A stretch of 64,000 bases of DNA, from contig CAYIFB010000002.1 of the NCBI GenBank assembly GCA_964362665.1, positions 14,404 through 78,403 of the forward strand, given 5' to 3'. The position numbers were made by a program, and so were the translations under genes. This stretch comes from an uncultured Gammaproteobacteria bacterium. GTDB lineage: Bacteria; Patescibacteriota; Microgenomatia; 2-02-FULL-39-11. Position 1 is the stretch's first letter. The number at the start of each line of letters is the position of its first letter. This document shows, one piece after another, positions 1 through 64,000 of this stretch. The notes under the pieces are model-generated. The model did no database searches and was not told the origin of the DNA. It saw only the letters and a program-made list of their open reading frames with translations.

Positions 1-6
1 GCCAAA

Positions 7-408
7 ATGGAACAGACAATAGGAGTGGTGTCAATGGATAGATTAAGATTATTTTTGCATGATAAACTTGAGGCATTTGCATCAATTGCCAGAGCTCAAA
101 GTGCAATAAGCGAGATAAAAACTGCTCATGAAACACAAGTGACAGATAGAATGAGGAAAGATGCGGCTTTGATTAGAGAACATCAGGAGGCTATTTCAAA
201 ATGGTTGACCAGAATGTTGAAAGATACAAATAGCCCGGTTCTAACTATTAGAAGACGAGCATGGGGGCAGTTACGAAAATTAGATTTAGCCGCACGACTT
301 CCATTACCAGATGTAGCCAGAATACTAAAAGATATGGGATTTGAAGCTCCAGACATCCATCCGGATAATGGAACCGCTAAAACAGTATTTCCTGAACCCG
401 CCTCTTGA
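7..408 (+). CDS. hypothetical protein (start may lie upstream of window)
   Basis: 133-aa ORF with no motif I recognise. The ORF begins at the window edge. Confidence 0.3.
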   Translation: MEQTIGVVSMDRLRLFLHDKLEAFASIARAQSAISEIKTAHETQVTDRMRKDAALIREHQEAISKWLTRMLKDTNSPVLTIRRRAWGQLRKLDLAARLPLPDVARILKDMGFEAPDIHPDNGTAKTVFPEPAS

Positions 409-460
409 TTCTTCATTTAATATACTTTAATACTAAATACTGTATACTAAGTATTAGATT

Positions 461-1312
461 ATGGCCAAGTTCGTTCCAGACATCAAAACCCAAAGATGGA
501 TTGTAATTGCTCCTTCCCGTGTCGTCCGACCAGACGAACACCGGGATCCGACTCCAAAAAAAGTTTGCGTCTTTTGTTCGCCCAATGAAAATCTTACTCC
601 ACCGGAAGTCATGAGGATAGGGGATGGGGAAAAAGATAAACCGGGCTGGAAAGTGAGAGTTGTGCCCAATAAATTTCCAATTACCGACATCCATGAAGTT
701 ATTATTCATAGTCCAAATCACGACCAGGATGTTGCAGATTTAAGCTTGGAACAAGTGACTTTGTTAGTATCAGTCTACCGTTCACGCTTCCAATTTCACC
801 AGCAGAACGGTCAGGTGATGATTTTTTCCAATCACGGAGAACACGCCGGTGCCTCTCTTACCCATCCGCATTCCCAACTGGTAGTTATTCCGAGGCAAAT
901 TAATCTTGACGCATTGGTCCGTGAGCCGTTTATGAATATCGTCGAGGATAATAAATTTTTTGTCACCTATTGCCCTGATTTTTCCCAGTGGCCTTATGAG
1001 GTTTGGATCGCTCCCAAAAAGACAGGTACTAATTTTGGTAATATCAGTGATGAGGAGTTGAAAGATTTGGCGAGGGTCTGGCAGAATTCTCTCAAAAGAC
1101 TGGCGGTAAAATATAAAGATGCCTCGGTCAACAAAATTTATCCCGAACTGCCATTTGCTTATAATTTTTATATCCACCACGGGACTGACTGGTTTATCAG
1201 GATAATTCCCCGGTTAATTCACCGGGCCGGATTTGAGCTGGGGACAGGACTTAATGTCAACATTGTTGATCCGACAGTTGCCGCAGAAGAGTTGAAGGCA
1301 ATAAATTTATAA
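461..1312 (+). CDS. galactose-1-phosphate uridylyltransferase (GalT/HIT-like) family protein
   Basis: N-terminal C-x-F-C-x-P-N-E zinc motif, as in GalT 'CxxCPGN'. HPHSQ matches the GalT active-site HPH(G)Q. Length 283 aa. Confidence 0.55.
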   Translation: MAKFVPDIKTQRWIVIAPSRVVRPDEHRDPTPKKVCVFCSPNENLTPPEVMRIGDGEKDKPGWKVRVVPNKFPITDIHEVIIHSPNHDQDVADLSLEQVTLLVSVYRSRFQFHQQNGQVMIFSNHGEHAGASLTHPHSQLVVIPRQINLDALVREPFMNIVEDNKFFVTYCPDFSQWPYEVWIAPKKTGTNFGNISDEELKDLARVWQNSLKRLAVKYKDASVNKIYPELPFAYNFYIHHGTDWFIRIIPRLIHRAGFELGTGLNVNIVDPTVAAEELKAINL

Positions 1313-1318
1313 TTTATA

Positions 1319-1522
1319 TTAGATAGCAGTGCTTTTCTGCTGCAGTCCCAATAGCCACATGACAGCCTCTTTTTTATACCTTCTGTCACCGCGGGAATTG
1401 ATCCTGATCGCGGGAAGTTTTCCCCTTTTGCCCCATCTTTTGATGGTCAGAGGGGAGACTCTTAAAATTTTAGCAACCTCACGTACCGTGAGAAGTTCAG
1501 GCCATTCATCACCAAATGCCAT
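1319..1522 (-). CDS. small HTH DNA-binding protein (excisionase/MerR-like HTH_17 type)
   Basis: Contains 'LTVREVAKILRVSPLTIKRW' helix-turn-helix. 67 aa. Confidence 0.5.
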   Translation of the reverse strand: MAFGDEWPELLTVREVAKILRVSPLTIKRWGKRGKLPAIRINSRGDRRYKKEAVMWLLGLQQKSTAI

Positions 1523-1737
1523 ATTTTAGTATTAAGTATTATGTATTAAGTATTAAGTATGAAACTTAATGCTTGATAAAATACTTAGCCCTCGAATGTC
1601 CAAACTGTCTGTTTGCAGTTAAGTCAGGAAACTTTTATAAACTCACGGGCAGACAATGGACAGTTAATATCAATACGGTACGTAATGTAACACAAGTATT
1701 TTAACGTTGTCAATAGAGATCAAAGGAGTGCAGAGTA

Positions 1738-2127
1738 TTACTTTAATTCTACCCCTGCTCCAGCTGTAGTTAGTTTGGTTTTCGCCTCTTCCGCTGTTTT
1801 CTTATTGACTCCTGTTAATACGTCTTTAGGTGCTGACTCAACCAGTGTTTTGGCTTCCTGAAGACCGAGTGTGGGAACCAGTTCCCGTACAGCTTTAATG
1901 ACGGAAATTTTATTGGCTCCGGCATTGGTTAAAACCACATTGAAGGTGGTTTGTTCCGGGGCTTTTTCTCCTTCTTCTGCTGCACCTCCCTGTGCTGGCG
2001 CTGCAACTGCCATCGGGGCTGCTGACACGCCAAATTTTTCCTCAAGTGCTTTTACTAAATCCGCGAGTTCCAAAACGGACATTTCTTCAACTGCTTTTAA
2101 GATGTCGTCTTTGCTTAATTTTGCCAT
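1738..2127 (-). CDS. rplL: 50S ribosomal protein L7/L12
   Basis: N-terminus [34 protein letters not shown]. Ala/Pro-rich hinge and a conserved C-terminal domain. Located immediately downstream of rplJ. Confidence 0.95.
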
Positions 2128-2186
2128 AATGTAATAGTGTCACCGCCTTTCATTAGAAATTGTTAGCGAATTTATGAGCTTACAAT

Positions 2187-2261
2187 TTCTTGTGTCCTCC
2201 TAAGATCGCTCCGTGAGCCGCGCTACGAATAGTAGGTAAGGCGAACGGTAAGATCAGGAGG
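2187..2261 (-). promoter_or_regulatory. conserved structured leader element in rplJ-rplL spacer (copy 1); possible ribosomal-protein-binding RNA motif
   Basis: An ~75 nt block matches 29853..29938 (plus strand) nearly base-for-base when both are read in the sense of the downstream gene. The central core is identical and the flanking inner helix covaries. Confidence 0.4.
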
Positions 2262-2275
2262 ATTTGTTTCCTTTC

Positions 2276-2824
2276 TTACTTTTTCTTTTCTTTAATATTA
2301 TTTAGAGCAACAACCACTCTCTGCAGATTCCAATTTAAAGCATAATGCAGGCCGTAAAGAGGTGATTTCATTCTCATAGCCAAGGTTGCTAAAAGGATTT
2401 CGCGGTTTGCTAGGACCGATAATTTTTTAAAATCTTCATTTGTAGCGATTCTTTCGTCAAAAAAACCGATTTTGATTTTGGGAAGCTGAAAATTTTTAAT
2501 AAATTTTGCTACCGCTTTGACAGCATTGACAGTGTCTCCATGAATCAGAAGTGCAGCTGTAGGATTATTGAGTTCTCCTTCCAGTTGAGGGAGAGATTCT
2601 TTCGGAAGCTGTTGGATGGCCAGTTTAAGCAAAGTATTTTTCGCGACAATATATTCAGCCTCAACTTTTTTCAAAGCTTTTCGCAGTTCTTCCAGCTGTT
2701 TGTGGGTAAGCCCTCTGTAATCAGTGAAAAAAAAGGCTTTGGCTGTCTTCAATTTTTCCTGAAGTGACGAGATAGCCTCAATTTTTCTTTGTCTGTTTGG
2801 TGATGTTTTTGCTACTTTATCCAT
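2276..2824 (-). CDS. rplJ: 50S ribosomal protein L10
   Basis: L10 signature FFFTDYRGLTHKQLEELRKALK. The start is trimmed to MDKVAK (ATG at 2824) rather than the 216-aa ORF start at 2926. Located upstream of rplL. Confidence 0.85.
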   Translation of the reverse strand: MDKVAKTSPNRQRKIEAISSLQEKLKTAKAFFFTDYRGLTHKQLEELRKALKKVEAEYIVAKNTLLKLAIQQLPKESLPQLEGELNNPTAALLIHGDTVNAVKAVAKFIKNFQLPKIKIGFFDERIATNEDFKKLSVLANREILLATLAMRMKSPLYGLHYALNWNLQRVVVALNNIKEKKK

Positions 2825-2986
2825 AAAAAATGCCTCGATTAACGAGGCGAAAGGATTATATCTAATCTTCTCCTCGGCAGGTCTTAATTTTGCGCCTGCT
2901 GTCTTAGGTAGAAGAAATATTAACACACTCTTTGCGTTGGGTCAAGGGTTTGGAGAAGGGAAGGATTAATGGTAGAATAAAATTCT

Positions 2987-3376
2987 ATGGCGCCTTTAGC
3001 AGCCGATTTACAGCAGAATATTATGGTGACGGTGTACCTTCTTTTTTCCCATAACTATATTGCCTTTGCCTATTTTACCGGTCTGATTATAAGTATTATA
3101 TTATCGATTAAATGGCCGTCACGTTTTTCCACCTATTCTTTTTTAGGTTTTGCGATTCTTCTTTTCTCCTACGAATACGACAAACATATTATTGAAGGTC
3201 TTCGCCAACAGACTTTGAGGTCTCTTATCACCCTGCAGCCTCATCTTCGCTTTCAGAGACTTATCAGCGTAACGATTACTGAGATTCTGCCGATATTATT
3301 TTATATTGCAGGCTGGGCCTTTATCTACCTTGCCATTATCCACGCCGCGAGAAAACTGGGGAAGAAGGAAAAGTAA
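2987..3376 (+). CDS. hypothetical membrane protein
   Basis: 129 aa with three or more hydrophobic segments. Confidence 0.35.
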   Translation: MAPLAADLQQNIMVTVYLLFSHNYIAFAYFTGLIISIILSIKWPSRFSTYSFLGFAILLFSYEYDKHIIEGLRQQTLRSLITLQPHLRFQRLISVTITEILPILFYIAGWAFIYLAIIHAARKLGKKEK

Positions 3377-3490
3377 TACTCCAAACGATATATTCAAAAG
3401 GATAAAATTTAAACCTTCTCATCACCAATGATGTTTTGATAAATACCCTATAGCATGTTATAATCCTCCAGATTATTTGTAATAAATCCT

Positions 3491-5146
3491 ATGCCAGGAA
3501 TAGAAGTACGATCAGGTGACATACAATTAAATATGACAGATGTGGTAAATACTCCCCGATACCGTGCGGTTGGCAATAATTTGATTTTATTACCTAAAAC
3601 ACCATCAAACCCACACTGCGATCGAGTTCTGGATAGAATTGATGCCGCAAGGTTGGAAAGACCTCCGACTCCGGAAGAGTTAGATCAGTTTGGCACGCTT
3701 ATTCAGGTTGCCCCAAATCAACCAACACCCGCATCGCCTGATGAAGATCTTAGAGTCCAATCGATTTATACCGGTTCTGGATGTGGCTTAGTTGGTTTGG
3801 GTACCTTATTTCCGGAACTTCAGGCAGGTCTAAATCATTTTCAAACACTGACAGGTCTACTTTTTCCGTCCCAAGTGGCGTGGAATCATGGGTTAGTTGC
3901 AGAGGTCAATCAGGCAAACATGCTACCTGAAGGGAATCAGGACTTAATTGAAGCATGGCTTGGGGCAATCGAACCAAAAAGAGTTTGGAGTCTAACCCAT
4001 CTTCTAAGCCCGCGCAAACAGGCAAAATCATTGGAAGCTCTAATTTCACCTGAAAGTCGCACCCACAGGCTCGGAATTATTGGCCTTGGAGATATCGGGA
4101 CTTTTGTAGCTTCGATGATAAGACGAGCAGATCGAAAAGATACCCATATTAATGATATTTTTATCGGAGGATCGAGAAATTCCGAAAAAGTTAATGCCCA
4201 ATTGTTGGAATTACAACATATTAATATTGAGGGCGTACAGCAGCCCAATATTCATGCTGTCATGCCGGGGGAAGAGGATACTTTTTTCCGTGAATGCGAT
4301 ATTATTTTGATTCTTATCGCATCTGAGATACCGGCGCCAGGTTCGAGTCAGAATATAGATGTCCGATCAGTGCAATATGCCCGAAATTTGGAAATAATAT
4401 GCGAAATACTTAGTAAAGCTAAAAAACATGAATATGATGGCCAAATTTTGATGGGATCAGATCCGGTGGAGCAATTGACGATGGCGATGTACTTGAATAT
4501 GAAAAGAAACGGTTGGGATATAAACACACACCAGTTTGCCGGTTTCGGAGGAATGATTAATAGATCCAGAGCAAAAGCTGTGGCTGACGAGATGGGTTTA
4601 AATTCCTTTCAAAGAACCGGCAGAACGTACGGACCTCACGGCAAAATGGCGCTTGCTTTTCCCACTCATAATCCTGAAGAATATAATCAACGAGTCGCAG
4701 AATTACTTTCTCTTAGAACAGCACTTGGTAACTACCGGATCAGAGAACAAGGGGAAAAACCATATATCGGTCCTTCCGTGCTCATTTCTGAAGGACTTAC
4801 TAACATGCTCCACGGTGGTTTAAACCTCAGACCGTCCAGCCGCAGGGGTACGATTTACGCCAGTCCGTTTTTACCGGGAGATGATTCAGATGAATTGGGA
4901 GCATTTTTTGGCGCAAGAGTGCAGTATATTCCTGCGCCGGGTGTCTGGACTCCAAGAGTGGATCAACCGTATTTAGAGCAGGTAATGGCTGTATTACGAA
5001 GAGCCCATCAATGGACCTCAATAACCAGTCATCACCCTGATGCGCTTAAACATGATCCTTTTACGGATGGACAAAATAGCCATCCCGCATTTCATCCTTT
5101 TATGATGGAAGAATGGATGAAATTAGTAATGCAGAAAACAGAATGA
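3491..5146 (+). CDS. lactate/malate dehydrogenase family protein with ~190-aa N-terminal extension
   Basis: C-terminal 350 aa follow the LDH/MDH pattern: IGLGDIGT Rossmann motif, ILIASEIPAPGSS...R in place of TAG..RKPG..R, DPVEQLT in place of NPVD, GFGGMINRSR in place of GSGT.LDSAR, and GPHG in place of the catalytic GEHG. This alignment is by eye. Confidence 0.45.
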   Translation: MPGIEVRSGDIQLNMTDVVNTPRYRAVGNNLILLPKTPSNPHCDRVLDRIDAARLERPPTPEELDQFGTLIQVAPNQPTPASPDEDLRVQSIYTGSGCGLVGLGTLFPELQAGLNHFQTLTGLLFPSQVAWNHGLVAEVNQANMLPEGNQDLIEAWLGAIEPKRVWSLTHLLSPRKQAKSLEALISPESRTHRLGIIGLGDIGTFVASMIRRADRKDTHINDIFIGGSRNSEKVNAQLLELQHINIEGVQQPNIHAVMPGEEDTFFRECDIILILIASEIPAPGSSQNIDVRSVQYARNLEIICEILSKAKKHEYDGQILMGSDPVEQLTMAMYLNMKRNGWDINTHQFAGFGGMINRSRAKAVADEMGLNSFQRTGRTYGPHGKMALAFPTHNPEEYNQRVAELLSLRTALGNYRIREQGEKPYIGPSVLISEGLTNMLHGGLNLRPSSRRGTIYASPFLPGDDSDELGAFFGARVQYIPAPGVWTPRVDQPYLEQVMAVLRRAHQWTSITSHHPDALKHDPFTDGQNSHPAFHPFMMEEWMKLVMQKTE

Positions 5147-5168
5147 TTCGTCACTTCAGAGGTTTAGT

Positions 5169-6143
5169 ATGATTACGGAAATTACTCCTCGCATTTTCGG
5201 AAGGACTCTAATTTCTCCTTTTGAGATTATGGGTCAGCGGGAAATTGACCAACTGGATGAACTTTTATTATCCCGTCCCCGCGGTGTTATTATGCTCGAT
5301 TTGGATGGACATTTAATAAACGAAGATCAACGCATAACGGACGGAAGAATCGGGGAATCAATTCAAAAGACTAAAGACGCCGGGTTTTTGGTGTGTCTCA
5401 ATTCAGCCCGACCATCTCAGACACTACGCGAGTGGCAGAGGGTGTTTGGAACGGATGATCCTAATTTTGCTGAATTTGGAGGATTGGTTGATTTTGCAAA
5501 TTTGGGATGGCAATTAGTTTTTCAGGAGAAAGAGTATCAATTTTTTGGCGAAATGAGAAGATCAATTCCAGTTCTTTTAAAGGGTATGCAAGATAAGGGA
5601 TTTTCAAATATCGATTACAGATATTGTGAAGACGAGGAGGCTGCCACGCAACTTCAGCGCCAAACAGATGACCATTCTTGGATTTCATCTCCATATACCC
5701 ATGGAATTTACCTTAATGGCAGGCCAAGATTAAGGTTAGGGTTGCGGGCTTTTAAGATAACTCCTGATGGTCCTTCTTTTGATGAAGGATATACCCAAGC
5801 CGTTTTGGATTTACTGCGGGCTTATGAAAAAGAAAATCCTTTTTATAAACCGTTAGTCTATAATTTTAATCCGCTGGATTATTCTGTATTTATTCACTCA
5901 GGCAAACAAAATAAAACTATTATCTGGAGAATATTATTGTCATATTTAGGAAAAAATGCCTCAACTCGAGAGTTTTATCATTTAGGTGACAGCAGGGTAG
6001 ATAGAATAGAAGTGCCACAAGTAAAATTTTTGACGGTTGGTAATGCTCAGGAAGATATTAAAGGAAAAGCGCACCGTGTTTCACCGCTAGGATTCACACA
6101 AGGTGTGGTGGATAATCTGACCTGGATTAGGGATAACCATTAA
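5169..6143 (+). CDS. HAD-superfamily hydrolase-like protein
   Basis: MLDLDGHLIN matches HAD motif I (DxDG). LVCLNSARP matches motif II. HLGDSRVD matches motif IV. Confidence 0.4.
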   Translation: MITEITPRIFGRTLISPFEIMGQREIDQLDELLLSRPRGVIMLDLDGHLINEDQRITDGRIGESIQKTKDAGFLVCLNSARPSQTLREWQRVFGTDDPNFAEFGGLVDFANLGWQLVFQEKEYQFFGEMRRSIPVLLKGMQDKGFSNIDYRYCEDEEAATQLQRQTDDHSWISSPYTHGIYLNGRPRLRLGLRAFKITPDGPSFDEGYTQAVLDLLRAYEKENPFYKPLVYNFNPLDYSVFIHSGKQNKTIIWRILLSYLGKNASTREFYHLGDSRVDRIEVPQVKFLTVGNAQEDIKGKAHRVSPLGFTQGVVDNLTWIRDNH

Positions 6144-6144
6144 A

Positions 6145-7041
6145 CTAAGACGAGGGAAGAGACATTCTTTTAATATTTCTGTATGTAAGATAATTCAATA
6201 AGGAAGATAATCCGCTTTCTCGGATAATGGAGTCAGACTTTGATGATCCGGGAATTGTTACACCGGCATCTTCCAAATAAGACTTTATGGTTTGCAGTTG
6301 ATCATGAAAGGATAAATAGACTTCAACTTCTCCCCGGTGCCTGGATAAAGCCTGATCCATTTTATGGACAAGCGAAACCGCATAAGCTGTTTTAAGCCCG
6401 TCGCTACCTGGGGTTTGCATGTCGATGACGCTCATATCGGCAAGCATGAGCAATACTCTTTCTATCGTCTTAGAATCACTGTTTAAAAGATGATGTATGC
6501 TATGGGCGACAGTATTGGCGTGTTCCGGAAAACCCCAGACTGTAAGTAATGCAATAGTTTTTAAAATATGATTTCCTTCCATCCTCCTCCAGGGAGATTG
6601 GGAGGGGTATGAATTCGTGTAAGGAGTTAAATCCACTTTATCCAATTCCCATTTTGCAACATCTTCGGAGGTGATTAAATTACCTAAATCATGGGCAAAC
6701 GCAGAAGTAACGAGCAAAGGCTCATCTACAACACTTGAACCGATCGTCGATTGAGATACTTGATTTAGCTGCCTACCAACTTCCGTAGTATAATTACATA
6801 CCAGTAGCGAGTGGCTTAAAAGCGAATGCGGGCCAGCTCTTTCTGCTTCAACCATCCGCTCTACCAGCCCTGACTCTTTTAGTTTCTGGGTTAACCGCAA
6901 TGAACTTTCAAAAGATGGGAAGGCAGGTTGGCACTCTTCATTGATATATCTTTCCAAACCTGTAACAATACCTACCCCGGTTACCTGACTAAGATGGTCA
7001 ATATTTAAGCTTCTAAGAAGTCCTAATCGTTCTACAGTCAT
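6145..7041 (-). CDS. HD-domain phosphohydrolase-like protein
   Basis: H...AFAHDLG pattern in the N-terminal half resembles the metal-binding H..HD motif. Confidence 0.4.
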   Translation of the reverse strand: MTVERLGLLRSLNIDHLSQVTGVGIVTGLERYINEECQPAFPSFESSLRLTQKLKESGLVERMVEAERAGPHSLLSHSLLVCNYTTEVGRQLNQVSQSTIGSSVVDEPLLVTSAFAHDLGNLITSEDVAKWELDKVDLTPYTNSYPSQSPWRRMEGNHILKTIALLTVWGFPEHANTVAHSIHHLLNSDSKTIERVLLMLADMSVIDMQTPGSDGLKTAYAVSLVHKMDQALSRHRGEVEVYLSFHDQLQTIKSYLEDAGVTIPGSSKSDSIIRESGLSSLLNYLTYRNIKRMSLPSS

Positions 7042-7090
7042 ATTAATTAATATGGAAAGTTCATTATAATAGCATAAAGAAGCCGCAAAA

Positions 7091-7118
7091 TAAAAAAAGT
7101 TGAAGTTGTAATCAACTA
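7091..7118 (-). terminator. rho-independent terminator of rplA (overlaps stop codon)
   Basis: Minus-strand RNA forms AGUUGA-UUACAACU-UCAACU followed by seven U. Confidence 0.45.
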
Positions 7119-7984
7119 AAAAGAACTTTTATCCCCGGACTCATGGTAGATTTGAGGGTAATTTTCTGAATTTTATCCGGTATGATTGATTTTATTAAAG
7201 CTTTGAAATTGTCTTCCAGCTGTTTATCTTTGAAGGATAGTTTACCGATGACTGCATGGATGAGAGGGAATTCAGACTCGGTTTTCCAGTTGACTGATCC
7301 TCCCTGAAATTTTTTGGCTACTTCCTCAGGTTTATCGGAGATGGTACCGTTTTTGGGATTTGGCATAAGGCCTTTGGGGCCTAAAAATTTGGCAACCCTG
7401 GCGAGCTTTCCCATCACAGACGGGTGGGCGATAAGCGTATCGAAATAAATTTTGCCGTTGGTAATATCTTCGACGATTTTATCAATAGTTTTGGTATCGG
7501 CTATTGCTACTTTTACTTCTTTGCCTGTGCCATGAGGAAGCTGGACGTTGCCCCGCAGTCCTTTTTCCACCGTATTGATGTGAAGTTCGACTGTTTCGTC
7601 AAATTTCGCCAATGCTACTTCGCGCAGAAGTATTAACCCGTCGCCAAAAGGGTAAAGTTTGTTATGATCAACCTTCATCAAAGCCTGTTTGTACACTTTA
7701 CTGCGATTGCGAGCTCTGGATTTTTTGGATTTTTCTTCCTCTTTCCCGGGATGAATTCCTTCAGATTGGTCTTTTTCTACAGTCTCGGCGAGTTTGGCAA
7801 GCTTTGAGATTTCCTCTTCAGATTCTGCTCCCACAGACTTTACTCTTTGTCCGCCTTTCATGCCCGGGACATGGACTTTTTGGGAAAGTTCGCGCTTTTT
7901 CTTTTCCTCACGCTTGACGCGCTGCTTATCCTTCAAAGCTGCTTCTTCATCACTTCCTAGTGCTGCAATTTTTATTTTTCCCAT
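7112..7984 (-). CDS. rplA: 50S ribosomal protein L1 with ~75-aa Lys/Glu-rich N-terminal extension
   Basis: C-terminal ~215 aa are canonical L1 (KVDHNKLYP..., PHGTGKEVKVAIA, LGPKGLMPNPK). The start codon sits 2 nt after the rplK stop. Confidence 0.85.
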   Translation of the reverse strand: MGKIKIAALGSDEEAALKDKQRVKREEKKKRELSQKVHVPGMKGGQRVKSVGAESEEEISKLAKLAETVEKDQSEGIHPGKEEEKSKKSRARNRSKVYKQALMKVDHNKLYPFGDGLILLREVALAKFDETVELHINTVEKGLRGNVQLPHGTGKEVKVAIADTKTIDKIVEDITNGKIYFDTLIAHPSVMGKLARVAKFLGPKGLMPNPKNGTISDKPEEVAKKFQGGSVNWKTESEFPLIHAVIGKLSFKDKQLEDNFKALIKSIIPDKIQKITLKSTMSPGIKVLFS

Positions 7985-7985
7985 A

Positions 7986-8411
7986 TTATTCTACCTTTAC
8001 TCCCATCGATCTGGCTGTGCCCGCAACGATTTTCATGGCTGCCTCGACATTATCGCAATTGAGGTCTTCCATCTTATCCTTGGCAATAGTCTCGACGTCT
8101 GATTTTTTTAAAGTTCCGGCTGACTCTTTACCGGTTTTACCAGATCCTTTTTCCAATCCCAATTTTTTTTTGATAAGTTCCGCGACAGGCGGAAGCTTGG
8201 TAATGAAAGAGAAAGTCCTGTCTACATAAACTGTGATGACAGCCGGAATCACCTGTCCTTTTTTATCGGCTGTTTTTTCATTGTAGGCACGGACAAAATC
8301 CATGATAGGCAGGCCATGCTGGCCAAGTGCCGGACCAACCGGAGGAGCGGGAGTGGCTTCGCCTGCTTTTAAATTTAGCTTAATGACTGTTTTGACTTTT
8401 TTGGCTACCAT
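7986..8411 (-). CDS. rplK: 50S ribosomal protein L11
   Basis: [33 protein letters not shown] is the L11 signature. Start trimmed to the internal ATG at 8411. Confidence 0.9.
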
Positions 8412-8702
8412 TTTTGAGTATAAAGTATTTAGTATTAAGTATTTTGGGAAGGAGAATGGAGAATTGAAGAAATTAAAATAAATCACCAATTCGGCATTCC
8501 GCCTCCCTTATTCCGATCCAATCGAAACAGGTAAAAGTAGTTTAACATTTCAAAAAGCACTTGTAAAGGTATAATTCAAGGCTAATTAATTATAGGCTTA
8601 GGATAACTTATCCACATAGAAACCTATAGTAGTAGTCATAATAATAATTATAGGCTTATGAATCAGAGAAATTATACAGGAGGTGAATTTAATCTATTGA
8701 AA

Positions 8703-9299
8703 TTACCCTCTTCTGAATCCTTTGGTAGGGGAAGGATTAAGGCGGGCTTGAGTATTTGTCTGCATAGTTCGATCGTTTCGATAGCCATGCGGATTTGGTG
8801 CTGGTGGGGTTGGGAATTGAGATCTAATTTTATCTCTAGCTTTAGCGACGCTTTCTCTATCCAATTCAGCAACAGTACCGGCAAACCATCTGGGATACCA
8901 GCCTTGAGAAGCTCCTTGTTCTCCTGCATACAAGCCAGCAACTGATACTCCGCTTGGATGCGTAGCGTCATCGCTTGGTCCATCCAATTCGCCGGTCAAA
9001 GGGCTTACAGCATGCGAATTCATTTGTTTAATGCAATTTGCATCAAGCGCGGCCCGGCGGTCATCTGCTGTTTTACCATCGGGGAGTCTGAATCCGCGCG
9101 CAGCAATCATTTGTTCTGCCTGATCAGTACCATCTCCACAACCCCAAATAATGGCTTGTGTGGCAATAAAAGTTGTAGGATGCATAGTAGGAATAATGTC
9201 AGCTCGAGCCTCAGGTCCACTAAGACTACAAGCGAGATTTGCTCCTTCAAGAAATAAAATTGCGACACCTAATCTGACAGCTGCTGCTCTTTTATTCAT
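8703..9299 (-). CDS. hypothetical secreted/lipoprotein
   Basis: Signal peptide with an LAC lipobox-like motif. No domain I recognise. GC content higher than neighbouring genes. Confidence 0.35.
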   Translation of the reverse strand: MNKRAAAVRLGVAILFLEGANLACSLSGPEARADIIPTMHPTTFIATQAIIWGCGDGTDQAEQMIAARGFRLPDGKTADDRRAALDANCIKQMNSHAVSPLTGELDGPSDDATHPSGVSVAGLYAGEQGASQGWYPRWFAGTVAELDRESVAKARDKIRSQFPTPPAPNPHGYRNDRTMQTNTQARLNPSPTKGFRRG

Positions 9300-9380
9300 T
9301 ATTATAATATACTATAGGTTATAGGAATTGTCAAGTATGAAGCTGAGATCGAGAATTATTGACTTATGGAATGAGGTTAA

Positions 9381-9893
9381 TCAGTCAGATGCATTATGCT
9401 GCTTCAGCTGTTTTTCGATAATTTTTTGGATGAGTGAGACATTGGTTTGGTTCAGCATCTCTTTGAGTTCCTTATCCCGATTTACGCCTTTATTTAAGCG
9501 TTTATTGAGGATTTGCAGAGCTTTTGTCAGTTCGCGTTCGGAGATAAGAATCATCTGCAAAAGCAGTTCATTTCTGAGGGTGTTGATATAGCTTTGCCTA
9601 TTTTGGCTGATGAGAACAATCACGGTCAGAAAAATGGCACCAACTGAGGCTATCATTGTCAGTAAGATAAAAGGATAAGGATCATAAATCGGAACACCCG
9701 GAATTACCCCGACATTAAATAAAATCCAGATAATTGTGACTATCAGTAAAATGATAAAAAATCTCGCGGTGCCAAAGCGGCTGGTTAATATATCAGCTAT
9801 TTTTATGGAGATGGTTCTTTTACTTAAAGTCTGGGCCTCAAGGGTGCGGATTAATCCAACGTAGTTCTGAGGAGAGTTTATCTGTTTCATCAA
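9381..9893 (-). CDS. small two-TM membrane protein (DUF1003-like)
   Basis: Two long hydrophobic helices followed by a charged coiled tail. Family assignment is from memory only. Confidence 0.35.
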   Translation of the reverse strand: MMKQINSPQNYVGLIRTLEAQTLSKRTISIKIADILTSRFGTARFFIILLIVTIIWILFNVGVIPGVPIYDPYPFILLTMIASVGAIFLTVIVLISQNRQSYINTLRNELLLQMILISERELTKALQILNKRLNKGVNRDKELKEMLNQTNVSLIQKIIEKQLKQHNASD

Positions 9894-9895
9894 AT

Positions 9896-10498
9896 TTACA
9901 GCTTTGTTACCTGCAGGAAATCGAGCTCAACCGGTGTTTCCCGGCCGAAGATGGAGACCAAAACTTTGATCGTGCCTTTTGCTTCATCAATCGCCTCCAC
10001 ACTTCCCAGAAAATCGGCAAAAGGTCCGTCGACGATTTTGACAGCCTCGCCAACCGAAAATTTAGTCTTGAATTTCGGCGCATCCAGCCTCATGAATTTC
10101 ATGATAGCTTCAACTTCGGTGTCAGAAATGGGTGTTGGTTTATTACCCGTTCCGACAAAGGCCGTAACTCCCGGAGTCGTTCGTACAGCCAGCCAGCTTT
10201 CATCATCGAGGTTCATGCGGACCAGGATGTATCCCGGGAAAATCTTTTCTTTGGCGTCTTCTTTTTTACCGTGGCGAACCAAAACTACATTTCGCGTGGG
10301 GACGACTGACTCAAAAATCTTCTCGGTCAAATTCATTGCCTTGACGCGCTGTTTGAGTGCTTCAGCGGCTTTATTTTCATGTCCGGAATAGGTATGGATG
10401 ACAAACCATTTGCCTTTCCCAGCATTGGGATCAACTGGTGCGAGGTCTGCCACCACAGGTACTGGTTGGGTGACGCTGGTTGTTGTTTTATCTGCCAT
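9896..10498 (-). CDS. nusG: transcription termination/antitermination factor NusG
   Basis: KWFVIHTYSGHENKAAEALKQRV matches the NGN domain. C-terminal KOW (GEAVKIVDGPFADFLGSVEAID). Located downstream of secE. Confidence 0.9.
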   Translation of the reverse strand: MADKTTTSVTQPVPVVADLAPVDPNAGKGKWFVIHTYSGHENKAAEALKQRVKAMNLTEKIFESVVPTRNVVLVRHGKKEDAKEKIFPGYILVRMNLDDESWLAVRTTPGVTAFVGTGNKPTPISDTEVEAIMKFMRLDAPKFKTKFSVGEAVKIVDGPFADFLGSVEAIDEAKGTIKVLVSIFGRETPVELDFLQVTKL

Positions 10499-10501
10499 TT
10501 T

Positions 10502-10723
10502 TTATCTTTTAAATATTAAACTTGTTAGTTTGGTCAGTAATATATCCATTCCTCCGATATAAAGCCCGATGACGGTAGAAATAACTACTACTATAATAGT
10601 CAGTTTGATAACTTCCTCACGCGAGGGCCAATTTACCTTCAAAAGCTCGCTCTTTACCTCTTTTAAAAATATAACCGGACTTCCTTTGAAGTCAGGCTTC
10701 ATCGGTTTGGGTAATTCGATCAT
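10502..10723 (-). CDS. secE: preprotein translocase subunit SecE
   Basis: 73 aa with a single C-terminal TM helix. Position immediately 5' of nusG. Confidence 0.75.
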   Translation of the reverse strand: MIELPKPMKPDFKGSPVIFLKEVKSELLKVNWPSREEVIKLTIIVVVISTVIGLYIGGMDILLTKLTSLIFKR

Positions 10724-10755
10724 TTGGTGATAGGGTTTAGTTTATCATAGGCGAA

Positions 10756-10784
10756 TTGACTTGTAAAGTTAAAAAAGGTAATAT
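10756..10784 (+). promoter_or_regulatory. sigma70-like promoter for galU (TTGACT-17-TAATAT)
   Basis: TTGACT at 10756-10761 and TAATAT at 10779-10784 with a 17-nt spacer, ~37 nt upstream of the ATG at 10822. Confidence 0.4.
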
Positions 10785-10821
10785 TAAAAAATTCAAATAC
10801 TAAATTCCAAAATCCAAATTT

Positions 10822-11706
10822 ATGAAGAATAAATCACATAAAATCACCAAGGCAGTCATTCCGGCAGCGGGATTTGGTACCCGGTTTCTTCCCCAGACCA
10901 AAGCCATGCCGAAGGAGATGCTTCCAATTGTCGATAAACCCGTCATCCAGTACGTGGTGGAAGAAATAGTTGCCTCCGGTATTACGGATATCGTGATGAT
11001 TACAGGCTGGCACAAAAGAAGCATTGAAGACCATTTTGATTATCCTTTTGAACTGGAGAAGCGCCTCGAGGAAGCTGGTAAAGAGAAAGAACTGGCAGAA
11101 GTGCGCAGAATTGCCGATATGGCAAATTTCATATACGTCCGCCAGAAGGGGCCATATGGCAATGCTACCCCGGTACTTTGCGCCAAAAATGTCATAGGAA
11201 ATGAGCCTTTCGCCGTCATCTGGGGAGATGAATTCATTTATGCGAAACCTCCCCGTCTCAAACAGATGATTGATGTCTATGAGGAATACGGTTCACCTGT
11301 CATATCGGGGGTGCGAATTAGTGAAAAAAAAGACCTGGTCAGATACGGGATAGCTGATGTCAAAAAAGTGAAAGACAACGTTTATGAGGTTCTCGATATT
11401 GTGGAAAAACCGGATCCCGATAAAGCCCCGTCCAATCTGGCAGCCATCGGTGCGTATATCCTGCCTCCGGAAATTTTTCCCATTATCGAGAATTTGAATC
11501 CGGGCCGGGGTGGAGAATTATGGCTTCCTGAAGCGATAGATCAGCTTTTAAAAATCGAAAAGGTACTGATTTGTGAAATCCAGAACGGGAAATATTACGA
11601 TACGGGAAATAAATTCGAGTACCTCAAAACGGTTATCGAATTTGCTCTGCGCCATCCTGATATCAACGGAGACCTCAAAAAATACCTCAAAAATCTAAAG
11701 TACTAG
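10822..11706 (+). CDS. galU: UTP--glucose-1-phosphate uridylyltransferase
   Basis: KAVIPAAGFGTRFLP...KEMLPIVDKP...VVEE is the classic GalU N-terminus. 294 aa. Confidence 0.85.
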   Translation: MKNKSHKITKAVIPAAGFGTRFLPQTKAMPKEMLPIVDKPVIQYVVEEIVASGITDIVMITGWHKRSIEDHFDYPFELEKRLEEAGKEKELAEVRRIADMANFIYVRQKGPYGNATPVLCAKNVIGNEPFAVIWGDEFIYAKPPRLKQMIDVYEEYGSPVISGVRISEKKDLVRYGIADVKKVKDNVYEVLDIVEKPDPDKAPSNLAAIGAYILPPEIFPIIENLNPGRGGELWLPEAIDQLLKIEKVLICEIQNGKYYDTGNKFEYLKTVIEFALRHPDINGDLKKYLKNLKY

Positions 11707-11751
11707 TAGAACACATCCCATAGTTGAAATTATATGATATAATTAATCTCA

Positions 11752-12243
11752 ATGTATGAAAATCATAAAAGGTTAGAGGCTGCTTCGGCATGGCTGAAAG
11801 AACAAAAGAAAAGATTTGCCGATTGGAAAGCCTACTTACGCACTCCTGAAGGTAAGAATTTAATACCCGCGATAGCAACCGGAGCAGTTGTAACAGTTGC
11901 ACTTATAGCTGGTTTACAAATCTTAACTACCGCTACTAAACCTGATGCTTCTCAGAGTAAACCACCTATAACTTTTGTTTGTGATTCGAGAGGGGTATAT
12001 GTGATGGCTGTTGATGTGGGACCTGATATAGCATCACCATTGGATGATACAACTGTTGTAGCGGACGATATGGTAGATTTAGGCCTAACCCAAAAAGGAT
12101 TGCGCGCTCTGCAACCATTAGGTGCTACTATCTATAGCAGGAAAGCAGGACAACCCGGATTTGGTGCGTTTAATCAGGGTCCAGCGGTGCTCAGGACTAA
12201 TCAGCCAGCGTGTGCTGCTTCAATGGTTTCTTCGGCTCCTTAA
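11752..12243 (+). CDS. hypothetical membrane-anchored protein
   Basis: One TM segment. No domain I recognise. Confidence 0.3.
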   Translation: MYENHKRLEAASAWLKEQKKRFADWKAYLRTPEGKNLIPAIATGAVVTVALIAGLQILTTATKPDASQSKPPITFVCDSRGVYVMAVDVGPDIASPLDDTTVVADDMVDLGLTQKGLRALQPLGATIYSRKAGQPGFGAFNQGPAVLRTNQPACAASMVSSAP

Positions 12244-12403
12244 CCCTTCGGATATTTTTACCTAAAAATTCATGACTTTTTATCCCATTTATGATAAATA
12301 TAGGCTTTAAAATGGGCGTTTTCTCTATTCTTGGTTAATATTTCCTTTAAAGTGAAGGAATTGATCAGGTGGGAGGAAACGGCCATTATTAAAACCCCAA
12401 AAC

Positions 12404-12429
12404 TCCTCCCAGAAGCGGGAGGTTTTTTT
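12404..12429 (+). terminator. intrinsic terminator
   Basis: CCTCCC-agaagc-GGGAGG followed by seven T. Confidence 0.55.
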
Positions 12430-12465
12430 GAGGTTTTTTGCTCTTTGACATATTGCGAGGATGAA

Positions 12466-12506
12466 GAATTTCTGTCTCTAAGCTGACAGAAAATTCTTTT
12501 TTATAT
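12466..12506 (+). terminator. intrinsic terminator (second, tandem)
   Basis: gaatttctgtc / gacagaaaattc stem followed by TTTTTTATATTT. Confidence 0.55.
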
Positions 12507-12723
12507 TTAAGACCTCGTTGGCCCTTGTATGGGGCAGATTGGAGATTTTAGTCTCCAGCCTGTCCTATACAAGCCATTCTGCCAGCGAGGCAAAGCGAGA
12601 ATCGCGAGATTCAAACTTTGGGCAGATTCCACCTGATCGAGCAAAGGGCTCGGAAAGTTGAGTTTATGTAAGCGACAACTCAACCCTTCAGGGGTTAGTA
12701 CGGGACAAGTTAGGAGACCCGCG

Positions 12724-13278
12724 ATGAAAAAAAAGTTCGTACTTCCTGTGCTCGTGGGGCTGTTGCTCGCCGCCGCCGCCTGCGCTCCGACGCCGACCCC
12801 GACGCCCGCGCCGACGGTGACTCCCGGCCCCCCCCCGACCATGGCACCCACACCAGACAATCTGGATCTCAATGAACAAATCATCCTGAAAAGCGATGAT
12901 CAAAGAATCCAGAATGCCGAGTGGAAAGCCGTCCCAAACAACGCGTCCGAAGCGTCCGACCTGATACGAATCTCTTTCACAGCTCCCGATGGGGCTAACG
13001 TGAGGATGTATCAGCGGGCCGAATGGACCGTTTTCTGGGATTTGCGGCAAGCCGACGGGAGCTGGGGCTCCAACTACGGTGTTGAGCACGTCAGGGGGAC
13101 GTTGCAAGATATCAAAGTTGGAAAGGGTCAAGGAATAGGCTTCGACACGATTCAGTTGCAAATAGCTGATGACAACATCGTCATCATGCATCTCATTGGC
13201 AGATCGTGGGCAATGGCATTTCGCCGCCATGAAATCTTCCATTGGGAGTCTGCACTGATCAACTGGCCCAACCCGTAA
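12724..13278 (+). CDS. GC-rich lipoprotein of unknown function (probable horizontally acquired gene)
   Basis: MKKKFVLPVLVGLLLAAAAC signal/lipobox followed by a Pro/Thr linker. Codon usage and GC sharply different from flanking genes. AGGAGA RBS precedes the start. Confidence 0.5.
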   Translation: MKKKFVLPVLVGLLLAAAACAPTPTPTPAPTVTPGPPPTMAPTPDNLDLNEQIILKSDDQRIQNAEWKAVPNNASEASDLIRISFTAPDGANVRMYQRAEWTVFWDLRQADGSWGSNYGVEHVRGTLQDIKVGKGQGIGFDTIQLQIADDNIVIMHLIGRSWAMAFRRHEIFHWESALINWPNP

Positions 13279-13352
13279 GCCGCCCGCCCGGCCACACCCA
13301 ATACACCCCGGTCCTCGCTCCGAGGTGTAGTCATCATTGACTCCTTAAGAAG

Positions 13353-13391
13353 CAGGGTTCAACCCTGTTTGGCACATCGTGTGCTTTTTTT
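13353..13391 (+). terminator. intrinsic terminator (two hairpins then T7)
   Basis: cagggttcaaccctg hairpin, then gcacatcgtgtgc followed by seven T. Confidence 0.55.
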
Positions 13392-13504
13392 CTTGAGGAG
13401 TCTTTTTTTGGGAAAAATTAGAGGAATTTAGAGGAGATCTTTAAGTTCCTTTAGATTCCTTTAAAATCCTTTACTTTCAAAAGTTCCTGAATTAGACTGA
13501 AATC

Positions 13505-14233
13505 ATGGCTGATTTTATAGTGGACGAGCTGGTAAAAAAGACCTTCCGTGAGCTTTCAGAGAGTCCAAAACCGCAACAGTATTCAAGGGTCTGGAAGTCT
13601 CCAAACGGTTATATTTTCCTTGTCCCCTGGGCAAATGCCAATTTACTCCGGACTATTATAGTCCGATTTACAAGTTCCCTGCCAAAATCCAATTTCAGAT
13701 TTAAAAACCAGATTGATGATGCGGCAAGATCCGTGATTGCCAATATTGAAGAAGGATTTGCCCGACCAACAACCCACGAGTATTTGAAGTTTCTGGGTTT
13801 TTCGCAGGCAAGTCTAAAGGAAGTGAAAGGAGATATCCAAAGAGCCCGGCAGGACGGATTGTTGAAATCTATTCCGGGATCGAGTATTACAGTATTAGAA
13901 ATTAATCTTAAGGATTGGCATGAGAAGTTAAAGGTTTCGGTGATTTCGAGGTCTGCGGGAACTCACGGGGTTAGAGGAATTTACAGGAAGTTAGAGGAGG
14001 TTAGAGGAAAGATTGACGGGAAAAGTCCTCTAAAATCCTTTAAGTTCCTTTATGATCCTGTAGACAATCTTCGTGTTTCTGATTTGACTTATGAAATTTT
14101 CATTGAACTAATCAATAAAACCGACTGGCACCTGCGAAGACTGGTAGAATCTTTGGAAAACAAACTAGTAAGGGATAAGAAATACTACCAGATTGAACAG
14201 GCGAGAATACTGGGTAAAGCTAGAGGAGTTTAA
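13505..14233 (+). CDS. four-helix-bundle protein (TIGR02436-like, '23S rRNA intervening-sequence protein' family) with extensions
   Basis: SVIANIEEGFARPTTHEYLKFLGFSQASLKEVKGDI matches the family core. 242 aa is longer than typical. Confidence 0.5.
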   Translation: MADFIVDELVKKTFRELSESPKPQQYSRVWKSPNGYIFLVPWANANLLRTIIVRFTSSLPKSNFRFKNQIDDAARSVIANIEEGFARPTTHEYLKFLGFSQASLKEVKGDIQRARQDGLLKSIPGSSITVLEINLKDWHEKLKVSVISRSAGTHGVRGIYRKLEEVRGKIDGKSPLKSFKFLYDPVDNLRVSDLTYEIFIELINKTDWHLRRLVESLENKLVRDKKYYQIEQARILGKARGV

Positions 14234-14249
14234 AGGATTTTGGAGGAAA

Positions 14250-15020
14250 TTAGCGCGAGGTGGTGAAGTAGGAAACGGGAGTGGTGTAGGAGTTTTTCGC
14301 GTCCTTTAATGTCAGCTGGTATTGGTATGTTGTTGCGGGATTGAGATTGGTTAATAAAGTGTAATGAGTTGTGTTAAATTCCTGAGATATGGTTTGTGAG
14401 CGCAGGTCCAGAGCGGTTTGCCCGTAGGAAATAAAAGACTTTACCGGAGAAACAGTTTGAAAAGTTACAAGCACGCTTGAGGATGAAATATTTTGGACAG
14501 AGATATTTTTTACCATCTCCGCGGCCTGAGATCTGTTATTTTGAATATTGGAGAGATTAAGTATTGTTACAGCAGTAAAAACTAGAAGCAGTGCTAAAGC
14601 GATTGCCGGCGCAAAAACCATGGACAGCGCGGGGAAAGGCTTGTCTGCTATTTTATACTCTGTGATTACTTCCTCCTGATGTTTTTTAAATTCAACAAGC
14701 TCTTTCTGGGTGGCCCAGATGCCGAGGCATTTGCTGCAGCGATGAAGGGCAACTCCCGCGGGGACACTTTCGCCCCGGAAATAACTTAATTTTTTATGGT
14801 CTCTGGGGCATTGCAGAATATCCGTCTGGGGGATGGGATTTTTGGGAAGGACTGTCACTGAAGCAAGTCTCGCCACTTCATGATACGGGATTCTGTTGAT
14901 TTCATAAGGATCAAACCACGTGCCTCCGCAGCGTCCGCAATGATCCACATCAAAACGTCCGCCATTGTTGGTGGTGACTGACATTTTCTGCAAAGTATTT
15001 TTACAGGAAGGACAAAGCAT
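14250..15020 (-). CDS. zinc-ribbon domain membrane protein
   Basis: Two CxxC...CxxC zinc-ribbon modules at the N-terminus, one TM helix, and a C-terminal beta-rich domain. Confidence 0.4.
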   Translation of the reverse strand: MLCPSCKNTLQKMSVTTNNGGRFDVDHCGRCGGTWFDPYEINRIPYHEVARLASVTVLPKNPIPQTDILQCPRDHKKLSYFRGESVPAGVALHRCSKCLGIWATQKELVEFKKHQEEVITEYKIADKPFPALSMVFAPAIALALLLVFTAVTILNLSNIQNNRSQAAEMVKNISVQNISSSSVLVTFQTVSPVKSFISYGQTALDLRSQTISQEFNTTHYTLLTNLNPATTYQYQLTLKDAKNSYTTPVSYFTTSR

Positions 15021-15193
15021 TGTAATTTAATATGCAGCCGCTGAGGTCGGTTATGACTTTTTTGCGCATCCTTCGATAGACTCAGGACAAGCCTCCCCAT
15101 TAAAAAAGGTGTTTACCCTGAGCGAAAGCGAAGGGCTCAAAAAGCATAACCTCCCCGCGACTGCTTTTTCACTAACGCGTCACCCGCAAAAAA

Positions 15194-16282
15194 TTATTGA
15201 ATCAAATTATTACTTTTCATCGCCTCAACGATTTTTTGGGAAAAAAGCAGAGCGCCTTCTTTAGAGGGATGAAGATTGTCAAAACTGCTGATATATTCCA
15301 GAAGCCCGTTGCCGTCTTTATCAAGAGAAGGAGTGTACGCGTCTGCTACAGGCATATTTTGCGATTTGGCAAAACCGATCATGTTTTGGAGGTACGCACG
15401 TGTGACTTGGGCTGATTGCCACTTCAGGTCTTTGCCCCAGTTTAGTACTCCGTCGCCGTATTTCAGAGAGTTGGGGGCAATGGCGGCGGCGAAAAGGATC
15501 TTGGTCGTGGAGGATTTTTCGCGGACCGTATCGATAATTTTGGAGTAAGTCAGCCATTGGCGGTCCAGATCTGACTTTTCACCTGTCCAGTGGTTGTAGG
15601 CGAATGATTCGACCACCAGAATGTCAGGCTGGAAAGACAGGAGAGGCGGGTAATATTTATTGAGATATTTGCTCCCCTTGGTAAGACGCGCAAGTCCGCT
15701 TTCGAGGTCTGTAGAGCCAAAGCCGTAATTGAGAACGGCAAAAGAGTATTTAGGAAAGCTTTGCGCGAGAAGATTTTTCAAATCCGGCAGGTTTCGGCCC
15801 AGAGTATCGACCATCGAATCTCCAAGGATTATGAGGGAATATGTTGTCCTGACAGGATTTTTTTCCAGATTTCCCACAAGTGGTTCATTTATATTGGAAA
15901 GAGTGGAATTTGTCATATTTGATTTCACTTTATTGAGGCGATTGCTTAACTGCTCAATGGCGGTAAGAGTTGGTGTAGGAATGATTGGAAGATTCATACC
16001 GGCATTTTTATAGTTGGCAAAGTTGGTATTAGTATTAAGATCGATTTTATTGGATGTAGATTTTTGGGAAATATTATCTATTTTATCAATCAGATTTTTC
16101 ACGTCAGTCTTTTTGGTGCTTTGAGAACTTGCGGTTGGTGCGATTTTAATTCCTGCTAAAATATCGCCAAAAGAAAGTTGACCTGAATCATTATATGCTG
16201 CGTTTATAGAAACTTTTAACCACAAACCTAAAGCCATGATTATTAAACTAGTCAGTAATATTTTCAGGGCAGTTTTTGGCAT
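15194..16282 (-). CDS. secreted SGNH/GDSL-family hydrolase (esterase/lipase-like)
   Basis: Signal peptide. LIILGDSMVD (GDS block), a GFGSTD block, and a C-terminal DNLHPS block resembling DxxH. Confidence 0.55.
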   Translation of the reverse strand: MPKTALKILLTSLIIMALGLWLKVSINAAYNDSGQLSFGDILAGIKIAPTASSQSTKKTDVKNLIDKIDNISQKSTSNKIDLNTNTNFANYKNAGMNLPIIPTPTLTAIEQLSNRLNKVKSNMTNSTLSNINEPLVGNLEKNPVRTTYSLIILGDSMVDTLGRNLPDLKNLLAQSFPKYSFAVLNYGFGSTDLESGLARLTKGSKYLNKYYPPLLSFQPDILVVESFAYNHWTGEKSDLDRQWLTYSKIIDTVREKSSTTKILFAAAIAPNSLKYGDGVLNWGKDLKWQSAQVTRAYLQNMIGFAKSQNMPVADAYTPSLDKDGNGLLEYISSFDNLHPSKEGALLFSQKIVEAMKSNNLIQ

Positions 16283-16333
16283 ATGCGCGTGTTAAATCTA
16301 TTGTAGTCAGATTATGAAGCAGGTGTCAATCAA

Positions 16334-16891
16334 CTATTTGCATTCCTTCCACAAACCGCGGTTATCTTGTCGGGCTTCTTGTTGGGCTTGCTTGAAAATC
16401 GATGCGTATTTGGTGTCAGGTGGGACAAGGTCAGTTTTGGCAAAGCCCTGTGATATCAGAATTTCATTGATCAAAGTTCCATCCAGGTAGACATAACGCA
16501 AAAGCCGTCCGTATTTGTCCTTGTTGGAGATATCTTTTTCCAGAGAAACTGTTTGATTTTCAACCAGTTGCCGGTTAAAATTTTTGGCGTTTTCTGCAAA
16601 ACATTCCACCTTGCCGTTTTTCTCCATTTCCGGGGAATTGATGCCAATGTAGCGGACTTTGGAATTGTCGGAAAGAATTATTGTATCTCCGTCAATGACA
16701 TATTTTACCTTCAATTTTTCGAGTGTTAAAGTCGGAGTTATTATAGGAGTCGTGAGATTTACATTAGATGAGGGCAATTTAGGTGATGTTTTTTGCCAAA
16801 GAATCAGATCTACAACGAAAATCATGAAGAAGATTAGTATTAGTGTTTGGAGATGAATAACCGGTTTGACTGACTTTTTTGCAGTTGTCAT
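16334..16891 (-). CDS. thermonuclease (staphylococcal nuclease homologue), secreted
   Basis: VIDGDTI...YIGINSPE...GRLLRYVY matches the SNase family. N-terminal TM/signal. Confidence 0.75.
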   Translation of the reverse strand: MTTAKKSVKPVIHLQTLILIFFMIFVVDLILWQKTSPKLPSSNVNLTTPIITPTLTLEKLKVKYVIDGDTIILSDNSKVRYIGINSPEMEKNGKVECFAENAKNFNRQLVENQTVSLEKDISNKDKYGRLLRYVYLDGTLINEILISQGFAKTDLVPPDTKYASIFKQAQQEARQDNRGLWKECK

Positions 16892-16896
16892 GCGGA

Positions 16897-17541
16897 TTAC
16901 TTGGTCAAAATCCTCACTTTGGCATTATCGAGAGTTACGTCAAAGGAAAGCGTGCTTTTGAGCTGTACCCTATAAAGTTTATTGCCGTTATCAAGAGTAA
17001 TTTTATCAGAGGTGATGGTTTGAGAGGCGGGTCCGTTCATAATGATGTGGCTTCCCCAGACAGGATGATTGTCGGTGACATTATAAAGTTGTGCTTCCAC
17101 CTGGCCGTTGCGGGTGGGATTAGACAGGGAGGCTATAAAATAAGCTTCCTTTATAGTACCGTAATTTCCCGGATCTATCACCGTTTCAGTGGATGTGAGG
17201 TCTTTAAAAATATTATTATTGGTTGAGCCTGATCCCAATGGAATGTAATATTCGCGGGGTGTTGACTGCGGGGCAGAATCATTACTTATGACCGTTTGAT
17301 TTGTCCCGTCGGTATTAACACTGCTTTTTGTAGCATCACTAATTGCGTTGAGACAACCGATAGGGCATTGGGTAATATCTGTTGAAGTGGTGGAGCTGGC
17401 GGTTGGTTTAACTATAGAAACATCCGCGACTTTGACTGTAAATCTTTGATTAAAGACAAAAATATCAAGAATAAAGAGATTAATGGCCGACAAGACGACC
17501 AAAAAAACAATAACCAGATGGGTTGACCGATTATCCTGCAT
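16897..17541 (-). CDS. hypothetical secreted protein
   Basis: N-terminal TM/signal segment. No recognised domain. Confidence 0.3.
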   Translation of the reverse strand: MQDNRSTHLVIVFLVVLSAINLFILDIFVFNQRFTVKVADVSIVKPTASSTTSTDITQCPIGCLNAISDATKSSVNTDGTNQTVISNDSAPQSTPREYYIPLGSGSTNNNIFKDLTSTETVIDPGNYGTIKEAYFIASLSNPTRNGQVEAQLYNVTDNHPVWGSHIIMNGPASQTITSDKITLDNGNKLYRVQLKSTLSFDVTLDNAKVRILTK

Positions 17542-17552
17542 AAAAAATACAA

Positions 17553-18821
17553 TTATTTAAATTTATTCTTTCCTGAGTTCATACCTGAATCACTTTCTGG
17601 TGCTGATGTGTTTGGCGGTTTTTGATCTCCGCCGGATTTGGGTGAAATATTGCGATCAGGATTTTTTTGGACAGGGGATATTTTGGGAGTTACTTGTGCG
17701 TTTGGAAAGTTAGGGCACTCTGAAGGATGTTTCTGGCAATAAGCCTGACATTCTCCATTAGTTTTACAACCGGCAGGACCTAAAAATTCACCTGTCTGAT
17801 CCGCTGATTTATTGAGAGGAGATAAAGAAGTGGCGGGAAAACCGGGACACTCGTCAGGATGGCTTGAACAATAATTTTTACATTCAGCATCACCGGTGCA
17901 GGGAGTTGTATTTTGTGCTTGTGAACTTTGTTTCTTGGAGGACTTATTGTCATTTTCCGGATTATGCTTTTGGGAAATCTTTTCACATTTCGAGCGATTT
18001 TCTGTTTGGCTGCAAAAGGCGGAACAACTCTCCTGACTGTCACAACCCAATTCCTTTTCAGCCTCATCCATCATCCTGGCTTTTTTTGTTTCCAACTCTT
18101 CAATCTCTTGTTCCTGATGGGAATCCAGAAGCTGATTGTTCTTCGCAAATGCAAGGCATTTGGGGGTGTTAGCCGGATTGGCACAAAAAGATTGACACTT
18201 TGTTTGCGAGGAACAACCAAGCTGTGTCTGGGCTTTTTGCAAAATCTCTTCAGGAGGTGGACCTTTATTGTTGCTTTTTTCCGAGGGTTTGTTTAATTTA
18301 TGTTTCTCGGCAAAAGTACGGCATTTCTCGATATTTTGCGGGTTTTCACAAAGTGTTTGACAACTCTCACGCGAAGTGCACCCGAGTTCTGTTTTGGCGC
18401 TCGACACGATTTCGGAGGGAGGAGGAAGATTTTCATCTGCGGCTTTAAGAAGATTTTTTTTCTTGGCAAAAGCAAAACAGGCATCTTGGTTTTCAGGTTT
18501 ATCGCAGTAAGCAAAACACTCTTTCGGATTGGCGCAGTTACCTAGTTCCGCTATAGGGAAAGTTACTCCATGCGCCTTGGCTTCCTCTTCAGGCGAGACG
18601 GTTTGTGTTCCCAAAACATCCGGTTTTAAGACATATTCACCATACGCCCAACAGGCCGGTGTATGACTAGGGATTTGGCAGTAATAATAACATTCATTAG
18701 CATTAAGGCAGTTGCCAAGGGACGTAATAGGATAAGTCACGTATTGAGCTAAGATGGGTTTAGATTGTACAACAAAAGATGTACAAAGAACTGCAAAAAT
18801 AAAAAGATAAAATTTTTTCAT
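17553..18821 (-). CDS. secreted cysteine-rich repeat protein (about 7 four-Cys modules)
   Basis: Signal peptide followed by repeated LG(N)C-x5-(E/K)C-x3-C-x7-9-C-x-FA modules. Pro/Ser-rich linkers in the C-terminal half. Confidence 0.5.
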   Translation of the reverse strand: MKKFYLFIFAVLCTSFVVQSKPILAQYVTYPITSLGNCLNANECYYYCQIPSHTPACWAYGEYVLKPDVLGTQTVSPEEEAKAHGVTFPIAELGNCANPKECFAYCDKPENQDACFAFAKKKNLLKAADENLPPPSEIVSSAKTELGCTSRESCQTLCENPQNIEKCRTFAEKHKLNKPSEKSNNKGPPPEEILQKAQTQLGCSSQTKCQSFCANPANTPKCLAFAKNNQLLDSHQEQEIEELETKKARMMDEAEKELGCDSQESCSAFCSQTENRSKCEKISQKHNPENDNKSSKKQSSQAQNTTPCTGDAECKNYCSSHPDECPGFPATSLSPLNKSADQTGEFLGPAGCKTNGECQAYCQKHPSECPNFPNAQVTPKISPVQKNPDRNISPKSGGDQKPPNTSAPESDSGMNSGKNKFK

Positions 18822-19666
18822 TACAAGCCGGCAAAAGGATTCTGGTATCCGCTTTTACTCGCTTCGCCACTTTTGCTGGCAGAATCAAAAGGGTTTTGTG
18901 AGGAGCTGTTAAATGGATTGACAAAAGTCGGAGTCGCTGAAATAAATGGGTTGATAGCGACAGCTGAGGGAGTGGAAAAAGGATTGCCGATCGTTGGTGA
19001 GACTAAAACCACGTTAGAGGGCGATTGAGAAGGGGTGGTGATAATTGAGACAGGTGGCGTGATTCGAATAACTACATTATTCTCTTTCGACGGAACTATT
19101 TTAAAATATAAAAAAGACCCTCCGAAACCAAGTAAAACCAGAATCAGAATAATTGTAATAAACATGAAAGGAAATCTTTTCGGTTTGATGAAAGCAGTTG
19201 AAGGAGGAGGGTTTTGCGATGGAATATACACTGACTGTTGAGGCGGGTTGGTAATTACCGGAGCAGATTCGTAAACGGGCGGAGGCTCTACAGGTACAGG
19301 CGCCGGAGTTGGATTTATTGGCGTAGGTGGAGGAGTTACCGGTGTCTCAGAAATTAAAGGGGTTATTTTTGGATCTGTAGGATTATTAATACGGACAGCA
19401 GATAAATCATCCATTACAGATGCAGGCAGAGATGAAGAATTAACTGGATTGACTGACGTAGGATTAGCCAGCGAAGGGTTTGATTCTACGGGTTGGTTGG
19501 GAGGGAGAGGAATATTTTCATCAGAGATTGGAGGGATTGTTGGAGGTGTTGGAGATGGAACGGTTGGAAAAGGAGGAGAACTGGGAGGAACGGCCTGATC
19601 ATTTACCGGTTTAACAGGTACAGTTTGATCCTTGACGGGACTGACAGGATTTTGGACAGGATCCAT
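18821..19666 (-). CDS. proline/serine/threonine-rich membrane-anchored protein
   Basis: Low-complexity P/S/T/N-rich sequence with one central TM helix (FMFITIILILVLLGFGG). Confidence 0.4.
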   Translation of the reverse strand: MDPVQNPVSPVKDQTVPVKPVNDQAVPPSSPPFPTVPSPTPPTIPPISDENIPLPPNQPVESNPSLANPTSVNPVNSSSLPASVMDDLSAVRINNPTDPKITPLISETPVTPPPTPINPTPAPVPVEPPPVYESAPVITNPPQQSVYIPSQNPPPSTAFIKPKRFPFMFITIILILVLLGFGGSFLYFKIVPSKENNVVIRITPPVSIITTPSQSPSNVVLVSPTIGNPFSTPSAVAINPFISATPTFVNPFNSSSQNPFDSASKSGEASKSGYQNPFAGL

Positions 19667-19793
19667 ATTTTTAGGCTAAAGGAAAAAAAAGATTTTGTCA
19701 AGGAAAAAGATAATTATTTGAGATTAACGACCAGGAAATTACGATGTTGACTTCTTATTTACATAACGATATCGTTAATTAGATAATATAAAT

Positions 19794-21518
19794 ATGCTGG
19801 CAACCCTCAATCTCAAAAATAATCAAAATATTTCTTTCACAAGAAACCTCAATCCGCAAGCAATCAGAATAATTTTCTTACTTCTTATTTTCACAGTATT
19901 TATCTTTGGATTAGTTTTTATTGGGGTTAAGTTAAATTCTCAAAAACAGGATACTCGAAGTCTGGCTGCTTTAGATAGCGGAACTTATAATTTAATTTTG
20001 AAACTGACTAGAGACAAAGATACATCTGAGGTAAAAGTAGAAAAAGCGATAATAAATGATGGTTTTATTCCAAAACAGAATTTGACCAATTCAGATAATA
20101 GTGGTGAAGTCTTGGAACAGCTGGTCGATAATAAAATCGTCACCTCCCACAATCTTGTCTTCAATAATTATATTAACGGAGATGATTTTACAAAAAGTAA
20201 TCCGCCGGACAGCCGCCTCAAATTACCTCAACCTGGGGCCTATTTATCTATAAAATATTATCCGGCTTCACAGCTGAAGATCCGGAATAAATTGACCGGC
20301 AAGATACAGAATTTGGATAAATCCCTCATAAATCTCGCCTTTGCCCAAAAGACCGCGATTCCCAAAAAAGAAGTAATCCCGCAAGACGATACCGGCATTT
20401 CCGGTGATGGTTATCTGGATATCGTCTATATCAGCAGTCATTATACTGACTTTAACCAGTTTCACTCGGATGCAGATGCTTTGGCCAATTATCTTTTAGG
20501 TTTATACCCGTTTTCGGCATTTGCCCAAAAGATTAACATTATAAAACTCGACAATACAGAGGATCTTGGGTGCCATTATGACGGGACGATTACCGGTCTT
20601 CTAACCTGCGATTATACCTTAGTGATGAATGTAGCTTCCCAGGTCCCGTATGATACGGTGGTTGTTATTGAAAACAATAATAACTATGGCGGGTCAGGAA
20701 TACTTGGCGCAAATTTAGCCGTAACATACAGGAACGTTAATGAATTGGCCAAACAGACTGCTGCACATGAAATGGGACACTCGTTTGGTTATCTTTTTGA
20801 CGAGTATGATTATGGATATAACTATAATAGTCCCGAACCCCCACCATGGGCGAATTGTTCTTTCCAACCGTGCAAATGGTCAGGTGTTCCGGGAACGGGT
20901 TGCTTTAACGTCTGCGGATACTCTAATTTGTTCAGGCCAACATACAACGATAGTCTTATGCGCACTTTGACACCGGATCACGGGGATAAGTATGGTCCGG
21001 TGAGCGAAGAACAATTATATTCTGTCTTGCAAAGTTATATTCCAACTCTTCCTACCCCGACCAAAATGGTAAGCCCTACTCCAACTGTTAGTCCGACTCC
21101 TTTTCCAATGATTATTGACAATTTAAGTCCGCAGGCAAAAGCCGTTGGCAACTGGATTGAAAGCACCTCATCACCCGGATATTATGCAACTAATTACCAG
21201 CATGATAATAATGAGTCTAAAGGAAGCAAGTCTTTTACATTTACGCCTGTGTTTAAGAGATCCGGGCACTACGCTCTTTATTTGAGGTGGACACAAGATC
21301 CTAATAGGGCATCAAATGTTCCGGTTGATATCATATCTGATGGTGGAACACGTACTTCGACTCTCAATATTGATCAACGTGCAAATGGTGGAGTTTGGCG
21401 GTATATGGGTTATTATTCTTTTATTCCCAACAAAGGGGATCGAATTGTCATAAGGACGAATGGTACGAACGGTTATGTGATTGCTGATGCTGTTTGGACT
21501 ATCTATGTAAGGCCGTAA
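19794..21518 (+). CDS. M64-like (IgA-peptidase-type) zinc metallopeptidase with C-terminal beta domain
   Basis: N-terminal TM. AAHEMGHSFGYLFDEYDYGY fits the M64 HExGHxxGxLxDEY pattern. Confidence 0.5.
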   Translation: MLATLNLKNNQNISFTRNLNPQAIRIIFLLLIFTVFIFGLVFIGVKLNSQKQDTRSLAALDSGTYNLILKLTRDKDTSEVKVEKAIINDGFIPKQNLTNSDNSGEVLEQLVDNKIVTSHNLVFNNYINGDDFTKSNPPDSRLKLPQPGAYLSIKYYPASQLKIRNKLTGKIQNLDKSLINLAFAQKTAIPKKEVIPQDDTGISGDGYLDIVYISSHYTDFNQFHSDADALANYLLGLYPFSAFAQKINIIKLDNTEDLGCHYDGTITGLLTCDYTLVMNVASQVPYDTVVVIENNNNYGGSGILGANLAVTYRNVNELAKQTAAHEMGHSFGYLFDEYDYGYNYNSPEPPPWANCSFQPCKWSGVPGTGCFNVCGYSNLFRPTYNDSLMRTLTPDHGDKYGPVSEEQLYSVLQSYIPTLPTPTKMVSPTPTVSPTPFPMIIDNLSPQAKAVGNWIESTSSPGYYATNYQHDNNESKGSKSFTFTPVFKRSGHYALYLRWTQDPNRASNVPVDIISDGGTRTSTLNIDQRANGGVWRYMGYYSFIPNKGDRIVIRTNGTNGYVIADAVWTIYVRP

Positions 21519-21522
21519 TTAA

Positions 21523-23484
21523 CTAGCGAACTGTAATGTCATTGCACGACTTGCCAACTATTGTTCCACCCCAATCCGTGAGGACGAAACCTTTCCGTTC
21601 ATGACGGATAATATTTTTCAGAGGTTCTACTGTTAACGGACCATCCAGCCCCTCAAAAATTACGCGGGTTCTTATTACCGTATCGGGATTTACAGATAAG
21701 GACAATTTTTCTTTTTGATTAATTAAATCTTCCGGAAGGAGAGTGACAAAATAATACGGTTTTTCCTGGAGTCTAGGCTGCCAATAGGCAAGAAAATCGG
21801 AAATTTCTTTATCATTAAAACCTATTGAATTGAGAAGTATCTTAAGTTGTTTAGGTAATTCATCTTTTGCAAAAACAAACCCTTCTTTGGGAATAGTGAC
21901 GCCTGTCACATCTGCTTCATAGTAAAGGTAGGGATAAGAGTTAAATAATTGTTTAATCGTTCCGTCGGGGTAGGCTTTGACATTCCACCCACTATTCAAA
22001 TTATAGGAGGGTTTGCTCGAAGTTAATTTGCCCTCTATATTAAGTTTGACGTTAATATCTGTCGGCTTTTCAGGATAAAGATAAATTGCCGGTTTGCAAA
22101 GAGGTGTGGCCCAGGTCCAGAGATTTTCCGAGGCAAATTCCATATTTTTCAATTGCAGCGCCGGAGTCCGGGTTTGGTCGGTGGCTATGGTTTGGTTGGT
22201 GATGGTGTAGTAATAGATTACAGGGTCAGTGCCGGATGCGTCCCTGAAATAAAAAGTTTGTGGAGTATCATAGCTCGAAAAAACTTCATAGGTGACAAAA
22301 ACATTGGTGTCTTTTTGGAAATAAACCGATCCGATTGGCAGGTAACAGGTGACGGCTGATGCCTGCGCTTTGACAGATGACCAACCGGAAAGCGCGGCGG
22401 CTTTTATTCCACCCGGCGGGCAAAGATTGAGATTGGTTTGAGTCTTATTAAACTGCAGGAGATTCGTAATGAACGGGTTAATAGCCAGAGTGGAATTGAT
22501 AAAATACTGGTAACTATTCAATTCATCATCATTGCGGGGTGTAATCTTATTCACTTGAGTCACAAAAAAATCTTTGGCTACAAATGGCTTATTAAGGAAA
22601 GTCGGCGGGAAATTCAATCCCGGAACATCCACGATCGGAGTAAATGTATTTTGTTCCTGACAGTTAAGTATTGCCTGTTGATAAAAATCATAAGTATTCC
22701 AGTCGGGGTCGGAGGTGGGAACGGGAGTCTGTATTTTCTGGTAAAGGTCTTCTGCCATGTAGACATCGGTAAAGTGCGAACAGGCTTTTTCATTCATTGA
22801 TCCGGCATCCCACAAGACCAGACAGTCCTGAACATTAGACGGATCAAAGGCGTCTCTGGCTTTGACCACGTACAAAAACTCACGAAGATTGACATTACTG
22901 CGGTCTCCGGGTCCGCAGTTAGGAGTTTCCGGATTATAGTTACATCCTACATTATGAGTGAAAGGATTCCAATATATTTCCATTTTTTGGCCGTCCTGAT
23001 CTGTGGTTTCCGCAACTTTGCGAAGATCTGCATAACCATTGACATCACAAGTGCCACGCGCGGTATGAGCCCCTTCAATACTTGTCACGTAGCATTTGTC
23101 ACCAGCTATGTTGTAAGGCCCGGCCAGTTCATCTGTCTTACAGCTGCTGATTCTGACATTTTCACGAACTAAAATGTAATTGCGTGTTTCAAGCTGAGTG
23201 CCACTGGTATCTTTCAGAAGCATCTCGCGGCATGAGGAATTGCTATTGAAAAATGGTTTTTCATTGCCGAATTCGCCAGGATTCAACGTAACCCGGTTGT
23301 CTGCCAGATTGACAAAATTATCAGGCCAGGTAAGTGTAAAGCGGATATCGGGACGGGGATTATAGCAAAGGCCGGTGGCGTAGTTGACAGTAGGAGTATT
23401 GTTGGCCGGAGCATAGCTATTCATACCGCTTCCGGCTCCAAAACCAATCAAAGCACTGAACAATGCTGCAATTACCTGCCACAT
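21523..23484 (-). CDS. large secreted hypothetical protein
   Basis: 653 aa with a signal peptide. No recognised domain. Confidence 0.35.
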   Translation of the reverse strand: MWQVIAALFSALIGFGAGSGMNSYAPANNTPTVNYATGLCYNPRPDIRFTLTWPDNFVNLADNRVTLNPGEFGNEKPFFNSNSSCREMLLKDTSGTQLETRNYILVRENVRISSCKTDELAGPYNIAGDKCYVTSIEGAHTARGTCDVNGYADLRKVAETTDQDGQKMEIYWNPFTHNVGCNYNPETPNCGPGDRSNVNLREFLYVVKARDAFDPSNVQDCLVLWDAGSMNEKACSHFTDVYMAEDLYQKIQTPVPTSDPDWNTYDFYQQAILNCQEQNTFTPIVDVPGLNFPPTFLNKPFVAKDFFVTQVNKITPRNDDELNSYQYFINSTLAINPFITNLLQFNKTQTNLNLCPPGGIKAAALSGWSSVKAQASAVTCYLPIGSVYFQKDTNVFVTYEVFSSYDTPQTFYFRDASGTDPVIYYYTITNQTIATDQTRTPALQLKNMEFASENLWTWATPLCKPAIYLYPEKPTDINVKLNIEGKLTSSKPSYNLNSGWNVKAYPDGTIKQLFNSYPYLYYEADVTGVTIPKEGFVFAKDELPKQLKILLNSIGFNDKEISDFLAYWQPRLQEKPYYFVTLLPEDLINQKEKLSLSVNPDTVIRTRVIFEGLDGPLTVEPLKNIIRHERKGFVLTDWGGTIVGKSCNDITVR

Positions 23485-23506
23485 ATATTTTCAGTATACA
23501 ACATTA

Positions 23507-24127
23507 TTATAATGATTTTTCAAGTCTTGTTTTACAAAGTTCAAAAACCAGAGGGAAATCCTTATAACCTGCTTCACTATTCATATGTCCGGCAGACAGG
23601 ACCTGAATAGGTGAGCTGTCGAGTTTTTTCGCAAAATCCAGCGGGTACTTTTTGTCTACATAAGGATCGTTATCTGAATAAAGCGCATAGGATATTGGTA
23701 TTAGCCTTTTTAAGCGGGTAAAGTCAAAGTCCGTCCGGTAAAAAGTTTTATTCACCAGATGGACTTGCCAATACTTATCGTCAGGAAGACTGAGGAATGG
23801 GGAGACAAAGATGGCGCTGTCGAGTGGAATATCAAATTTTTCCAAAGCGTGCAAAATAAAAAGAGGGCCGAGCGAATGGCCGATAAAGCAGATTTTGTCA
23901 TTTTGATTAAGTTCGGTTAGAATTTTTTCAAAAGTCTTCAGCCAATGGTCAAGAGTCTGATTGTTGGAAGGAATGTTGGGGCCTTGGCTGGTAATAGTAT
24001 CCCAATCATCGACGGGAAACTGGGGGGTGAAGACTTTTTGCCCTAAAGATGATAGCTTTTCCCCAAGCTCTGGAAACCAATTTTCTTCAGGGTTCCCAAA
24101 GGCGCCGTGAATAATGACGAATTGCAT
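23507..24127 (-). CDS. alpha/beta-hydrolase-fold serine hydrolase (RBBP9/YdeN-like)
   Basis: GHSLG nucleophile elbow. ~200 aa single-domain esterase pattern. Confidence 0.5.
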   Translation of the reverse strand: MQFVIIHGAFGNPEENWFPELGEKLSSLGQKVFTPQFPVDDWDTITSQGPNIPSNNQTLDHWLKTFEKILTELNQNDKICFIGHSLGPLFILHALEKFDIPLDSAIFVSPFLSLPDDKYWQVHLVNKTFYRTDFDFTRLKRLIPISYALYSDNDPYVDKKYPLDFAKKLDSSPIQVLSAGHMNSEAGYKDFPLVFELCKTRLEKSL

Positions 24128-24190
24128 ATTGAAATTGATTATACCAAAAAATGCTTCTTAAAACCGGGGACGGTTCATTGATATAACCTG

Positions 24191-24222
24191 TTGACAAATT
24201 GTACAAAAAATTGTACACTTAG
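24191..24222 (+). promoter_or_regulatory. promoter/operator of TA pair 1 (TTGACA + two TTGTACA palindromes)
   Basis: TTGACAaattgtacaaaaaattgtacactt directly upstream of the antitoxin ATG at 24226. The repeated palindromic TGTACA is a typical autorepression site. Confidence 0.4.
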
Positions 24223-24225
24223 AAC

Positions 24226-24495
24226 ATGATTAATACTGTTCCTATTTCAGAGGCAAGAAGTATTCTTCCCAAACTCATAGAAGATGCAGACACCCTGTCG
24301 CAAAAAACCCTGATAACAGTGGGAGGAAAGGTAAAGGCGGCAATTGTAAATGCCAGAGATCTTGAACTTTTAGAGGAAACTCTGGAGATATTAAATGATC
24401 CTAAAGCGATGGAGGCCATAAAAAAGGGCAAAAAGGATATTAAAAAAGGAAGCCTTATAGATTGGGAAGAACTTCAAGACGAACTCAATCTCTAA
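24226..24495 (+). CDS. Phd/YefM-family antitoxin
   Basis: 89 aa. N-terminal INTVPISEARSILPKLIED is characteristic of Phd/YefM. Its stop abuts the toxin start. Confidence 0.75.
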   Translation: MINTVPISEARSILPKLIEDADTLSQKTLITVGGKVKAAIVNARDLELLEETLEILNDPKAMEAIKKGKKDIKKGSLIDWEELQDELNL

Positions 24496-24747
24496 ATGTA
24501 CCAAGTAAAATTCACCCAAACTGCTGTAACTGACCTCAGAAAACTGGATAGAAGATATCAATTATCAGTAAAAAAAGCAATTGACAGATTATCACAGAAT
24601 CCCAAAGTCGGAATGCCCCTGAAAGGAAAATTAAAGGGTTTATGGAAGCTTAGATTTTCCAGATACAGAATCATTTATCAAATAATAGAACAAAAATTGA
24701 TCATCGTGATTTTTGAAGTCAAACACCGAAAAAATGTATATCAATAA
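24496..24747 (+). CDS. RelE/ParE-family toxin
   Basis: 83 aa. YQVKFTQTAVTDLRKLD...RIIYQI is a RelE/ParE-like core. The ATG overlaps the antitoxin stop. Confidence 0.75.
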   Translation: MYQVKFTQTAVTDLRKLDRRYQLSVKKAIDRLSQNPKVGMPLKGKLKGLWKLRFSRYRIIYQIIEQKLIIVIFEVKHRKNVYQ

Positions 24748-24950
24748 AGAATTGTCAGCCTCTAACGTATATATCCCAAGCGTTTAACCCGAATTATATC
24801 GAAAGAAAATCGAAGGAGAGAGGGGAATCAGAACGTATTACTTATTAAAAGTGATATAATTTTTACTTAAGGTGGAGGTGAATAAAAGTAAGGTAATTTT
24901 AAGTTGTACAACTATTGACAACTTCTCAGCTATTAGTTAAACTTTATCAT

Positions 24951-25259
24951 ATGACTATTCTTAATTCCGCTGATTTGAGGAATAATCTTTCTGAAATATT
25001 AGAGCTTGTGGCGTCCAAGAAGAAACCGGTATATATTGGCCGGTTTGGACAACCGAAGGCGGTGCTTATGGATTTAGTGACATATAATTGGCAGAAACAG
25101 GTATTTCAATATCTGCAAAGACTTAATACACTCACCCCGTCTGAAATCGAGACACTCAATATTTTACTTGATGAGAAAACCCGTAATTCTCTTTTACTTG
25201 GCCTGGGTGAGATCAAGAGCGGGGAAGTGGTGAGTCTCTCTGAATTCCTGAAAGAGTAA
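24951..25259 (+). CDS. Phd/YefM-like antitoxin (second pair)
   Basis: MTILNSADLRNNLSEILELVASKKKPVYIGRFGQPKAVLMD. Start trimmed to the internal ATG after a TTGACA-17-TAAACT promoter-like sequence. Confidence 0.55.
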   Translation: MTILNSADLRNNLSEILELVASKKKPVYIGRFGQPKAVLMDLVTYNWQKQVFQYLQRLNTLTPSEIETLNILLDEKTRNSLLLGLGEIKSGEVVSLSEFLKE

Positions 25260-25307
25260 ATGCCATGTAAACCCTTCTTACTGAAGGGTTTATACTGATT
25301 CCAAATT

Positions 25308-25613
25308 ATGGTAAAAGAAGTATATCAAGTCTATCTTTCCAAATCCGCTGCAAAAACCGGTAAAAAACAAGGAAAAGCATTTGACATAAAAATAGGCACA
25401 ATTCTTAAACAACTTTCAAAAACCCCCATACCCGGACAGGCAGAAAGATTATCAGGAGAATTTAATTTTCTGTATTCGTACCATTTTACAAACAATGGCA
25501 CTGCATTTCGGCTCTGTTATCAGGTGAGTGAAGAAGCAAAAACGATTACTGTCGTTTTGATTGGGCCTCGAGAGAACTTCTATAAAATCCTCAAACAGAA
25601 GTTGTCTTTTTAA
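25308..25613 (+). CDS. RelE/ParE-superfamily toxin (second pair)
   Basis: 101 aa. The size, basic character and position immediately after a Phd-like gene fit a toxin. Confidence 0.5.
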   Translation: MVKEVYQVYLSKSAAKTGKKQGKAFDIKIGTILKQLSKTPIPGQAERLSGEFNFLYSYHFTNNGTAFRLCYQVSEEAKTITVVLIGPRENFYKILKQKLSF

Positions 25614-25689
25614 CTTATAATTCCTGATGTTTGTTTTGAGTGTTTGTTTTGAGTGTAATCGAAGGGGAGGACATTAAGAACGTCTTAAT

Positions 25690-25940
25690 TAATTGACAAT
25701 TTATAATGAAATCGCTACTATTCCGGAATGTTGGAAGCTGTAAATCTAATTTCACTGGATTTGGATGGAGTGGTTACCCTAATGTCTCTTTTTTGCTGCA
25801 GAGCCTGGTCTATCAAAAAAACCTGATTGCTTCGCAGAAGCGGCATCGTGTTCTGTGAAAAAAATCCATATTCAGACACTTCATGGCTTGGAGTAAACTC
25901 TCCGCCGATAAATACACCGATATAACATATATCCAGCCAG
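25690..25940 (+). pseudogene. chimeric duplicated fragment: 5' end of gene 29158 fused to 3' end of NUDIX gene 26777..27241
   Basis: 25695-25790 is near-identical to 29121-29215, covering the promoter and first ~20 codons. 25790-25940 is near-identical to 26785-26945. The fused reading frame stops after 32 codons. Confidence 0.65.
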
Positions 25941-26024
25941 GAGTCGGCATTTTAGATATAGACCTATAGTGTACAAATCTTCAATTTTAAGATACAATAA
26001 GGTGATTAGCTTGGGAGTAAACTT

Positions 26025-26696
26025 ATGTTTGAACGTTCTTTTGGATCGAATGATGGTTTTTCTAGGTTAAATAAATGGGGAAGGAAGACTCTGGTTGTTG
26101 GTTTAATATATTCTCTCTCACCAGTAGCTCCACTTCCCGTAGCAGAGGTTGTTGATTTAGGTGATGTTCAAATTCCTTTGAGGTATATAGCCGATTGTTC
26201 ACTAAGTCCTCCTCAAGGAGTAGTAGTAAGCTGTTCTGGGTTTCCAACAACTGATGAAAATAAATGGTGGCCAGTACAAGGCCAACCAGTTTTCATGGCC
26301 CATAATACAACTTATGCGAAACCGGGTGATAACCCGCCGAGAGGCAGATTAAACCCGGGTGCTGAGATGATGAATCATACAGGACAGTGTGTGATTTTTG
26401 GGAATCTTGGGGATTTCAAAATTGGGGAGTTTGTAGAAAAATCTAGAGCAACAGCTTGGCTAACAGATGATTACCCCAGAATAATAACTAGCGCAGGAAT
26501 AGCAGTAAAAATTCCACCCGGTGAGCCGGGTAAGGATGCGGTTACGGTCTACGAAGCCCCGCTTACTCCTTGTGAAGAATTGGATACATTAACCACGGGA
26601 GGGGATGTAATGCTCAATGTGGTCAAGACTGGTGATAATTTATCAAAAAATCGCGGGGAGGTATGGGGGGGCGCTCAAACAGTTAACAGACGCTAA
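26025..26696 (+). CDS. hypothetical secreted protein
   Basis: 223 aa with an N-terminal hydrophobic segment. No recognised domain. Confidence 0.3.
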   Translation: MFERSFGSNDGFSRLNKWGRKTLVVGLIYSLSPVAPLPVAEVVDLGDVQIPLRYIADCSLSPPQGVVVSCSGFPTTDENKWWPVQGQPVFMAHNTTYAKPGDNPPRGRLNPGAEMMNHTGQCVIFGNLGDFKIGEFVEKSRATAWLTDDYPRIITSAGIAVKIPPGEPGKDAVTVYEAPLTPCEELDTLTTGGDVMLNVVKTGDNLSKNRGEVWGGAQTVNRR

Positions 26697-26776
26697 CAAT
26701 ATAAACATTAATGTTAACGGCAGGGCAATAATTTGGCCTGGTGAGGATTTGATAATTCCGACTCCAACGCCATAAT

Positions 26777-27241
26777 CTATGATATTCGTTTTTGCTGCAG
26801 AGCCTGGTCTATCAAAAAAACCTGATTGCTTCGAAGAAGCGGCATTGCATCCTCTGAAAAAAAGCCAAACTCAGATACTTCATGGTTTGGAGTAAACTCT
26901 CCGCCGATAAATACTCCGATATAGCACATGTCGAGTCGGGAGCCGATGCGGTCAGTGCGGGTTTTGAGTGATTCATCGACACTGACCACCAGTCCTGATT
27001 CTTCTTTTATTTCCCGCTCAAGCGCCTCAGCAGGATGCTCGCCGGATTTCAAATATCCGCCCGGCAGACTCCAGGAGTGCTGTCTGTAAGTATGTTTAAA
27101 AAGCAAGACTTCGTTTTTCTCGTTAAAAATAATTCCTGTAACCCCGATCAAAAATTGAGTTTGAAAAAAACGCATGAAAAAGAGCTGTAAGCCTTTGGGA
27201 AGGTTCAATAGTTTCCAGACTTTGGCAAAAAATGATTTCAC
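26777..27241 (-). CDS. NUDIX hydrolase
   Basis: Nudix box GGYLKSGEHPAEALEREIKEESGL fits Gx5Ex7REUxEExGU. Confidence 0.8.
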   Translation of the reverse strand: MKSFFAKVWKLLNLPKGLQLFFMRFFQTQFLIGVTGIIFNEKNEVLLFKHTYRQHSWSLPGGYLKSGEHPAEALEREIKEESGLVVSVDESLKTRTDRIGSRLDMCYIGVFIGGEFTPNHEVSEFGFFSEDAMPLLRSNQVFLIDQALQQKRIS

Positions 27242-27585
27242 AAAGCGTTTTTATCAAGAGGCTCAATAACTGTGGAGTTATTTTTAAGTCTCTCGTTTTC
27301 TATTTCCAGCTGATGGATCCGCTTGGTCAAACCGACGATGTCGCTTTTACCCTTTTTGATTTTATTATCTTTCCCGTGCATGGTAAAGGCGGTAAAAATT
27401 GAATTGAAAAGGAAGATGAGATACGCCAAACCCAGTCCCGTCAAAAGAGAACCAACGATTACATAAAAGAGGGGAATATCAGATAACACGTATGATCCAA
27501 GGTGCAGTGTGACCAATGTCAAATTGTTTTGTGCCAGATACACCATGACTCCGCCGACAACTAAAAATAAGATAAGTATAAGCAT
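27238..27585 (-). CDS. LapA-like (DUF1049) small inner-membrane protein
   Basis: Two TM helices followed by a coiled tail (IHQLEIENERLKN). Confidence 0.4.
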   Translation of the reverse strand: MLILILFLVVGGVMVYLAQNNLTLVTLHLGSYVLSDIPLFYVIVGSLLTGLGLAYLIFLFNSIFTAFTMHGKDNKIKKGKSDIVGLTKRIHQLEIENERLKNNSTVIEPLDKNAL

Positions 27586-27651
27586 TGCTAAATAGTATAC
27601 AGACTTAATTGATATTTGACAAGTACTACAAATTATTGTACCTTATGAAGT

Positions 27652-27822
27652 ATGTCAACAATTAAAAAACAACGTATAACCCTCTTTCTTAACCCGTCTA
27701 TTGCTAAGCAGGCTAAAGCTCAAGCTGTGGTGGAGGAACTAAGCTTAACCGCTCTAGTAGAAAAAGCATTGATCAACTATTTACCCAAAGAAACAGTTAT
27801 TAAAAAAACTGTACTTTATTAG
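27652..27822 (+). CDS. small ribbon-helix-helix (CopG-like) protein, 56 aa (below ORF-track cutoff)
   Basis: KQRITLFLNPSIAKQAKAQAVVEELSLTALVEKALINYL follows a beta-strand-helix-helix RHH pattern. TTGACA lies 30 nt upstream. Confidence 0.3.
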   Translation: MSTIKKQRITLFLNPSIAKQAKAQAVVEELSLTALVEKALINYLPKETVIKKTVLY

Positions 27823-28730
27823 TCGATTTCTCTGCGGTTAACCGGTTTCGTACTATTAGAGGTTGGAACGACTCCACCCATCCAGAGAAGGCCCGGTTGA
27901 TTTGCCCAATCAGGAGCCCAGGCAGGTGCATCCTGCGGCCTGACTCGCTCAAAGTAAGAGCCCAAAGTCTCAGACGTAGCTGCGTCTCCTAGTTGTTTTG
28001 GACCCCTAGAATCAACGATTAATGGCTTTTTATCCGGGCTGAGACTGCCGATAATTACAAAATGAGCAACTGTCCCTTTCGTAAGACCGTACTTAAGGCC
28101 GCGGACGATTCCGAATCCGCCTTCATCAAAGACTTTCATTTTTGCGGACTCCAAGAGTGGGTTCCATTGAGATGGGGTGACAACATGGGTATTATTCAGG
28201 CCCCAGTCAGGTGTCAGAGGAACCGCCGAGAACATACCGGTTTTTTGGCCAAAGAACTCGATTGCCCACTTCATATGATTATCCTGCATGGTGGTGTTGT
28301 TCGGTTGAATAAGGTGATTGCCTTGATGTGTTACATCCATAAGTTCATTGATGACATCGGCAATGGAAATATCCGGTACATCACCGGTTTTGAAATAAGC
28401 AAAGGTTTTTAAGACAGTGGCAATAACCGCCTCACTGCATGAGTTTGCTTTGTAACTAGCGCTTTTAAGATGTGGTAAATATTGGGGTTTAAGTCTTTTA
28501 TATTGGTTCTCATCAAACTGGGCCGTGATAATTTTATTTCCGCTTGGTCCCCGAGGTTTTGTAAAAAAATCCGGATTTGCCAGGGAAATTTGCCGTTCTT
28601 CATTGTCAGGAACTTTCCAACCTTTTATAGGTTCCATAGCTGCTATTCTGTCGGCTATGCTAGGTTCAGGTAACAACCGTAACCATGGAGCAAAAACTGC
28701 AGCGCCAAATGCTGTTGCGGCATCTTTCAA
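27819..28730 (-). CDS. hypothetical secreted protein (possible papain-fold Cys/His hydrolase)
   Basis: Signal peptide. NSCSEAV...HFVIIG spacing is suggestive only. Confidence 0.3.
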   Translation of the reverse strand: MKDAATAFGAAVFAPWLRLLPEPSIADRIAAMEPIKGWKVPDNEERQISLANPDFFTKPRGPSGNKIITAQFDENQYKRLKPQYLPHLKSASYKANSCSEAVIATVLKTFAYFKTGDVPDISIADVINELMDVTHQGNHLIQPNNTTMQDNHMKWAIEFFGQKTGMFSAVPLTPDWGLNNTHVVTPSQWNPLLESAKMKVFDEGGFGIVRGLKYGLTKGTVAHFVIIGSLSPDKKPLIVDSRGPKQLGDAATSETLGSYFERVRPQDAPAWAPDWANQPGLLWMGGVVPTSNSTKPVNRREID

Positions 28731-29157
28731 AAATTTTCTTCGAGTATAAGGTTGTCCCTCGTTTGTCAGATAGGATGATTATATCATACTATAGGTTAAT
28801 GGGTATTCTGATAAACGGGAGTGACGATGGCAGACCAAAGACCGGGAATTTGAGGCATCCTTAATTGTGTTATTTTATTTGATTAATCAAAAATCGACAC
28901 AAAGCCTTAGTGGATTGCTGCGGCGATGATAATGGATAGGCCTATGGAAATTCCGGCAATCAGGATGGCAAGGGCTTTTTGGGGATGGGCGAGAAATAAG
29001 GAAGATAATATTTAAAAACTTACAAAAATAAATAGACTATGGATTTTGCGCATTTATCATATATTAGCAATTTCGGGAAACTTATTCCATTTCGGGAATA
29101 TTGAAAGGTATTACTTTATTAATTGACAATTTATAATGATGTCGCTACAATTCCGGA

Positions 29158-29820
29158 GTGTTGGAAGTTATCAATCTGGTTTCACTGGATTTGGATGGAG
29201 TGGTCACCGCTCGCGGTTTAACTCGTCAATATAACGCTGAAAGAGATTTAAGAAATTTTGGTGCTGTCATCTTTGAAGCACCTCCTTCTGTTCCGGACCA
29301 CCCGCAAACCATTTATCCCGGAGGTTTAAAAGCAGGCGAAATTTTCTCCTTTCTAGGTCATAAGCCAAGAAGAATTACTACGGAAACGAGTGCAGTTATC
29401 GGGGAGGCTCATGCTCGGGGAGTTATATTTAATGTAAATTCTGGAAGAAAAGCAACTCCACCATGGGCTGATATGACAAATAAACTACTCGAAAGGGGCG
29501 GTATTAAACGCTTTATTAAAACCGTTTATCTTCGTCCTCCGGGCTGGGAAACGGGGGTAAGCAAAATAGCAGGAATAGAAGCTATGAGAAAGCCATATAT
29601 AGATGAAGGAAGGCCAGTAAGGCTTTTTGTCTTTGAAGATAATTTTCGAGAAGGAGCGCAGATCGCCCAGTTTTTCCCCAACGCAAAGGTGGTAATCGTG
29701 AGAGATAACAGTACGGAAAAGTTGCGAACTGCTTTTGGTAGGGATTTAGAAAATATTGTATATGCGGATAGTTTTCATGAAGGAATGCGGGAGCATGTGC
29801 TTAAAGATCTATTGAGTTAA
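29158..29820 (+). CDS. HAD-like hypothetical protein (GTG start)
   Basis: LDLDGVV matches HAD motif I. A 5' fragment of this gene is duplicated at 25.7 kb. Confidence 0.35.
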   Translation: MLEVINLVSLDLDGVVTARGLTRQYNAERDLRNFGAVIFEAPPSVPDHPQTIYPGGLKAGEIFSFLGHKPRRITTETSAVIGEAHARGVIFNVNSGRKATPPWADMTNKLLERGGIKRFIKTVYLRPPGWETGVSKIAGIEAMRKPYIDEGRPVRLFVFEDNFREGAQIAQFFPNAKVVIVRDNSTEKLRTAFGRDLENIVYADSFHEGMREHVLKDLLS

Positions 29821-29852
29821 TCACTAAACATGAAGCTATAAAAATCTTCAGC

Positions 29853-29938
29853 CCTCCTTATCTTAGCATTCGCCTTACCCTACTATTCGTAGCGCGGCTC
29901 ATGCTGCGATTATCGGCGGACACAAGAATCCGTAAATA
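29853..29938 (+). promoter_or_regulatory. second copy of the rplJ-rplL spacer structured element, upstream of radical SAM gene
   Basis: Central core is near-identical to the sense strand of 2187..2261, with a compensatory inner-stem change. Confidence 0.4.
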
Positions 29939-30127
29939 CTCACAGGTTCGTTAACGGATTCTAGTGCAGGGCCAGGTGGGAGTAAAATCTCTGAAAAGGG
30001 TTTTACCTGCCTAAAAAACTTTTTCAGCCCCAAATTAAGAAAGTTCGAACCGCAAATTGATTTTAGTATAAAGTAGGATATAATTTCCGAATCTTATTTA
30101 TTATTTCTCTTAAATTAAATTTTAAAT

Positions 30128-31531
30128 ATGACAACAACAGAATACCGAGTATCATCAAAACCATTTGAAGGTTTTGTTCCTGTTGATGTATTAAAGCCAC
30201 CCACAAAAATAGCCTTCATAGCTACAAGCGAGCTTCCGTCAGGAAAAGGTATTGGAAGAGCCTTGGGTATGGAAACATTAGCGCTTTATCTCCGACAAGT
30301 GGACGCCGGACAGACCTTAGAAATGCAGTTTTTAGATATGCAATATGCTGACATAGCCGACCCTATGGCACAGGTGAGATTGCTTTCTGAGGATTCGACC
30401 CTCGATATAGCAGCGATATCCGTCCGCTATAATACGTTTGAGCAAATGTGTCAGATTGTTGAAGTTTTTAGAACATCATCTAGATTTCAACAAACACGTA
30501 AACCATATCTGGTTGTAGGTGGAGTAATGCCTTCGTTCATGGCAAAAGAGATTATAGAAAAATTCCCCGAAATTGGACTTATATCTGGTGAAGGAGAGTT
30601 GGGTCTGAGGGAATTAGTCAGGGTGATAAGAAGTGGTGGATCACTTTACGAGGTACCAGGATTGACTTTTTATGATGCTGTAAAGAGTGAAATAGTCCAA
30701 AATCCAGCTGATAATCTTCCGCTTACTGAAATATCTGTTGGGGGCATTATCAAGGAACTTGTTCCACCATTAAGAGCAAAAGGTGGGATTGTTTGGATTT
30801 CTAGCAGTCGTGGCTGTCCGTGGGATTGCAGTTTTTGTAGTGTTGATACGTTCCGCGAAATAACAGGAGCGCGTGGTAAAACTCGCCGTGAAGAGCGACC
30901 TATTGAACATGTAATAGGGGAAATGAAAGCATTGTATCTAGAGGGTCTGCGTCATTTTGTATTTGCAGATGATGAGATGCTTGTACAGAACGCACAAGAT
31001 CTCAGACGTTGGTACGAGTTTGCTGAGGGATTTAAAAGTGTTGGTGATGATATAACTGTGCAGTGTTCTGTGAGGTCCGATGTTATCTTTAACAATAAAG
31101 ATCGAGATGGTGGAGTTGCAAGGGTAACTGCATTAACAGCGCTTTACGAAGCTGGTATGACTCATGTATATATCGGTTTTGAATCCGGATCACCTGCTCA
31201 GTTAAAAAGATATAATAAATCTGAAACTGTTGAGGATCATCTTGCGGCTATTGATAGATTAAGAAAGATCGGCATATTAGCCGGAGGAGGGTTTATAATG
31301 TTTGACCCTTTGATGAGTTTGGAAGAGATATTAGAGAATATCAGTTTTTTACGCAGAGCTGATTTAATCTCTTTGAAAAGAAAAGACTATGTGGGGGATA
31401 TTTTTGATATGCTTAGAGCTCAAAAAGAATCGATGTATGTTGAACTTCTCAAAAGTGAAGGCCTATTGAGAGAACCTATTCCAAATACCCTGTTTTATAA
31501 TTATGAATTTAAAGATCCAAGGGTAAGATGA
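30128..31531 (+). CDS. B12-binding-domain radical SAM protein
   Basis: WISSSRGCPWDCSFCSV gives a Cx3Cx2C radical SAM cluster. The N-terminal ~200 aa resemble a cobalamin-binding domain, as in class B rSAM. Confidence 0.6.
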   Translation: MTTTEYRVSSKPFEGFVPVDVLKPPTKIAFIATSELPSGKGIGRALGMETLALYLRQVDAGQTLEMQFLDMQYADIADPMAQVRLLSEDSTLDIAAISVRYNTFEQMCQIVEVFRTSSRFQQTRKPYLVVGGVMPSFMAKEIIEKFPEIGLISGEGELGLRELVRVIRSGGSLYEVPGLTFYDAVKSEIVQNPADNLPLTEISVGGIIKELVPPLRAKGGIVWISSSRGCPWDCSFCSVDTFREITGARGKTRREERPIEHVIGEMKALYLEGLRHFVFADDEMLVQNAQDLRRWYEFAEGFKSVGDDITVQCSVRSDVIFNNKDRDGGVARVTALTALYEAGMTHVYIGFESGSPAQLKRYNKSETVEDHLAAIDRLRKIGILAGGGFIMFDPLMSLEEILENISFLRRADLISLKRKDYVGDIFDMLRAQKESMYVELLKSEGLLREPIPNTLFYNYEFKDPRVR

Positions 31532-31612
31532 ATTGCCCAAACCTGTATTGGACTTGCGGCAGAGATAGATGTTTTTTTTGAAACGTTAAAAAACGCAGTC
31601 TTTGCCAAGACA

Positions 31613-31948
31613 ATGCAAGATGAAAGAAGTGCTGGAGCAAGCAATGATACAAATCTTTTAAATCATATACTTATAGATATGCGATTATTGGATTTATCTT
31701 TACTCGAAGCATTGACAAATCAAACCTTAGAACGAAAGAGTACATCACCTGAGAGAGTAGGTATGACTTTTGAAGATCTAGTATATTCCTACAGACTGGA
31801 AAGAAAAAAGTTGATAATGAAACTTGCAGATGAAATAAGATCAGGAAATGTAGAAGAAGAGGCGGGTGGGGTATTGCTCTCACGTATTCTCGAATTACCG
31901 GAGTTTCAAGAGGAACGACAAAGGGGAAATGTTCAAATTGTTATATAA
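31613..31948 (+). CDS. hypothetical protein
   Basis: 111-aa acidic ORF. Confidence 0.3.
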   Translation: MQDERSAGASNDTNLLNHILIDMRLLDLSLLEALTNQTLERKSTSPERVGMTFEDLVYSYRLERKKLIMKLADEIRSGNVEEEAGGVLLSRILELPEFQEERQRGNVQIVI

Positions 31949-32090
31949 GTTTAAGACTACGTATAGTTTGATATTCCACTTTATTCTAGATCTTTTTATA
32001 TAAAATTATAATTATTAAAAAGCTTAAAATCCTACTCTATATCCAGATAAAGTTTATACGCCATCAAAGGTGGTACCAACCTGCAGAACT

Positions 32091-32198
32091 TGCAGTGATT
32101 TATGAAAAAGTTCGAACCTATTTTCTCGCTGACTCCTAGCTCGCCCCGCCTCCGGCGGGGCTCGCATGGTCGGCGCGTCGCCCCCGCCCGACGCGCCT
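32091..32198. repeat. inverted repeat A' (108 bp, GC-rich), partner of 37732..37839
   Basis: Exact reverse-complement identity read directly from the sequence. Confidence 0.9.
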
Positions 32199-32669
32199 AA
32201 GGCATTGTCTGCGCGCGCGTTTTCTCTCTCCGCTGAGCGGATCGAGCAAGGTAGGATTATAGTAGCACAAAGCCCAGTACGTTGTGATTCCGTATCAACC
32301 CACCCACCCAAAACAAATATTGATGGCGGCGACCCCGCCTTGTGCGAGAGGGCGCCCTAGGGGGCGCCTCGCCAATGTTCAGGTAATTTATTTTCTCTTT
32401 CAGTCTCTACCGAAGTTAGTTTTGATTTAGCATGTCCTGCAGTCGGCGAGATATCCGCTTTTCGCCCCCGCCGCTCATATCGTATCCCTGTCCAGCGTTC
32501 GGTTGGCTTGCGCGCCCGCTTATGGGTACGCGCTTCGCGCGAAGATAATTATTTTAGCGCCCGGCGCGCCACGTTCGGATCGTGGATAGAGCGCGCGTAT
32601 GAACGCGCGCCTTTTAGCTAGTGCTACCCGGGGAAGCGGGGGCGGCGGAGCCGCCAAAGCTATTCTGAA

Positions 32670-33314
32670 TTAGAATTTTCTTTCAAAGTTGGTAGAAAAA
32701 GAAGAAAAAAAATTTCTGTAGATATCAGAGTTCGTCTTTGCGTGCCATAATTGTGTTAGATACTTGTGGATTCCGTTTTCAAAGCAGACTAAAAGCATAC
32801 GAGTATCAACAAGCAGTCTTTTTTTCTTTCTTTCCCATTTTAGCAAGTTTGGTAACGGTTCTATCAGGACACTATGACGTAAGAGAAATTTATGTACGAG
32901 TTGATTTCTGATTCCAAAGTAAAAAATTTCTGAATACTTAACTTTCTGTTTTTTGTAAAACCATTTCTCTCGACTTCCAATCTGTGCTGGATGGTATGGC
33001 TGTTTTATTTCTTTTTTAAATTGCTTGCTTAGATAATCTTCGAGAAATAAAGGAAAATATTTATTTGGTTCGTCTTTTGCATATCTAAATCTACTTAAAA
33101 ATTCGACCCCAACGGATACCATTACTGCTAATCCAAACATTGAACCCGCCTTTTCCTTAATGCGTTTTGTGTCTTCAATAAGCCATGGGAGTATTCTTCT
33201 ATTTTCAAACCAATAAAGTTTTTCGTTATCGGCTAGCTTAGAAAAGTCAATATCACTCCACGTTGAAGGAAAGAGGTCGATCATTACTTTTCTCTTTTTC
33301 GTTGGAGTTATCAT
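32670..33314 (-). CDS. hypothetical protein (island cargo, second gene of operon)
   Basis: 214 aa. Lies 9 nt downstream of the 343-aa gene on the same strand. Confidence 0.35.
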   Translation of the reverse strand: MITPTKKRKVMIDLFPSTWSDIDFSKLADNEKLYWFENRRILPWLIEDTKRIKEKAGSMFGLAVMVSVGVEFLSRFRYAKDEPNKYFPLFLEDYLSKQFKKEIKQPYHPAQIGSREKWFYKKQKVKYSEIFYFGIRNQLVHKFLLRHSVLIEPLPNLLKWERKKKRLLVDTRMLLVCFENGIHKYLTQLWHAKTNSDIYRNFFSSFSTNFERKF

Positions 33315-33322
33315 GGCTGTAA

Positions 33323-34354
33323 TTACTTATTAGAATTTCCGCTCACAAGTTGCAGTGGCGCTATAGTGAAAGAGGGGAATTCTTCGTCCTGTGGAAGTTC
33401 TGTTCCTGTAATGATTTTTCCAATTGCACGTCTAACATTTTGTGTATTTTGGTGGATAGCGGAATAAATTTTAAGACGGTCTTCCCAATCTCTTTTATGG
33501 CTATTTACTTCCTTAATAAGTAGATTATATGCCGCTCTAACCTTTTCCAAATTATCAACCATGTTTTTCTTGAATTCTCCAGTTTGCATATATCTCAAAA
33601 TTTCTCGTCCTTTTTGGTCTGTCTGTTCCTTGGTTAGCTTCATTCGATGGATATCAATAAGTATATTTCTTAATAGAAAAGCTAGATCCAGTAAGCCTAG
33701 TGGGTCAATGACAATAACTTCATCGTCAATAAAAAATTTAGATTTATTTTCTTTCTGTGCATGCGTTACAATAACGGCATAGTCTGCGCGTGCGACATCC
33801 TGATGACCCTTTATTTCTTTAACGAACCCATTATTATATTTTTCTGTTCTTTTGCATTCATATAAAACGCTTCCAACGTTTTCGTCGTTGAATACAACAA
33901 ATTGAATGACATCGCCCATTTTTCCAGTCGATTGGATTTTATCCGTGGGGAAAGCATCGGATAGCATTTTTTGGACCTCCTTTTCATATTCAAAGCCTGC
34001 TGTTTGAGGAGTTTTTCCTTCCTTAAGTTGTTTTTCTAGTTCTTGAATTTTTTTATTATTAGCTTGCAGTGCCTTAGTCTGATTTTGAAGCATTTTTGTC
34101 ATCCTCATCCGTTCGCTTTGTTCCTTTTTAATTCCTTTGGCTACACCCGACTCTTCTGCCAGTTTTGTCGCTTTTTTTACATCTTCTTGATATTTCTTCT
34201 TTAATTCCTCCTCCTGTTTTTTGTATTTATCAATCGCCTTTTTGGCCTCTATGATAATTTTTTGCCTTTCTTCCCATTGTCCTGTTATCCTTATCCAAGT
34301 TTCTCTTGTTAAGATGCTTTCGCATAGCGGGCATTTATAGGTTTGATTATCCAT
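33323..34354 (-). CDS. zinc-finger / coiled-coil protein with C-terminal PD-(D/E)xK-like nuclease motif
   Basis: N-terminal CPLC...C zinc knuckle, ~120 aa of Lys/Glu-rich coiled coil, then GDVIQFVVF...LYECK resembling the D...ExK nuclease core. Confidence 0.4.
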   Translation of the reverse strand: MDNQTYKCPLCESILTRETWIRITGQWEERQKIIIEAKKAIDKYKKQEEELKKKYQEDVKKATKLAEESGVAKGIKKEQSERMRMTKMLQNQTKALQANNKKIQELEKQLKEGKTPQTAGFEYEKEVQKMLSDAFPTDKIQSTGKMGDVIQFVVFNDENVGSVLYECKRTEKYNNGFVKEIKGHQDVARADYAVIVTHAQKENKSKFFIDDEVIVIDPLGLLDLAFLLRNILIDIHRMKLTKEQTDQKGREILRYMQTGEFKKNMVDNLEKVRAAYNLLIKEVNSHKRDWEDRLKIYSAIHQNTQNVRRAIGKIITGTELPQDEEFPSFTIAPLQLVSGNSNK

Positions 34355-34416
34355 ATATTTTTACTTCTTGACAATAGTCATAGAAAAGTAATAAATTAAT
34401 AATAGACCAACTGCCT

Positions 34417-35019
34417 ATGAAAGTCAATGCCGCCATGACCATAACACCGAAGCAGAAGCAGGTATTGGATTTCATCAAGAGCTTCGTCAAAAATAACGGC
34501 TATTCGCCGTCGCTCCATGAGATCGCGGGACATTTCCGAAAATCCGTCAGCACCGCTCAGCATTTCGTCGAGGAGCTGGACAATAGGGGATTTCTTCAAA
34601 AAACAGACAATGTAGCCCGTGGAATCAGCACGGCAATCCAGCAATTTGGCCGCATCTTCAAGCTCGGCGTCATCGCCGCAGGCAATCCGATAGAACCGAT
34701 TGAGAATCCGGAACCGATCGATGTGCCTTTATCTATGATAAGCAGAAAAGGAGATTACTATGCGCTTGAAGTAAGGGGGACCAGCATGATGGACGATAAT
34801 ATTCTTGACGGGGATATTATTGTTGTCCGACACCAGAAAATTGTAGAGGATGGCGATCGAGTAGTTGCGGTTACGGAAAAAGGCGCCACTCTAAAAGTTT
34901 ATCGGAATAGAAATGGTAAAGTATATCTTGAGCCTCGAAATAAGTCCTTAAGCAATATTTATCCAAAAGAGCTTGAGATTCGCGGCAAGTTTTGTGGTTT
35001 AATAAGAAAAGGAGACTAA
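34417..35019 (+). CDS. LexA-like S24 autopeptidase repressor
   Basis: N-terminal winged HTH (SPSLHEIAGHF). C-terminal ALEVRGTSMMDDNILDGDIIVV matches the S24 Ser-Lys peptidase motif GxSM...GD. Confidence 0.75.
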   Translation: MKVNAAMTITPKQKQVLDFIKSFVKNNGYSPSLHEIAGHFRKSVSTAQHFVEELDNRGFLQKTDNVARGISTAIQQFGRIFKLGVIAAGNPIEPIENPEPIDVPLSMISRKGDYYALEVRGTSMMDDNILDGDIIVVRHQKIVEDGDRVVAVTEKGATLKVYRNRNGKVYLEPRNKSLSNIYPKELEIRGKFCGLIRKGD

Positions 35020-35044
35020 ATGAATCTGCCCATCAATAAAATCA

Positions 35045-35452
35045 ATGACAGATGTATTTACAAAGAAAAAGCGGAGCCTGATAATGTCGCGGATAAGTGG
35101 AAAGCATACATTGCCGGAATTAAGAGTTAGAAAAGCACTTTACAGTATAGGTATAAGATACAGATTGCACAATAAGAAGCTTTCTGGGCATCCGGATATT
35201 GTTATTAGGAGAAAGAAAGCGGCTTTATTCGTTAATGGTTGTTTTTGGCATCAGCATAAGAATTGCAAGAGAAGTACTATACCGAAAACGAATAAAAAGT
35301 ATTGGCTGCCGAAATTAAAAAGGAATATTGAAAAGCAAGTAGAGGATTTTAGGAAATTAAGAAAAGAAGGGTGGAAGACGACAGTCGTTTGGGAATGTCA
35401 AACAAAAAATCAGATTAAGCTCGAATCAAGATTAAGAAGAATATTTGTATGA
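35045..35452 (+). CDS. vsr: very-short-patch-repair endonuclease
   Basis: KRSLIMSRI...PDIV...FVNGCFWHQH aligns with Vsr (TRSKNMRAI...PDFV...FTHGCFWHHH). Overlaps the start of the downstream m5C methyltransferase. Confidence 0.8.
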   Translation: MTDVFTKKKRSLIMSRISGKHTLPELRVRKALYSIGIRYRLHNKKLSGHPDIVIRRKKAALFVNGCFWHQHKNCKRSTIPKTNKKYWLPKLKRNIEKQVEDFRKLRKEGWKTTVVWECQTKNQIKLESRLRRIFV

Positions 35453-36555
35453 AGAAAAAAGTTTTCAGAATTGCAGAATTATTTTCAGGTCCCGGCGGCT
35501 TGGCTTTTGGTGCCGTCAATACGCACGTATCTACTTCTGATTTGGAATATACGCTTGAATCAGTTTGGTCAAATGACATTGACGCGGATGCCTGCAGAAC
35601 CTATGCCCGAAATATTCATGGCGGCGATCAATCGAAAACAATCTGCAAACCTGTTCAGGAGCTTGATTTCGAAAAGCTTCCTGCATTCGATGCTTTAGCT
35701 TTCGGATTTCCATGCAATGACTTCAGCGTTGTGGGAGAACAGAAGGGGTTCAATGGAAAATATGGACCTCTTTATTCCTACGGAGTAAAAGCAATCAACG
35801 CACATAACCCAATGCTGTTTATTGCAGAAAATGTCAGCGGACTGCAGAGCGCGAACAAAGGAGATGCGTTTGCAAAGATTTTGAGCGATTTAGAGCACGC
35901 GGGCAAGGGATATCGCTTAACAACTCATCTTTATAAATTCGAAGACTACGGTGTACCGCAATATAGACACAGGGTAGTTATTATCGGAATTCGGAGTGAT
36001 CTGAATCTAAAGTTCAACGTGCCTGCTCCTACAACTTTGCAGAAATATGTTACCGCGCGGGATGCTCTTGAAAAACCGCCTATTTCTGCAGATGCGCCAA
36101 ACAACGAATTGACGCGGCAGTCTGAGGTTGTGATTGAAAGATTGAAATACATACCGCCTGGGAAGAATGCTTGGTATGAAGGCATTCCTGAACACCTGCG
36201 GCTGAACGTAAAAAAAGCACGCATGAGTCAGATATACAAGCGTCTTGATCCTAATAAGCCCGCATACACAATTACTGGTTCAGGCGGCGGCGGCACCCAT
36301 GTCTATCATTGGAAGGAAAATAGAGCGCTGACTAATAGGGAGCGTGCGCGCCTGCAATCCTTTCCTGATAAGTTTGTTTTTGAAGGATCAAAAGAGAGCG
36401 TGCGCAAACAGATCGGCATGGCTGTTCCTCCAAAAGGAGCAAGTGCAGTAATTTCGGCTGTATTGAAAACTTTCGCCGGGTTATCTTATCCATCTGTTCC
36501 GGCAAAACTTACGAACGGGTTTCCTCCGCTCAACGGAATGCTGTTTGATTTTTAG
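35449..36555 (+). CDS. DNA (cytosine-5)-methyltransferase
   Basis: Motif I FSGPGG, motif IV PCNDFS, motif VI ENV, and a C-terminal QIGMAVPP-type motif. Confidence 0.85.
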   Translation: MKKKVFRIAELFSGPGGLAFGAVNTHVSTSDLEYTLESVWSNDIDADACRTYARNIHGGDQSKTICKPVQELDFEKLPAFDALAFGFPCNDFSVVGEQKGFNGKYGPLYSYGVKAINAHNPMLFIAENVSGLQSANKGDAFAKILSDLEHAGKGYRLTTHLYKFEDYGVPQYRHRVVIIGIRSDLNLKFNVPAPTTLQKYVTARDALEKPPISADAPNNELTRQSEVVIERLKYIPPGKNAWYEGIPEHLRLNVKKARMSQIYKRLDPNKPAYTITGSGGGGTHVYHWKENRALTNRERARLQSFPDKFVFEGSKESVRKQIGMAVPPKGASAVISAVLKTFAGLSYPSVPAKLTNGFPPLNGMLFDF

Positions 36556-37391
36556 AGGATGCTGATAAGCTTCTCCCAATCTTTCCTATTTTTCTTCAGG
36601 AGACCGGATTTTTTTACAAACCTTTTTCCGTCGAATTCCTGACCCTCAATGCTCGTTACTTCTTCCAGATCATCGGCCCAACACCATCCGGATACCTCGC
36701 AGGGAATTTCGGAAAAGTCCGGAATAACGGCGCTGTATTTGCTGAAGTGAGGCATATTTTTCACAACTGACACGATTTCCTGTTTTGCAATTCTCAACAG
36801 ATGGTCGTCAGGAATTTCCGGTCTGCAGTAAATATATATGTCCGAACGCCGAGCTGGGATATTTATTTCATTTTCACCCAAAATCAAATACGCGCTTTTT
36901 GGCTTCGATGATTTTATTCCGACGCCTTTGCGTGGCTTCTGCATTTTACCGTTTCGTACAATACCGATAATGTCCTGCGGCACGATCTCTCCGTAGATAT
37001 TAAAATCAAGTTCGACTTCTGTATTGAATTCCTTTTTGAAGAATTTTTTGACGGCTACTTCGCCAAGCTGTCCTTTAACCCAATTGGTGATTTTTTGACC
37101 GAATTCGCGTTGTCTCGCGGTACCCCAATCAGAAAGCACATATCCGCGGAAATGCTGAGCAAGAGCAAAGTCGAGACATAAGGCATAATCAGCCTTTGTT
37201 AAACTGATGGTCCGCCACGCATAGCTCTTTTTCCATTCTGCAAGGGTTTCCTCCGAAAACATGAATCTGCCGTGGGAGCCGTTTCTTTCCATGCATTTGA
37301 ACTCCTCGGCGTTTTTGAAGTAGTTGTCGAAAGCCTTCGGATCAAGGCCGGTATAGGCGATTGCGTCTTTTTTGCTTAGTATCTTGCCCAT
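36552..37391 (-). CDS. putative type II restriction endonuclease
   Basis: Convergent with and overlapping the methyltransferase. Immediately downstream of a C-protein gene. No recognised family. Confidence 0.45.
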   Translation of the reverse strand: MGKILSKKDAIAYTGLDPKAFDNYFKNAEEFKCMERNGSHGRFMFSEETLAEWKKSYAWRTISLTKADYALCLDFALAQHFRGYVLSDWGTARQREFGQKITNWVKGQLGEVAVKKFFKKEFNTEVELDFNIYGEIVPQDIIGIVRNGKMQKPRKGVGIKSSKPKSAYLILGENEINIPARRSDIYIYCRPEIPDDHLLRIAKQEIVSVVKNMPHFSKYSAVIPDFSEIPCEVSGWCWADDLEEVTSIEGQEFDGKRFVKKSGLLKKNRKDWEKLISIL

Positions 37392-37392
37392 A

Positions 37393-37614
37393 TTATTTGA
37401 TAAAGTATTCGATATTCTTTCTGTAGATTTCTGCGATTTGTTTCAGTTGGACAAGATCGATTCTTCGTTGTCCAGATTCCATTTTTGAAATATATGACTG
37501 CGACTTATTCAGCAGTTTTGCCGCAGTTTTCTGATCGAGCTTGGCAGAGAGCCGGGCAGATTTCAGCTTTTCGATAAGATTTTTATGCTCTTTTGTATAG
37601 ATGTCTTTTGACAT
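37393..37614 (-). CDS. XRE-family HTH controller (C) protein
   Basis: 73 aa. QKTAAKLLNKSQSYISKMESGQRRI is an HTH_XRE motif. Its stop abuts the restriction enzyme start. Confidence 0.6.
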   Translation of the reverse strand: MSKDIYTKEHKNLIEKLKSARLSAKLDQKTAAKLLNKSQSYISKMESGQRRIDLVQLKQIAEIYRKNIEYFIK

Positions 37615-37640
37615 AAGCTGATTTGACTTATTGTATGATA

Positions 37641-37674
37641 TATTCCAAAATAGAATATGCCAAAATGGAATATA
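37641..37674. promoter_or_regulatory. candidate C-box operator: tandem 13-nt repeats CCAAAAT(A/G)GAATA
   Basis: Two direct repeats separated by 2 nt, 30-60 nt upstream of the C-protein start. Confidence 0.35.
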
Positions 37675-37731
37675 CGTACAGAAATTTCTGCGGGGTCTTT
37701 AAATTTTAAAATTTCGAGCCGATGCGTTTGC

Positions 37732-37839
37732 AGGCGCGTCGGGCGGGGGCGACGCGCCGACCATGCGAGCCCCGCCGGAGGCGGGGCGAGCTAGGAGTCA
37801 GCGAGAAAATAGGTTCGAACTTTTTCATAAATCACTGCA
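37732..37839. repeat. inverted repeat A (108 bp)
   Basis: Reverse complement of 32091..32198. Overlaps repeat B by the 5-nt CTGCA. Confidence 0.9.
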
Positions 37840-37936
37840 GAAAGAGAATTCGAGGCTCCGCCGGATGGTTGGCTCTGCGCGGGTGGGGTCGCGCAGAGTG
37901 TTTGGAAGGGCTCGCGGAAAACGGCCGAGAGCCGCC
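37835..37936. repeat. inverted repeat B (102 bp), partner of 39379..39480
   Basis: Exact reverse-complement identity. Begins with CTGCAG. Confidence 0.9.
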
Positions 37937-37982
37937 GAAGACAAAAAGAAGGAAAGACCCCGCAGAAATTTCTTTTCATTAT

Positions 37983-39503
37983 ATGAAATACATTGCGTAC
38001 TGTAGAAGATCGACTGATGAGAAAGATAGGCAAGTTCTGTCTATAGAGGCGCAAATTGCAGAAATTAAAGAATACGCAAAGCGGGAGCAGGTAGATATCG
38101 CTGAATTCATCACCGAGTCTAGAACCGCCAAGGAGCCGGGCCGTCCATTATTTGCCGATCTTATAGGTAAAATTGAACGGGGACTGGCCTCTGGCATTAT
38201 CGCATGGCATCCTGATAGACTTGCCCGTAATTCTATAGACGGCGGCCGGATTATTTACCTTATCGACATCGGCAAGCTCGGCGGGCTCAAATTTCCGACG
38301 TTTTGGTTTGAAAATACGCCGCAGGGAAAATTCATGCTCTCAATCGCCTTCGGCCAGTCCAAATATTACGTCGATAACCTCTCGGAAAATGTGAAGCGCG
38401 GCATCCGGCAGAAGCTGAGAAACGGCGTGTGGCCGCATAATGCACCGCTTGGCTATCTCAACGATCTTAAAGTGCATTCCATTCTCGTTGATCCAAAGAC
38501 CGCGCCGCTCGTGCAGAAATCATTTAAACGATTTGCGTCGCGCACTGTTTCATTTACTGATATTGCGCGCATGTTTGCTGATAGCGGAATTCGTAGGAAA
38601 AGCGGCCGCATTATTCATATCAACACAGTGCGCAACATGCTCGCCAACAGATTTTATATCGGGCAAATGATTCATCTTGGCGAATATTACGATGGTACGC
38701 ATGAACAGATTATTGATCGAAATTTATTTTATAAGGTACAGACGGAGCTAATGCGTATTGAGCGTCCGCATTTCAAGGGACATCATTTTCCGTTTGTGGG
38801 ACTTGCGCGGTGCGGAGAGTGCGGCGGGGCAATTACCGGAGAAATCCATACAAAATATTATCGCACCACCCGAGGAAAAGTTACATACACATATTACCGA
38901 TGTACGAAGAAATTTGGTCCGTGTTTTAGTAGGTATCTTACCGATTCCGAATTTGAGAAACAGATTCGAGTATTGGTTGCTTCGGTTGGATTGCCGCAGG
39001 AGTGGGAGAGTGAGTGGCGGCAGAAATTTACTATGGATTCGGAATCGGAAAAGATTGGGGCAGAGAAACGGCGGCAAGTTTTGGAATTAAAATTAGCGGA
39101 TATAAATGGAAAGCTCGATCTGTTGCTCGATGGACTTCTTGATCAGACGATTGATCAGGGTGCATATCGGAAAAAGAAAAATACGCTTTCAGAAAATAAG
39201 CGTCAAACGGATGAAGAAAAGAAAGATATTTTGTCGGGGAAAAATAAACGGCTCGAACTCATGAAGGAATTTATAGACAGCGCCTTTCAGGCGCATAAAA
39301 TCGCGCGCGCAGACAATGCCTGCGAAGATTTGGCAATCTTCGCCAAACGCATCGGCTCGAACTTCTTTTTGAAAGACCGGCGGCTCTCGGCCGTTTTCCG
39401 CGAGCCCTTCCAAACACTCTGCGCGACCCCACCCGCGCAGAGCCAACCATCCGGCGGAGCCTCGAATTCTCTTTCTGCAGGTCCGCAGCGATTCGAACGC
39501 TGA
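37983..39503 (+). CDS. large serine recombinase (resolvase/invertase-type catalytic domain + recombinase domain + zinc ribbon + coiled coil)
   Basis: MKYIAYCRRSTDEKDRQVLSIEAQ contains the catalytic Ser. The resolvase core is followed by a recombinase domain, a CGECGG...C zinc ribbon and a coiled coil. The upstream extension of the ORF (from 37722) lies inside repeats A/B and was rejected. Confidence 0.85.
   Translation: MKYIAYCRRSTDEKDRQVLSIEAQIAEIKEYAKREQVDIAEFITESRTAKEPGRPLFADLIGKIERGLASGIIAWHPDRLARNSIDGGRIIYLIDIGKLGGLKFPTFWFENTPQGKFMLSIAFGQSKYYVDNLSENVKRGIRQKLRNGVWPHNAPLGYLNDLKVHSILVDPKTAPLVQKSFKRFASRTVSFTDIARMFADSGIRRKSGRIIHINTVRNMLANRFYIGQMIHLGEYYDGTHEQIIDRNLFYKVQTELMRIERPHFKGHHFPFVGLARCGECGGAITGEIHTKYYRTTRGKVTYTYYRCTKKFGPCFSRYLTDSEFEKQIRVLVASVGLPQEWESEWRQKFTMDSESEKIGAEKRRQVLELKLADINGKLDLLLDGLLDQTIDQGAYRKKKNTLSENKRQTDEEKKDILSGKNKRLELMKEFIDSAFQAHKIARADNACEDLAIFAKRIGSNFFLKDRRLSAVFREPFQTLCATPPAQSQPSGGASNSLSAGPQRFER
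39379..39480. repeat. inverted repeat B' (102 bp)
   Basis: Reverse complement of 37835..37936. Encodes the last ~35 codons of the recombinase and ends inside the tRNA-Trp 3' end. Confidence 0.9.
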
Positions 39504-39548
39504 ATAAGGGTTTTGGAGACCCTTGTGATACCATTTCACTACGGACCT
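39478..39548 (-). tRNA. trnW: tRNA-Trp (anticodon CCA)
   Basis: Folded by hand. Acceptor AGGUCCG/CGGACCU (7 bp), U8, D-stem GUGA/UCAC, anticodon stem AGGGU/ACCCU with loop CUCCAAA, 4-nt variable loop, T-arm CAGCG-UUCGAAU-CGCUG, discriminator G. The anticodon loop is identical to E. coli tRNA-Trp. CCA is not encoded. Confidence 0.8.
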
Positions 39549-39612
39549 ATTTTTAGTTTTCCCAGAATGGATTATTAATCAGCCTCATGAGTATTATAAC
39601 AAATTTTTGCGC

Positions 39613-40197
39613 TTACTGGATGAATTTAAAGGAAGAGATGGCGTTCTGGAATGTGGTGCCGTAGCCTGCGATAATCACTTCTTCATCTCGCGAGGGATGT
39701 TTGACTATTACCTCATCGCGGGGGGAATTATCGCTATTTGTATCATGATAAAGCGTTGCCGGCTGGCCATCGACGATAATTGATTCAATTTTTTCCGCCT
39801 TCACAGGAGGGATGGGAATTTTTTCTGAGCAGGCGACAGCGATTGATATTTTATCATCATCGGGATTGGTAAAAATAATGGATTTTTCGTTTGTAGACTG
39901 TTGCCGGATGAAGTTTCCCGGATAGGAAAAGGAAACGCCGCAGGTTTTATCGGTAAAGGTGATTTTGGAGGAGGAAACAGGAGTTAAAGCTGCACTGATG
40001 GTTGATATGACCGTCGGAGAGAGAAATAAAGTTGGAGTTGGTATTTTTGATGGGGTAATTATAGAAGTCGGAGAAAGATTTGTTGATATTTTCGACTGGG
40101 TGATGCCGATTTTTTTGCCTAAATTTACTCCGACCAAAAAGACTGCGACGATACTCAGGAAAAAAATGAGAAAGATGGTGCCTTTGGCCATTTTCAA
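39613..40197 (-). CDS. hypothetical membrane-anchored protein
   Basis: N-terminal TM helix. Low-complexity Ser/Thr/Pro segment. Confidence 0.35.
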   Translation of the reverse strand: MKMAKGTIFLIFFLSIVAVFLVGVNLGKKIGITQSKISTNLSPTSIITPSKIPTPTLFLSPTVISTISAALTPVSSSKITFTDKTCGVSFSYPGNFIRQQSTNEKSIIFTNPDDDKISIAVACSEKIPIPPVKAEKIESIIVDGQPATLYHDTNSDNSPRDEVIVKHPSRDEEVIIAGYGTTFQNAISSFKFIQ

Positions 40198-40208
40198 ATA
40201 ACAGTAAT

Positions 40209-40382
40209 TTAGTCTAACTTATCCGATTCCTTGTGTTGTGTAGCTTTGCGGCAGCGCCGGCAATATTTATGCAATTCCAGCTTGTCTTTGACGTTCAGCT
40301 TATTTTTGGTCGTGACGTAATTCTGGCTTTTGCAGTCTTTACAAACTAAAGCGATAATGATTCTTTGTTCTTTTTTGGCCAT
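40209..40382 (-). CDS. rpmG: 50S ribosomal protein L33
   Basis: Not in the ORF track (57 aa). [30 protein letters not shown]...[18 protein letters not shown] matches the L33 pattern C..C..NY..KNK.N...LELKKYC..C.K.T.H.E. Confidence 0.8.
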
Positions 40383-40428
40383 ACTTCGATTCTCTCAGTA
40401 CAAGTACTTCGATTCCCTCAGTACAAGT
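40383..40428. repeat. 23-nt direct tandem repeat x2 in the rpmG 5' region
   Basis: acttcgattctctcagtacaagt / acttcgattccctcagtacaagt. Confidence 0.6.
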
Positions 40429-40577
40429 GTAGAGATTATATAAAATTATATAGTAAGTAGCAAGTATGAAGAATCGAGTATCAACTCCGGAGGACTGATG
40501 CGAGGGTATTGACAAACAGTTTTATTTTGTTTAGTCTTAATATATTGGTGGAAATTTAATCAGAATATAGCCTTAAA

Positions 40578-41297
40578 ATGAAAAAAGTTCTGCGTAAAAT
40601 AAGTTTTGCCGTACTTATCAATCTGACTCTGATGTTGGTTGTAGTTACAGGTCAGGCGAAGGCTGAGCCTTACGGATGGAGTCCTCAAACAGATTTTTCC
40701 AATCAGGGTCCGCCTCAATGTACAGATGCCAAGCCGGATAAGGCACCAATCCTTCTTCAGCCGAACCATCCTAAACTGCCAAAGAAAGCAACGAAAGCAG
40801 GAGAGGTTGTTTTATATTGGCATAAAGTTCCCGGAGCAACAGGTTATAATATCTATTACGGTTTGTCCCCGAAAAATTATATTTACACAGCTCCCGATAT
40901 TGGCGATACCGATAATTTCACTATAGGTTATCTGGCCAATAAAAACTACTATTTTGCCGTTCAGGCGAAAAAAGGCTGTGCGGCCTCGTCTATATCAAAT
41001 GAATGGATAGGCCGTCCCGGAAAAGGCGGGTATTATACTGCCGTCGCCAAGTATACTCCTATTAAAAAAACAACCGCTCCATATGTTCCAACCTCAGCAG
41101 GAACGACAGTAGTCATACCTACAACCGCTCCTCAGGTGCAGGGAATAAGCACGGAGAAACAGCCAACAACAGTAAAAAACAACTATCAAGCACCGAAGAA
41201 TACTGTATACCAACCACAACCGACTGCCGTTGTTCCAACCCAGGCACCAAAACCAAAAGGTCTATGGCAGCAATTTCTAGGTATCTTCGGTCTCTAA
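40578..41297 (+). CDS. secreted hypothetical protein (beta-sandwich-like N-domain, Thr/Pro/Gln-rich tail)
   Basis: Signal peptide. No recognised catalytic motif. Confidence 0.35.
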   Translation: MKKVLRKISFAVLINLTLMLVVVTGQAKAEPYGWSPQTDFSNQGPPQCTDAKPDKAPILLQPNHPKLPKKATKAGEVVLYWHKVPGATGYNIYYGLSPKNYIYTAPDIGDTDNFTIGYLANKNYYFAVQAKKGCAASSISNEWIGRPGKGGYYTAVAKYTPIKKTTAPYVPTSAGTTVVIPTTAPQVQGISTEKQPTTVKNNYQAPKNTVYQPQPTAVVPTQAPKPKGLWQQFLGIFGL

Positions 41298-41376
41298 AGA
41301 AAAAGCAATTAAACTAGTGCTCCAAAAGTTCACCTTCCTTATTTTCTGATGGCAGTTTATAATATTAATTATTCAT

Positions 41377-42681
41377 ATGGGTATGTTCAGACGTATCGTT
41401 AATAGCCAGATGACGCGTGGAAGCGTCATTATTTTTATCGGAACAAATATCGGAAATTTTATCAATTTGCTTTTCAATTTTTCGATGGGAAGATTACTCG
41501 GTCCGGTAAAATATGGCGAATTAGGTGCGCTGTTTTCTTCCTCAATTCTCATAGGAGTATTGCTTAGTATTCTCAGTCTTTTTACCGTAAAGGCGGTTTC
41601 TTCGTACTGGGGTAAAAAGGATCTTGGTAAAATACGCGCTTTTCATACGTTTCTGACGCCCAGACTTTTTTTATTGAGTTTTTTAATTTGCATATTATTA
41701 TTGATTATTACTCCCAAGATGAGCGGATTTCTGTATCTAGACAGTTTCACTCCTTTTATTTTAGTAGCGTTATCATTTATTTTAAGCGGACCCGCCACCT
41801 TCAATAAAGGAATACTTCAGGGAGTACTTGCTTTTTCATACGTCACCGTAAACGGAGTAGTTGAGGTAGTGCTGAAACTGATAATATCGGTTATCCTGGT
41901 GATTTTAAATTTTGGATTAATTGCTCCGGTATTAGGAGCGCTGCTTGGAGGGATGGTAGGCTATATATTAACTGTGGTGGAGTTGAAGATCATTTTCAGG
42001 GATGTGGTATATAAAAAAAACAGCCTTGTTTCATGGGATTTGCTGAAATCTTTTTTTCCGGTGACTTTAGCCAGTCTGACTTTGGCGGTATTTTTAAATA
42101 TTGATATTATTTTAGTACGGCATTTTTTTTCGGGAAGTATTGCCGGCGAGTATGTAGCTCTTTCTACAATCAGCAAAATTATTTTTTACGGAATTGGACC
42201 GGTTATTTCAGTGATGTTTCCCCTGATTTCGACTAGGTCAAGCAACGGCCTGCCTTACCTTATTCCGCTTTTAGGTACTTTGGTGATATCGCTCGGGCTT
42301 TCTGCGGTCATTATGTTTATTTTCTTTCTCTTCCCGAAGCTGGTTATCGGCCTTCTTTTTGGCGGTAGTTACCTCAGTATCACTGCGTATTTAGGTCTTT
42401 TTTCCTTTTTTATCACCATCTTCAGTCTTAATTCTATTCTGACTTACTTTCTTTTATCCGTCTCGTATTACCGGCCAATCTACCCGCTTTTTCTCATTTC
42501 CCTGTTGCAAGGGGTTTTTATTTTCATATTTCATGATAATATATGGCAGGTGATTTGGGTAAATATCGCAGTCAGCATTCTCTATTTTATGGTAATTTCT
42601 TTTTTTGTGTTGAAAAAAGAAGGAAGTTTTATTAATAAGTTTATATTTAATAAATTATCCGGTCATATTTATGCAGAATAA
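41377..42681 (+). CDS. Wzx-like polysaccharide flippase (MOP superfamily)
   Basis: 434 aa with ~12 predicted TM helices. The N-terminus resembles PF01943 polysaccharide biosynthesis proteins. Confidence 0.5.
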   Translation: MGMFRRIVNSQMTRGSVIIFIGTNIGNFINLLFNFSMGRLLGPVKYGELGALFSSSILIGVLLSILSLFTVKAVSSYWGKKDLGKIRAFHTFLTPRLFLLSFLICILLLIITPKMSGFLYLDSFTPFILVALSFILSGPATFNKGILQGVLAFSYVTVNGVVEVVLKLIISVILVILNFGLIAPVLGALLGGMVGYILTVVELKIIFRDVVYKKNSLVSWDLLKSFFPVTLASLTLAVFLNIDIILVRHFFSGSIAGEYVALSTISKIIFYGIGPVISVMFPLISTRSSNGLPYLIPLLGTLVISLGLSAVIMFIFFLFPKLVIGLLFGGSYLSITAYLGLFSFFITIFSLNSILTYFLLSVSYYRPIYPLFLISLLQGVFIFIFHDNIWQVIWVNIAVSILYFMVISFFVLKKEGSFINKFIFNKLSGHIYAE

Positions 42682-43453
42682 AACCCCGCCGCATAAACTT
42701 TCGGTCATTATCCCTGCTTATAAACAATCGAAGACCATCGTCAGAGATGTCAGACGGATTGAGAAGATACTTTCTCAAATCCGTTATCCTTATGAAATTA
42801 TTGTCGTAGTTGACGGGTATGGTGACGGTACTTATAGATCAGCTAAACAAATCAAATCTCAAAAAGTTAAAGTGATGGTTTACATGAAAAATCAAGGTAA
42901 AGGCCACGCCGTAAGACTTGGTATGTCGATGGCCACCGGAGATTATATTGCTTTTATTGATGCCGGGATGGAGATAGACCCAAACGGCATTTCCATGCTC
43001 CTCGAGCATATGGAGTGGTATAACGCGGATATTATTGTGGGTTCCAAGAGGCACCCTGCATCTGTAGTAAATTATCCATTGCAGAGGAAAATATTAAGCG
43101 TGGGGTATCAATATATAGTCTGGTTCTTGTTTCATCTGAGCGTTCGTGATACTCAGGCCGGAATAAAAATATTTAAAAGTAAAGTCCTAATTAAAATTCT
43201 GCCAAGACTTTTGGTCAAGCAATATGCGTTTGATCTGGAAATGCTGGCTGTAGCGACAAGATTGGGATTTAAAAGAATATACGAAGCTCCTATAAAATTG
43301 GGCTATAATTTCGGCGATCTGACTCATGCTGCAACCATCAATACCATCCGGCATATCCTGGTGGATACGCTGGCTATTTTTTACCGGACATACATTCTTC
43401 ATTATTATGATAATAAGGGAGGGTGGAGGAAGAGAATCAGTGAAATCCATTAA
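42671..43453 (+). CDS. GT2 glycosyltransferase (Dpm1/ArnC-like)
   Basis: LSVIIPAYKQ...VVDGYGDGT and a DAG/DxD motif. Confidence 0.7.
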   Translation: MQNKTPPHKLSVIIPAYKQSKTIVRDVRRIEKILSQIRYPYEIIVVVDGYGDGTYRSAKQIKSQKVKVMVYMKNQGKGHAVRLGMSMATGDYIAFIDAGMEIDPNGISMLLEHMEWYNADIIVGSKRHPASVVNYPLQRKILSVGYQYIVWFLFHLSVRDTQAGIKIFKSKVLIKILPRLLVKQYAFDLEMLAVATRLGFKRIYEAPIKLGYNFGDLTHAATINTIRHILVDTLAIFYRTYILHYYDNKGGWRKRISEIH

Positions 43454-44375
43454 ATTTTCTATAATTATTCCTTTCAAAAAACCCACTGTCTATCTTTACG
43501 AGTGCCTGACAAAAATAGGAAAACAATCATACCGGAATTTTGAGGTTATTCTTCTGCCGGACAAAAAAGAAAAATTCACTTACTCCAAATCGAGAGTTAT
43601 TCCTACCGGTCAAATCGGTCCTGCAGAAAAAAGAGATATAGGCGCCAAAAAATCAACAGGTGACATTCTGGCTTTTATCGATGATGATGCGTATCCGGAG
43701 AAAGACTGGTTAAAGAATATGGTGAAAAACTTCGCAGTTGCAGAAATAGCAGCAGTTGGTGGTCCAGGAGTTACTCCTGCTGATGTATCGTGGCAGGAAC
43801 AGGCATCGGGCTGGTTTGCGGCTTCTCCCTTTGGCGGGGGATCTTATTCCTATCGATTTTTGCCGGCTGTCAAGCGGTTTATTGACGATTATCCTTCAAT
43901 GAATCTGGCCGTCCGAAAATCTGATTTTTTGAAAGTTGGCGGTTTCGATTCCGGTTATTGGCCTGGAGAGGATACCAAACTTTGTCTGGATTTGACTTAT
44001 AAGTTGGGGAAGAAAATTATCTATGACCCGGACGTATTGGTTTATCATCACCGTCGGGAACTATGGGGTTCACACCTGCGGCAAAACGGAAATTATGGTC
44101 TGCACCGTGGCTATTTTGCTAAAGTATTACCCAAAACTTCCTTCCGACTGGTGTATTTTCTACCCTCATTTCTTGTACTTGGGCTGTTCCTCTTCCCAAA
44201 AGTTGTCGTGCCGGCATATGGTTTACTTTTAGTGATCAATGCATTTTGGATAGCAGCTAAATCCCGGAGTTTATTTCAAGGCTTGATTTCCATGCCGGTC
44301 GTCTTTCTGACGCACTTTTGGTACGGAGTACGATTTATACAGGGGTTTTTATTTACCAGGCGCCTCACTCATTAA
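43440..44375 (+). CDS. GT2 glycosyltransferase (GTG start after AGGGAGG RBS)
   Basis: FSIIIPFKK...FIDDDAYPE (DxD). An RBS at 43422-43430 supports the GTG start at 43440 over the ORF-track ATG at 43326, which overlaps the upstream gene by 128 nt. Confidence 0.6.
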   Translation: MKSIKFSIIIPFKKPTVYLYECLTKIGKQSYRNFEVILLPDKKEKFTYSKSRVIPTGQIGPAEKRDIGAKKSTGDILAFIDDDAYPEKDWLKNMVKNFAVAEIAAVGGPGVTPADVSWQEQASGWFAASPFGGGSYSYRFLPAVKRFIDDYPSMNLAVRKSDFLKVGGFDSGYWPGEDTKLCLDLTYKLGKKIIYDPDVLVYHHRRELWGSHLRQNGNYGLHRGYFAKVLPKTSFRLVYFLPSFLVLGLFLFPKVVVPAYGLLLVINAFWIAAKSRSLFQGLISMPVVFLTHFWYGVRFIQGFLFTRRLTH

Positions 44376-45877
44376 TTATTTTCACTATGCACCGTGAGGT
44401 TATACATGTGATTGCGGACTCTTCTGATTGCTCTCCAGCCATAGGTAAACAAAAATTGCCAGTCGCGCTTGCGGAAATTAAAAAGAAATAGAATTTGCCT
44501 TAAAATAAATTTAGGGTGATAAGCAATGCTGTACATTTTTTTCACCGCTTCATAATAACGATCGTGGGGAATGGGAGTTTTTACGATAATCTTACTCATA
44601 TCGTGGTCGTCATAATTTTTCGTCAGTAATACCTTTTTACTTATACATTCGAGATGATATGGCGTAAAATCAAGCGGGGTACAGAGTGTCACTTGAAGCG
44701 TCCGGGCAAGGCCTTTAAACATCAGTTTCTCCACAAACTTTACCGTTTTATCAAGCATCTCCTGAGTTTCCCAATAATAGCCGACCATGATAGTCAGATG
44801 CGGGTGAAGCCCGTATTTTGTCAGCCAGCGAAGGGTAGGCTCGATATACTGATTTTGGTATCCTTTATTCAGCCTTCTCAATGTTTCATCACTGGCCGAT
44901 TCCAGACCGATGAGGACAAAACGGAAATTGGCTTTGGCCAGAAGTTTTATAGTTTCTTCATCGAGATATTCAAATCTGGTATTAAAACCAAAATAACAAT
45001 TCCTTTTGTGAAGTCCGCGGTCGATAATCCCTTGGGCAAACGCTCTGGCATCCGAGCCCCGGTACCACACTCCCGAATCATCAAAAATTTCCCTGACACC
45101 ATATTTATTGATGAGCATTTCGTATTCATCCAGACTTTTTTTCACGGACATCTTGGAGAATGTAAATTCCGGTCCGTTATACCTGCAAAAGGTACATTTG
45201 CCAAACATGCAGTCCCTGATGACGCTTGTGGCGTAAGTGCCGGGAGTCTGCAAATAATTTCCGTTTTCATAGGCATAATTTTTCCAGCTCACGAGATCCC
45301 TGTCTACCAAGGGCGATTTTTCCAGAGGCTGTACCTGCCGGAAGGCCCCGGTATCCCGTATTTTATTTTTGTTTACCCTGATAGTGAAGCCTTCGATGGT
45401 GCAAGTATTTCTCCAATCAGGATTTTTCTCAATAAAGGGAATAAGGCTGACAAGCGCAAAATCAACGTGGTTGCTTTTTAAAACGACGTCTGTGGCGGAT
45501 TTTTCTAAAGTTTCCTGCGGCCGTTTCATGGAGTGATACCCTGTCATGATAAAAATTGTTTTAGGCAGTTTTTTTCGAAGATCATTTGTCGTTTTCCAGT
45601 AAAATTTCATGACCGGGGTGGTACTTTCAAATACAACAACATCGGGTTGCCACTCCACAAGTTCTTGAAACCATTGCTCTAAACTTTTCAGTTGAGAGTT
45701 CCCGTCATCCCACCTGACATCATGACCCATGTCTCTCAGCCACGTGGCCGCCTGTGCTTCGATAACCGGCAGTAAGTAGGTAGGAGTTTTGAAAAACTGC
45801 ACGTTGCGGTTCTGGGACACCATGGCTTTTTGTCCCCGTTTATTGATGATTGGAGGATAAGAAATGGCTATTTTCAT
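44372..45877 (-). CDS. B12-binding-domain radical-SAM-like protein (non-canonical Cx4Cx2C)
   Basis: N-terminal Rossmann-like B12-binding region. The RDCMFGKCTFC cluster sits in the position of the rSAM motif. Confidence 0.45.
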   Translation of the reverse strand: MKIAISYPPIINKRGQKAMVSQNRNVQFFKTPTYLLPVIEAQAATWLRDMGHDVRWDDGNSQLKSLEQWFQELVEWQPDVVVFESTTPVMKFYWKTTNDLRKKLPKTIFIMTGYHSMKRPQETLEKSATDVVLKSNHVDFALVSLIPFIEKNPDWRNTCTIEGFTIRVNKNKIRDTGAFRQVQPLEKSPLVDRDLVSWKNYAYENGNYLQTPGTYATSVIRDCMFGKCTFCRYNGPEFTFSKMSVKKSLDEYEMLINKYGVREIFDDSGVWYRGSDARAFAQGIIDRGLHKRNCYFGFNTRFEYLDEETIKLLAKANFRFVLIGLESASDETLRRLNKGYQNQYIEPTLRWLTKYGLHPHLTIMVGYYWETQEMLDKTVKFVEKLMFKGLARTLQVTLCTPLDFTPYHLECISKKVLLTKNYDDHDMSKIIVKTPIPHDRYYEAVKKMYSIAYHPKFILRQILFLFNFRKRDWQFLFTYGWRAIRRVRNHMYNLTVHSENN

Positions 45878-46021
45878 AAAATAATTGCTAATGATTTGCT
45901 CGCATATAAATTTTTCAGACTCTGCAACTCGTGCTCGGTAAACCCCTTATCTTCTGTCCATTTACATTGGTATTCTCGCACTCAAATGCAGAGATCTTCA
46001 AAATTTATATTACTGCGCAAG

Positions 46022-46672
46022 TTAGAAAAATACTTCAGTAAAGATATTGTTTCCGTTAATTCCTTTTACGCTTAATATATCATAGACGTCGTTAATCATT
46101 GCCCGATTACCACATAAATAGTAAAGAGTATCAAGAGGTAGAGGTATTTTTTTTAGATAGTCGGTTACTCTTCCTGCAAAATCGCCGCCTTTTCCTTTAG
46201 AAACACAAGCTACATACTTTCCTTTACCATAATCCTTGCGGTCATATTGTTCAGATGTCAAGCGAATTCCGTGAAGAATTTGAAAGTCGATTTTGGGATA
46301 GGATTTCACGAAGGAATGAAAAGGAGCGATTCCGGTTCCCGATCCGATAAACATATATTTTTGTTTTGCGTTTGGGTTAATAAGTGTAAATTTACCGTAC
46401 GCTCCGTCAAGCGTAACAAATTCATCAGGTTTTAACTTACTAAGTCCTTCGGATACTGCGCCGCCTTTTACTTTTCTTATCAGAAACTCAAGATAGTTAT
46501 CATAAGCGCCGGAATAGGTGGAATATTCCCGGTTTACCGCACTGCCAACAAGTCCGATGTTAACACACTGGCCGGGTATGAATTTGAAGTTGTTGCGTGC
46601 GATTCGGAGAATAAAAGTTGATTTACTGAGGTGGCGGATTTCCAGCACAAGAGCCCGCTGCATTGTATTCAT
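46022..46672 (-). CDS. ferredoxin-NADP-reductase-like FAD/NAD(P)-binding oxidoreductase
   Basis: R-E-Y-S FAD motif. GSGTGIAPF matches the NAD(P)-binding GxGxGxxP. Confidence 0.6.
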   Translation of the reverse strand: MNTMQRALVLEIRHLSKSTFILRIARNNFKFIPGQCVNIGLVGSAVNREYSTYSGAYDNYLEFLIRKVKGGAVSEGLSKLKPDEFVTLDGAYGKFTLINPNAKQKYMFIGSGTGIAPFHSFVKSYPKIDFQILHGIRLTSEQYDRKDYGKGKYVACVSKGKGGDFAGRVTDYLKKIPLPLDTLYYLCGNRAMINDVYDILSVKGINGNNIFTEVFF

Positions 46673-46807
46673 ATCTTATTTTACAAAACTTTTCTCATTT
46701 TTAAAATGGGAACGATACTTTATCTCCGATTATAAATTAGTTACAATAGATCTTACCTGCTTCAGTTTATATCATTTCATTACTCAAGGAAGAGATTTTT
46801 TATTTCT

Positions 46808-47911
46808 ATGAAAAAAATTTTAATCATTGAAACATCTCTTTTCCGCGGGGGAGGTAGAGGAGGATCCTTTCAACAAGCCAAATACTACCTGGATTTATTA
46901 AGCCAGCATGGTTATAACGCTGAGCTTTTTATAGGGGAAGCAAGGATGAACCAATATCTTCGAAGACTTAAACTAATTCGAAAGATCCGTACATCAGACT
47001 TTATTATCGGTTTCGGTACTCCTCTTCTTTGCAGTTATCTGCAGTGGTTAAGTTTTTTTCTTGGTAAAAAAGGGATTTTTTGCATAGACACTTACATTTC
47101 TTCACGTGACATCATCAAAGATCACCTCAAAAGGAATATATTTCCGGCAAAAATAATTTTTTATACGATCTTTTCTTCCTTATTGAACAAAATATTTATG
47201 TTTTTTTTGCCTCCAAAACTTAATTTAGTCACACTTTCTTCCTGCCATTATATTTTCGATAAACTGAAGTATACAAGATTAGGATGTGACGGAGACAGAT
47301 TTTTATATCCTAAAATAACATATAAAAAAAGAATAGGAGTACTAAATAAACATAAGACTGTTTTATTTTATGGAACTTTGTATCGGGGTCGGGGAGTGAT
47401 AGATTTGATTCAAGCATGCAGGATTCTTTGGAAAGAAAGCTACGACTTTAAACTAATTATACTCGGATGGCCTATAGACCCCTTTACAAAAAAGCAAATA
47501 GCGGGCGATATCATGGATATCGATAAGAGGAAAATAGTAGTAAAAGGTTATGTTACCAATATCGGGGAATATTTAAAAGAAGCAAGCGCTGTGGTTCTGC
47601 CCTTCCGCTATCCCTGTTCATTTCAGACCCCGTATACTTTACTTGAACCCATGGGTTTGGGAGTACCGGTGATTACGACTGATGTCGGGTCTCACTGCGA
47701 GTGGATTAAAGACAGGGACACGGGACTGATTTGCCAGAAGGAAAACCCCGGGGATTTAGCAGAGAAGATAGAGACTGTATTTAAGGATAAAAAACTTGTT
47801 GAGAGAATTACTACCGGAGCATATAGATTACTCAAAAAGAGATATCAAAAGAAAGATTTGCTTTTAGAAACTCTTAAAAAGTATGAAAGACAAATACTGG
47901 GCAAAAAATAA
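46808..47911 (+). CDS. GT4 glycosyltransferase
   Basis: C-terminal E-x7-E region (LEPMGLGVPVITTDVGSHCE). Confidence 0.55.
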   Translation: MKKILIIETSLFRGGGRGGSFQQAKYYLDLLSQHGYNAELFIGEARMNQYLRRLKLIRKIRTSDFIIGFGTPLLCSYLQWLSFFLGKKGIFCIDTYISSRDIIKDHLKRNIFPAKIIFYTIFSSLLNKIFMFFLPPKLNLVTLSSCHYIFDKLKYTRLGCDGDRFLYPKITYKKRIGVLNKHKTVLFYGTLYRGRGVIDLIQACRILWKESYDFKLIILGWPIDPFTKKQIAGDIMDIDKRKIVVKGYVTNIGEYLKEASAVVLPFRYPCSFQTPYTLLEPMGLGVPVITTDVGSHCEWIKDRDTGLICQKENPGDLAEKIETVFKDKKLVERITTGAYRLLKKRYQKKDLLLETLKKYERQILGKK

Positions 47912-48623
47912 GTATAGTACAGTTGATCCGCTGGACTACGAAACGGCGCGTTTCCGTACGCACGCCGGAAAACTGATAGATGAAACAGAAAAAAGAGCGG
48001 TATTAGATTTACTACTGAATTCGGGGGTAGATTATAAGAAAGAACCGAAGATACTGGATGTGGCAACTGGTCCCGGAAGGCTTGCGTTTTATCTAAAGGA
48101 TAATTTACAAGAGGCTAAAATAACAGGTGTCGATATTAACGAAAATATGTTGAGAAGGGCCCGGGAGGTTGCTAGAGGAAAAAAATTAAATATAAATTTT
48201 ATCAAGGGAGATATTTATCATCTTCCATTTCAAGAAAAACAATTTGATGCAGTGACGGGATTGAGATTTTCCATGCACTTGCCGGATATTGATAGTCTTA
48301 TCAGGGAATTAGCTAGAGTACTCAAAAAAGACGGTATTTTAATCTTTGACATCTTCAATCTGGATAGTATATTAAAGTTGAGGTCTTCCGGTAAAAATCA
48401 CAGCCGTCAATTTTCAGGATGGTACAACATCTCTGATCTGATTGACATCTCATTTCAAAACGGACTGGAGTTTGTCCAAAAAAAAGGATTATTTCTGTGT
48501 GGCGAAACTAGTCTTCGAAAATTTCCGGAAAATCTGTTATTTATGCTTTCCGCGTTTGTCAGGCCGCCCTTATTTTTGCAGAATTTTTCCACTAAAATAG
48601 TCCTATGTTTCAGAAAAATATGA
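47883..48623 (+). CDS. class I SAM-dependent methyltransferase
   Basis: ILDVATGPGRLAFYL is motif I. Confidence 0.65.
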   Translation: MKDKYWAKNKYSTVDPLDYETARFRTHAGKLIDETEKRAVLDLLLNSGVDYKKEPKILDVATGPGRLAFYLKDNLQEAKITGVDINENMLRRAREVARGKKLNINFIKGDIYHLPFQEKQFDAVTGLRFSMHLPDIDSLIRELARVLKKDGILIFDIFNLDSILKLRSSGKNHSRQFSGWYNISDLIDISFQNGLEFVQKKGLFLCGETSLRKFPENLLFMLSAFVRPPLFLQNFSTKIVLCFRKI

Positions 48624-49735
48624 ATATACTTGTTACAGGAGGCGCAGGCTTTATTGGCAGTTTTCTGGTGGACAGATTACTCAGAGAAGGACATAACGTC
48701 AGAATTATTGATAACCTTGAATCCCAAGTTCATCAAGGAAAAAAACCTAAATATCTCAATAAGGATGCGGAATTTATCAGGGCCGATATTTGTGATGAAG
48801 ACGCTTTGGATAAAGCCTTGAAATCAATTGATATAGTATTTCATGAAGCGGCGATGGTAGGGGTGGGACAGAGCATGTATGAAGTGATTAAATACACAAG
48901 GGTAAATGAGTTGGGAACGGCCACGCTTCTTGATCTTATCGTCAATAAACATAGGGATCATATTAAAAAAATGATAGTTGCCGCCTCCATGAGTGAATAC
49001 GGGGAAGGACTTTATAGTTGTAAAAAATGCGGTTTAGTGAAACCTGAATTACGGGAAGAAAATGATTTAGAAAATAAGCGATGGGAATCCGGATGTCCAA
49101 ATTGCCATAATTCATTATTACCAATACCTACAGATGAGACTACTCAATTAAATTGCCATTCAGTATATGCCATCAATAAAAGAACACAGGAGGATATGTC
49201 TTTAACTGTTGGTAAAGCATTTAAAATTCCCACAGTTGCCCTTCGGTATTTCAATGTTTATGGTCCCAGACAAAGTCTTTCAAATCCATATACTGGGGTA
49301 GCTGCAATATTTATTGGCCGTATAAAAGCGGGTAAACCCCCGGTAATATTTGAAGACGGGCTTCAAAGCCGCGATTTTGTATCAGTACATGATATTGTTG
49401 TAGCAAATATTGCCGTAATGAAAAAGAGTAGTGCTGATTATCAGATTTTTAACGTAGGATCAGGAAATAAAATTACCATACTGGATTTAGCAAAATTACT
49501 GATAAAAATATTTGGCAGTAACCTGCAAGCTGAGATTACAAATCAATTCAGAACAGGAGATATCCGCCACTGTTTTGCAGATATAACTAAAATAAAAAAA
49601 ACTCTTGGTTGGAAACCGGAAATAAGATTTGATGAAGGGATAAAGGAACTGATTGAATGGAGCTATGAAGAAAATTCAAAAGATATGTTTAATCAGGCAG
49701 AAAAGATCTTGAGGGATAAGGGGGTTATCAGATGA
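48605..49735 (+). CDS. NAD-dependent NDP-sugar epimerase/dehydratase with zinc-ribbon insertion
   Basis: VTGGAGFIGS, the YxxxK motif (YAINK), and a ~35-aa insert with CKKCG...CPNCH between the Ser and Tyr motifs. Confidence 0.7.
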   Translation: MFQKNMNILVTGGAGFIGSFLVDRLLREGHNVRIIDNLESQVHQGKKPKYLNKDAEFIRADICDEDALDKALKSIDIVFHEAAMVGVGQSMYEVIKYTRVNELGTATLLDLIVNKHRDHIKKMIVAASMSEYGEGLYSCKKCGLVKPELREENDLENKRWESGCPNCHNSLLPIPTDETTQLNCHSVYAINKRTQEDMSLTVGKAFKIPTVALRYFNVYGPRQSLSNPYTGVAAIFIGRIKAGKPPVIFEDGLQSRDFVSVHDIVVANIAVMKKSSADYQIFNVGSGNKITILDLAKLLIKIFGSNLQAEITNQFRTGDIRHCFADITKIKKTLGWKPEIRFDEGIKELIEWSYEENSKDMFNQAEKILRDKGVIR

Positions 49736-50601
49736 AAAGGCTGGTTTCAATTGTTGTACCGACATTTAATTGTCAGGATATAATTGAGGATTGTTTAAAT
49801 TCTGTTAAGAAGCAGACTTACAAGAATATCGAGATAATAATTGTTGACAGTTTCAGTACTGATAGGACTCCTCAAATAGGGAGAAGATATGGCAGAGTTT
49901 ATTCATTTGGCCGTGATCCTGAGCAAAAAAATGTTTTTGCGGTGCCTTACCAGCGTAATTACGGAGCATTAAAGGCAAAAGGGGAATATGTTTATATCAT
50001 CGATTCTGATATGAGGTTAAATCCTGAAGTTGTAGAGTCTTGTGTTGAGTTAATAGAAAAGAAAGGCGCAGCTGCAATAATTGTTCCCGAAGTTTCATAC
50101 GGAGAAAGTTTCTGGGCCAGTTGTCGGGCTCTGGAAAAAGCATGCTACAACAGGAGTTCCCGATCTTTATCCGATGCGGCCAGGTTTGTAAAAAAAGGCG
50201 TTTGGAAAAACTTAGGCGGTTTGGACGAAACGTTGGGAGGGGGAGATGATTGGGATTTTCAATTGAGATTAAACGAACGCGGGTATAAGACTTTAAAAAC
50301 AAAAGTAGCAGTAATGCATTATGAAGGCAATTTATCGCTCGGCAAGCAAATTTATAAAAAATTCAGATACGGAAAGTCGGTACTGGATTATTTCAAAAAG
50401 CACAGGGATAAAAAAACTTTATTGGTAAAACAGTATTCTTTGATAAGGCCGGATTTTATCAGTAATATTGATCTTCTGGCGAAAGATCCTATTCATGCAA
50501 TTGGTATGATATTTATGAAAATAGTTGAATACGCGGCTGCTTTTTGCGGTTTGGTTTACTCACAGCTATTTAAAGAGGAAGTGAATATAAAGAATAAATA
50601 A
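49732..50601 (+). CDS. GT2 glycosyltransferase
   Basis: VSIVVPTFN...IIVDSFSTD...IDSD. Confidence 0.6.
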   Translation: MKRLVSIVVPTFNCQDIIEDCLNSVKKQTYKNIEIIIVDSFSTDRTPQIGRRYGRVYSFGRDPEQKNVFAVPYQRNYGALKAKGEYVYIIDSDMRLNPEVVESCVELIEKKGAAAIIVPEVSYGESFWASCRALEKACYNRSSRSLSDAARFVKKGVWKNLGGLDETLGGGDDWDFQLRLNERGYKTLKTKVAVMHYEGNLSLGKQIYKKFRYGKSVLDYFKKHRDKKTLLVKQYSLIRPDFISNIDLLAKDPIHAIGMIFMKIVEYAAAFCGLVYSQLFKEEVNIKNK

Positions 50602-50604
50602 CCC

Positions 50605-51609
50605 ATGACAAATGAATATAAATTCAGTATCTGTATACCTACCTATAATGGGGCTGAGTATATAGGAGAAACGCTAAAAAGCATCTTTAAGCAAAGTTAC
50701 CGGAATTTTGAGATCATTATCAGTGATGACTGTTCAACTGATGATACCGTAAAGCGAATTAAAAGTTTTAAAGATAAAAGAATCCGGATTTATAAAACAC
50801 TTCATAATGTCGGATACGGTGATAACTTGAAAACTTTTAAAAGTAAGATTTCCGGCGACATCATGTTTATGATGGCTCAAGACGATTTGTTGACTCCTGA
50901 TGCTCTTCCGAAAATCAACCAGGCGTATCATCTGGATAAAGACATCGGAGCGGTAATCAGGCCTTACTACCAGTTTGACAGCGACCCCAGAATTCCCGTA
51001 CGTCGCGCGCCGCCGCCGGATCTGAATAACGATTTAATAGTCTCAATTTTTGCTGACAGAAAGATAATTGAAAAAGTGATCGAAGCCAGCGGTTTACTTT
51101 CGGCCATATCATACAGGGTAAAATATATGGATAGGGATTTCCACGCCCATGTTTTTCCTGCACACGCGTACCCGTTTTTTTCCATTTTTAAAAAACATAA
51201 GATAGTTTTCTTGCATGATTATATCGTTGCGGTGAGAATATTTTCCAGCCAGGCAAGGTTTAAGTCCAGCATTTATGAGCCATCACCTGTCGACACATGG
51301 GTAAAAATGTTTAACACAGTCTTGAAAGAGAAGAAGTATAACCAAGTGAGAGAAAACTGCATAGATTATGCAGCCAGAAATTATGTGGGTCTGGTGCAGA
51401 TAAGAAATTTCAGTTCATATAAAAATCTGTTGAGAGAAATATTAATTCACCTTAAATACAGATGGATCAATATCTTAAATCCCAGATTTTTGTCTTATTG
51501 TATAATATGTCTTTTGACGCCCAGGCTTTTCTTAATTAAAATAGTTGATGAATATAAAAAAAGAATTTTATCCGGAATTATAAAATCTGGCGTGGCAATA
51601 CGCTTATGA
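50605..51609 (+). CDS. GT2 glycosyltransferase
   Basis: FSICIPTYNGAEYIGETLKSIFKQSY...IISDDCSTDDT. Confidence 0.65.
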   Translation: MTNEYKFSICIPTYNGAEYIGETLKSIFKQSYRNFEIIISDDCSTDDTVKRIKSFKDKRIRIYKTLHNVGYGDNLKTFKSKISGDIMFMMAQDDLLTPDALPKINQAYHLDKDIGAVIRPYYQFDSDPRIPVRRAPPPDLNNDLIVSIFADRKIIEKVIEASGLLSAISYRVKYMDRDFHAHVFPAHAYPFFSIFKKHKIVFLHDYIVAVRIFSSQARFKSSIYEPSPVDTWVKMFNTVLKEKKYNQVRENCIDYAARNYVGLVQIRNFSSYKNLLREILIHLKYRWINILNPRFLSYCIICLLTPRLFLIKIVDEYKKRILSGIIKSGVAIRL

Positions 51610-52349
51610 AGTTAAAATCATTAATTTCCAAATACCGATTATACATTTCGCCTCTTTTTTTGGCCCGTTATTATAATTTAAATTGCGTTAAAGAAACGGT
51701 TGATAAATACAAATTCCGCGGGACTGTGTTGGATGTCGGTTGCGGAGATAAACCGTATAAATATTTATTTAAGAACAGCACGGATTATAAAGGGATTGAT
51801 TTCAAAGAGCACTCCACTAATAATTGTTTTCCTTTCAGCGAGTTTCCCGATTACTACTTTCCAAAAGATTATGCAAAAACGTTTCGTCTTCCCTTTAAAA
51901 ATAATCAATTCGACCATGCTGTAGCTTTTCAGGTGCTGGAGCACCACCAGGATCCGGAAAAAATGTTTTCAGAAATATTCAGGGTCGTCAAAAAAGGAGG
52001 GTATGTACTGATAACAGCACCCTTTATTGGAGGTATTCACGGCGAACCGGATGATTATCAACGATATACGAAATACGGATTAATGGTGAGGGCAAAAAAA
52101 TATGGCGAAGTAGTAATTATTAAAGAACAAGGTTCAGTTTTTTCGGTAATCTCAACTCTTTTTGGAGAATTACTTATCAAGTTTACAGGTAAAAGCAAGT
52201 TGCATTATATTGTAGGAATGCTTGTGTTTCCGCCCTTTTTACTCTATTCCTATCTGGTATTAGTTCTTGATAAGATAATTAAATCTGATATTATTTTCAT
52301 AAATTATTTGATATTAATAAAAAAGAGAAAGGTTCAATTTGAAGGTTAA
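51606..52349 (+). CDS. class I SAM-dependent methyltransferase
   Basis: VLDVGCGDKPY is motif I. Confidence 0.6.
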   Translation: MKLKSLISKYRLYISPLFLARYYNLNCVKETVDKYKFRGTVLDVGCGDKPYKYLFKNSTDYKGIDFKEHSTNNCFPFSEFPDYYFPKDYAKTFRLPFKNNQFDHAVAFQVLEHHQDPEKMFSEIFRVVKKGGYVLITAPFIGGIHGEPDDYQRYTKYGLMVRAKKYGEVVIIKEQGSVFSVISTLFGELLIKFTGKSKLHYIVGMLVFPPFLLYSYLVLVLDKIIKSDIIFINYLILIKKRKVQFEG

Positions 52350-52360
52350 TAATTTAAAAT

Positions 52361-53125
52361 TTGTTAAATGATATGAAATCAAACCGTTTAACCAGGAGAG
52401 AGTATTGGGACGACCATTGGAAGACGTTCAAACCGAAAATTATAACTGAAAAAAATATTCAAAACATATTTCCGAGCCTGTTTAAAAAATATTTACCTGT
52501 CAATCATAAGTTCCGTTGTTTGGAAGTAGGTTGTGTTCCGGGAGATTTATTAATCGCCTTAAATAAGATTTTTGGTTATAGGCCGGTTGGAGTTGATTAT
52601 AATAACAAGATTGATTTGATAAGAAAAAATATGAGGAAAAATGGAATTACAGACTATAAAGTCTATAAGGCGGATATTTTCAAGTTTGAGCCAAAAGAAA
52701 AATATGATGTGGTATGTTCGTTCGGACTGATAGAGCATTTTTCAGACCCAAAACCCTGTATCGGGAAAATGGCCAGTCTGGTAAGAAAAGGCGGCTATTA
52801 TATAGTTCATGTGCCAAATTTCAGATGGCTACAATATATAATCCATTATTTCAGCGATAAGGAATTGTTCGACACACACAATTTAAAATATATGGATATC
52901 GATAATCTGGAAAAAGTTATTCATGAAGTCGCGAGCGTCGAAACCATTTATGCAGGATATTTCGGCATAATTCAAGACTGGCCCAAAACGGGATTTTTAC
53001 CCATGGATATAATCCATTATTTAACTCATGGATTTAATATTATTGCCGATAAACTTGGATTAAATACGCTGCTTGCCAATCGATACACTTCAACTGATAC
53101 AGTATTTATCGGGAGAAAGTTGTAA
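52361..53125 (+). CDS. class I SAM-dependent methyltransferase
   Basis: CLEVGCVPGDLL is motif I. FGLIEHF is a post-II motif. Confidence 0.55.
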   Translation: MLNDMKSNRLTRREYWDDHWKTFKPKIITEKNIQNIFPSLFKKYLPVNHKFRCLEVGCVPGDLLIALNKIFGYRPVGVDYNNKIDLIRKNMRKNGITDYKVYKADIFKFEPKEKYDVVCSFGLIEHFSDPKPCIGKMASLVRKGGYYIVHVPNFRWLQYIIHYFSDKELFDTHNLKYMDIDNLEKVIHEVASVETIYAGYFGIIQDWPKTGFLPMDIIHYLTHGFNIIADKLGLNTLLANRYTSTDTVFIGRKL

Positions 53126-53132
53126 CTCACTT

Positions 53133-54803
53133 ATGACCATTTTAGGCCTCACCTCACCTCTATCATGGAATCAGGCTGCAGCCATAGTGAAGAACGGGAA
53201 ATTATTGGCTGTCGTTGAGGAGGAACGTTTCAATCGGATAAAGCATTCGCCCAGGATGCCCCCCTATAAATCCATTGAATTTTGTTTGCGGTTCGCCAAA
53301 GTTTTGCCCCACGATGTTGATGCCATTGCTTTGGGTTACCGGAGTCCTTTTGCTTATTATTGGAGAAGCGTTTTGGAGAATTTGAAGGAGAGGGATTTTA
53401 AGCGTCTCATTCGTGAAGGCGGCGCTTTGGCTGAATATATTGTGGGGACCGTGAGATTGATGGAGTGGTTAGAGACGAAGGGATTCAGAATCAAAGGACA
53501 AAACAAAGCTGAAATAAAATTTTATCCGCACCATGTTGTTCATGCGGCAAGTGCCTACAGGTGTTCCGGTTTTGAAAAAGCTAATGTGATAACTCTTGAC
53601 GGACAGGGTGAAGATGATTCCGGATCCATTTGGGAAGCACGTGACGGGCGTATGAAAAAGATTCATAAGATAGGTCATCATCAGAGTATAGGATGGGTTT
53701 ATCATGAAACAACGGATATTTTAGGTTTTAAGCCGCACAGTCATGAGGGTAAAGTAATGGGGCTGGCCGGTTGGGGCAAAAAAAAATTACCCGTCGGTGA
53801 AATATGGGAAGCGGGAGAATTCGATTATAAATTAAAGCATGGATGGTGTAAAAAATTCTGGAAGAAGTTTGGGCCAAGGCGCAGGAGAGAAGATTCATTA
53901 ACAGAAAGGCATAAAAATATTGCCCTAACTGTGCAAAACTTTACTGAAAAAGCAGGTATTTCGCTTGTAAATAAAGCCTATAAAAAAACAGGAATGAATA
54001 AATTTTGTTTAGCAGGGGGAGTTGCACTGAATTGCGATATGAATGCTAAAATTTGGGAGCTGCCCTTGGTTGAAAAAATCTTTATACAGCCGGCCTCAGA
54101 TGATGCAGGAACCGCGATCGGTGGCGCATTGGAATTGGCAAATGAACTTTGTGAAAACGCTGATTTCGAGATGCGGCATGCTTATTGGGGTCCAGAGTAT
54201 TCCAACAGAGAGATAGAAACCGTTTTAAAAGAAGCAAAAATCAATTACGAAAAAGTTAAAGATATCGAAAAAATCGTTGCGCAAAAGTTAGCTGAAGGTA
54301 AAATAGTGGGGTGGTTTCAAGGCAGGCTTGAAATTGGACCAAGAGCTCTGGGTAACAGAAGTATTTTAGCCCATCCCGGGCTGCCCGGGATGAAAGACAA
54401 GATAAACAGGGAAGTCAAACATAGGGAATTATGGAGACCTTTTGCTCCCTCAATTTTACATGATAGAGGTGAAGAATATTTTGAAAATTATTGTTTCAAT
54501 CCTTTTATGCTTCTGACTTTGAAATGCAAGAAAAAAGCACTCAAAGATCTTTCACAGGCTATTCATATAGACGGAACAGCCAGACACCAGAGTGTCATTG
54601 CAGAGACCAATCCCAGGTATTATAAGTTAATTTCAGAATTTGCTAAAATTTCCGGAATTCCGGCAGTACTGAATACCTCATTTAATGATGCTGAAGAACC
54701 TCTAGTCAATTCTCCCAAAGATGCGATCAGGACATTTTTTGGAACAGGTTTGGATATGTTGGCTATTGGAGATTATATTGTCAGCAAGGGAAACTTATTT
54801 TGA
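53133..54803 (+). CDS. NodU/CmcH-family carbamoyltransferase
   Basis: MTILGL...WNQAAAIVKNGKLLAVVEEERFNRIKH is the family N-terminus. Start trimmed to the ATG at 53133. Confidence 0.75.
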   Translation: MTILGLTSPLSWNQAAAIVKNGKLLAVVEEERFNRIKHSPRMPPYKSIEFCLRFAKVLPHDVDAIALGYRSPFAYYWRSVLENLKERDFKRLIREGGALAEYIVGTVRLMEWLETKGFRIKGQNKAEIKFYPHHVVHAASAYRCSGFEKANVITLDGQGEDDSGSIWEARDGRMKKIHKIGHHQSIGWVYHETTDILGFKPHSHEGKVMGLAGWGKKKLPVGEIWEAGEFDYKLKHGWCKKFWKKFGPRRRREDSLTERHKNIALTVQNFTEKAGISLVNKAYKKTGMNKFCLAGGVALNCDMNAKIWELPLVEKIFIQPASDDAGTAIGGALELANELCENADFEMRHAYWGPEYSNREIETVLKEAKINYEKVKDIEKIVAQKLAEGKIVGWFQGRLEIGPRALGNRSILAHPGLPGMKDKINREVKHRELWRPFAPSILHDRGEEYFENYCFNPFMLLTLKCKKKALKDLSQAIHIDGTARHQSVIAETNPRYYKLISEFAKISGIPAVLNTSFNDAEEPLVNSPKDAIRTFFGTGLDMLAIGDYIVSKGNLF

Positions 54804-54845
54804 AAATGAGGTGCAACCTCGTTGAAAATGAGGTGCAACCTCGTT
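54802..54845. repeat. tandem 22-nt repeat x2, each a GAGGT-GCA-ACCTC hairpin
   Basis: gaaaatgaggtgcaacctcgtt repeated twice directly after the carbamoyltransferase stop. Confidence 0.6.
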
Positions 54846-54908
54846 AAACTGCTTGACAAAAACATGCTTAATAGCTATTTTATTTAGTAATATGAAGATA
54901 GGAGTTTT

Positions 54909-55805
54909 ATGAAATATATTATTTATTCTGTTATCGCCGTGCTACTTCTGGCAGGAGGCTTCTTTTTATTCAGAAACGGCGTGCCTTTTTTTGGCAATAA
55001 AACCACAGAAGCAAATTTACCTGATATACTTTTTTTAACCAGTCCCGTGACGGAGTTTACAGGCAAAGTCGATAAAGTTTCCGGCAATACAATCTGGGTT
55101 TCCGGAAAGTATTCCATAACTCCTCCTCCCACGCTTCCCAATAATCCCACAAACCGACCGGGGCAGGTGATTACGGTTCCTCCGCTTCCTCCGACAAAGA
55201 CTTTAACTTATAAAGTAAATATTGCCTCATTTACGCAAATAACCAGGCCCGATATTACTGTTACTTATTTATTGAATAAAAATACCCCGACACCTACTCC
55301 TAAATTAACCGTTAGTGATATTAAAACGGGGCAAATGGTAACCGTTTCCGTAACCCGTGACCTGCGCAGCAACTCTTCGAAAGAAGTTGAAGCATACACC
55401 ATAAAGTTGCCGCCTTTTATGAACAAACTGACAGGAAAAATCACAAGCATTAAAAGCAATGAAGGGCTGATAATTCTTAAAGCACTGACTCCGGCGCGGG
55501 TAGTTATGAATGAACCAACAACTGCACCGGTCGAGAATGAATATGCTGTTTCAGTGACCCAGGCAACAGAAATATCACTTATGGGTACTGCTGAAACTCC
55601 AAAAACAGGAGTTTCCCCCAAACCTCCCAAACCCATCAAATATGAAATTACCGATCTAAAAGAGGGTAACCAGATCACAGTCTATGCTGATTCAGATGTG
55701 ATTGACAATCATAAAATAAAGGCCTTGCGTATCGAACCTCCGGCTGATTTTATGCCTTTGGAACTCTCCAAAACACCTACTTCTACCGTATCACCCAAGA
55801 AATAA
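54909..55805 (+). CDS. membrane-anchored Thr/Pro-rich extracellular protein
   Basis: N-terminal TM. Repeated TPTP / PPxT low-complexity tracts. Confidence 0.4.
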   Translation: MKYIIYSVIAVLLLAGGFFLFRNGVPFFGNKTTEANLPDILFLTSPVTEFTGKVDKVSGNTIWVSGKYSITPPPTLPNNPTNRPGQVITVPPLPPTKTLTYKVNIASFTQITRPDITVTYLLNKNTPTPTPKLTVSDIKTGQMVTVSVTRDLRSNSSKEVEAYTIKLPPFMNKLTGKITSIKSNEGLIILKALTPARVVMNEPTTAPVENEYAVSVTQATEISLMGTAETPKTGVSPKPPKPIKYEITDLKEGNQITVYADSDVIDNHKIKALRIEPPADFMPLELSKTPTSTVSPKK

Positions 55806-55836
55806 AAGAATACAATCTGTTGGGATAAGCGATAAT

Positions 55837-56877
55837 ATGAGACATAGCGATAAATTTATTACGAGAATAGAAGAAATGTTTCATTATTTATCCCTAGGAA
55901 AAAAAGAAGTTCAACCCTCGAAATTCTGGATTAAGCTAAATAAGCTCCATATGAAAGAATTGTCCCGTGATGGATTTGACAATATTAAACAGACAGTCGT
56001 ACGGAAATATTTCGCCAATACCCCGCTCTTTTTTATGAATAAACAAGTCCTTTTTTTAGTTCTGAATTTAAATCCTTTGTCGACGATGAAGAATCTTATC
56101 AGAAGTTTTATCATTCACAAACATTCTTTTTTTAGCCGCCTAGATTCTGCAAGTTATAATTTTCTCACGCTTATGATTTGGGATTATGTGAAATTACATG
56201 ATAAAGATAAACTACTTCAGTTGTTGGAAGAACCGTTGATTGGTAATCCTCCCAGGATTTACGATCATAAAAAACTGGTTTCCCAGGATCTGGCTAATTC
56301 TGTGATGGAATATAAATCTATGATCGAGGGAATAAAAAATAGAAAGGCATTAAAGACAATTTGTGAATTAGGGGCAGGATCCGGCAGGAATGCCTTTGTT
56401 TTTCTGTCGCTGATGCCGGGAATCAAATATATTATCATAGATATTCCTCCGGCTCTGGCTATATCAGAACGGTATTTAAGCCAGGTTTTTCCCGGGAAAA
56501 AAATATTCCGTTTCCGCTCTTTTAAAACTTTTAGTGAAATAAAAGACGAATTTAGAGAAGCTGATATCCTGTTTTTTCTCTCAAGCCAGATTGAAAAGCT
56601 TCCGAAAGGGAGTGCTGATCTTTTTATAAATATTTCCTCATTGCATGAAATGCGCATGGATCAGGTAAAATATTATTTAAAACAGATTGAAAGATTGACC
56701 AGAAAAGGAGGATATTTTTATTTTAAGCAGTGGAAAATCGCCTATGTTCCATATGAGGATATCTATATTAATCAGGTGGATTATAAGCTGAAACTTCAGT
56801 GGAAAAAAATTTTTGTGAGAGAAGCCAAGATACAGACCAAGTTTTTTGAGGCGCTCTACCGGCTTGAAAAGTATTAA
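55837..56877 (+). CDS. putative SAM-dependent (sugar O-)methyltransferase
   Basis: ICELGAGSGRNAFVF is a glycine-rich motif I. An acidic residue follows the beta2 position. Confidence 0.45.
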   Translation: MRHSDKFITRIEEMFHYLSLGKKEVQPSKFWIKLNKLHMKELSRDGFDNIKQTVVRKYFANTPLFFMNKQVLFLVLNLNPLSTMKNLIRSFIIHKHSFFSRLDSASYNFLTLMIWDYVKLHDKDKLLQLLEEPLIGNPPRIYDHKKLVSQDLANSVMEYKSMIEGIKNRKALKTICELGAGSGRNAFVFLSLMPGIKYIIIDIPPALAISERYLSQVFPGKKIFRFRSFKTFSEIKDEFREADILFFLSSQIEKLPKGSADLFINISSLHEMRMDQVKYYLKQIERLTRKGGYFYFKQWKIAYVPYEDIYINQVDYKLKLQWKKIFVREAKIQTKFFEALYRLEKY

Positions 56878-56890
56878 ATTAACCCCAATC

Positions 56891-57811
56891 TTATGTGGTA
56901 CGTTTGTAGAATAGGGAAATAAGAACCCTTTCAATATCCTTATTGATTAATTTCAATAAAAAAAGCCTTATAGCCCTGCTGGTTTTTTTCAGGAAGATTA
57001 ATATTTTAAATTTTGAGGAAATATTTTTAGCATTTTTTCTACAAATATTGTCATAATGCATATTTAAGATCCGGTACATATAGACTAAAAATTGCTTTTT
57101 GTCATTGGGGCCGAAGGACTGATTATCCGACCGGAATTTAATTACAGATTCGGACAAAAGGTATATTTTGTAATCATCAGGAAAATAATAAAAGAGTGAA
57201 GAGTGGGGAAAAGGATTAGGCTGTCCGTCAAATTGCTTCAACTTAGCTGCATGGCGATTGACGATACTTCTTTTGATAATCGTATTGGAATAAACACCAA
57301 TATACCAGTCAAACGGCAGGAAAAACTTTTTTTCAAGATATGAAAATAAATCTTTTTTCCGGGTAATGAATTTGTCATGTGATAATCTTAACAAGTTCTT
57401 GTCGATTACATGCTGTAGATCTTTAGAATAGAGATCCAAATTACATAATATAACATCAGGGTCGTATTTTTGTATTACTTGAAATACACTTTTGAGAGAG
57501 CCGTTTTTATGGATATCATCATCAGACAAAAACCAAATGTAATTTCCTGCCGCAAAACCTGCAACTTTAAGCTGATTTTTGGCAAATCCGATATTGCGGG
57601 TATTCTCAAAATACCTGATATTTTTATATTTCCGCAGATATGTCTTTACAATTTCTTTGGTGTCGTCGATGCTGTCATCATTACAAATTACTATTTCGAC
57701 CTTTTTATAAATATTTTTATCACCGAATTGATTTACAATACTGTTCAGGCCTTCAGTCAAATACTTTATCCGGTTATATGTCGGAATACAGATGGAGATG
57801 AGGGGTTTCAT
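56891..57811 (-). CDS. GT2 glycosyltransferase
   Basis: ISICIPTYNRIKYL...CNDDSIDDT. Confidence 0.65.
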   Translation of the reverse strand: MKPLISICIPTYNRIKYLTEGLNSIVNQFGDKNIYKKVEIVICNDDSIDDTKEIVKTYLRKYKNIRYFENTRNIGFAKNQLKVAGFAAGNYIWFLSDDDIHKNGSLKSVFQVIQKYDPDVILCNLDLYSKDLQHVIDKNLLRLSHDKFITRKKDLFSYLEKKFFLPFDWYIGVYSNTIIKRSIVNRHAAKLKQFDGQPNPFPHSSLFYYFPDDYKIYLLSESVIKFRSDNQSFGPNDKKQFLVYMYRILNMHYDNICRKNAKNISSKFKILIFLKKTSRAIRLFLLKLINKDIERVLISLFYKRTT

Positions 57812-57868
57812 ATAATGGTATATTATAATATAAACCTATTATAAAGGCTCAATTCACTCAAATAAATT

Positions 57869-58876
57869 ATGGCGAGAGTTAATGATAAACAACAATTGGT
57901 TTCGATTGTGATTGTTAATCATAACGGTAAAAAGTGGCTTAAAGATTGTCTGGATTCAATCGCCAAACAAACTTACCGGAATTTTGAAGTAATAATAGTA
58001 GATAATTTATCAACGGATGAGAGCGTAGATTTCATCGGAAAATATTATCCCAAAGTGAAAACAGTAGTAAGTAAAACTAATATTGGGTTTGGAAGAGCTA
58101 ATAACCTGGGGGTTGAAACCGCTCAGGGAGAAGAGATTTTTTTCCTCAACAACGATACTGTTTTGGAAAAAGATTTATTGGAAAAGTTACTTTTTTGTCA
58201 AAAACAAAAAAAATTAAATATTCTCGGACCTAAAATATTAGACTATTCCGGAAAAGAAGTCTATCAGTCAGATAAATTATCCATAGATGTCACAGGTTAT
58301 ATCGGAAATGGCAGGGAAAGTTTATATGTAGACGGTTGCGCCTTAATGATTTCAAAAAAGGATTTTATAGAACTCGGAGGGTTTGACGAAAGTTATTTTA
58401 TGTACAGTGAAGAAATAGATTTATGTTGGCGTGCGCGTCTGTATGGCATGAGGGTGGGAATTTGTGATGAATCGGCTGTGAGACACTTCGGTGGCGGTAC
58501 CGGAGGAGATACGCAATATGAAAGAAATGTGAAACGTGTGATTCCGCTGATGAGAAGATATGAGGTAGAGAAAAATAATCTGAGGAATATCCTTAAAAAT
58601 TACAAGTTAATTAATTTGTTTTGGATATTACCATTGTATATAATGCAAAGTCTGTGTGAGTCGATTTTATATTTACTAACTGGAAATGTTAAAGCAAGTA
58701 AATTGATTTGCAAAGCGTACCTCTGGAATCTGAGAAATATCAGAGATACTTTCTATCAGAGAAGAATTGTTCAAAAAAAAAGAATAGTGGGAGATATGCA
58801 GATAATATCCATGATGTCTATCGGTTTAAATAAATTCAGCGCTCTTAAAACTATCGGAATTCCAAAATATAGATAA
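57869..58876 (+). CDS. GT2 glycosyltransferase (rhamnosyltransferase-like)
   Basis: VSIVIVNHNGKKWLKDCLDSI...IIVDNLSTDES...FLNNDT. Confidence 0.7.
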   Translation: MARVNDKQQLVSIVIVNHNGKKWLKDCLDSIAKQTYRNFEVIIVDNLSTDESVDFIGKYYPKVKTVVSKTNIGFGRANNLGVETAQGEEIFFLNNDTVLEKDLLEKLLFCQKQKKLNILGPKILDYSGKEVYQSDKLSIDVTGYIGNGRESLYVDGCALMISKKDFIELGGFDESYFMYSEEIDLCWRARLYGMRVGICDESAVRHFGGGTGGDTQYERNVKRVIPLMRRYEVEKNNLRNILKNYKLINLFWILPLYIMQSLCESILYLLTGNVKASKLICKAYLWNLRNIRDTFYQRRIVQKKRIVGDMQIISMMSIGLNKFSALKTIGIPKYR

Positions 58877-58882
58877 GAACTT

Positions 58883-59503
58883 ATGTCTAAATATCTTGTC
58901 AACACTGCACAATATGGAACCCATAGATTAATTGCTTCCGAAATAGGAAAAGGTTATCTGGTTTTAGACTTGGGATGTAATAAAGGATATCTTAAGCAGT
59001 TTGCTCCAGGAAATTTTTTTTTCGGGATTGACTATAACAAAAAAGATCTACAAGAAGCCAAAAAAAACGGTTATCAGAAAGTCTACCAATTAGACCTGAA
59101 TGACTATAAAGCTTTTAAAGTCAAAGAAAAATTTGACGTTTTAATATTTGCAGATATTTTGGAACACTTATTATTTCCTGATAAAGTTTTAAGATTTTTT
59201 GTTGACCATTATTTACAAAAGGGCGGAAAAATAATTATTTCTTTGCCTAATGTAGCCCATATTACGGTAAGATCTAGACTTTTGAGGGGGAGTTTCGTTT
59301 ACAGCGAGAGTGGTATATTAGACCGTACTCATCTGCATTTATATACTTTACAAACAGCCGGAGAATTAATTACTTTATCAGGGTTAAATATTATTCAAAG
59401 AAAGTTCAGTTCCAATCGTTTAGGCCGATTAATTCAACATTTCCCGTTTCTAGGGACTTTACTGGGGTTTAACTTAATTTTCATATGCCGAAAAAAATCC
59501 TGA
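58883..59503 (+). CDS. class I SAM-dependent methyltransferase
   Basis: VLDLGCNKGYL is motif I. Confidence 0.55.
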   Translation: MSKYLVNTAQYGTHRLIASEIGKGYLVLDLGCNKGYLKQFAPGNFFFGIDYNKKDLQEAKKNGYQKVYQLDLNDYKAFKVKEKFDVLIFADILEHLLFPDKVLRFFVDHYLQKGGKIIISLPNVAHITVRSRLLRGSFVYSESGILDRTHLHLYTLQTAGELITLSGLNIIQRKFSSNRLGRLIQHFPFLGTLLGFNLIFICRKKS

Positions 59504-61776
59504 TTAATGGTATTACTTTGGAGAGCGCGAATATTGTCCCTCTGCTTCTAAAGGTAAAATACTGGCAGAAGGAAAATGTCGAGGTAACCTTTTTTGGCAA
59601 TTGCATACTCAAGAGTCAGATAGATGCACTGCAGATAATCAAAAAATATAATTTCATCGAATTGAAAAACACCGGGAGAATAAACGGCAGAATTCAATTG
59701 ATTATTGAAGGCGTTAGAAGAAATTTTTTAGCTTTATCCTACATCAAAAGATTTAAAGATAATTTTGATGTTGTCTATTCCATATCCTCGGTTTTGGACC
59801 TGATGATTTTCCCTTATATTCTCAAAAAATTTGATAAAAATTTATTACGGGTTGCCGTTTTTGATAATATCGTACCCATTACAGATCCGGGAAATAAATT
59901 TATCCGATTTCTTGCCTGGATATTTTTCCAAATAAGTTTAGTCCTTTTGAAAGACGCGGATTTTATTTTCGCCGGTTCAAATGATTTGGAAAATTTTCTG
60001 ATAAGAAAAGGAATAGATAAAGATAAAATTATAGAAAGAGGACAGGCTGTGAGGAATGACATGATAAGAAACGCCAGGGTCAACCCCAAATACCACATTG
60101 ATGCGCTATTTATCGGCAGGATCAACGAAACAAAAGGTATTTATGATATGTTGGAAGTTTTAAATATCGTCAGAATGAAATACCCCGATTTTCAATTGGC
60201 TCTTATAGGTCAAGGTGATGAGGTTACTATGGAGCAATATAAAACGAAAATAAAAAATATGGGACTTGTGAAAAATATAAAATTTTTAGGAAACGTATCG
60301 GAAAAAGATAAATTTGAAATTATTAAAAGCAGTAAAGTATTCTGGTTTTTGTCGGTCAGCGAATCAGAAAGCTGGGGGGTGGCTCTGCTTGAGGCAGTTT
60401 GCTGCGGTAAGCCTGCTTTTGTTTATAATCTGCCGGCATACAAATATTATAAAAATAACGAAGTTTTCGTTTTTAAGCTTCATGACTATCATGCTGTTGC
60501 CGATAAGGTGGTTGAGGTATTTGGCAGAAAAGAATTCAATAATGAAATTGGAAGATTGCTGATAGGTAAATACAGCTGGGAGAAAATCGCAAGTATTGAG
60601 TTTGAAAATATTTTCCCTGCTTTACTCAGTTTGCCGGCGCAAAAAAATATACTCATTAATGGTATTACACTTGAAGGCGCTAATATTATTCCTTTGCTCT
60701 CGAAGGTAAAATACTGGCAGGGAAAAGGAGTTAATATCGCTTTTTTGGGGAATAGTACCCTGAAAAAACAGATTGACTCTCTGCAGATTATAAAAAAATA
60801 TGATTTTTTTACCCTGCGAAATACCAGAAAGATAGAAGGAAAAATACAACTAATTTTTGAGGGCTTGAGAAGAAACGTTCAGGCTTTATCATTTACCCGA
60901 CGATTTAAAAATAAATTTGACGGCGTTTATTCCATCTCCACAGTTTTGGATTTACTGCTTTTTCCTTATTTTCTGAAAAAGATTGATAAACGGCTAAAGT
61001 GGACGGCGGTCTTTGATAATACCGTGCCGTTTATATATATGGGGAATATTCTTATCAGGTTTTTGGCCTGGTTTTTTTACCGGTTTAGCCTTTTGCTTCT
61101 TAAAGACGCCGATTATCTTTTTGCTGTCAGACCGGAATTGAAAGAATATCTGTTGGGAAAAGGATTTAAACACGATCGTTTGGTCGTGACCGGAAACGCA
61201 ATCGAAATCGGGTTTATAAAAAGCGCCCAAAAAGAAGACAGATATAATATTGACGCTCTATATATAGGAAGGATTAATGAGTTGAAAGGCATTTATGATA
61301 TGCTGAAAGTTTTAGAAATAGTAAAAGTTATATATCCTGATTTTCAGTTAGCCCTCATGGGAACAGGAGACAGGCAAACCATGATTAAATATAAAAAGAA
61401 AATAGAAGAGATGGGGCTTACTGCAAACATCCAGTTTTTGGGGTATAAGACGGGACTTACTAAATTTAGTATCATTAAAAGCAGTAAATGTTTTTGGTTT
61501 TTAAGCCATACGGAGAGTTTTCCGGTAGCGCCTCTTGAGGCAGTTTGCTGCGGATTGCCGGCAATCGTTTATGATCTGGAAGCATATAAAATGTACACAA
61601 ACAAAGAAATGATGATTTTAAAAAGGAAAGATTATGTTGCGGCAGCCAAAAAAGTACTGGAAATTTTTAAAGAAGGGAATTTCGACAATAGCGCCGGTAA
61701 GAAATTATTTCAGAAGATTTCCTGGAGTTGGGATAAAATAGCAGCGATAGAATATAATACGTTGTATCAAAATTAG
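59485..61776 (+). CDS. tandem-duplicated GT4-like glycosyltransferase (two ~380-aa repeats fused)
   Basis: Residues 1-380 and 381-763 align end to end: KKILINGITLESANIVPLLLKVKYWQ vs KNILINGITLEGANIIPLLSKVKYWQ, and LEAVCCGKPA vs LEAVCCGLPA. Confidence 0.6.
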   Translation: MPKKILINGITLESANIVPLLLKVKYWQKENVEVTFFGNCILKSQIDALQIIKKYNFIELKNTGRINGRIQLIIEGVRRNFLALSYIKRFKDNFDVVYSISSVLDLMIFPYILKKFDKNLLRVAVFDNIVPITDPGNKFIRFLAWIFFQISLVLLKDADFIFAGSNDLENFLIRKGIDKDKIIERGQAVRNDMIRNARVNPKYHIDALFIGRINETKGIYDMLEVLNIVRMKYPDFQLALIGQGDEVTMEQYKTKIKNMGLVKNIKFLGNVSEKDKFEIIKSSKVFWFLSVSESESWGVALLEAVCCGKPAFVYNLPAYKYYKNNEVFVFKLHDYHAVADKVVEVFGRKEFNNEIGRLLIGKYSWEKIASIEFENIFPALLSLPAQKNILINGITLEGANIIPLLSKVKYWQGKGVNIAFLGNSTLKKQIDSLQIIKKYDFFTLRNTRKIEGKIQLIFEGLRRNVQALSFTRRFKNKFDGVYSISTVLDLLLFPYFLKKIDKRLKWTAVFDNTVPFIYMGNILIRFLAWFFYRFSLLLLKDADYLFAVRPELKEYLLGKGFKHDRLVVTGNAIEIGFIKSAQKEDRYNIDALYIGRINELKGIYDMLKVLEIVKVIYPDFQLALMGTGDRQTMIKYKKKIEEMGLTANIQFLGYKTGLTKFSIIKSSKCFWFLSHTESFPVAPLEAVCCGLPAIVYDLEAYKMYTNKEMMILKRKDYVAAAKKVLEIFKEGNFDNSAGKKLFQKISWSWDKIAAIEYNTLYQN

Positions 61777-61782
61777 ACGCTT

Positions 61783-62466
61783 ATGAAAAATATATACAAG
61801 GACATGTATGAAACCAGGCAAAAACTGGACTTGATAGAGAACTGCCGGGTGAAGATTATGCTTGAGATGATCAACGAACTTCATTTGACCGGAAAAAATA
61901 TTTTGGATATAGGTTGTTTCGACGGTACCTTATTATCTCTGGTAACCAATAGAAATAATAAATTTTACGGGATTGATGCCAATGACTTTGCCGTAAGGCA
62001 GGCCCGTAAGAAAGGCATTAAGGTTAAGCAGTTTTTCTTTGACGATGTCACTAAAATACCGTTTGCGGATAAGTTTTTTCATTTAATAGCCGCAGGAGAA
62101 ATAATTGAGCATATCTATGATACTGATTTTTTCCTGCGTGAGCTGAAAAGGATTCTCAAGCCCGGCGGATATCTGCTTATTTCCACACCCAACATTGCAT
62201 CACTAGGCCGTAGGTTGCTGCTTCTAACCGGCATCAGTCCGATCATTGAAATTTCACCCAATGAAATAGACAGCCCGGGACATATCCGCTATTTTACCTT
62301 TAAGACGCTGGCGGGATTGCTCGCGAAGCATGGACTGAAAGTATTGCAGACAAGGTCTGATGTGCTCAATCTCTCCAACGACGGAAGGATAAGATCAATA
62401 CAGATCCCGAAAATTTTTCCCTCAATAGGCCAAAGTATAATTTGCCTCTGTCAAAAAAAATCATAA
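61783..62466 (+). CDS. class I SAM-dependent methyltransferase
   Basis: ILDIGCFDGTL is motif I. IAAGEIIEHI is a post-II motif. Confidence 0.6.
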   Translation: MKNIYKDMYETRQKLDLIENCRVKIMLEMINELHLTGKNILDIGCFDGTLLSLVTNRNNKFYGIDANDFAVRQARKKGIKVKQFFFDDVTKIPFADKFFHLIAAGEIIEHIYDTDFFLRELKRILKPGGYLLISTPNIASLGRRLLLLTGISPIIEISPNEIDSPGHIRYFTFKTLAGLLAKHGLKVLQTRSDVLNLSNDGRIRSIQIPKIFPSIGQSIICLCQKKS

Positions 62467-62517
62467 ATAGTAAAATAAATTAACCGAACGAAGTTAGTCC
62501 AAAAATCTCCCAACTTA

Positions 62518-64000
62518 TGAGGAAAATATTTAACCGCTATTTTATTCTGAATATTTTTTGGATTATCATTCTTTCTCTAATTCCTGTTTATTATACTTGG
62601 GGAAGGTTGGCTGTGGGAGGAGATGTGCTTATATTTTTCAGCAGCAAGGGGTTGTCTAAATATCTCTACCAATGGATTCCATACCATAACGGCCTGCCAT
62701 ACCCAATCAACTATTATCCGCTGTATTTCTTGTATAAAATTGCCGAAAATTTTCACTGGGATCCCTACCAGGTATCTGTCATAGTCCTATTTGTTTTGAG
62801 CGTTCTGGCCGGTTTGGGAATTTATAAACTGTCCAAATTAATCTGCGGGAAAGACGGTCTGTTCATGCTGGTGCCTATCACCTTTTACATACTTTCCCCC
62901 GCGCTTCTGAACGGCTGGCATTATATGTATATCTATTCTACCGCACCCTGGTTTATCTATTATGTTTTTAAAACCATAAAGTCCAAAGATATTAACTTAG
63001 GGAATATTATCTGGCTTAATGTGATTGTCTTTTTCTCCTCCATGGATTTACCCAACCCCAAGTATCTATTCCACATGTTTCTTATTATGTTTACCGCAAT
63101 AATTTGCAGTTTAATATTTCGCCTTATAAGCCTGCAGCTGATAATAAAAAGCTGGTGGAAGATTATCATACTTTTTCTGTTGTCAATTTATATCTACCTT
63201 CCGTTTGGTTATTTTTTTACTCAGTTGACCTCAGTCATACCCGTAAGAAGCGGATATAAAGATGTCGGTAGAATGCCGGATTACGGTTACGCTACGATTG
63301 ACAGAATGGTTATGTTGCACCATAAAGGAGTTAACATAAATACACCGGAAGGAGCCGCTTATTCTGCTAATCCCATTGTTACTTTTTTAAGCTATTCTTT
63401 CATTTTTATAATTCTTTTAAATCTGATTTTTAGAAAAGGCGATGATGAAACATATAAGTATGAATTGATCTTTTTTATCCTGATACTGATTTTTTTGTTT
63501 TTTGCGGCCGGCCCAAATCCGCCGTTTGGCTTTATTTATGAATTTGCTGTCACACATTATCAAGTATTTGCATTTCTTCGCACTACCGCCGGGGCAGTAT
63601 TTTTTTCTTCCATCTTTTATGCGGTTTTGATAGCGTCGTTTATCCGGAAAATAAACAAGCACCAATCTTTTTTTATTTTTTTATCGATATTAATTATCGG
63701 CATTGTTAATTATCCCTATGTGCACGGTGAATATTTCAAAAACTTCAATAATGTAAATCAGTATACGGACAGACAGGAATACGGGTTTAAAATTCCGCAA
63801 ATATACTTTGACATGGTGAGCGTCATAGAGGGTCAGAAGCTGGATGCCAAGTATCTGCATACCAGAAGCAATGTAGGTTATCTTGGGACGAGGTGGGGTT
63901 ATTTCGGCCCAAGTATTTATTTGTTTCTCTATGATAACCATAATGTAGGTTACAGTGAAATATATTCCAATCTCGCTAATCATAATATAGGATATGTTTT
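62518..64000 (+). CDS. polytopic integral membrane protein, 3' end beyond window (possible GT-C-type glycosyltransferase)
   Basis: Uninterrupted reading frame from the ATG at 62518 to the window end. More than 10 hydrophobic helices. Sits at the end of the glycan cluster. Confidence 0.4.

Follow-up and report, generated by a model that had tools for sequence, protein, structure and literature searches.

A structure-conserved two-hairpin intergenic element in Microgenomates, with one copy in the rplJ-rplL spacer

Two copies of the element in a 64-kb window

The stretch of DNA analysed here (the window, 64 kb in full) carries rplJ and rplL on its minus strand. A genuine L10 leader is located upstream of rplJ at 2817..2926 (minus strand), scoring 49.6 bits against Rfam L10_leader (RF00557; gathering threshold 44 bits) and accompanied by a promoter-like site at 2945-2917 and a terminator-like hairpin at 2848-2832. 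This leader and a tRNA-Trp are the only Rfam family matches in the window, in searches at gathering thresholds and at E<=10. A different structure, named copy 1, starts 13 nt past the rplJ stop codon. It is composed of a 68-nt irregular hairpin, D1 (2195..2262, minus strand), and a second hairpin, P5 (2151..2194, minus strand; CACAAGAAAUUGU-AAGCUCAUAAAUUCGCUA-ACAAUUUCUAAUG). D1 has a minimum free energy of -39.1 kcal/mol (z -3.6) and comprises the helices P1 (UCCUCCU/AGGAGGA), P1b (GAUC/GAUC), P2 (CCGU/ACGG), P3 (GCC/GGC) and P4 (CUAC-UAUUC-GUAG). Immediately 3' of P5 lies the Shine-Dalgarno region of rplL, AAAGGCGGUGA (2140..2150, minus strand), which is unpaired in the predicted fold and marks the end of the unit, a point that had escaped the first-pass annotation; the rplL start codon is at 2127-2125. 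Scanning the window rplJ-rplL spacer returned no promoter-like or terminator-like site. Copy 1 would be co-transcribed within the rplJ-rplL operon to form the 5' UTR of rplL, where it may help the production of L7/L12 in excess over L10. The motif GAAAGG is found right behind the rplJ stop codon (2270..2275, minus strand) and again at 2146-2151, on the far side of the unit; given this location on both sides of copy 1, the pair could be a 6-bp target-site duplication. The element-free rplJ-rplL spacer of another locus, L171, has one GAAAGG.

Copy 2 is situated on the plus strand, with a D1 of 69 nt at 29852..29920 and P5 at 29921..29966. Both copies share the core TTCGCCTTACC(C)TACTATTCGTAGCGCGGCTCA, at 2214-2245 (minus strand) in copy 1 and 29869-29901 (plus strand) in copy 2, for which no chance match is expected (100 shuffles). 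A covariance model built from other genomes recovers copy 1 with 99.3 bits (E 6e-28) and copy 2 with 80.9 bits (E 3e-22), while the best site elsewhere in the window reaches 13 bits. The pair of look-alike sequences reported in the first-pass annotation is therefore real, and so is GGACACAAGAA as their common 3' flank; the homology extends about 45 nt past the limits given there, through the P5 hairpin, defining a unit of about 115 nt in which D1 (68-69 nt, with an invariant 32-nt apex) precedes P5. The proposed outer pairing, CCUCCU...AGGAGG, is perfect in copy 1 and did not hold in full for copy 2, where P1 (CCCUCCU/CGGCGGA) is weakened by U-C and C-A mismatches. The compensatory inner helix was borne out, since P2 reads CCGU/ACGG in copy 1 and GCAU/AUGC in copy 2 (two compensatory pairs), and three more such pairs are located in P5 (GAAAUUGU..ACAAUUUC versus GAAUCCGU..ACGGAUUC), giving five in total. 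As regards other structural classes, scans report no intrinsic terminator at either copy and the flanks have no U tract; inspected by eye, the loop TACTAT has no conserved -35 box to make D1 a promoter, and D1 does not fit a K-turn, a T-loop or an anticodon loop.

The unit of copy 2 stops at CAGGGCCAGGTGG (29967..29979, plus strand), a 13-nt remnant overlooked in the first pass that corresponds, in reverse complement, to the 3' terminus of a tRNA-Trp gene. At the orthologous locus L019 the tail-to-tail tRNA-Trp partner is intact, and similarity to the window stops at the remnant. Copy 2 is an orphan unit whose former tail-to-tail partner was a tRNA-Trp gene; beyond the breakpoint lies the radical SAM (rSAM) gene. 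The initial suggestion that copy 2 controls the rSAM gene is not supported: the 161 nt from the end of copy 2 to the rSAM start codon contain the tRNA-Trp fragment with the synteny breakpoint and a promoter-like site at 30057-30084.

A family restricted to Microgenomates-type bacteria

Searching by pattern scan and covariance model, with pair counts taken from the model-based alignment, yielded 216 copies. Besides the 2 of the window, they come from 187 Microgenomates-type loci, of which 67 are GTDB loci (77 copies) and 120 metagenome loci (137 copies). The family was seen only in Microgenomates-type bacteria of the candidate phyla radiation (CPR) and is absent from Rfam 15. Literature searches on RNA motifs of Microgenomates, Gottesmanbacteria or Levybacteria turned up no mention of it, nor did the paper on 224 RNA motifs. 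Viral contigs contained no copies. The 32-nt core is identical across MAGs labelled as Gottesman-, Levy- and Woesebacteria, and the apex keeps the invariant layout UUCG-P3-UUAC-P4-UAUUC loop-CGC-P3'-CUCA. Paired cells amount to 91-93%, versus 74-79% for shuffled and 32-46% for slid controls. Double changes affect 19 of the 22 pairs; P2 is 99% paired with 3-4 pair types, and among variant cores covariation extends to P3 (GCC/GGC to GGC/GCC) and P4. This strong covariation upon addition of homologues, together with the compensatory pairs, agrees with the earlier claim of selection on structure rather than recent duplication. Orthologous copies have been compensatorily changed in place (L012 versus L040, window copy 2 versus L019), although orthologous sites are only patchily occupied. 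Within a single genome the copies are not near-identical and differ compensatorily, as seen for the two window copies and the three copies of L064. Tandem copies exist at L062 and L042. These results confirm that the two window sequences are copies of an uncatalogued, strongly structure-conserved two-hairpin element.

The role initially proposed for the element was that of an rRNA mimic for the binding of L10(L12)4 or L11, subjecting both rplL and the rSAM gene to feedback by ribosomal proteins. Copy 1 does precede rplL, which would fit this role, as would the weak likeness claimed between AGCG..GCUCA and the 23S GTPase-centre sequence; that likeness is not supported and depends on GCUCAC, the last C of which is part of the variable helix P2. 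No 8-mer is shared between the core and the initial 1.4 kb of a 23S gene from Microgenomates, a fragment that excludes the GTPase centre. Neither copy matches the L10 or L1/L11 leader models even at E<=10, and the Rfam covariance models, those of self-cleaving ribozymes included, produced only chance matches to the two copies (E>3). Nor is the position that of an L10 leader, which lies 5' of rplJ: copy 1 follows the rplJ stop codon, copy 2 is located at a distance of 27 kb, and the true leader is elsewhere in the window. D1 was absent from the rplJ-rplL spacer in all seven other loci examined, where it is located elsewhere in varying orientation; in one of them L7/L12 is 80% identical and the spacer spans only 35 nt. 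Among the loci compared, this spacer is thus occupied in the window only. With more than 200 members adjoining unrelated genes, the element is dispersed over dozens of contexts, the very outcome that the first-pass annotation had named as counting against its proposal, and copy 2 is cut off from the rSAM gene by the breakpoint and the promoter-like site. The rRNA-mimic reading, to which we attach hardly any probability, is already contradicted by the present results. The resemblance to Rfam L10_leader and other ribosomal-protein leaders is confined to location (copy 1 in the L10-L7/L12 operon; copies before S1, S21 and L33), whereas the element matches none of their models and is not bound to the operon of one protein.

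Neighbouring genes and a probable RNase P RNA case

Copies of the element are strictly intergenic and dispersed, and they adjoin the busiest genes of Microgenomates. In 5' UTRs the 3' end of D1-P5 stands 1-3 nt ahead of a strong Shine-Dalgarno sequence, an arrangement found for the genes of S1, HU, S21, DUF5679, DUF378, DUF4870, L33, MreB, TopA and L7/L12. D1-P5 is also directly 5' of tmRNA at four distinct loci (L015, the same as L105; L062; L095; L149) and directly 5' of same-strand tRNA genes, its 3' end falling at the tmRNA or tRNA gene or a few nucleotides from it; the D1-P5-tmRNA order is kept while the core diverges. Other copies lie near 16S, 23S and 5S genes or tail-to-tail with tRNA genes. 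Fixed-spacing coupling is a property of the 3' end only, with none at the 5' end. Orientation with respect to the flanking genes is random, with 37 sense and 36 antisense copies in tandem gene contexts and a ratio of 19:19 where both neighbours are less than 200 nt away. Position-by-position composition gave no promoter at a fixed distance upstream of D1. There are -10-like boxes 2-12 nt upstream of several copies, such as those of L064; stand-alone copies have the end of a convergent gene or a GC hairpin at their border, and at some 16S and pilin-gene loci promoter-like sequences are interposed between element and gene. G-U pairs account for 1.3% of cells versus 6.7% in tRNAs of the same loci, and they are no commoner than A-C mismatches (29 versus 50), which means that the pairing has no RNA-type strand asymmetry.

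In one lineage (L010 and L070, the latter the same as L150) D1 takes the place of P3 in a probable RNase P RNA, where P2 lies on one side of it and the P4 motif on the other. The P4 motifs taken as diagnostic of class A were GGAAAGUCC and ACAGAA.CUGGCUUA; by eye, the 14-bp P1 and the covarying P4 of these loci are intact, and P5 of the element is absent. The class A model scores 25 bits (E 7e-6) in this context, below its gathering threshold of 100. An RNase P identity was also suggested for L107 by GGGAAAGTCC after D1, and was rejected on account of the lack of a model match.

Possible roles of the element

Microgenomates have, to our knowledge, no cultured members; their genomes are very small and contain little spare DNA. 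In such genomes a many-copy unit of 115 nt with 32 invariant bases and covariation is very unlikely to be idle. The interpretation that we favour, with a probability of roughly 40%, is that of an autonomous structured module, selected at the host level locus by locus and acting as RNA on the core-bearing strand, probably in factor docking. Folded D1 would serve as docking site for a conserved trans-acting factor, in all likelihood a lineage-specific RNA-binding protein. Together with P5 it would give the transcript a compact folded block, which would act on stability or end processing and so raise or fix the yield of the RNA next to it. The module might also form a small transcript by itself or be part of a different RNA, as suggested by P3 of RNase P RNA. 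Several observations argue for the docking module: a family of 216 copies with covarying stems and an invariant apex, compensatory change of orthologues in place, indicative of selection at fixed loci, the directional 3' coupling to Shine-Dalgarno sequences and tmRNA/tRNA genes, the RNase P RNA context, and a window rplJ-rplL spacer devoid of promoter-like or terminator-like sites. It is harder to reconcile with the random orientation (37:36; 19:19), the missing fixed-distance promoter, the avoidance of G-U with its lack of strand asymmetry, the patchy occupancy exemplified by an rplJ-rplL spacer filled in the window only, the promoter-like sequences between element and gene at some 16S and pilin-gene loci, and an RNase P case limited to one lineage. 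If true, the docking module points to a putative factor handling the most abundant transcripts of the cell. More tentatively, D1 with P5 might tag RNAs throughout the lineage; recognised by a dedicated putative factor, the tag would mark the translation-apparatus and other abundant RNAs of Microgenomates: rRNA, tRNA and tmRNA precursors, RNase P RNA, and ribosomal-protein and HU mRNAs. In bacteria that are not yet culturable, such a tag would amount to a regulon-scale cis element, or a ribonucleoprotein docking system, of a new kind.

The main rival to the RNA docking module is a DNA-level extragenic palindrome of the REP/BIME, REPIN (proteobacteria) or Correia (Neisseria) kind, a possible but doubtful reading in which a hairpin or cruciform on either strand would be recognised by a spreading transposase, or by a topoisomerase or nucleoid protein beside heavily transcribed genes, and transcription would be incidental. 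Like those families, the element is a dispersed extragenic imperfect palindrome found in either orientation, often co-transcribed into mRNAs or 3' UTRs near highly expressed genes, with hairpins maintained by compensatory changes. The multi-copy, strictly intergenic and partly tandem distribution, the random orientation, the Watson-Crick-only pairing with G-U about as frequent as A-C, the patchy occupancy and the GAAAGG doubled around copy 1 but single in L171 are all in agreement with it, as are copies that adjoin tRNA gene ends either way round close to highly transcribed genes; the RNase P case would be an insertion into the permissive P3 loop in one lineage. However, in-place compensation of orthologues is unexpected from mobility selection alone, and copies of one genome (those of the window and the three of L064) are not near-identical. 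The invariant part is an asymmetric apex with variable arms, the reverse of REP. A core identical across the order-level lineages carrying Gottesman-, Levy- and Woesebacteria labels, orthologues that compensate in place, a second conserved hairpin, a 3' end at fixed spacing to Shine-Dalgarno sequences and tmRNA/tRNA 5' ends with an uncoupled 5' end, and a low copy number (2 in 64 kb) likewise set the element apart from REP, REPIN and Correia. The D1-P5-tmRNA order outlasts core divergence, viral contigs yielded no copies, and no target-site duplication was seen by eye at copies other than copy 1. A transposase, whether RAYT-type (REP-associated tyrosine transposase) or other, was not found close by; over the 1.29 Mb around the copies, tblastn with IS608 TnpA and E. 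coli RayT as queries gave nothing below E 0.04 and no Y1 transposase. Should the DNA reading be right, no family of this kind would have been described in CPR bacteria before, and its conservation would be unusual. On either reading, a ready covariance model becomes available for annotating Microgenomates genomes, and single copies should not be taken for gene-specific leaders.

Two other RNA-level possibilities are less probable. Unlikely, in our view, are multi-copy independent genes for trans-acting small RNAs of about 115-130 nt, with their own promoters and the apex as working surface, some of them co-transcribed and then set free, as could happen where RNase P cuts at the adjoining tRNA/tmRNA 5' end. 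An orientation independent of the neighbours, as for tRNA genes, would fit such genes, as would the -10-like boxes (L064), the bounding of stand-alone copies by convergent gene ends or GC hairpins, and units that abut the tRNA/tmRNA ends where RNase P would free them. The lack of a fixed-distance promoter speaks against them, as do the many copies located in operons or 5' UTRs too close to the Shine-Dalgarno sequence for a terminator to fit in between, and a D1 embedded without P5 in RNase P RNA; no target complementarity was found. Quite improbable is a riboswitch-like sensor of a global signal tuning translation-apparatus genes. An asymmetric, aptamer-like invariant core with covarying stems, 5' UTR copies close to Shine-Dalgarno sequences, tandem copies (L062, L042) and downstream genes rich in ribosome-related functions speak for it; yet no expression platform was found, the Shine-Dalgarno sequence being free in predicted folds with no terminator/anti-terminator alternative, P1 does not covary with the Shine-Dalgarno sequence, about half of the copies run antisense or convergent to the adjoining genes (37:36), and one copy sits inside RNase P RNA.

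Returning to the docking module, its nearest relatives in concept are the K-turn with L7Ae and the archaeal bulge-helix-bulge, compact motifs reused, like D1, in rRNA precursors, RNase P RNA, tRNA-linked transcripts and mRNAs. D1 differs from them in having no G-A tandem or bulge-helix-bulge geometry, in its far larger size (68 nt), in its random orientation to genes and in a partner that is only putative. As a folded block upstream of the Shine-Dalgarno sequence of abundant mRNAs, the element also resembles the 5' stabiliser stem-loops of the ompA, aprE and ermC leaders; these are gene-specific and not conserved in sequence, whereas D1 has 32 invariant nucleotides and occurs also outside mRNAs.

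Two homologous hairpin elements

The core that the first-pass annotation had described both in the rplJ-rplL spacer (copy 1, 2214-2245, minus strand) and ahead of a B12-radical SAM (rSAM) gene (copy 2, 29869-29901, plus strand) is real: it spans 32-33 nt and occurs once on each strand of the window, with 0 occurrences expected in shuffled sequences. The two copies are indeed homologous, over a longer stretch than originally given, as pairwise alignment extends the similarity to ~115 nt at 81% identity. Folding of copy 1 yields two domains, the irregular hairpin D1 (2262-2195, minus) and a second hairpin, P5 (2194-2151, minus), which stops at the Shine-Dalgarno sequence of rplL (ATG at 2127). 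From its base, D1 comprises P1 (UCCUCCU/AGGAGGA), P1b (GAUC/GAUC), a 3x3 loop, P2 (CCGU/ACGG), two pyrimidine-pyrimidine mismatches (UC/UC), P3 (GCC/GGC), a 4x3 loop and P4 (CUAC/GUAG), closed by a UAUUC loop. The compensatory difference claimed in the inner helix was recovered by alignment and folding as two pairs in P2, and P5 adds three more; P1 of copy 2 is weaker, with a U-C and a C-A mismatch. In the window, which derives from a Hainich groundwater metagenome (well H51), GAAAGG stands on either side of copy 1, and the element-free spacer of L171 (L-numbers denote loci in other GTDB or metagenome contigs) holds one GAAAGG; judged from sequence, the pair is possibly a 6-bp target duplication, the sole such case seen.

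The proposal of an L10-type leader that mimics rRNA was rejected. The genuine leader sits elsewhere, upstream of rplJ (Rfam L10_leader, 2817-2926, minus, 49.6 bits), in a region where a site scan marks a promoter-like site (2945-2917) and an attenuator-like hairpin (2848-2832), and at a cutoff as loose as E<=10 neither copy matched an Rfam family. A scan of the rplJ-rplL spacer returned no promoter-like or terminator-like site, and therefore copy 1 is transcribed together with the operon. Among the eight rplJ-rplL loci compared, the window is the only one with D1 in the spacer. In L171, where L7/L12 is 80% identical, the spacer measures 35 nt and lacks D1. Around the operon, D1 is found divergent upstream of rplJ (L171, L115), antisense 10 nt past the rplL stop codon (L061, L129, L136) and in sense downstream of rplL (L118).

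Spread and structural conservation

The element is widespread in one class-level lineage of the candidate phyla radiation (CPR), is absent from Rfam 15 and is not mentioned in the literature searched. A degenerate core pattern matched 67 loci in GTDB species genomes, whose informative titles read Gottesmanbacteria, Levybacteria/Levyibacteriota, Woesebacteria, Microgenomates or Patescibacteria; a looser pattern matched at least 120 metagenome loci, and viral contigs searched with the core pattern gave 0 copies. A 68-sequence covariance model returned 77 matches over the GTDB loci, at least 137 over the metagenome loci and, over the window, the two copies and no others. At L042, L064, L137 and L150, 3-4 copies lie within 8-13 kb. 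Many element-bearing TPA records (L007, L008, L011 and others) are titled 'uncultured Gammaproteobacteria', and L017 'Nanoarchaeota archaeon'; we suspect these titles to be wrong, because the element is otherwise found in Microgenomates-type records.

The element is strongly structure-selected. Pairing holds in 91.4% of the cells of the seed alignment, compared with 78.6% in shuffles and 32-46% with slid partners, and 223 cells carry double changes (78 in shuffles). The covariation, and with it the earlier claim of selection on structure, persisted once many homologues were added: in a model-based alignment of 112 matches, largely independent of the seed, pairing reaches 93.3% of cells, double changes occur at 19 of the 22 pairs, and double-change cells number 431 against 124 in shuffles. 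Even P3, inside the supposedly invariant core, covaries in divergent copies (GCC/GGC to GGC/GCC). P4 forms in such copies as CUAC/GUAG, GUAC/GUAC, GAAC/GUUC, GCAC/GUGC or AUAC/GUAU, some of them have Watson-Crick pairs in place of the UC/UC mismatches, and the UUCG...CUCA motif and UAUUC loop are kept. A hairpin right after D1 is nearly universal. In ~40 of 69 copies it takes the canonical P5 form, whose stem covaries and which has two conserved A-A mismatches.

RNA module or DNA repeat

At many genes D1-P5 ends 1-3 nt ahead of a strong Shine-Dalgarno sequence: those for ribosomal proteins S1, S21 (three loci), L33 and, in the window, L7/L12, and those for HU (two loci), MreB, DUF5679 (three loci), DUF378, DUF4870 and small membrane or secreted proteins. 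The TopA gene has D1 upstream and no canonical P5, and T4SS-pilin genes carry D1 plus a short hairpin upstream of TTGACA-type promoters. A tmRNA directly follows D1-P5 in four distinct loci (L015 = L105, L062, L095, L149) and same-strand tRNA genes do so in L011, L063, L073 and L144, while tail-to-tail arrangements with tRNA genes number 11, three of them consecutive in L064; another, in L076, involves a sequence judged by eye to be a 5S gene. D1 stands immediately before 23S in L056; in six loci it lies 30-260 nt upstream of 16S, at times in tandem. Some further copies stand alone, bounded by a GC hairpin. In a single lineage (L010 and L070, the latter = L150), RNase P RNA carries D1 at its P3 position, in the order 14-bp P1 strand, P2 strand, D1 and immediately AGGAAAGUCC; the RNase P helix P4 pairs, including a covarying A-U, and the Rfam class A model matches weakly (25 bits, E 7e-6; gathering threshold 100). 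This RNA (L070 2519-3074, also L010 and L150) is very divergent, with several large insertions besides D1. L107, which resembled this case, was found not to be RNase P.

The best reading of the element is an autonomous structured module that would act as RNA and dock a putative factor; in the window, a folded 5'-UTR block ahead of rplL would favour L7/L12 output. Its main rival, a REP-like element operating at the DNA level, accounts better for random orientation and for pairing restricted to Watson-Crick. Between codirectional flanking genes, sense and antisense placements of D1 number 37 and 36, and the ratio is 19:19 where neither neighbour is more than 200 nt away; the counts rest on crude gene calls, limited to tRNAs and ORFs of 80 aa or longer. 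G-U makes up 1.3% of paired cells in D1, compared with 6.7% in tRNAs of the same loci; A-C mismatches are at least equally frequent (50, against 29 G-U), and P5 has 2 G-U versus 306 Watson-Crick pairs. No promoter was found at constant spacing upstream of D1. Random orientation, lack of a fixed promoter, G-U scarcity and patchy occupancy speak against a simple cis-regulatory RNA.

The REP-like element is, however, a worse account of compensation in place and of directional 3' coupling. The orthologous copies of L012 and L040 share a flanking ORF, tRNA-Asp and tRNA-Gly, with stems CCACC/GGUGG versus CCUCC/GGAGG and AU/AU versus GC/GC; copy 2 and L019 show compensatory differences in P1b, P2, P4 and P5. 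The D1-P5-tmRNA arrangement is kept despite core divergence, and the unit abuts functional boundaries exactly at its 3' end and not at its 5' end. Copies of one genome are not near-identical, and no Y1 transposase was detected near copies, which is weak evidence. Compensation in place, the persistent tmRNA arrangement, 3' coupling and dissimilar copies argue against a purely selfish repeat.

Several features were observed beside these genes. The L062 tmRNA leader (2378-2549) has a degenerate D1 (P4 loop UUCG), 14 nt and then a canonical copy, and L042 (278-673) has three D1 copies, one divergent, within 400 nt beside a 16S gene. Stable RNA genes in L064, L070, L121, L137, L022, L042 and L048 seem to start at the mature 5' end or a few nucleotides from it: TATAAT lies 7 nt upstream of the tRNA-Ser 5' end (L064 5858-5885) and TGATATAAT 7 nt upstream of RNase P RNA P1 (L070 2503-2519). 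A conserved AAGUGGUAGGAAU motif just upstream of 16S genes (L121, L137, L022, L042, L048) may be an unusual promoter or processing signal.

Copy 2 and the adjoining putative island

Control of the rSAM gene by copy 2, suggested previously, found no support. The alignment with L019 runs unbroken through D1, P5 and 13 nt of a tRNA-Trp 3' end (29967-29979) and then breaks, and a promoter-like site (30057-30084) intervenes between the break and the gene. Inserted or rearranged DNA appears to have parted copy 2 from its tRNA-Trp partner, and its placement ahead of the rSAM gene would then be accidental. The interval 29980-39548, with the rSAM gene inside, has the appearance of a mobile island that was integrated or rearranged. 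Beyond the break are a large serine recombinase (37722-39503; Pfam Resolvase, Recombinase and Zn_ribbon_recom), an intact tRNA-Trp distinct from the remnant (39478-39548, minus) and, by the look of their sequences, a LexA-like repressor (34417-35019), a Vsr-like endonuclease (35045-35452) and a cytosine methyltransferase (35449-36555). Two inverted repeat pairs, each 100% identical, measure 108 nt (32091-32198 and 37732-37839) and 103 nt (37835-37937 and 39378-39480, abutting the tRNA-Trp 3' end); they may mark sites of recombinase-mediated inversion or be an artefact of assembly.

Direct repeats of 88% identity (25684-25946, 26786-26945 and 29114-29208) share a promoter-like leader, TTGACA...TATAAT, and take in the N-termini of paralogous ORFs, among them a 220-aa ORF (29158-29820) without Pfam match, just upstream of copy 2.

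Follow-up and report, generated by a model that had tools for sequence, protein, structure and literature searches.

How a mobile element can occupy the tip of a tRNA gene while leaving that gene whole, and how it might leave again, is the question raised by the tRNA-Trp locus in the window, the 64,000-nt stretch of DNA analysed here. The initial annotation saw an integrative element at tRNA-Trp with a large serine recombinase at its tRNA-proximal end, and the domains of that recombinase, the exact ends of the island, the backbone it shares with two related loci (L001 and L015) and the boundary given by an unoccupied tRNA gene in L094 bear this out. The segment 32091-39480 is an integrated mobile element from a family of large-serine-recombinase (LSR) elements that insert at the very 3' tip of tRNA genes. 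The island is indeed about 7.4 kb long and sits at the tip of the tRNA-Trp gene, but it runs from 32091 to 39480 rather than from 32085 to 39548 as first proposed. The target, tRNA-Trp(cca), is intact on the minus strand at 39477-39548 (ARAGORN; Rfam, 62.9 bits), and the original host neighbourhood continues on the far side, as described earlier, with rpmG (L33) at 40209-40382, also on the minus strand.

Both junctions share a single sequence, the 5-nt core TGCAG, which is also found at the 3' tip of tRNA-Trp; the attL core lies at 32091-32095, in the 5-nt overlap of two repeat families, and the attR core at 39476-39480, within the right arm Y. In L094, a sequence-identical tRNA-Trp is unoccupied and identity to the window breaks off right at the core's left edge; this single contig comes from another organism, was the sole retrieval with the full tRNA-Trp sequence, and serves to place the boundary, not as a sister genome. 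The check that had been suggested, a search for an empty site, found none in any sister genome, and the exact 30-nt predicted attB had no match in metagenome contigs. Across related loci, junction cores are 3-13 nt long and tRNA positions 72-73 are common to all of them (27/27), which in the window would put the crossover dinucleotide at 32093-32094 (tRNA positions 73/72). A crossover at 72/73 means that the tRNA is never split, and the element contributes only the 3' trailer; the earlier proposal that it reconstitutes the tRNA 3' end is thus not upheld. Nor is this the ‘classic footprint’ of a tRNA island, as no duplicated tRNA segment exists: the direct repeat of the tRNA 3' segment that would flank a classical island is absent, the neighbourhood of 32.08 kb, where such a repeat was to be sought, yields the TGCAG core only, and neither a degenerate tRNA copy nor an older element was found to the left of 32091. 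The 10-nt inverted match reported there does exist, but it pairs 32079-32088 with 39473-39482, and the palindrome CTGCAG makes up six of its ten bases. We also considered and rejected a palindromic crossover, at the GC of CTGCAG and thus possible in either orientation: in other members the core is free of palindromic dinucleotides, and in the window the bases at the shared positions 72-73 are CA.

Base composition is a weaker marker of the island than was first thought. The steps at its edges are abrupt and are due to the arms (GC 0.64-0.65), a non-coding RNA region (0.57) and the recombinase gene, but overall the description as a higher-GC island holds only weakly (0.433 against 0.399 +/- 0.026 in equal-sized windows outside the island), and the cargo genes at 32670-34354 are AT-rich, with a GC content of 0.33-0.36.

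The recombinase is a 506-aa protein encoded on the plus strand at 37983-39503, with the Pfam domains expected of an LSR: the catalytic Resolvase domain (PF00239, E 7e-19), Recombinase (PF07508, E 4e-15) and Zn_ribbon_recom (PF13408, E 5e-7). Its start is placed at the ATG at 37983, where MKYIAYCRRS, conserved across homologues, matches their MKYIAYCR and includes the nucleophile motif YCRRS; a longer reading frame (37722-39503) adds an 87-codon N-terminal extension that is repeat read-through. The protein has a distant match to the A118 integrase (E 5e-5) and weak NCBIfam matches to Ccr and XisF, with scores far below the Ccr family cutoffs, and as a 506-aa LSR without a C-terminal HTH it is not a Hin/Gin invertase. 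The stop codon lies inside the antisense tRNA, and the last eight codons (GPQRFER-stop) run antisense to the acceptor and T arm, as had been noted; translated across the joined ends of the element, the tail would instead be VIYEKVRTYFLADS. The same holds across the family, where the tails run antisense into tRNA genes of 13 types and recombinases at least 90% identical bear 8 different tRNA-derived tails. Tails of the type encoded by the distal arm occur in about 5% of recombinases, an orientation bias of roughly 95:5. Conservation of the tail is largely due to the underlying DNA site.

The cargo is made up of defence and regulatory genes, as the initial annotation had it. Two genes on the minus strand, a 214-aa ORF with no family match (32670-33314) and a 343-aa DUF2130 protein (33323-34354; PF09903, E 9e-25), are followed by a plus-strand lexA-vsr-dcm series. 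The first of these genes encodes a LexA homologue with a winged-helix domain and an S24 peptidase (34417-35019) that scores 145.8 bits against the TIGR00498 cutoff of 110.95, as a LexA equivalog; next come a Vsr very-short-patch endonuclease (35045-35452; PF03852, E 3e-29; TIGR00632) and a type II C5-cytosine DNA methyltransferase (35449-36555; PF00145, E 2e-72; PADLOC MTase_II, E 6e-115). Back on the minus strand lie a putative type II restriction endonuclease of 279 aa (36552-37391), with a PADLOC REase_II match (E 3e-17) and no match in Pfam and NCBIfam searches, and an HTH_3 controller-like (C) protein (37393-37614; PF01381, E 7e-13; PADLOC Control_protein, E 7e-5). With methyltransferase, putative endonuclease and HTH controller genes adjacent, this is a probable controller-type type II restriction-modification system. 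LexA is adjacent or fused to a methylase in L015 and L019 as well, and with this recurrent pairing and more than 7,900 database relatives of the recombinase, the suggestion that the combination is likely undescribed for its lineage understates the case.

The main feature of the element lies directly upstream of the recombinase. The reverse complement of 37732-37937 equals 39378-39480 joined to 32096-32198 in 206 of 206 bases, and judged by this identity the segment is the attP expected from excision, complete and in inverted orientation (attP', minus strand; X' arm 37732-37839, core 37835-37839, Y' arm 37835-37937). Joined ends and internal site are likewise identical in L001, L015, L027 and L086. 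With this inverted copy in place the element consists of two modules that share the 5-nt core: cargo between 108-bp inverted arms (X, 32091-32198, plus strand; X', 37732-37839) and recombinase between 103-bp inverted arms (Y', 37835-37937; Y, 39378-39480, plus strand), both repeat pairs being perfect and the two families overlapping by 5 nt. Left arm X contains the P-type half-site (AAAAAGTTCGAAC), the alternative recombinase tail with its stop codon, and two GC hairpins, while right arm Y encodes the last 34 codons of the recombinase ahead of the core. Since X'-core-Y', the internal junction, repeats the joined ends exactly but in inverted orientation, excision would give a circle with two attP sites facing opposite ways; integration used the one that lies downstream of the recombinase gene in this predicted circle. 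Around the internal attP stands a bracket repeat, whose 21-nt halves (37680-37700 and 37953-37973, the latter 10 nt upstream of the recombinase ATG) are 100% complementary; roughly two in three loci have it at this position, where it scores above mismatched-locus controls. The recombinase leader is predicted to fold (z -7.0) into a structure closed by this 21-bp stem. A nearby segment (37710-37730), present in L001 too, is complementary over 21 nt (95%) to recombinase coding sequence at 39344-39364. Promoter-like matches were no commoner than in shuffled sequence.

Adjoining left arm X, on the plus strand at 32199-32665, is a conserved, GC-rich candidate structured RNA of about 470 nt that we call gcr. 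It was recovered with nhmmer in 13 distinct elements, and 94.2% of the cells in the alignment are paired; its covariation score of 0.244 compares with 0.111 in shuffles (0/500 reach 0.244) and with at most 0.08 in slid controls, and U-G pairs favour the plus strand. Against Rfam nothing reached the gathering threshold, and the best permissive match, to radC, had E 1.7 and 15 bits, short of the gathering score of 40. The first 24 nt of gcr (32200-32223) are complementary to recombinase coding sequence at 39298-39321. We considered a guide role for this RNA, as the block CCTGCAGTCG resembles the Trp core, and rejected it, since the block does not follow the target tRNA from one element to the next.

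The inverted-arm layout is a property of the family. Among 83 non-redundant related loci, the Y pair occurs in 74, at 13 tRNA types and in complete genomes too, and the X pair is within reach in 30, with X' abutting Y' upstream of the recombinase in every case. That the repeats stem from assembly or amplification on a plain tRNA island, through a mixture of integrated and circular forms or a chimera, can hardly be right. The window does come from a metagenome-type assembly and many related contigs stop inside the arms, but the layout recurs in dozens of assemblies that are independent of one another and come from different assemblers, as well as in complete genomes, among them ones with imperfect arms; many arm pairs differ at a few positions, unlike a collapsed or duplicated repeat, and arms co-vary between elements yet match within each. 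In L001, for instance, they are 100% identical within the element and only 87% identical to those of the window; like L015, that element sits at tRNA-Trp with different cargo on the same backbone. The family is very large and its hosts are mostly Patescibacteria; viral contigs yielded two truncated relatives only, and the family is therefore not evidently phage-borne. The internal inverted attP, the two-module layout and the conserved RNA were all absent from the initial annotation. A literature search of incomplete coverage returned no description of a two-module inverted-attP layout, and one may already exist.

We favour, at a probability of about 0.5, an account in which the element integrates at tRNA positions 72/73 and a flip of the recombinase module, through recombination of attP' with attR, acts as an expression switch. 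The LSR would cross over at 72/73, with the acceptor and T arm of the tRNA (GGATTCGAACC) serving as a strong attB-type half-site. In the half-site logo, TCGAAC in X is shifted by +3 to +5 relative to the tRNA T arm; at about 4 bp further out, it would give X the attP-type geometry of A118-like integrases, and we type half-sites as attP-like or attB-like on this motif spacing as the sole basis. The remaining two half-sites, Y' and the host sequence 3' of the tRNA, would be weak. Since the tRNA half-site is kept, attR should remain attB-like, and judging by tandem chains of elements in L061 and L012 it is still used as a target. The retained attP' lies inverted, 1.44 kb from attR, and because the inner half-sites exchanged are both Y', recombination between the two should turn the recombinase module round and leave both sites as they were. 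Such a flip would be reversible without a directionality factor, the identity of the exchanged half-sites allowing a one-way attP x attB reaction to regenerate its own substrates. In the present orientation, the recombinase converges on the tRNA gene and the bracket stem would close its leader, presumably a low-expression state; after a flip, it would lie directly downstream of the tRNA gene, co-directional and behind the tRNA promoter, in a presumed high-expression state, having lost the upstream half of the bracket and ending in the X-encoded tail. Arrangements of this kind occur: in L069, tRNA-Asn lies directly upstream of a co-directional recombinase at 91% nucleotide identity to the canonical L083, in L012 a second recombinase module is inverted in place between two attP-type junctions, and in L097 the recombinase reads into X and cargo; the X-type tails of about 5% of recombinases likewise fit a flip. 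Inverted copies could also have arisen from RecA recombination across the 100-bp arms, or from integration via the other attP, with attP' x attR recombination unneeded.

The orientation bias can also be read as rare use of the internal site, and it is possible, though somewhat unlikely, that this site is never a recombination partner at all. It would then be an operator and insulator through which the recombinase represses itself and the hairpins of X' block read-through from the cargo, with the arms kept alike by gene conversion. The position of the site, with the divergent cargo promoter region to one side and the ATG of the recombinase to the other, the two GC hairpins in X and the roughly 95% of copies in one orientation fit such a role, as does the fact that gcr adjoins the distal arm, with the cargo unflipped, in 10/10 cases. 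Tn3 resolvase, acting at res, and the KplE1 integrase IntS regulate themselves through their own recombination sites and offer a precedent, and arm identity is bimodal across loci, as expected if conversion fails once mismatches build up. An operator, however, would need only about 50 bp, yet a two-armed 206-bp copy is kept across relatives 41-91% identical, and the inverted recombinase modules described above are known both in place and in close relatives. Within the flip account the internal site is probably an operator and transcription insulator in addition. Two points weigh against that account: conservative recombination does not produce arms that match over about 100 nt, for which gene conversion is needed, and an intact recombinase is found in some loci whose arms are only 72-85% identical. 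Two other routes to identical arms were rejected: for LTR-like regeneration at each move we found no mechanism that fits conservative serine recombination, and the loci with intact recombinases and diverged arms speak against it too; single-strand fold-back would rebuild a duplex attP from a single-stranded circle, but by our reasoning the hairpin-capped chromosome ends it entails contradict the junctions.

The two modules might also move separately, as an IS-like recombinase cassette (103-bp Y'...Y) and a non-autonomous cargo cassette (108-bp X...X') that travel as circles with palindromic joints and settle beside one another. Recombinase and cargo modules alternate in the chains of L012 and L061, cargo ranges from 583 to 8472 nt, and the gcr/cargo module of the window is 88% identical to that of L019 despite recombinases only 55% identical and different target tRNAs, which suggests module exchange. 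Against this, a recombinase cassette without an upstream X' was never found among the loci, nor were X'|X or Y|Y' palindromic joints or a cargo module directly beside a tRNA gene, and the Y' half-site is weak; we regard separate mobility as quite improbable. A bolder form of the favoured account, in which the family is a self-flipping integrase cassette that moves its recombinase gene behind a tRNA promoter and gcr might be a form-specific RNA partner of the recombinase, for instance in directionality or maintenance, we hold to be unlikely; only the junction formed on excision would link gcr to the recombinase transcript.

The element shares features with several known systems and differs from each of them. 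With the A118/LI, phiC31 and Bxb1 integrases it shares the domain set. In A118, the attP-type half-site has the attB-type outer motif about 4-5 bp further from the centre, and the attP-type half-site of the island family appears to show the same outward shift of about 4-5 bp. Known large serine integrases have a single attP that is consumed on integration and require a directionality factor for reversal, whereas the island family keeps a second, inverted attP, combines one strong with one weak half-site, and has a recombinase ORF that crosses the site. Tn4451 and Tn5397 (TnpX/TndX) and SCCmec (Ccr) are likewise small elements with cargo that an LSR mobilises via a circle, with no separate directionality factor, and tandem accretion at a retained target resembles composite SCC islands; unlike these, the island family targets the 3' tips of many tRNA genes and holds recombinase and cargo each within inverted repeats of about 100 bp. 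As in Hin/Gin, the recombinase gene lies in a segment bounded by inverted repeats with crossover sites at its outer edges, but those systems are chromosomal or phage switches driven by small serine invertases with an enhancer and Fis, whereas the island has an LSR and attP/attB-type sites and is mobile. The predicted circle, split by two identical inverted sites with the recombinase in one segment, recalls the yeast 2-micron plasmid (FLP/FRT), which differs in being a replicating plasmid with a tyrosine recombinase that inverts for copy-number amplification; the island has no replication genes. Finally, in mycobacteriophage integration-dependent immunity, attP lies inside an ORF and integration alters the C-terminus of the protein, much as the attachment site here lies within coding sequence and the tail changes; there, the ORF is the repressor and the enzyme a tyrosine recombinase, while here the ORF is that of the recombinase itself.

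If the layout works as proposed, site design alone would turn a one-way serine integrase into a reversible switch, with a bearing on recombinase-based genetic memory and genome engineering. A second outcome is a compact integrase family whose recognition of a generic tRNA feature gives it many natural landing sites, and a third is gcr, a candidate new large structured RNA whose function is testable. The layout of these elements explains the frequent assembly breaks beside tRNA genes in candidate-phyla genomes. The mobile elements of these bacteria are poorly known, and the family is a major unnamed carrier of their defence genes, including restriction-modification and Thoeris-like TIR systems.

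The element (32091-39480), integrated at the 3' tip of tRNA-Trp, is organized by two perfect inverted repeats and an internal copy of its own attP site, none of which featured in the initial annotation. Our repeat scan pairs 32091-32198 with 37732-37839 (108 nt; arms X and X', bounding the cargo) and 37835-37937 with 39378-39480 (103 nt; arms Y' and Y, bounding the recombinase); the two pairs overlap by 5 nt, and the core TGCAG lies at both outer junctions. On direct comparison, the reverse complement of 37732-37937 matches 39378-39480 followed by 32096-32198 at 206/206 bases, so that the recombinase is immediately preceded by an intact, inverted copy of the attP that the element's two ends would form on joining; we call this copy attP'. 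The resulting layout is host / core-X - cargo - X'-core-Y' - recombinase - Y-core / tRNA, and across the joined ends the recombinase C-terminus would read ...SLSA-VIYEKVRTYFLADS-stop. Identity over arms of ~100 nt needs gene conversion or some further step. Two smaller repeats lie nearby. Recombinase coding bases 39344-39364 (21 nt, encoding a GSNFF motif and containing another TCGAAC) are copied inverted at 37710-37730, directly adjoining X' and ~120 nt from the crossover. The 10-nt inverted match reported previously joins 32079-32088, just outside the left end, with 39473-39482; it has the right-junction sequence, made up of the tRNA tip and 3 nt from the start of Y', and forms a small hairpin with the core (32081-32095). 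It may be due to chance, 6 of its 10 bases being the palindrome CTGCAG, or may reflect partial dyad symmetry of the target.

This layout is widespread. The closest relative, L001 (91% protein identity, independent NCBI assembly), is also at tRNA-Trp and has the same two perfect repeats, with Y arms only 87% identical to those of the window and a different cargo (DUF3800 and one ORF). A relative of 59% identity shows the same layout on 23 contigs, with arms 93-96% identical. In 80 further loci, drawn from species-representative genomes, we looked for inverted repeats and tRNAs. A Y pair (median 102 nt) occurs in 74 of 83 non-redundant loci, with arms at least 99% identical in 33 and below 85% in 10, and the loci lacking one appear to be mostly truncated contigs. 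The X pair falls inside the fetched flank in 30 of the 83 (median 106 nt), enclosing cargos of 583 to 8472 nt, and loci whose distal X is beyond reach still have X-type sequence immediately next to Y' on the upstream side of the recombinase. Complete genomes are among these loci, and many arm pairs are imperfect, which excludes an assembly artefact. Many related contigs begin or end inside arms (L014, L013, L024, L031, L040, L075 and others), and assemblies seem often to break beside tRNA genes because of these elements.

ARAGORN and Rfam place a single tRNA in the window, tRNA-Trp(cca) at 39477-39548 (-), with rpmG (40209-40382) beyond it as seen from the island; a 23-nt unit (TACTTCGATTC[T/C]CTCAGTACAAG) occurs twice in tandem directly upstream of rpmG (40382-40427), and a ribosomal protein L10 leader (2817-2926, -; RF00557, 49.6 bits) is ordinary host context. 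Between 32.1 and 39.5 kb, the island encodes a 214-aa ORF matching no family, a DUF2130 protein, a LexA equivalog (TIGR00498, 145.8 bits against a cutoff of 110.95), Vsr, a C5 methyltransferase, a 279-aa protein, a small HTH controller-like protein, and an enzyme that is, judged by its domain content (Resolvase, Recombinase and Zn_ribbon_recom), a large serine recombinase (LSR). All recombinase homologues begin MKYIAYCR, which places the real start at ATG 37983; the 87 codons upstream are repeat read-through. The island had been described as higher in GC with abrupt compositional steps. The steps are sharp and arise from particular GC-rich pieces, but the overall excess is weak: island GC is 0.433 against 0.399 +/- 0.026 in equal-sized windows elsewhere in the window, only ~1.3 sd above.

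The earlier observation of a recombinase ORF closing with GPQRFER-stop within the antisense tRNA is borne out, and extends to the family. Almost all members end in translated antisense tRNA T-arms (G-x-E-P motifs); 64 loci, covering 13 tRNA types, have an annotated antisense tRNA at the recombinase 3' end, and most of the others have tRNA-like ends. Single clusters of at least 90% identity carry up to eight different antisense-tRNA tails on one recombinase (clusters of P0072, P0081 and P0025), which makes tRNA 3' ends in general the target of the enzyme. When cores are numbered by distance from the T-loop, tRNA positions 72-73 (A39479 and C39478 in the window) are common to 27/27 usable cores. 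In logos anchored at the centre of these positions, the tRNA side reads GGA.TCGAACC, with TCGAAC at positions 15-20, and arm X reads AAAAAA.TCGAAC, with the same motif at positions 19-24, a shift of +3 to +5. With the shared motif moved outward in X, the spacing follows the attP-versus-attB geometry of A118-type integrases; the recombinase's only PDB relatives are A118 integrase and a recombinase from a conjugative transposon, each with an E value of about 1e-5. The Y' logo begins N-CCA, followed by a weak GGAATTYGC motif, and the host side downstream of the tRNA shows no conservation. An empty site in a sister genome was sought and not found. For an unoccupied tRNA-Trp of identical sequence in another organism (L094), the match ends exactly at 39476, the core's left edge, and the tRNA is therefore neither split nor, as had been proposed, reconstituted at its 3' end; the trailer is all that the element supplies.

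After integration, the right junction still combines the tRNA half-site with the weak half-site Y', so that it should still act as attB. Tandem chains in L061 (4386-15175) and L012 (6467-11542) fit a right junction that stays attB-like: three or four inverted-repeat-bounded modules lie there beside a single tRNA, as fits repeated insertion at a retained target. attP' is inverted relative to the right junction, 1.44 kb away, and the half-sites that would be exchanged are both Y'; a reaction of attP' with this junction would flip 37837-39478 and leave both sites re-formed. Inverted-type states make up about 5% of copies. In L012, a second recombinase module is reversed in place between two attP-type junctions; in L069, tRNA-Asn lies immediately upstream of the recombinase and co-directional with it, at 91% nucleotide identity to L083, which has the usual orientation; and the recombinase of L097 reads on into X and the cargo. 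Their origin may lie in LSR activity, in RecA-mediated recombination of the arms, or in use of the other attP for integration. attP' itself could serve as a switch, an operator, or a second integration site.

Both attP copies are enclosed by complementary sequences. A perfect 21-nt inverted repeat (37680-37700 with 37953-37973) brackets attP', ending 10 nt before the ATG and closing the predicted leader fold (z -7.0). A repeat at this position beats mismatched-locus controls in two thirds of loci; its sequence differs in some subfamilies, and a AAATTTTTGCG-like motif is common to many loci. The 24 nt directly after distal X (32200-32223) are complementary to recombinase codons at 39298-39321, a pairing that co-varies in L012, and 23/24 of these pairs form in the MFE fold of the hairpin predicted around the joined ends in the excised-form transcript (z -7.6). 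Each attP copy thus has a long-range helix of its own around it, and integration is predicted to split one of the two.

Just inside distal X lies gcr (32199-32665, +), a conserved, GC-rich structured RNA candidate of ~470 nt found in 13 distinct elements, including L019 (4941-5410), L015 (5323-5781), L001 (159-609), L023, L002, L036, L014, L026, L052, L032 and L025. It is 88% identical in L019, despite a recombinase of 55% identity and a tRNA-Pro target there. In a 12-sequence alignment, 94.2% of cells are consistent with pairing, and the covariation score of 0.244 (0.111 in shuffles) is reached by 0/500 shuffles; slid partners give at most 0.08. Among its conserved blocks are ACCCACCCACCC and GCGGGGGCGGCGGAGCCGCC, and compensatory changes are clear in one hairpin. 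U-G pairs (11/12 at one pair, for example) indicate the + strand, which is the recombinase strand across the joined ends. No Rfam family matches gcr. It adjoins the distal arm in 10/10 placeable cases, and thus no cargo inversion is seen. The smallest cargos (583-793 nt; L037 9188-9770, L038 9104-9769 and L086 5938-6730) contain no convincing gene; the L086 cargo, with about 60% GC across some 500 nt, may represent another non-coding RNA.

The element's mode resembles that of LSR islands and transposons. To our knowledge, phiC31, Bxb1, A118, Tn4451 and SCCmec have no retained inverted attP, no pair of inverted-repeat-flanked modules, and no bracket helices or associated RNA, and our literature search, incomplete in coverage, found no description of this layout. 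As for the cargo, its reading as a controller/REase and Vsr/methylase unit is supported by domain matches and by PADLOC (REase_II for the 279-aa protein, E 3e-17), and the LexA link is stronger than the initial annotation could know. In three different restriction-modification systems, the methyltransferase is either fused to a LexA-type repressor (DNA-binding domain and S24 peptidase) or directly preceded by one: in the window (34417-36555); in L015, where it precedes a D12 methylase (7056-8567) in a cargo that also carries a ThsB-like TIR protein; and in L019, as a single 533-aa LexA-methylase fusion (6918-8519) beside a HindIII-like endonuclease and an HTH gene. LexA thus repeatedly partners the methylase in these cargos, which are small defence islands, and the arrangement suggests that their methylation is under DNA-damage-linked control.

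Follow-up and report, generated by a model that had tools for sequence, protein, structure and literature searches.

Nested inverted repeats in a patescibacterial genome are best read as part of a tRNA-targeting serine-integrase island

The segment at 32091-39480 of the window, i.e. the whole 64-kb stretch of DNA analysed here, probably belongs to a large family of small islands in the ultra-small CPR bacteria (Patescibacteria), islands whose large serine recombinase inserts exactly at the 3' ends of tRNA genes. We think it best read as a new architectural variant of tRNA-targeting serine-integrase islands: an inverted copy of the joined island ends lies inside the island, with the consequence that perfect inverted repeats enclose both the cargo module and the recombinase module. 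A first-pass annotation of this DNA had called the architecture uncharacterised, and our literature search likewise found no published account of this layout.

Nested repeats and island anatomy

Repeat A (108 nt; 32091-32198 and 37732-37839) and repeat B (103 nt; 37835-37937 and 39378-39480) have arms that are 100% complementary by repeat search and by BLAST self-comparison, and neither method found further copies of A or B within the 64-kb window. Perfect nested repeats of this kind are beyond chance. The first-pass annotation had already described them, and our analysis bears it out on their perfection, on the overlap of A' and B at CTGCA (37835-37839), on the end of B' inside the tRNA gene (B' covers the last 4 nt of tRNA-Trp), on the bracketing of the cargo by one repeat and of the serine recombinase gene by the other, and on the coding of the recombinase C-terminus by B' (the last ~34 residues, given earlier as ~35 aa). 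Some details needed amending: the perfect inverted pair B measures 103 nt rather than 102 bp; the 18-bp module does form an inverted pair but is located left of A' (37710-37730, partner 39344-39364) and not left of A; and B does bracket the recombinase gene, though not purely from outside, since B' is within the coding sequence. The spurious GC-rich open reading frames that had been ascribed to the repeats exist as mirror readings of them (32054-32311, 37791-38054, 39189-39539 and 39271-39534 on the minus strand; 32166-32360 and 37763-38005 on the plus strand). The structure also holds two extra inverted repeats, I3 (32200-32223 and 39298-39321; 24 nt, 96%) and I6 (37680-37700 and 37953-37973; 21 nt, 100%), and stable local hairpins within the repeat arms.

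At the left junction, the host flank (32079-32090, plus strand) reads ACCTGCAG 4 nt from A and mirrors the tRNA-Trp end; the reconstructed empty site would read ..GGACCTGCA|AGTTCTGCAGGT.. and would be dyad-symmetric. Among relatives, host flanks are unrelated to one another. The island's left terminus is repeat A, in which an initial TGCAG is followed by a tRNA-like half-site (..AAAAAGTTCGAAC..) and two GC-rich hairpins. Just inside it comes region L (32199-32665), which is conserved, GC-rich (0.50-0.56) and non-coding, is 82-87% identical in L001, L011 and L013 by alignment, and has hairpins with compensatory changes in the same alignment; it has no Rfam match and is a candidate structured RNA or DNA element. 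The left arm of I3, whose partner falls in the 3' coding region of the recombinase gene, is kept in L001, L008 and L009 and is a deletion endpoint in L095. The cargo block (32670-37614; Pfam and PADLOC) encodes a hypothetical protein (32670-33314, minus), a DUF2130 protein (33323-34354, minus), LexA (34417-35019, plus), Vsr (35045-35452, plus), a C5 cytosine methyltransferase (35449-36555, plus), a type II restriction enzyme (36552-37391, minus) and an HTH control protein (37393-37614, minus).

Beyond the cargo, the perfect arms of I6, a pair also present in L001 and L096, flank the internal junction; the right arm lies 10 nt before the recombinase ATG and is a candidate operator. The 21-nt module I7 (TTCGAGCCGATGCGTTTG, 37710-37730) is an inverted copy of the KRIGSN-coding sequence of the recombinase gene. 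At the end of repeat A', an inverted copy of the left end, come the tRNA-like half-site GGTTCGAACTTTTTCATAAATCA and the core CTGCA. This core is common to all three junctions and corresponds to the final 2 nt of the acceptor stem of tRNA-Trp plus the discriminator and CA. Repeat B follows; it repeats the 3' end of the recombinase gene in inverted orientation and is non-coding. Joined to A', it makes up an attP-like sequence of both ends that lies 45 nt before the recombinase start. The gene itself (37983-39503, plus strand, 506 aa) contains I3' (coding for ..IARADNA..) and I7' (39344-39364, coding for ..KRIGSN..), crosses B', which forms the island's right end and codes for the conserved C-terminus (RRLSAVFREPFQTLCATPPAQS...), and stops in the antisense strand of the integration target, tRNA-Trp(CCA) (39477-39548, minus strand; ARAGORN, Rfam tRNA 62.9 bits). 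This tRNA gene is intact, its 3' end abutting B'.

An integrase-type recombinase

The enzyme is a large serine recombinase of the integrase type and not a Hin/Gin-type invertase. It carries the Pfam domains Resolvase, Recombinase and Zn_ribbon_recom, and among solved integrase structures it gives weak matches to A118/LI (E ~ 5e-5). Its true start is the ATG at 37983 (MKYIAYCR...), which is the same in all homologues; a 593-aa reading frame from 37722 was rejected as the gene, its extra 5' part being an artefact of reading through A'·B. Most homologues have C-termini that read into the reverse complement of a tRNA, and one cluster of homologues (>=90% identity) has at least 9 different tRNA-derived tails, which argues for mobility and broad tRNA targeting. 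The C-terminal coding hairpin is conserved across clades in structure, not in sequence (LCAxPPAQS, ALRAGGGARSA and ALSAEAGAASA types).

Junctions and tRNA mimicry

The island has three junctions made from four half-sites: host flank and A, A' and B, B' and tRNA. The internal sequence A'·B is an exact inverted copy of both island ends joined at the core, and it looks like an attP, as it equals the closure-point sequence that an excised circle would carry. In a table of junctions across loci, the internal junction reads A', core, B; the left junction, in reverse complement, reads A', core and unrelated flank; and the right junction, also in reverse complement, reads tRNA end, core, B. The core, 4-7 nt long and mostly non-palindromic, always matches the last nucleotides of the occupied tRNA and tracks its identity, e.g. 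CTGCA for Trp, CGAC for Pro, CTAC for Glu and TCACC for Lys, among others. The inner end of A' resembles a tRNA 3' end, with a T-loop-like GTTCGAA 15 nt from the core versus 11 nt in a real tRNA. Two features tell against the attP reading: the TTCGAA motif is shifted by 4 bp, where the structural model of A118/LI predicts about 5 bp, and the A' and B half-sites are dissimilar to each other, unlike the half-sites of a typical attP.

Recurrence in relatives

Our survey covered 88 recombinase genes in about 90 loci. A B-type repeat surrounds the recombinase gene in 57 of 61 testable loci (median length 103 nt, median identity 98.3%), and an A-type repeat around the cargo abuts B in about 38. A convergent tRNA stands at the B' end in 58 of 72 loci, with 25 anticodons represented, and in all 58 the tRNA-proximal recombinase gene points at that tRNA; at the other end, a conserved cargo-end region adjoins the distal arm in the same orientation in every comparison. 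In L001, whose recombinase is 91% identical and whose host and cargo are different, the 108-nt and 103-nt repeats recur, as they do in L011. Between the window, L001 and L011, B shows 13, 13 and 8 differences, with 0 within each locus; the repeat arms evidently evolve together (concerted evolution). For arms of ~100 nt to be 100% identical in many lineages, homogenisation must be stronger than is commonly supposed for repeats this short.

Close relatives differ in cargo and retain the island ends, and across loci the cargo may be restriction-modification (R-M), toxin-antitoxin, Shedu or just about 550 nt; the repeats are a family trait, independent of the R-M/LexA cargo. One locus, L002, holds three left ends in tandem at a single tRNA, with a hairpin flanked by T-runs after each A-type end. 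With matches to IMG/VR limited to 4 weak ones, the element is not a phage.

Variant isomers and a proposed mechanism

A number of loci depart from the common arrangement. In L008, modules alternate in a tandem chain, every one with repeats of its own, and the second recombinase gene is flipped; in L086, the tRNA lies upstream and the recombinase gene reads into an A-type end, again a flipped module. L010, 100% identical to the window, contains the alternative connection r3'-B'-A, which, at 4x coverage, may reflect an assembler path through the 103-nt repeat. L095, which lacks the recombinase gene and is joined exactly at I3, can only be derived from a cargo-flipped ancestor. Together, these four rare forms show that both segments have been inverted at least occasionally during evolution. 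In L059 and L087, a recombinase module sits between two convergent isoacceptor tRNAs, without any A.

How might such an island move? We hypothesize that the recombinase integrates a circular form by recombining attP (the A' half plus the B half) with a tRNA 3' end, the host-side half-site playing little role. The excised circle would carry two identical ~211-bp attP sites, inverted relative to each other, between a recombinase arc and a cargo arc. The internal copy may stay recombination-competent once integrated, which would explain the recombinase modules between two convergent isoacceptor tRNAs. The identity of the arms could be maintained by gene conversion or by occasional crossing-over between them, mediated by RecA or by the recombinase, and such crossing-over would now and then flip either module; a flip recreates the same junctions and is therefore probably a side effect, not a means of switching gene expression. 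A cargo flip would also bring the two 24-nt I3 repeats into direct orientation, so that the recombinase gene could be lost by deletion between them, leaving the island fixed. Large serine recombinases of the canonical kind join attP to attB only, or attL to attR in the presence of a directionality factor. We identified no directionality factor, and the minimal elements are without room for one; inversion by the recombinase between a site resembling attP and one resembling attL or attR would be non-canonical.

Alternative explanations

The first-pass annotation had seen invertase-family sites around an R-M cargo whose orientation toward outside promoters would be phase-variable. A programmed double inverton of this type, in which the recombinase reversibly flips the cargo, its own gene or both and so places R-M/defence or recombinase genes under outside promoters (e.g. 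that of the tRNA), seems unlikely to us, even if inversion as such, also proposed there, did occur now and then, as the flipped recombinase modules of L008 and L086, the alternative connection in L010 from the same strain and the prior cargo flip needed for L095 indicate. Also in its favor, the sites are truly inverted, the cores being non-palindromic in relatives, the recombinase gene lies inside one bracket as with hin, and many contigs break inside B. However, the recombinase is a 506-aa integrase-type enzyme and not a small invertase, and the repeats are island ends plus their inverted joined-ends copy, not short crossover sites. Inversion would yield identical junctions with the same ~100 nt of cis context on both sides, so that no obvious promoter or reading frame is switched, and the architecture is independent of cargo type. 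The near-fixed orientation in assemblies (recombinase gene toward the tRNA in 58/58 convergent-tRNA loci, cargo end constant in every comparison) argues against a phase-variation switch. Less likely still is a pair of independent IS-like units, an autonomous B-r-B' with 103-nt terminal inverted repeats and a non-autonomous foldback A-cargo-A', each inserted separately next to a tRNA-like end. The lone recombinase modules of L059 and L087, the alternation of self-contained modules in L008 and the swapping of cargo modules among close relatives would fit such units, but conservative serine recombination cannot excise or insert a single module whose end cores are inverted and mostly non-palindromic, target-site duplications are absent, B' belongs to the reading frame, and A and B always abut at a core matching the resident tRNA; the double-tRNA cases are equally explained by recombination of the internal attP with a second tRNA.

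The repeats might instead act at the level of RNA or transcription, either as GC-rich hairpins that serve each module as symmetric insulators or terminators or through pairing of a 5' A'·B leader with the 3' end (B') or with an A-containing transcript, which would repress the recombinase. We find this about as improbable as the paired IS-like units. The stable hairpins in the arms, the C-terminal coding hairpin conserved in structure and not sequence, the T-run-flanked hairpins at the A-type ends of L002 and a 9-bp GC hairpin followed by TGTTTGG in B, read from the tRNA side, are in its favor, whereas a consensus scan of A', B and B' found no terminator-like sites, RNA pairing, which accepts G-U pairs, would not hold the DNA at 100% identity, and the exact match of the arm ends to the island termini and the tRNA core is left unexplained. 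An assembly artefact or a chance duplication specific to this contig can practically be dismissed: the arms are near typical k-mer and read lengths and many related contigs stop inside B, but the layout is present in 57/61 testable loci, from IDBA, MEGAHIT and SPAdes assemblies as well as records titled complete genome or chromosome (L057, L075, L036), and the arm sequences are lineage-specific and co-vary.

Comparison with known systems

The tRNA-targeting island reading places the element close to those mobilized by large serine recombinases (phiC31, Bxb1 and A118/LI prophages; SCCmec Ccr; Tn4451 TnpX; Tn5397 TndX), with which it has in common a resolvase catalytic domain, recombinase domain and zinc ribbon, an integrase gene at the element edge with variable cargo, and precise junctions without long direct repeats, a short core being common to element and target. 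Unlike these elements, the CPR islands target the 3' end of many different tRNA genes, keep an internal inverted copy of the joined ends, with integrase gene and cargo each in ~100-nt perfect repeats, and have a reading frame that crosses the junction into the tRNA, with no directionality factor evident; their similarity to solved integrases is marginal (E ~ 5e-5). Salmonella Hin/hix, Mu Gin, P1 Cin and e14 Pin also pair a serine recombinase with inverted sites around a segment, which for Hin holds the recombinase gene. Those invertases, however, are ~190 aa, act on dyad-symmetric 26-bp sites with a Fis-bound enhancer, and switch a promoter or tail-fibre reading frame, with both orientations present side by side, whereas the CPR islands have a 506-aa integrase-type enzyme, 103-108-nt arms, nearly fixed orientation and no switched gene evident.

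The excised circle would resemble the yeast 2-micron plasmid (FLP/FRT in 599-bp inverted repeats) in its two ~211 bp inverted repeats and two arcs, one encoding the recombinase, and in the isomers that flipping would produce. FLP, by contrast, is a tyrosine recombinase, and 2-micron, a nuclear plasmid of a eukaryote, brings its own functions for replication and partition, whereas minimal CPR elements are without replication genes and their circular form is hypothetical. Myxophage Mx8 has attP inside its integrase gene intP, so that there, as in the CPR islands, the integrase reading frame spans the attachment site and the C-terminus differs between integrated and excised forms; Mx8 Int is a tyrosine recombinase, and Mx8 is not known to have an inverted site duplicate. 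Finally, tycheposons and classical tRNA-gene islands are likewise small cargo or defence islands at tRNA genes, where several may accrete at one tRNA, as in L002. Nearly all of these elements rely on tyrosine integrases; for tycheposons, the figure is 910 of 937 (bioRxiv 10.1101/2020.12.28.424599). In tycheposons and classical tRNA islands, the 3' part of the tRNA is left behind as a direct repeat, whereas the CPR islands have inverted repeats and no direct tRNA fragment.

Anatomy of the island

Two pairs of perfect inverted repeats organize the island at 32091-39480: repeat A (108 nt; 32091-32198 and, as A', 37732-37839) brackets the cargo, and repeat B (103 nt; 37835-37937 and, as B', 39378-39480) brackets the serine recombinase gene. 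A repeat search of 30000-42000 and a BLAST self-comparison of the window both recovered the pairs, confirming the long nested repeats claimed in the first-pass annotation. Also as claimed, A and B overlap at CTGCA (37835-37839) and B' ends inside a tRNA gene, covering the last 4 nt of tRNA-Trp(CCA), since that gene occupies 39477-39548 on the minus strand and B' runs to 39480. Three shorter inverted repeats are parts of the same structure: I3 (32200-32223 and 39298-39321; 24 nt, 96%), I7 (37710-37730 and 39344-39364; 21 nt, 95%) and I6 (37680-37700 and 37953-37973; 21 nt, 100%; AGAAATTTCTGCGGGGTCTTT). I7 is the additional 18-bp module of the first-pass annotation, which exists but lies left of A' rather than left of A. 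The I6 pair frames the internal A'·B junction, its right arm stopping 10 nt upstream of the recombinase ATG, and is identical in the related loci L001 and L096; it is possibly an operator or accessory binding site. A promoter and terminator consensus scan of the repeat arms gave no match, and the repeat search found no direct repeats flanking A..A' or B..B' in the window. Self-comparison of the whole 64 kb found no further copies of A or B, which rules out dispersed MITE/REP-like repeats. Just past the tRNA-side flank, an intergenic 23-nt direct repeat, TACTTCGATTCTCTCAGTACAAG, occurs as two tandem copies (96%; 40382-40427).

The recombinase open reading frame (37722-39503) carries the domains Resolvase, Recombinase and Zn_ribbon_recom. 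Its catalytic domain is of the resolvase type, contains the serine nucleophile (PF00239, E = 4.8e-19, residues 4-150) and matches structure 3g13, and the Y-C-R-x-S motif (S10) is invariant among 12 aligned homologues. The C-terminal domains are PF07508 (E = 3e-15) and a PF13408 zinc ribbon (E = 4.6e-07), with residues 202-328 weakly matching the A118/LI integrase structures 4kis and 6dnw. By its domains, the enzyme is a large serine recombinase of the integrase type. An exact look-up returned no record of the window's recombinase as either the 506-aa or the 593-aa form. Homologues all begin MKYIAYCR, and the true start is therefore at 37983, giving a protein of 506 aa; with its integrase-type C-terminal domains, this protein does not bear out the proposed invertase-family action. 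The 87 codons upstream of 37983 are a translation of A'·B, and at the other end the frame crosses B' and stops 27 nt inside the antisense strand of tRNA-Trp. Database entries for the recombinase proteins (P0001-P0224) carry false parts at both ends (37722-37982 and 39481-39503 in the window): the N-terminal extension is translated A'·B, as in the 593-aa form P0121, and the C-terminal tails are antisense translations of whichever tRNA lies downstream. The other GC-rich open reading frames, flagged earlier as spurious, are mirror readings of the repeats.

The bracketed cargo encodes a hypothetical protein, DUF2130, LexA, Vsr, a C5 methyltransferase, a type II restriction enzyme and an HTH control protein. 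The LexA is full length (34417-35019; DNA-binding domain and S24 peptidase) and adjoins the cassette of Vsr, C5 methyltransferase, restriction enzyme and control protein; it may link the island, or its restriction-modification (R-M) system, to DNA damage. With a cargo of R-M, LexA and similar genes, a prophage is ruled out; IMG/VR gave only four relatives, all weak.

Conservation across relatives

The recombinase has at least 585 relatives among GTDB species representatives, and matching protein clusters number in the thousands; named relatives include Gottesman-, Woese-, Levy-, Shapiro-, Collier- and Roizmanbacteria and other ultra-small Patescibacteria (CPR). CPR-type loci also occur in many TPA co-assembly MAGs titled 'uncultured Gammaproteobacteria', 'Pseudomonadales' or 'Nitrospirales' (L013, L017, L019, L021 and others), taxon labels that look unreliable. 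At L001 (GCA_964515005.1), the recombinase is 91% identical and the tRNA-Trp sequence, the flanks and the 2.6-kb cargo all differ; the same 108-nt and 103-nt perfect repeats are present, together with I3, I6 and I7. The 89%-identical relative at L096 (the P0123 contig) has the standard internal junction, and distant relatives (42-59% identity) have the same layout at tRNA-Trp, -Glu, -Pro and -Lys.

Our family scan covered 88 recombinase genes at about 90 loci. A B-type repeat surrounds the gene at 57 of 61 testable loci (median length 103 nt, median identity 98.3%, 24 at ≥99%), and about 38 loci have an A-type repeat around cargo, abutting the B-type repeat. A convergent tRNA gene abuts B' with its 3' end at 58 of 72 loci, with 25 different anticodons represented. 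Insertion is thus precise at one kind of target and the integrase gene lies at the element's edge, the marks of an island. All the elements lie at the 3' end of a tRNA gene or at a tRNA-like end. With neither target-site duplication nor insertion at unrelated sites, they do not fit the description of an insertion sequence or a transposon bounded by terminal inverted repeats. Many related contigs begin or end within B, as expected of a repeat that makes a branch in the assembly graph. An assembly artefact is excluded, because the layout spans several assemblers and records titled complete genome or chromosome.

Minimal elements carry only ~550-1000 nt in addition to the recombinase gene, and no small conserved open reading frame that might encode a directionality factor (RDF) recurred consistently in minimal cargo modules. 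Several genomes hold multiple family copies (L014 and L064 on one contig; L018 and L053, and L032 and L049, in the same MAGs; also L051 and L008), sometimes two per contig or in tandem, and such copies probably add to the fragmentation of CPR assemblies. At L002, three A-type left ends (3270-3307, 4109-4146 and 6520-6575) lie in one orientation upstream of a single recombinase gene, each starting TGCAGTG followed by the CTGCCTGCCGGCAGGCAG hairpin between T-runs; islands appear to have accumulated step by step at this one tRNA-Trp, the older recombinase genes being lost.

The repeats as island termini

What, then, are the repeats? When the three junctions were aligned in 26 loci, the internal junction read A' + core + B, the left junction (reverse complement) the same A' + core + an unrelated flank, and the right junction (reverse complement) a tRNA 3' end + core + the same B, with nothing in common across loci in the host-side flanks. 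On this alignment, A is the left terminus of the island, B' its right terminus, and A'·B an inverted copy of both termini joined at the core. A'·B matches the expected closure point of an excised circle and is therefore attP-like. The core, of 4-7 nt or more, consists of the last two acceptor-stem bases of the resident tRNA, the discriminator and C(CA): CTGCA for Trp, CGAC for Pro, CTAC for Glu, TCACC for Lys, GCAC for Tyr, Arg and Leu, and GTCCACA for Val. Since the core is mostly non-palindromic, the internal junction truly has the opposite orientation to the outer two. The same inverted, mostly non-palindromic cores of the relatives rule out that single modules leave as circles closed by a palindromic joint. 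Element and tRNA have the 4-7 nt core in common at all junctions, and attP x attB catalysis is predicted. Throughout the family, A' finishes in ~25 conserved nt (rGTTCGAAyTTTTTCrTAAAnnn-core) that look like the 3' end of a tRNA; their T-loop motif is 15 nt away from the core, as opposed to 11 nt in a real tRNA (+4 bp).

Nearly all homologue C-termini run into peptides such as GVEP.., GIEPG.. or RLELS.., which are the translated reverse complement of tRNA T-arms. The B'-encoded stretch RRLSAxFxxPFxxLCAxPPAQS is conserved as protein, and B' is therefore genuine coding sequence. Within a recombinase cluster at ≥90% identity, a shared C-terminus to ..SAISKMV is followed by at least nine different tRNA-derived tails, a pattern that indicates recent movement among tRNA genes. 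The predicted empty target site is reconstructed as GCGGACCTGCAAGTTCTGCAGGTTGGTACC; no such empty site was recovered, a single metagenome scan for the A' end giving only the locus L095, and no circular contig of the element was recovered.

Arm homogenization and inversion

The arms evolve in concert. Comparison of the window, L001 and L011 with one another shows 13, 13 and 8 mismatches over the 103 positions of repeat B, and none between the two arms of any one locus; for repeat A, loci differ from each other by 1-7 positions and the arms of a single locus by 0-2. Arms that are alike within loci and divergent between them must therefore be homogenized continuously, likely by gene conversion or crossing-over, or one arm could be remade from the other at some step in the life cycle of the element.

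The first-pass annotation called both segments potentially invertible and suggested, as one example, phase-variable orientation of the cargo. The first part stands in principle and in evolutionary history; in assembled consensus sequences orientation is nearly fixed. All 58 recombinase genes adjoining a tRNA point toward it, and the conserved region inside A adjoins the distal arm in every comparison (the window, L001, L011, L013 and L017; L007 and L052; L037, L043 and L044; L032 and L034). Exceptions are rare: L008 r2, L086, L082, L010 and the ancestor of L095. At L008 several modules follow one another, in the order tRNA-Lys / B r1 B' · A c1 A' · B r2 B' · cargo, with r2 turned around inside its bracket and running into an A-type end; A-type tails (..VFEQIRTYF and similar) make up about 8-10% of homologue tails. 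At L086 the tRNA lies upstream and the recombinase gene is directed away from it, into an A-type end. L010, a contig of 935 bp assembled from Hainich groundwater at 4x coverage, is 100% identical to window 38596-39480 and beyond B' runs into A (32091-32145), not into the tRNA, joining the 3' side of the recombinase gene through B' to A; this is compatible with a circle formed by excision, with inversion of the recombinase module or with the path that the assembler happened to take at that coverage. L095 (JGI Ga0315274_10000323, 3515-4205) is an island closely related to the window's that has lost its recombinase, with the order tRNA-Trp / B and the last 66 recombinase codons, then the L region (the conserved region directly inside A), cargo, I6-I7-A' / flank. 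Its fusion point falls exactly at the 24-nt I3 repeat, and the deletion requires I3 and I3' to be direct, therefore a prior inversion of the cargo relative to the recombinase module; L095 thus preserves the trace of a cargo flip and of the recombinase loss that came after it. From such exceptions it follows that both brackets have inverted during evolution.

These observations bear on three other, less probable readings of the locus. A programmed inverton would account for the brackets and the flipped isomers, but a frequent regulated switch is unsupported by the data, and the phase-variation claim fails on the near-fixed orientation and because a flip rebuilds the junctions unchanged, leaves the surrounding ~100 nt as they were and would alter only the last 7-14 recombinase residues. 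Against two IS-like foldback units, one per bracket, stand the inverted, mostly non-palindromic cores and the constant abutment of A and B at a core matching the resident tRNA. As a further alternative, the repeats might serve RNA-level insulation or antisense control.

L059 (9796-11582) and L087 (3775-5637) have a recombinase module, without A, between two convergent but different isoacceptor tRNA genes (Glu-UUC/Glu-CUC and Ser-CGA/Ser-UGA, respectively). Intramolecular recombination of the internal attP copy with a second tRNA site would give this layout, a hint that the elements can rearrange chromosomes between tRNA genes.

A conserved GC-rich region inside repeat A

The L region (32199-32665; 32091-32665 with repeat A) is non-coding, with a GC content of 0.50-0.56, and is 82-87% nucleotide-identical in L001, L011 and L013; at L013 the recombinase is only 55% identical and the tRNA is tRNA-Pro, yet the region is conserved. 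Its indels are not multiples of three, and it forms several hairpins with compensatory changes. When the window, the GC-rich region (at E≤10) and seven related loci were searched against Rfam, the only matches were tRNAs and an L10 leader, and the repeats and GC-rich region are outside known RNA families. Together with A, the region is a candidate for a structured element of ~570 nt, either RNA or DNA, that would be novel and confined to the window's subfamily.

Proposed mechanism and outlook

Counting as established the anatomy and its conservation, the tracking of the tRNA by the core, the concerted evolution and the rare isomers, we propose the following. The recombinase would integrate a circular form by attP (A' and B halves) x tRNA 3' end recombination; the circle would hold two mutually inverted attP copies, of which the internal one may still be active once integrated. 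Arm-to-arm exchange would preserve identity and now and then flip a module, and deletion between I3 repeats could immobilize the island. Bolder, and in our judgement rather unlikely, is the idea that these islands form a distinct mobile class, in which an integrase has two inverted attPs, one spent at the matching tRNA 3' end and the other live inside, possibly with RDF-free excision. If so, the live internal attP could let modules flip and let the element capture other tRNA sites or hop to them, and it might also support excision or the exchange of cassettes with no directionality factor involved. The recombinase would then accept pairs of sites that are rejected by canonical serine integrases, and the ~570-nt structured region starting with repeat A might participate, perhaps as a regulator or in the role of an RNA cofactor.

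To our knowledge, the mobile elements of CPR bacteria are poorly understood. This family is very common and, with cargoes of type I and II R-M systems, toxin-antitoxin and Shedu-like genes, appears to be a main vehicle of defence genes in these tiny genomes. It places serine integrases at tRNA gene ends with a core that tracks the tRNA, and near-identical enzymes at many tRNAs are relevant to retargetable integrases. The internal inverted attP and the concerted ~100-nt arms pose a testable question: how is directionality controlled without an RDF? The layout also accounts for CPR assembly breaks at recombinase genes and for the false N-terminal extensions and tRNA-antisense tails in database proteins.

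Comparison with known systems

A full-text literature search found no published description of this architecture, in agreement with the initial view that it is uncharacterized. The tycheposon preprint (bioRxiv 10.1101/2020.12.28.424599) covers a different system, the Islander authors describe tRNA gene-end targeting as unknown for serine integrases, and the extensive survey of serine recombinases by Durrant et al. does not mention tRNA. Hin-type segments resemble the island solely in having a recombinase within an inverted-repeat bracket: Hin, Gin, Cin and Pin are small (~190 aa) invertases with a C-terminal helix-turn-helix, whereas the window's enzyme has 506 aa and is of integrase type, and in those systems both orientations are common and a promoter or coding end is switched, neither of which is found in the CPR islands. 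The 2-micron plasmid would be similar only if the circle exists, and it is an autonomous circular replicon with replication and partition genes, which the minimal CPR elements are not.

Large serine recombinases carry out attP x attB recombination with a 2-bp staggered crossover, and it is the integrative islands of these enzymes that the CPR elements resemble in enzyme and behaviour. The CPR elements are a new architectural variant of the serine-recombinase island, widespread in CPR, and not a phase-variation device. They differ from characterized serine-recombinase islands in that tRNA ends, and many of them, are the target, an inverted copy of the joined ends is retained, inverted repeats surround the integrase gene, and the open reading frame crosses the junction.
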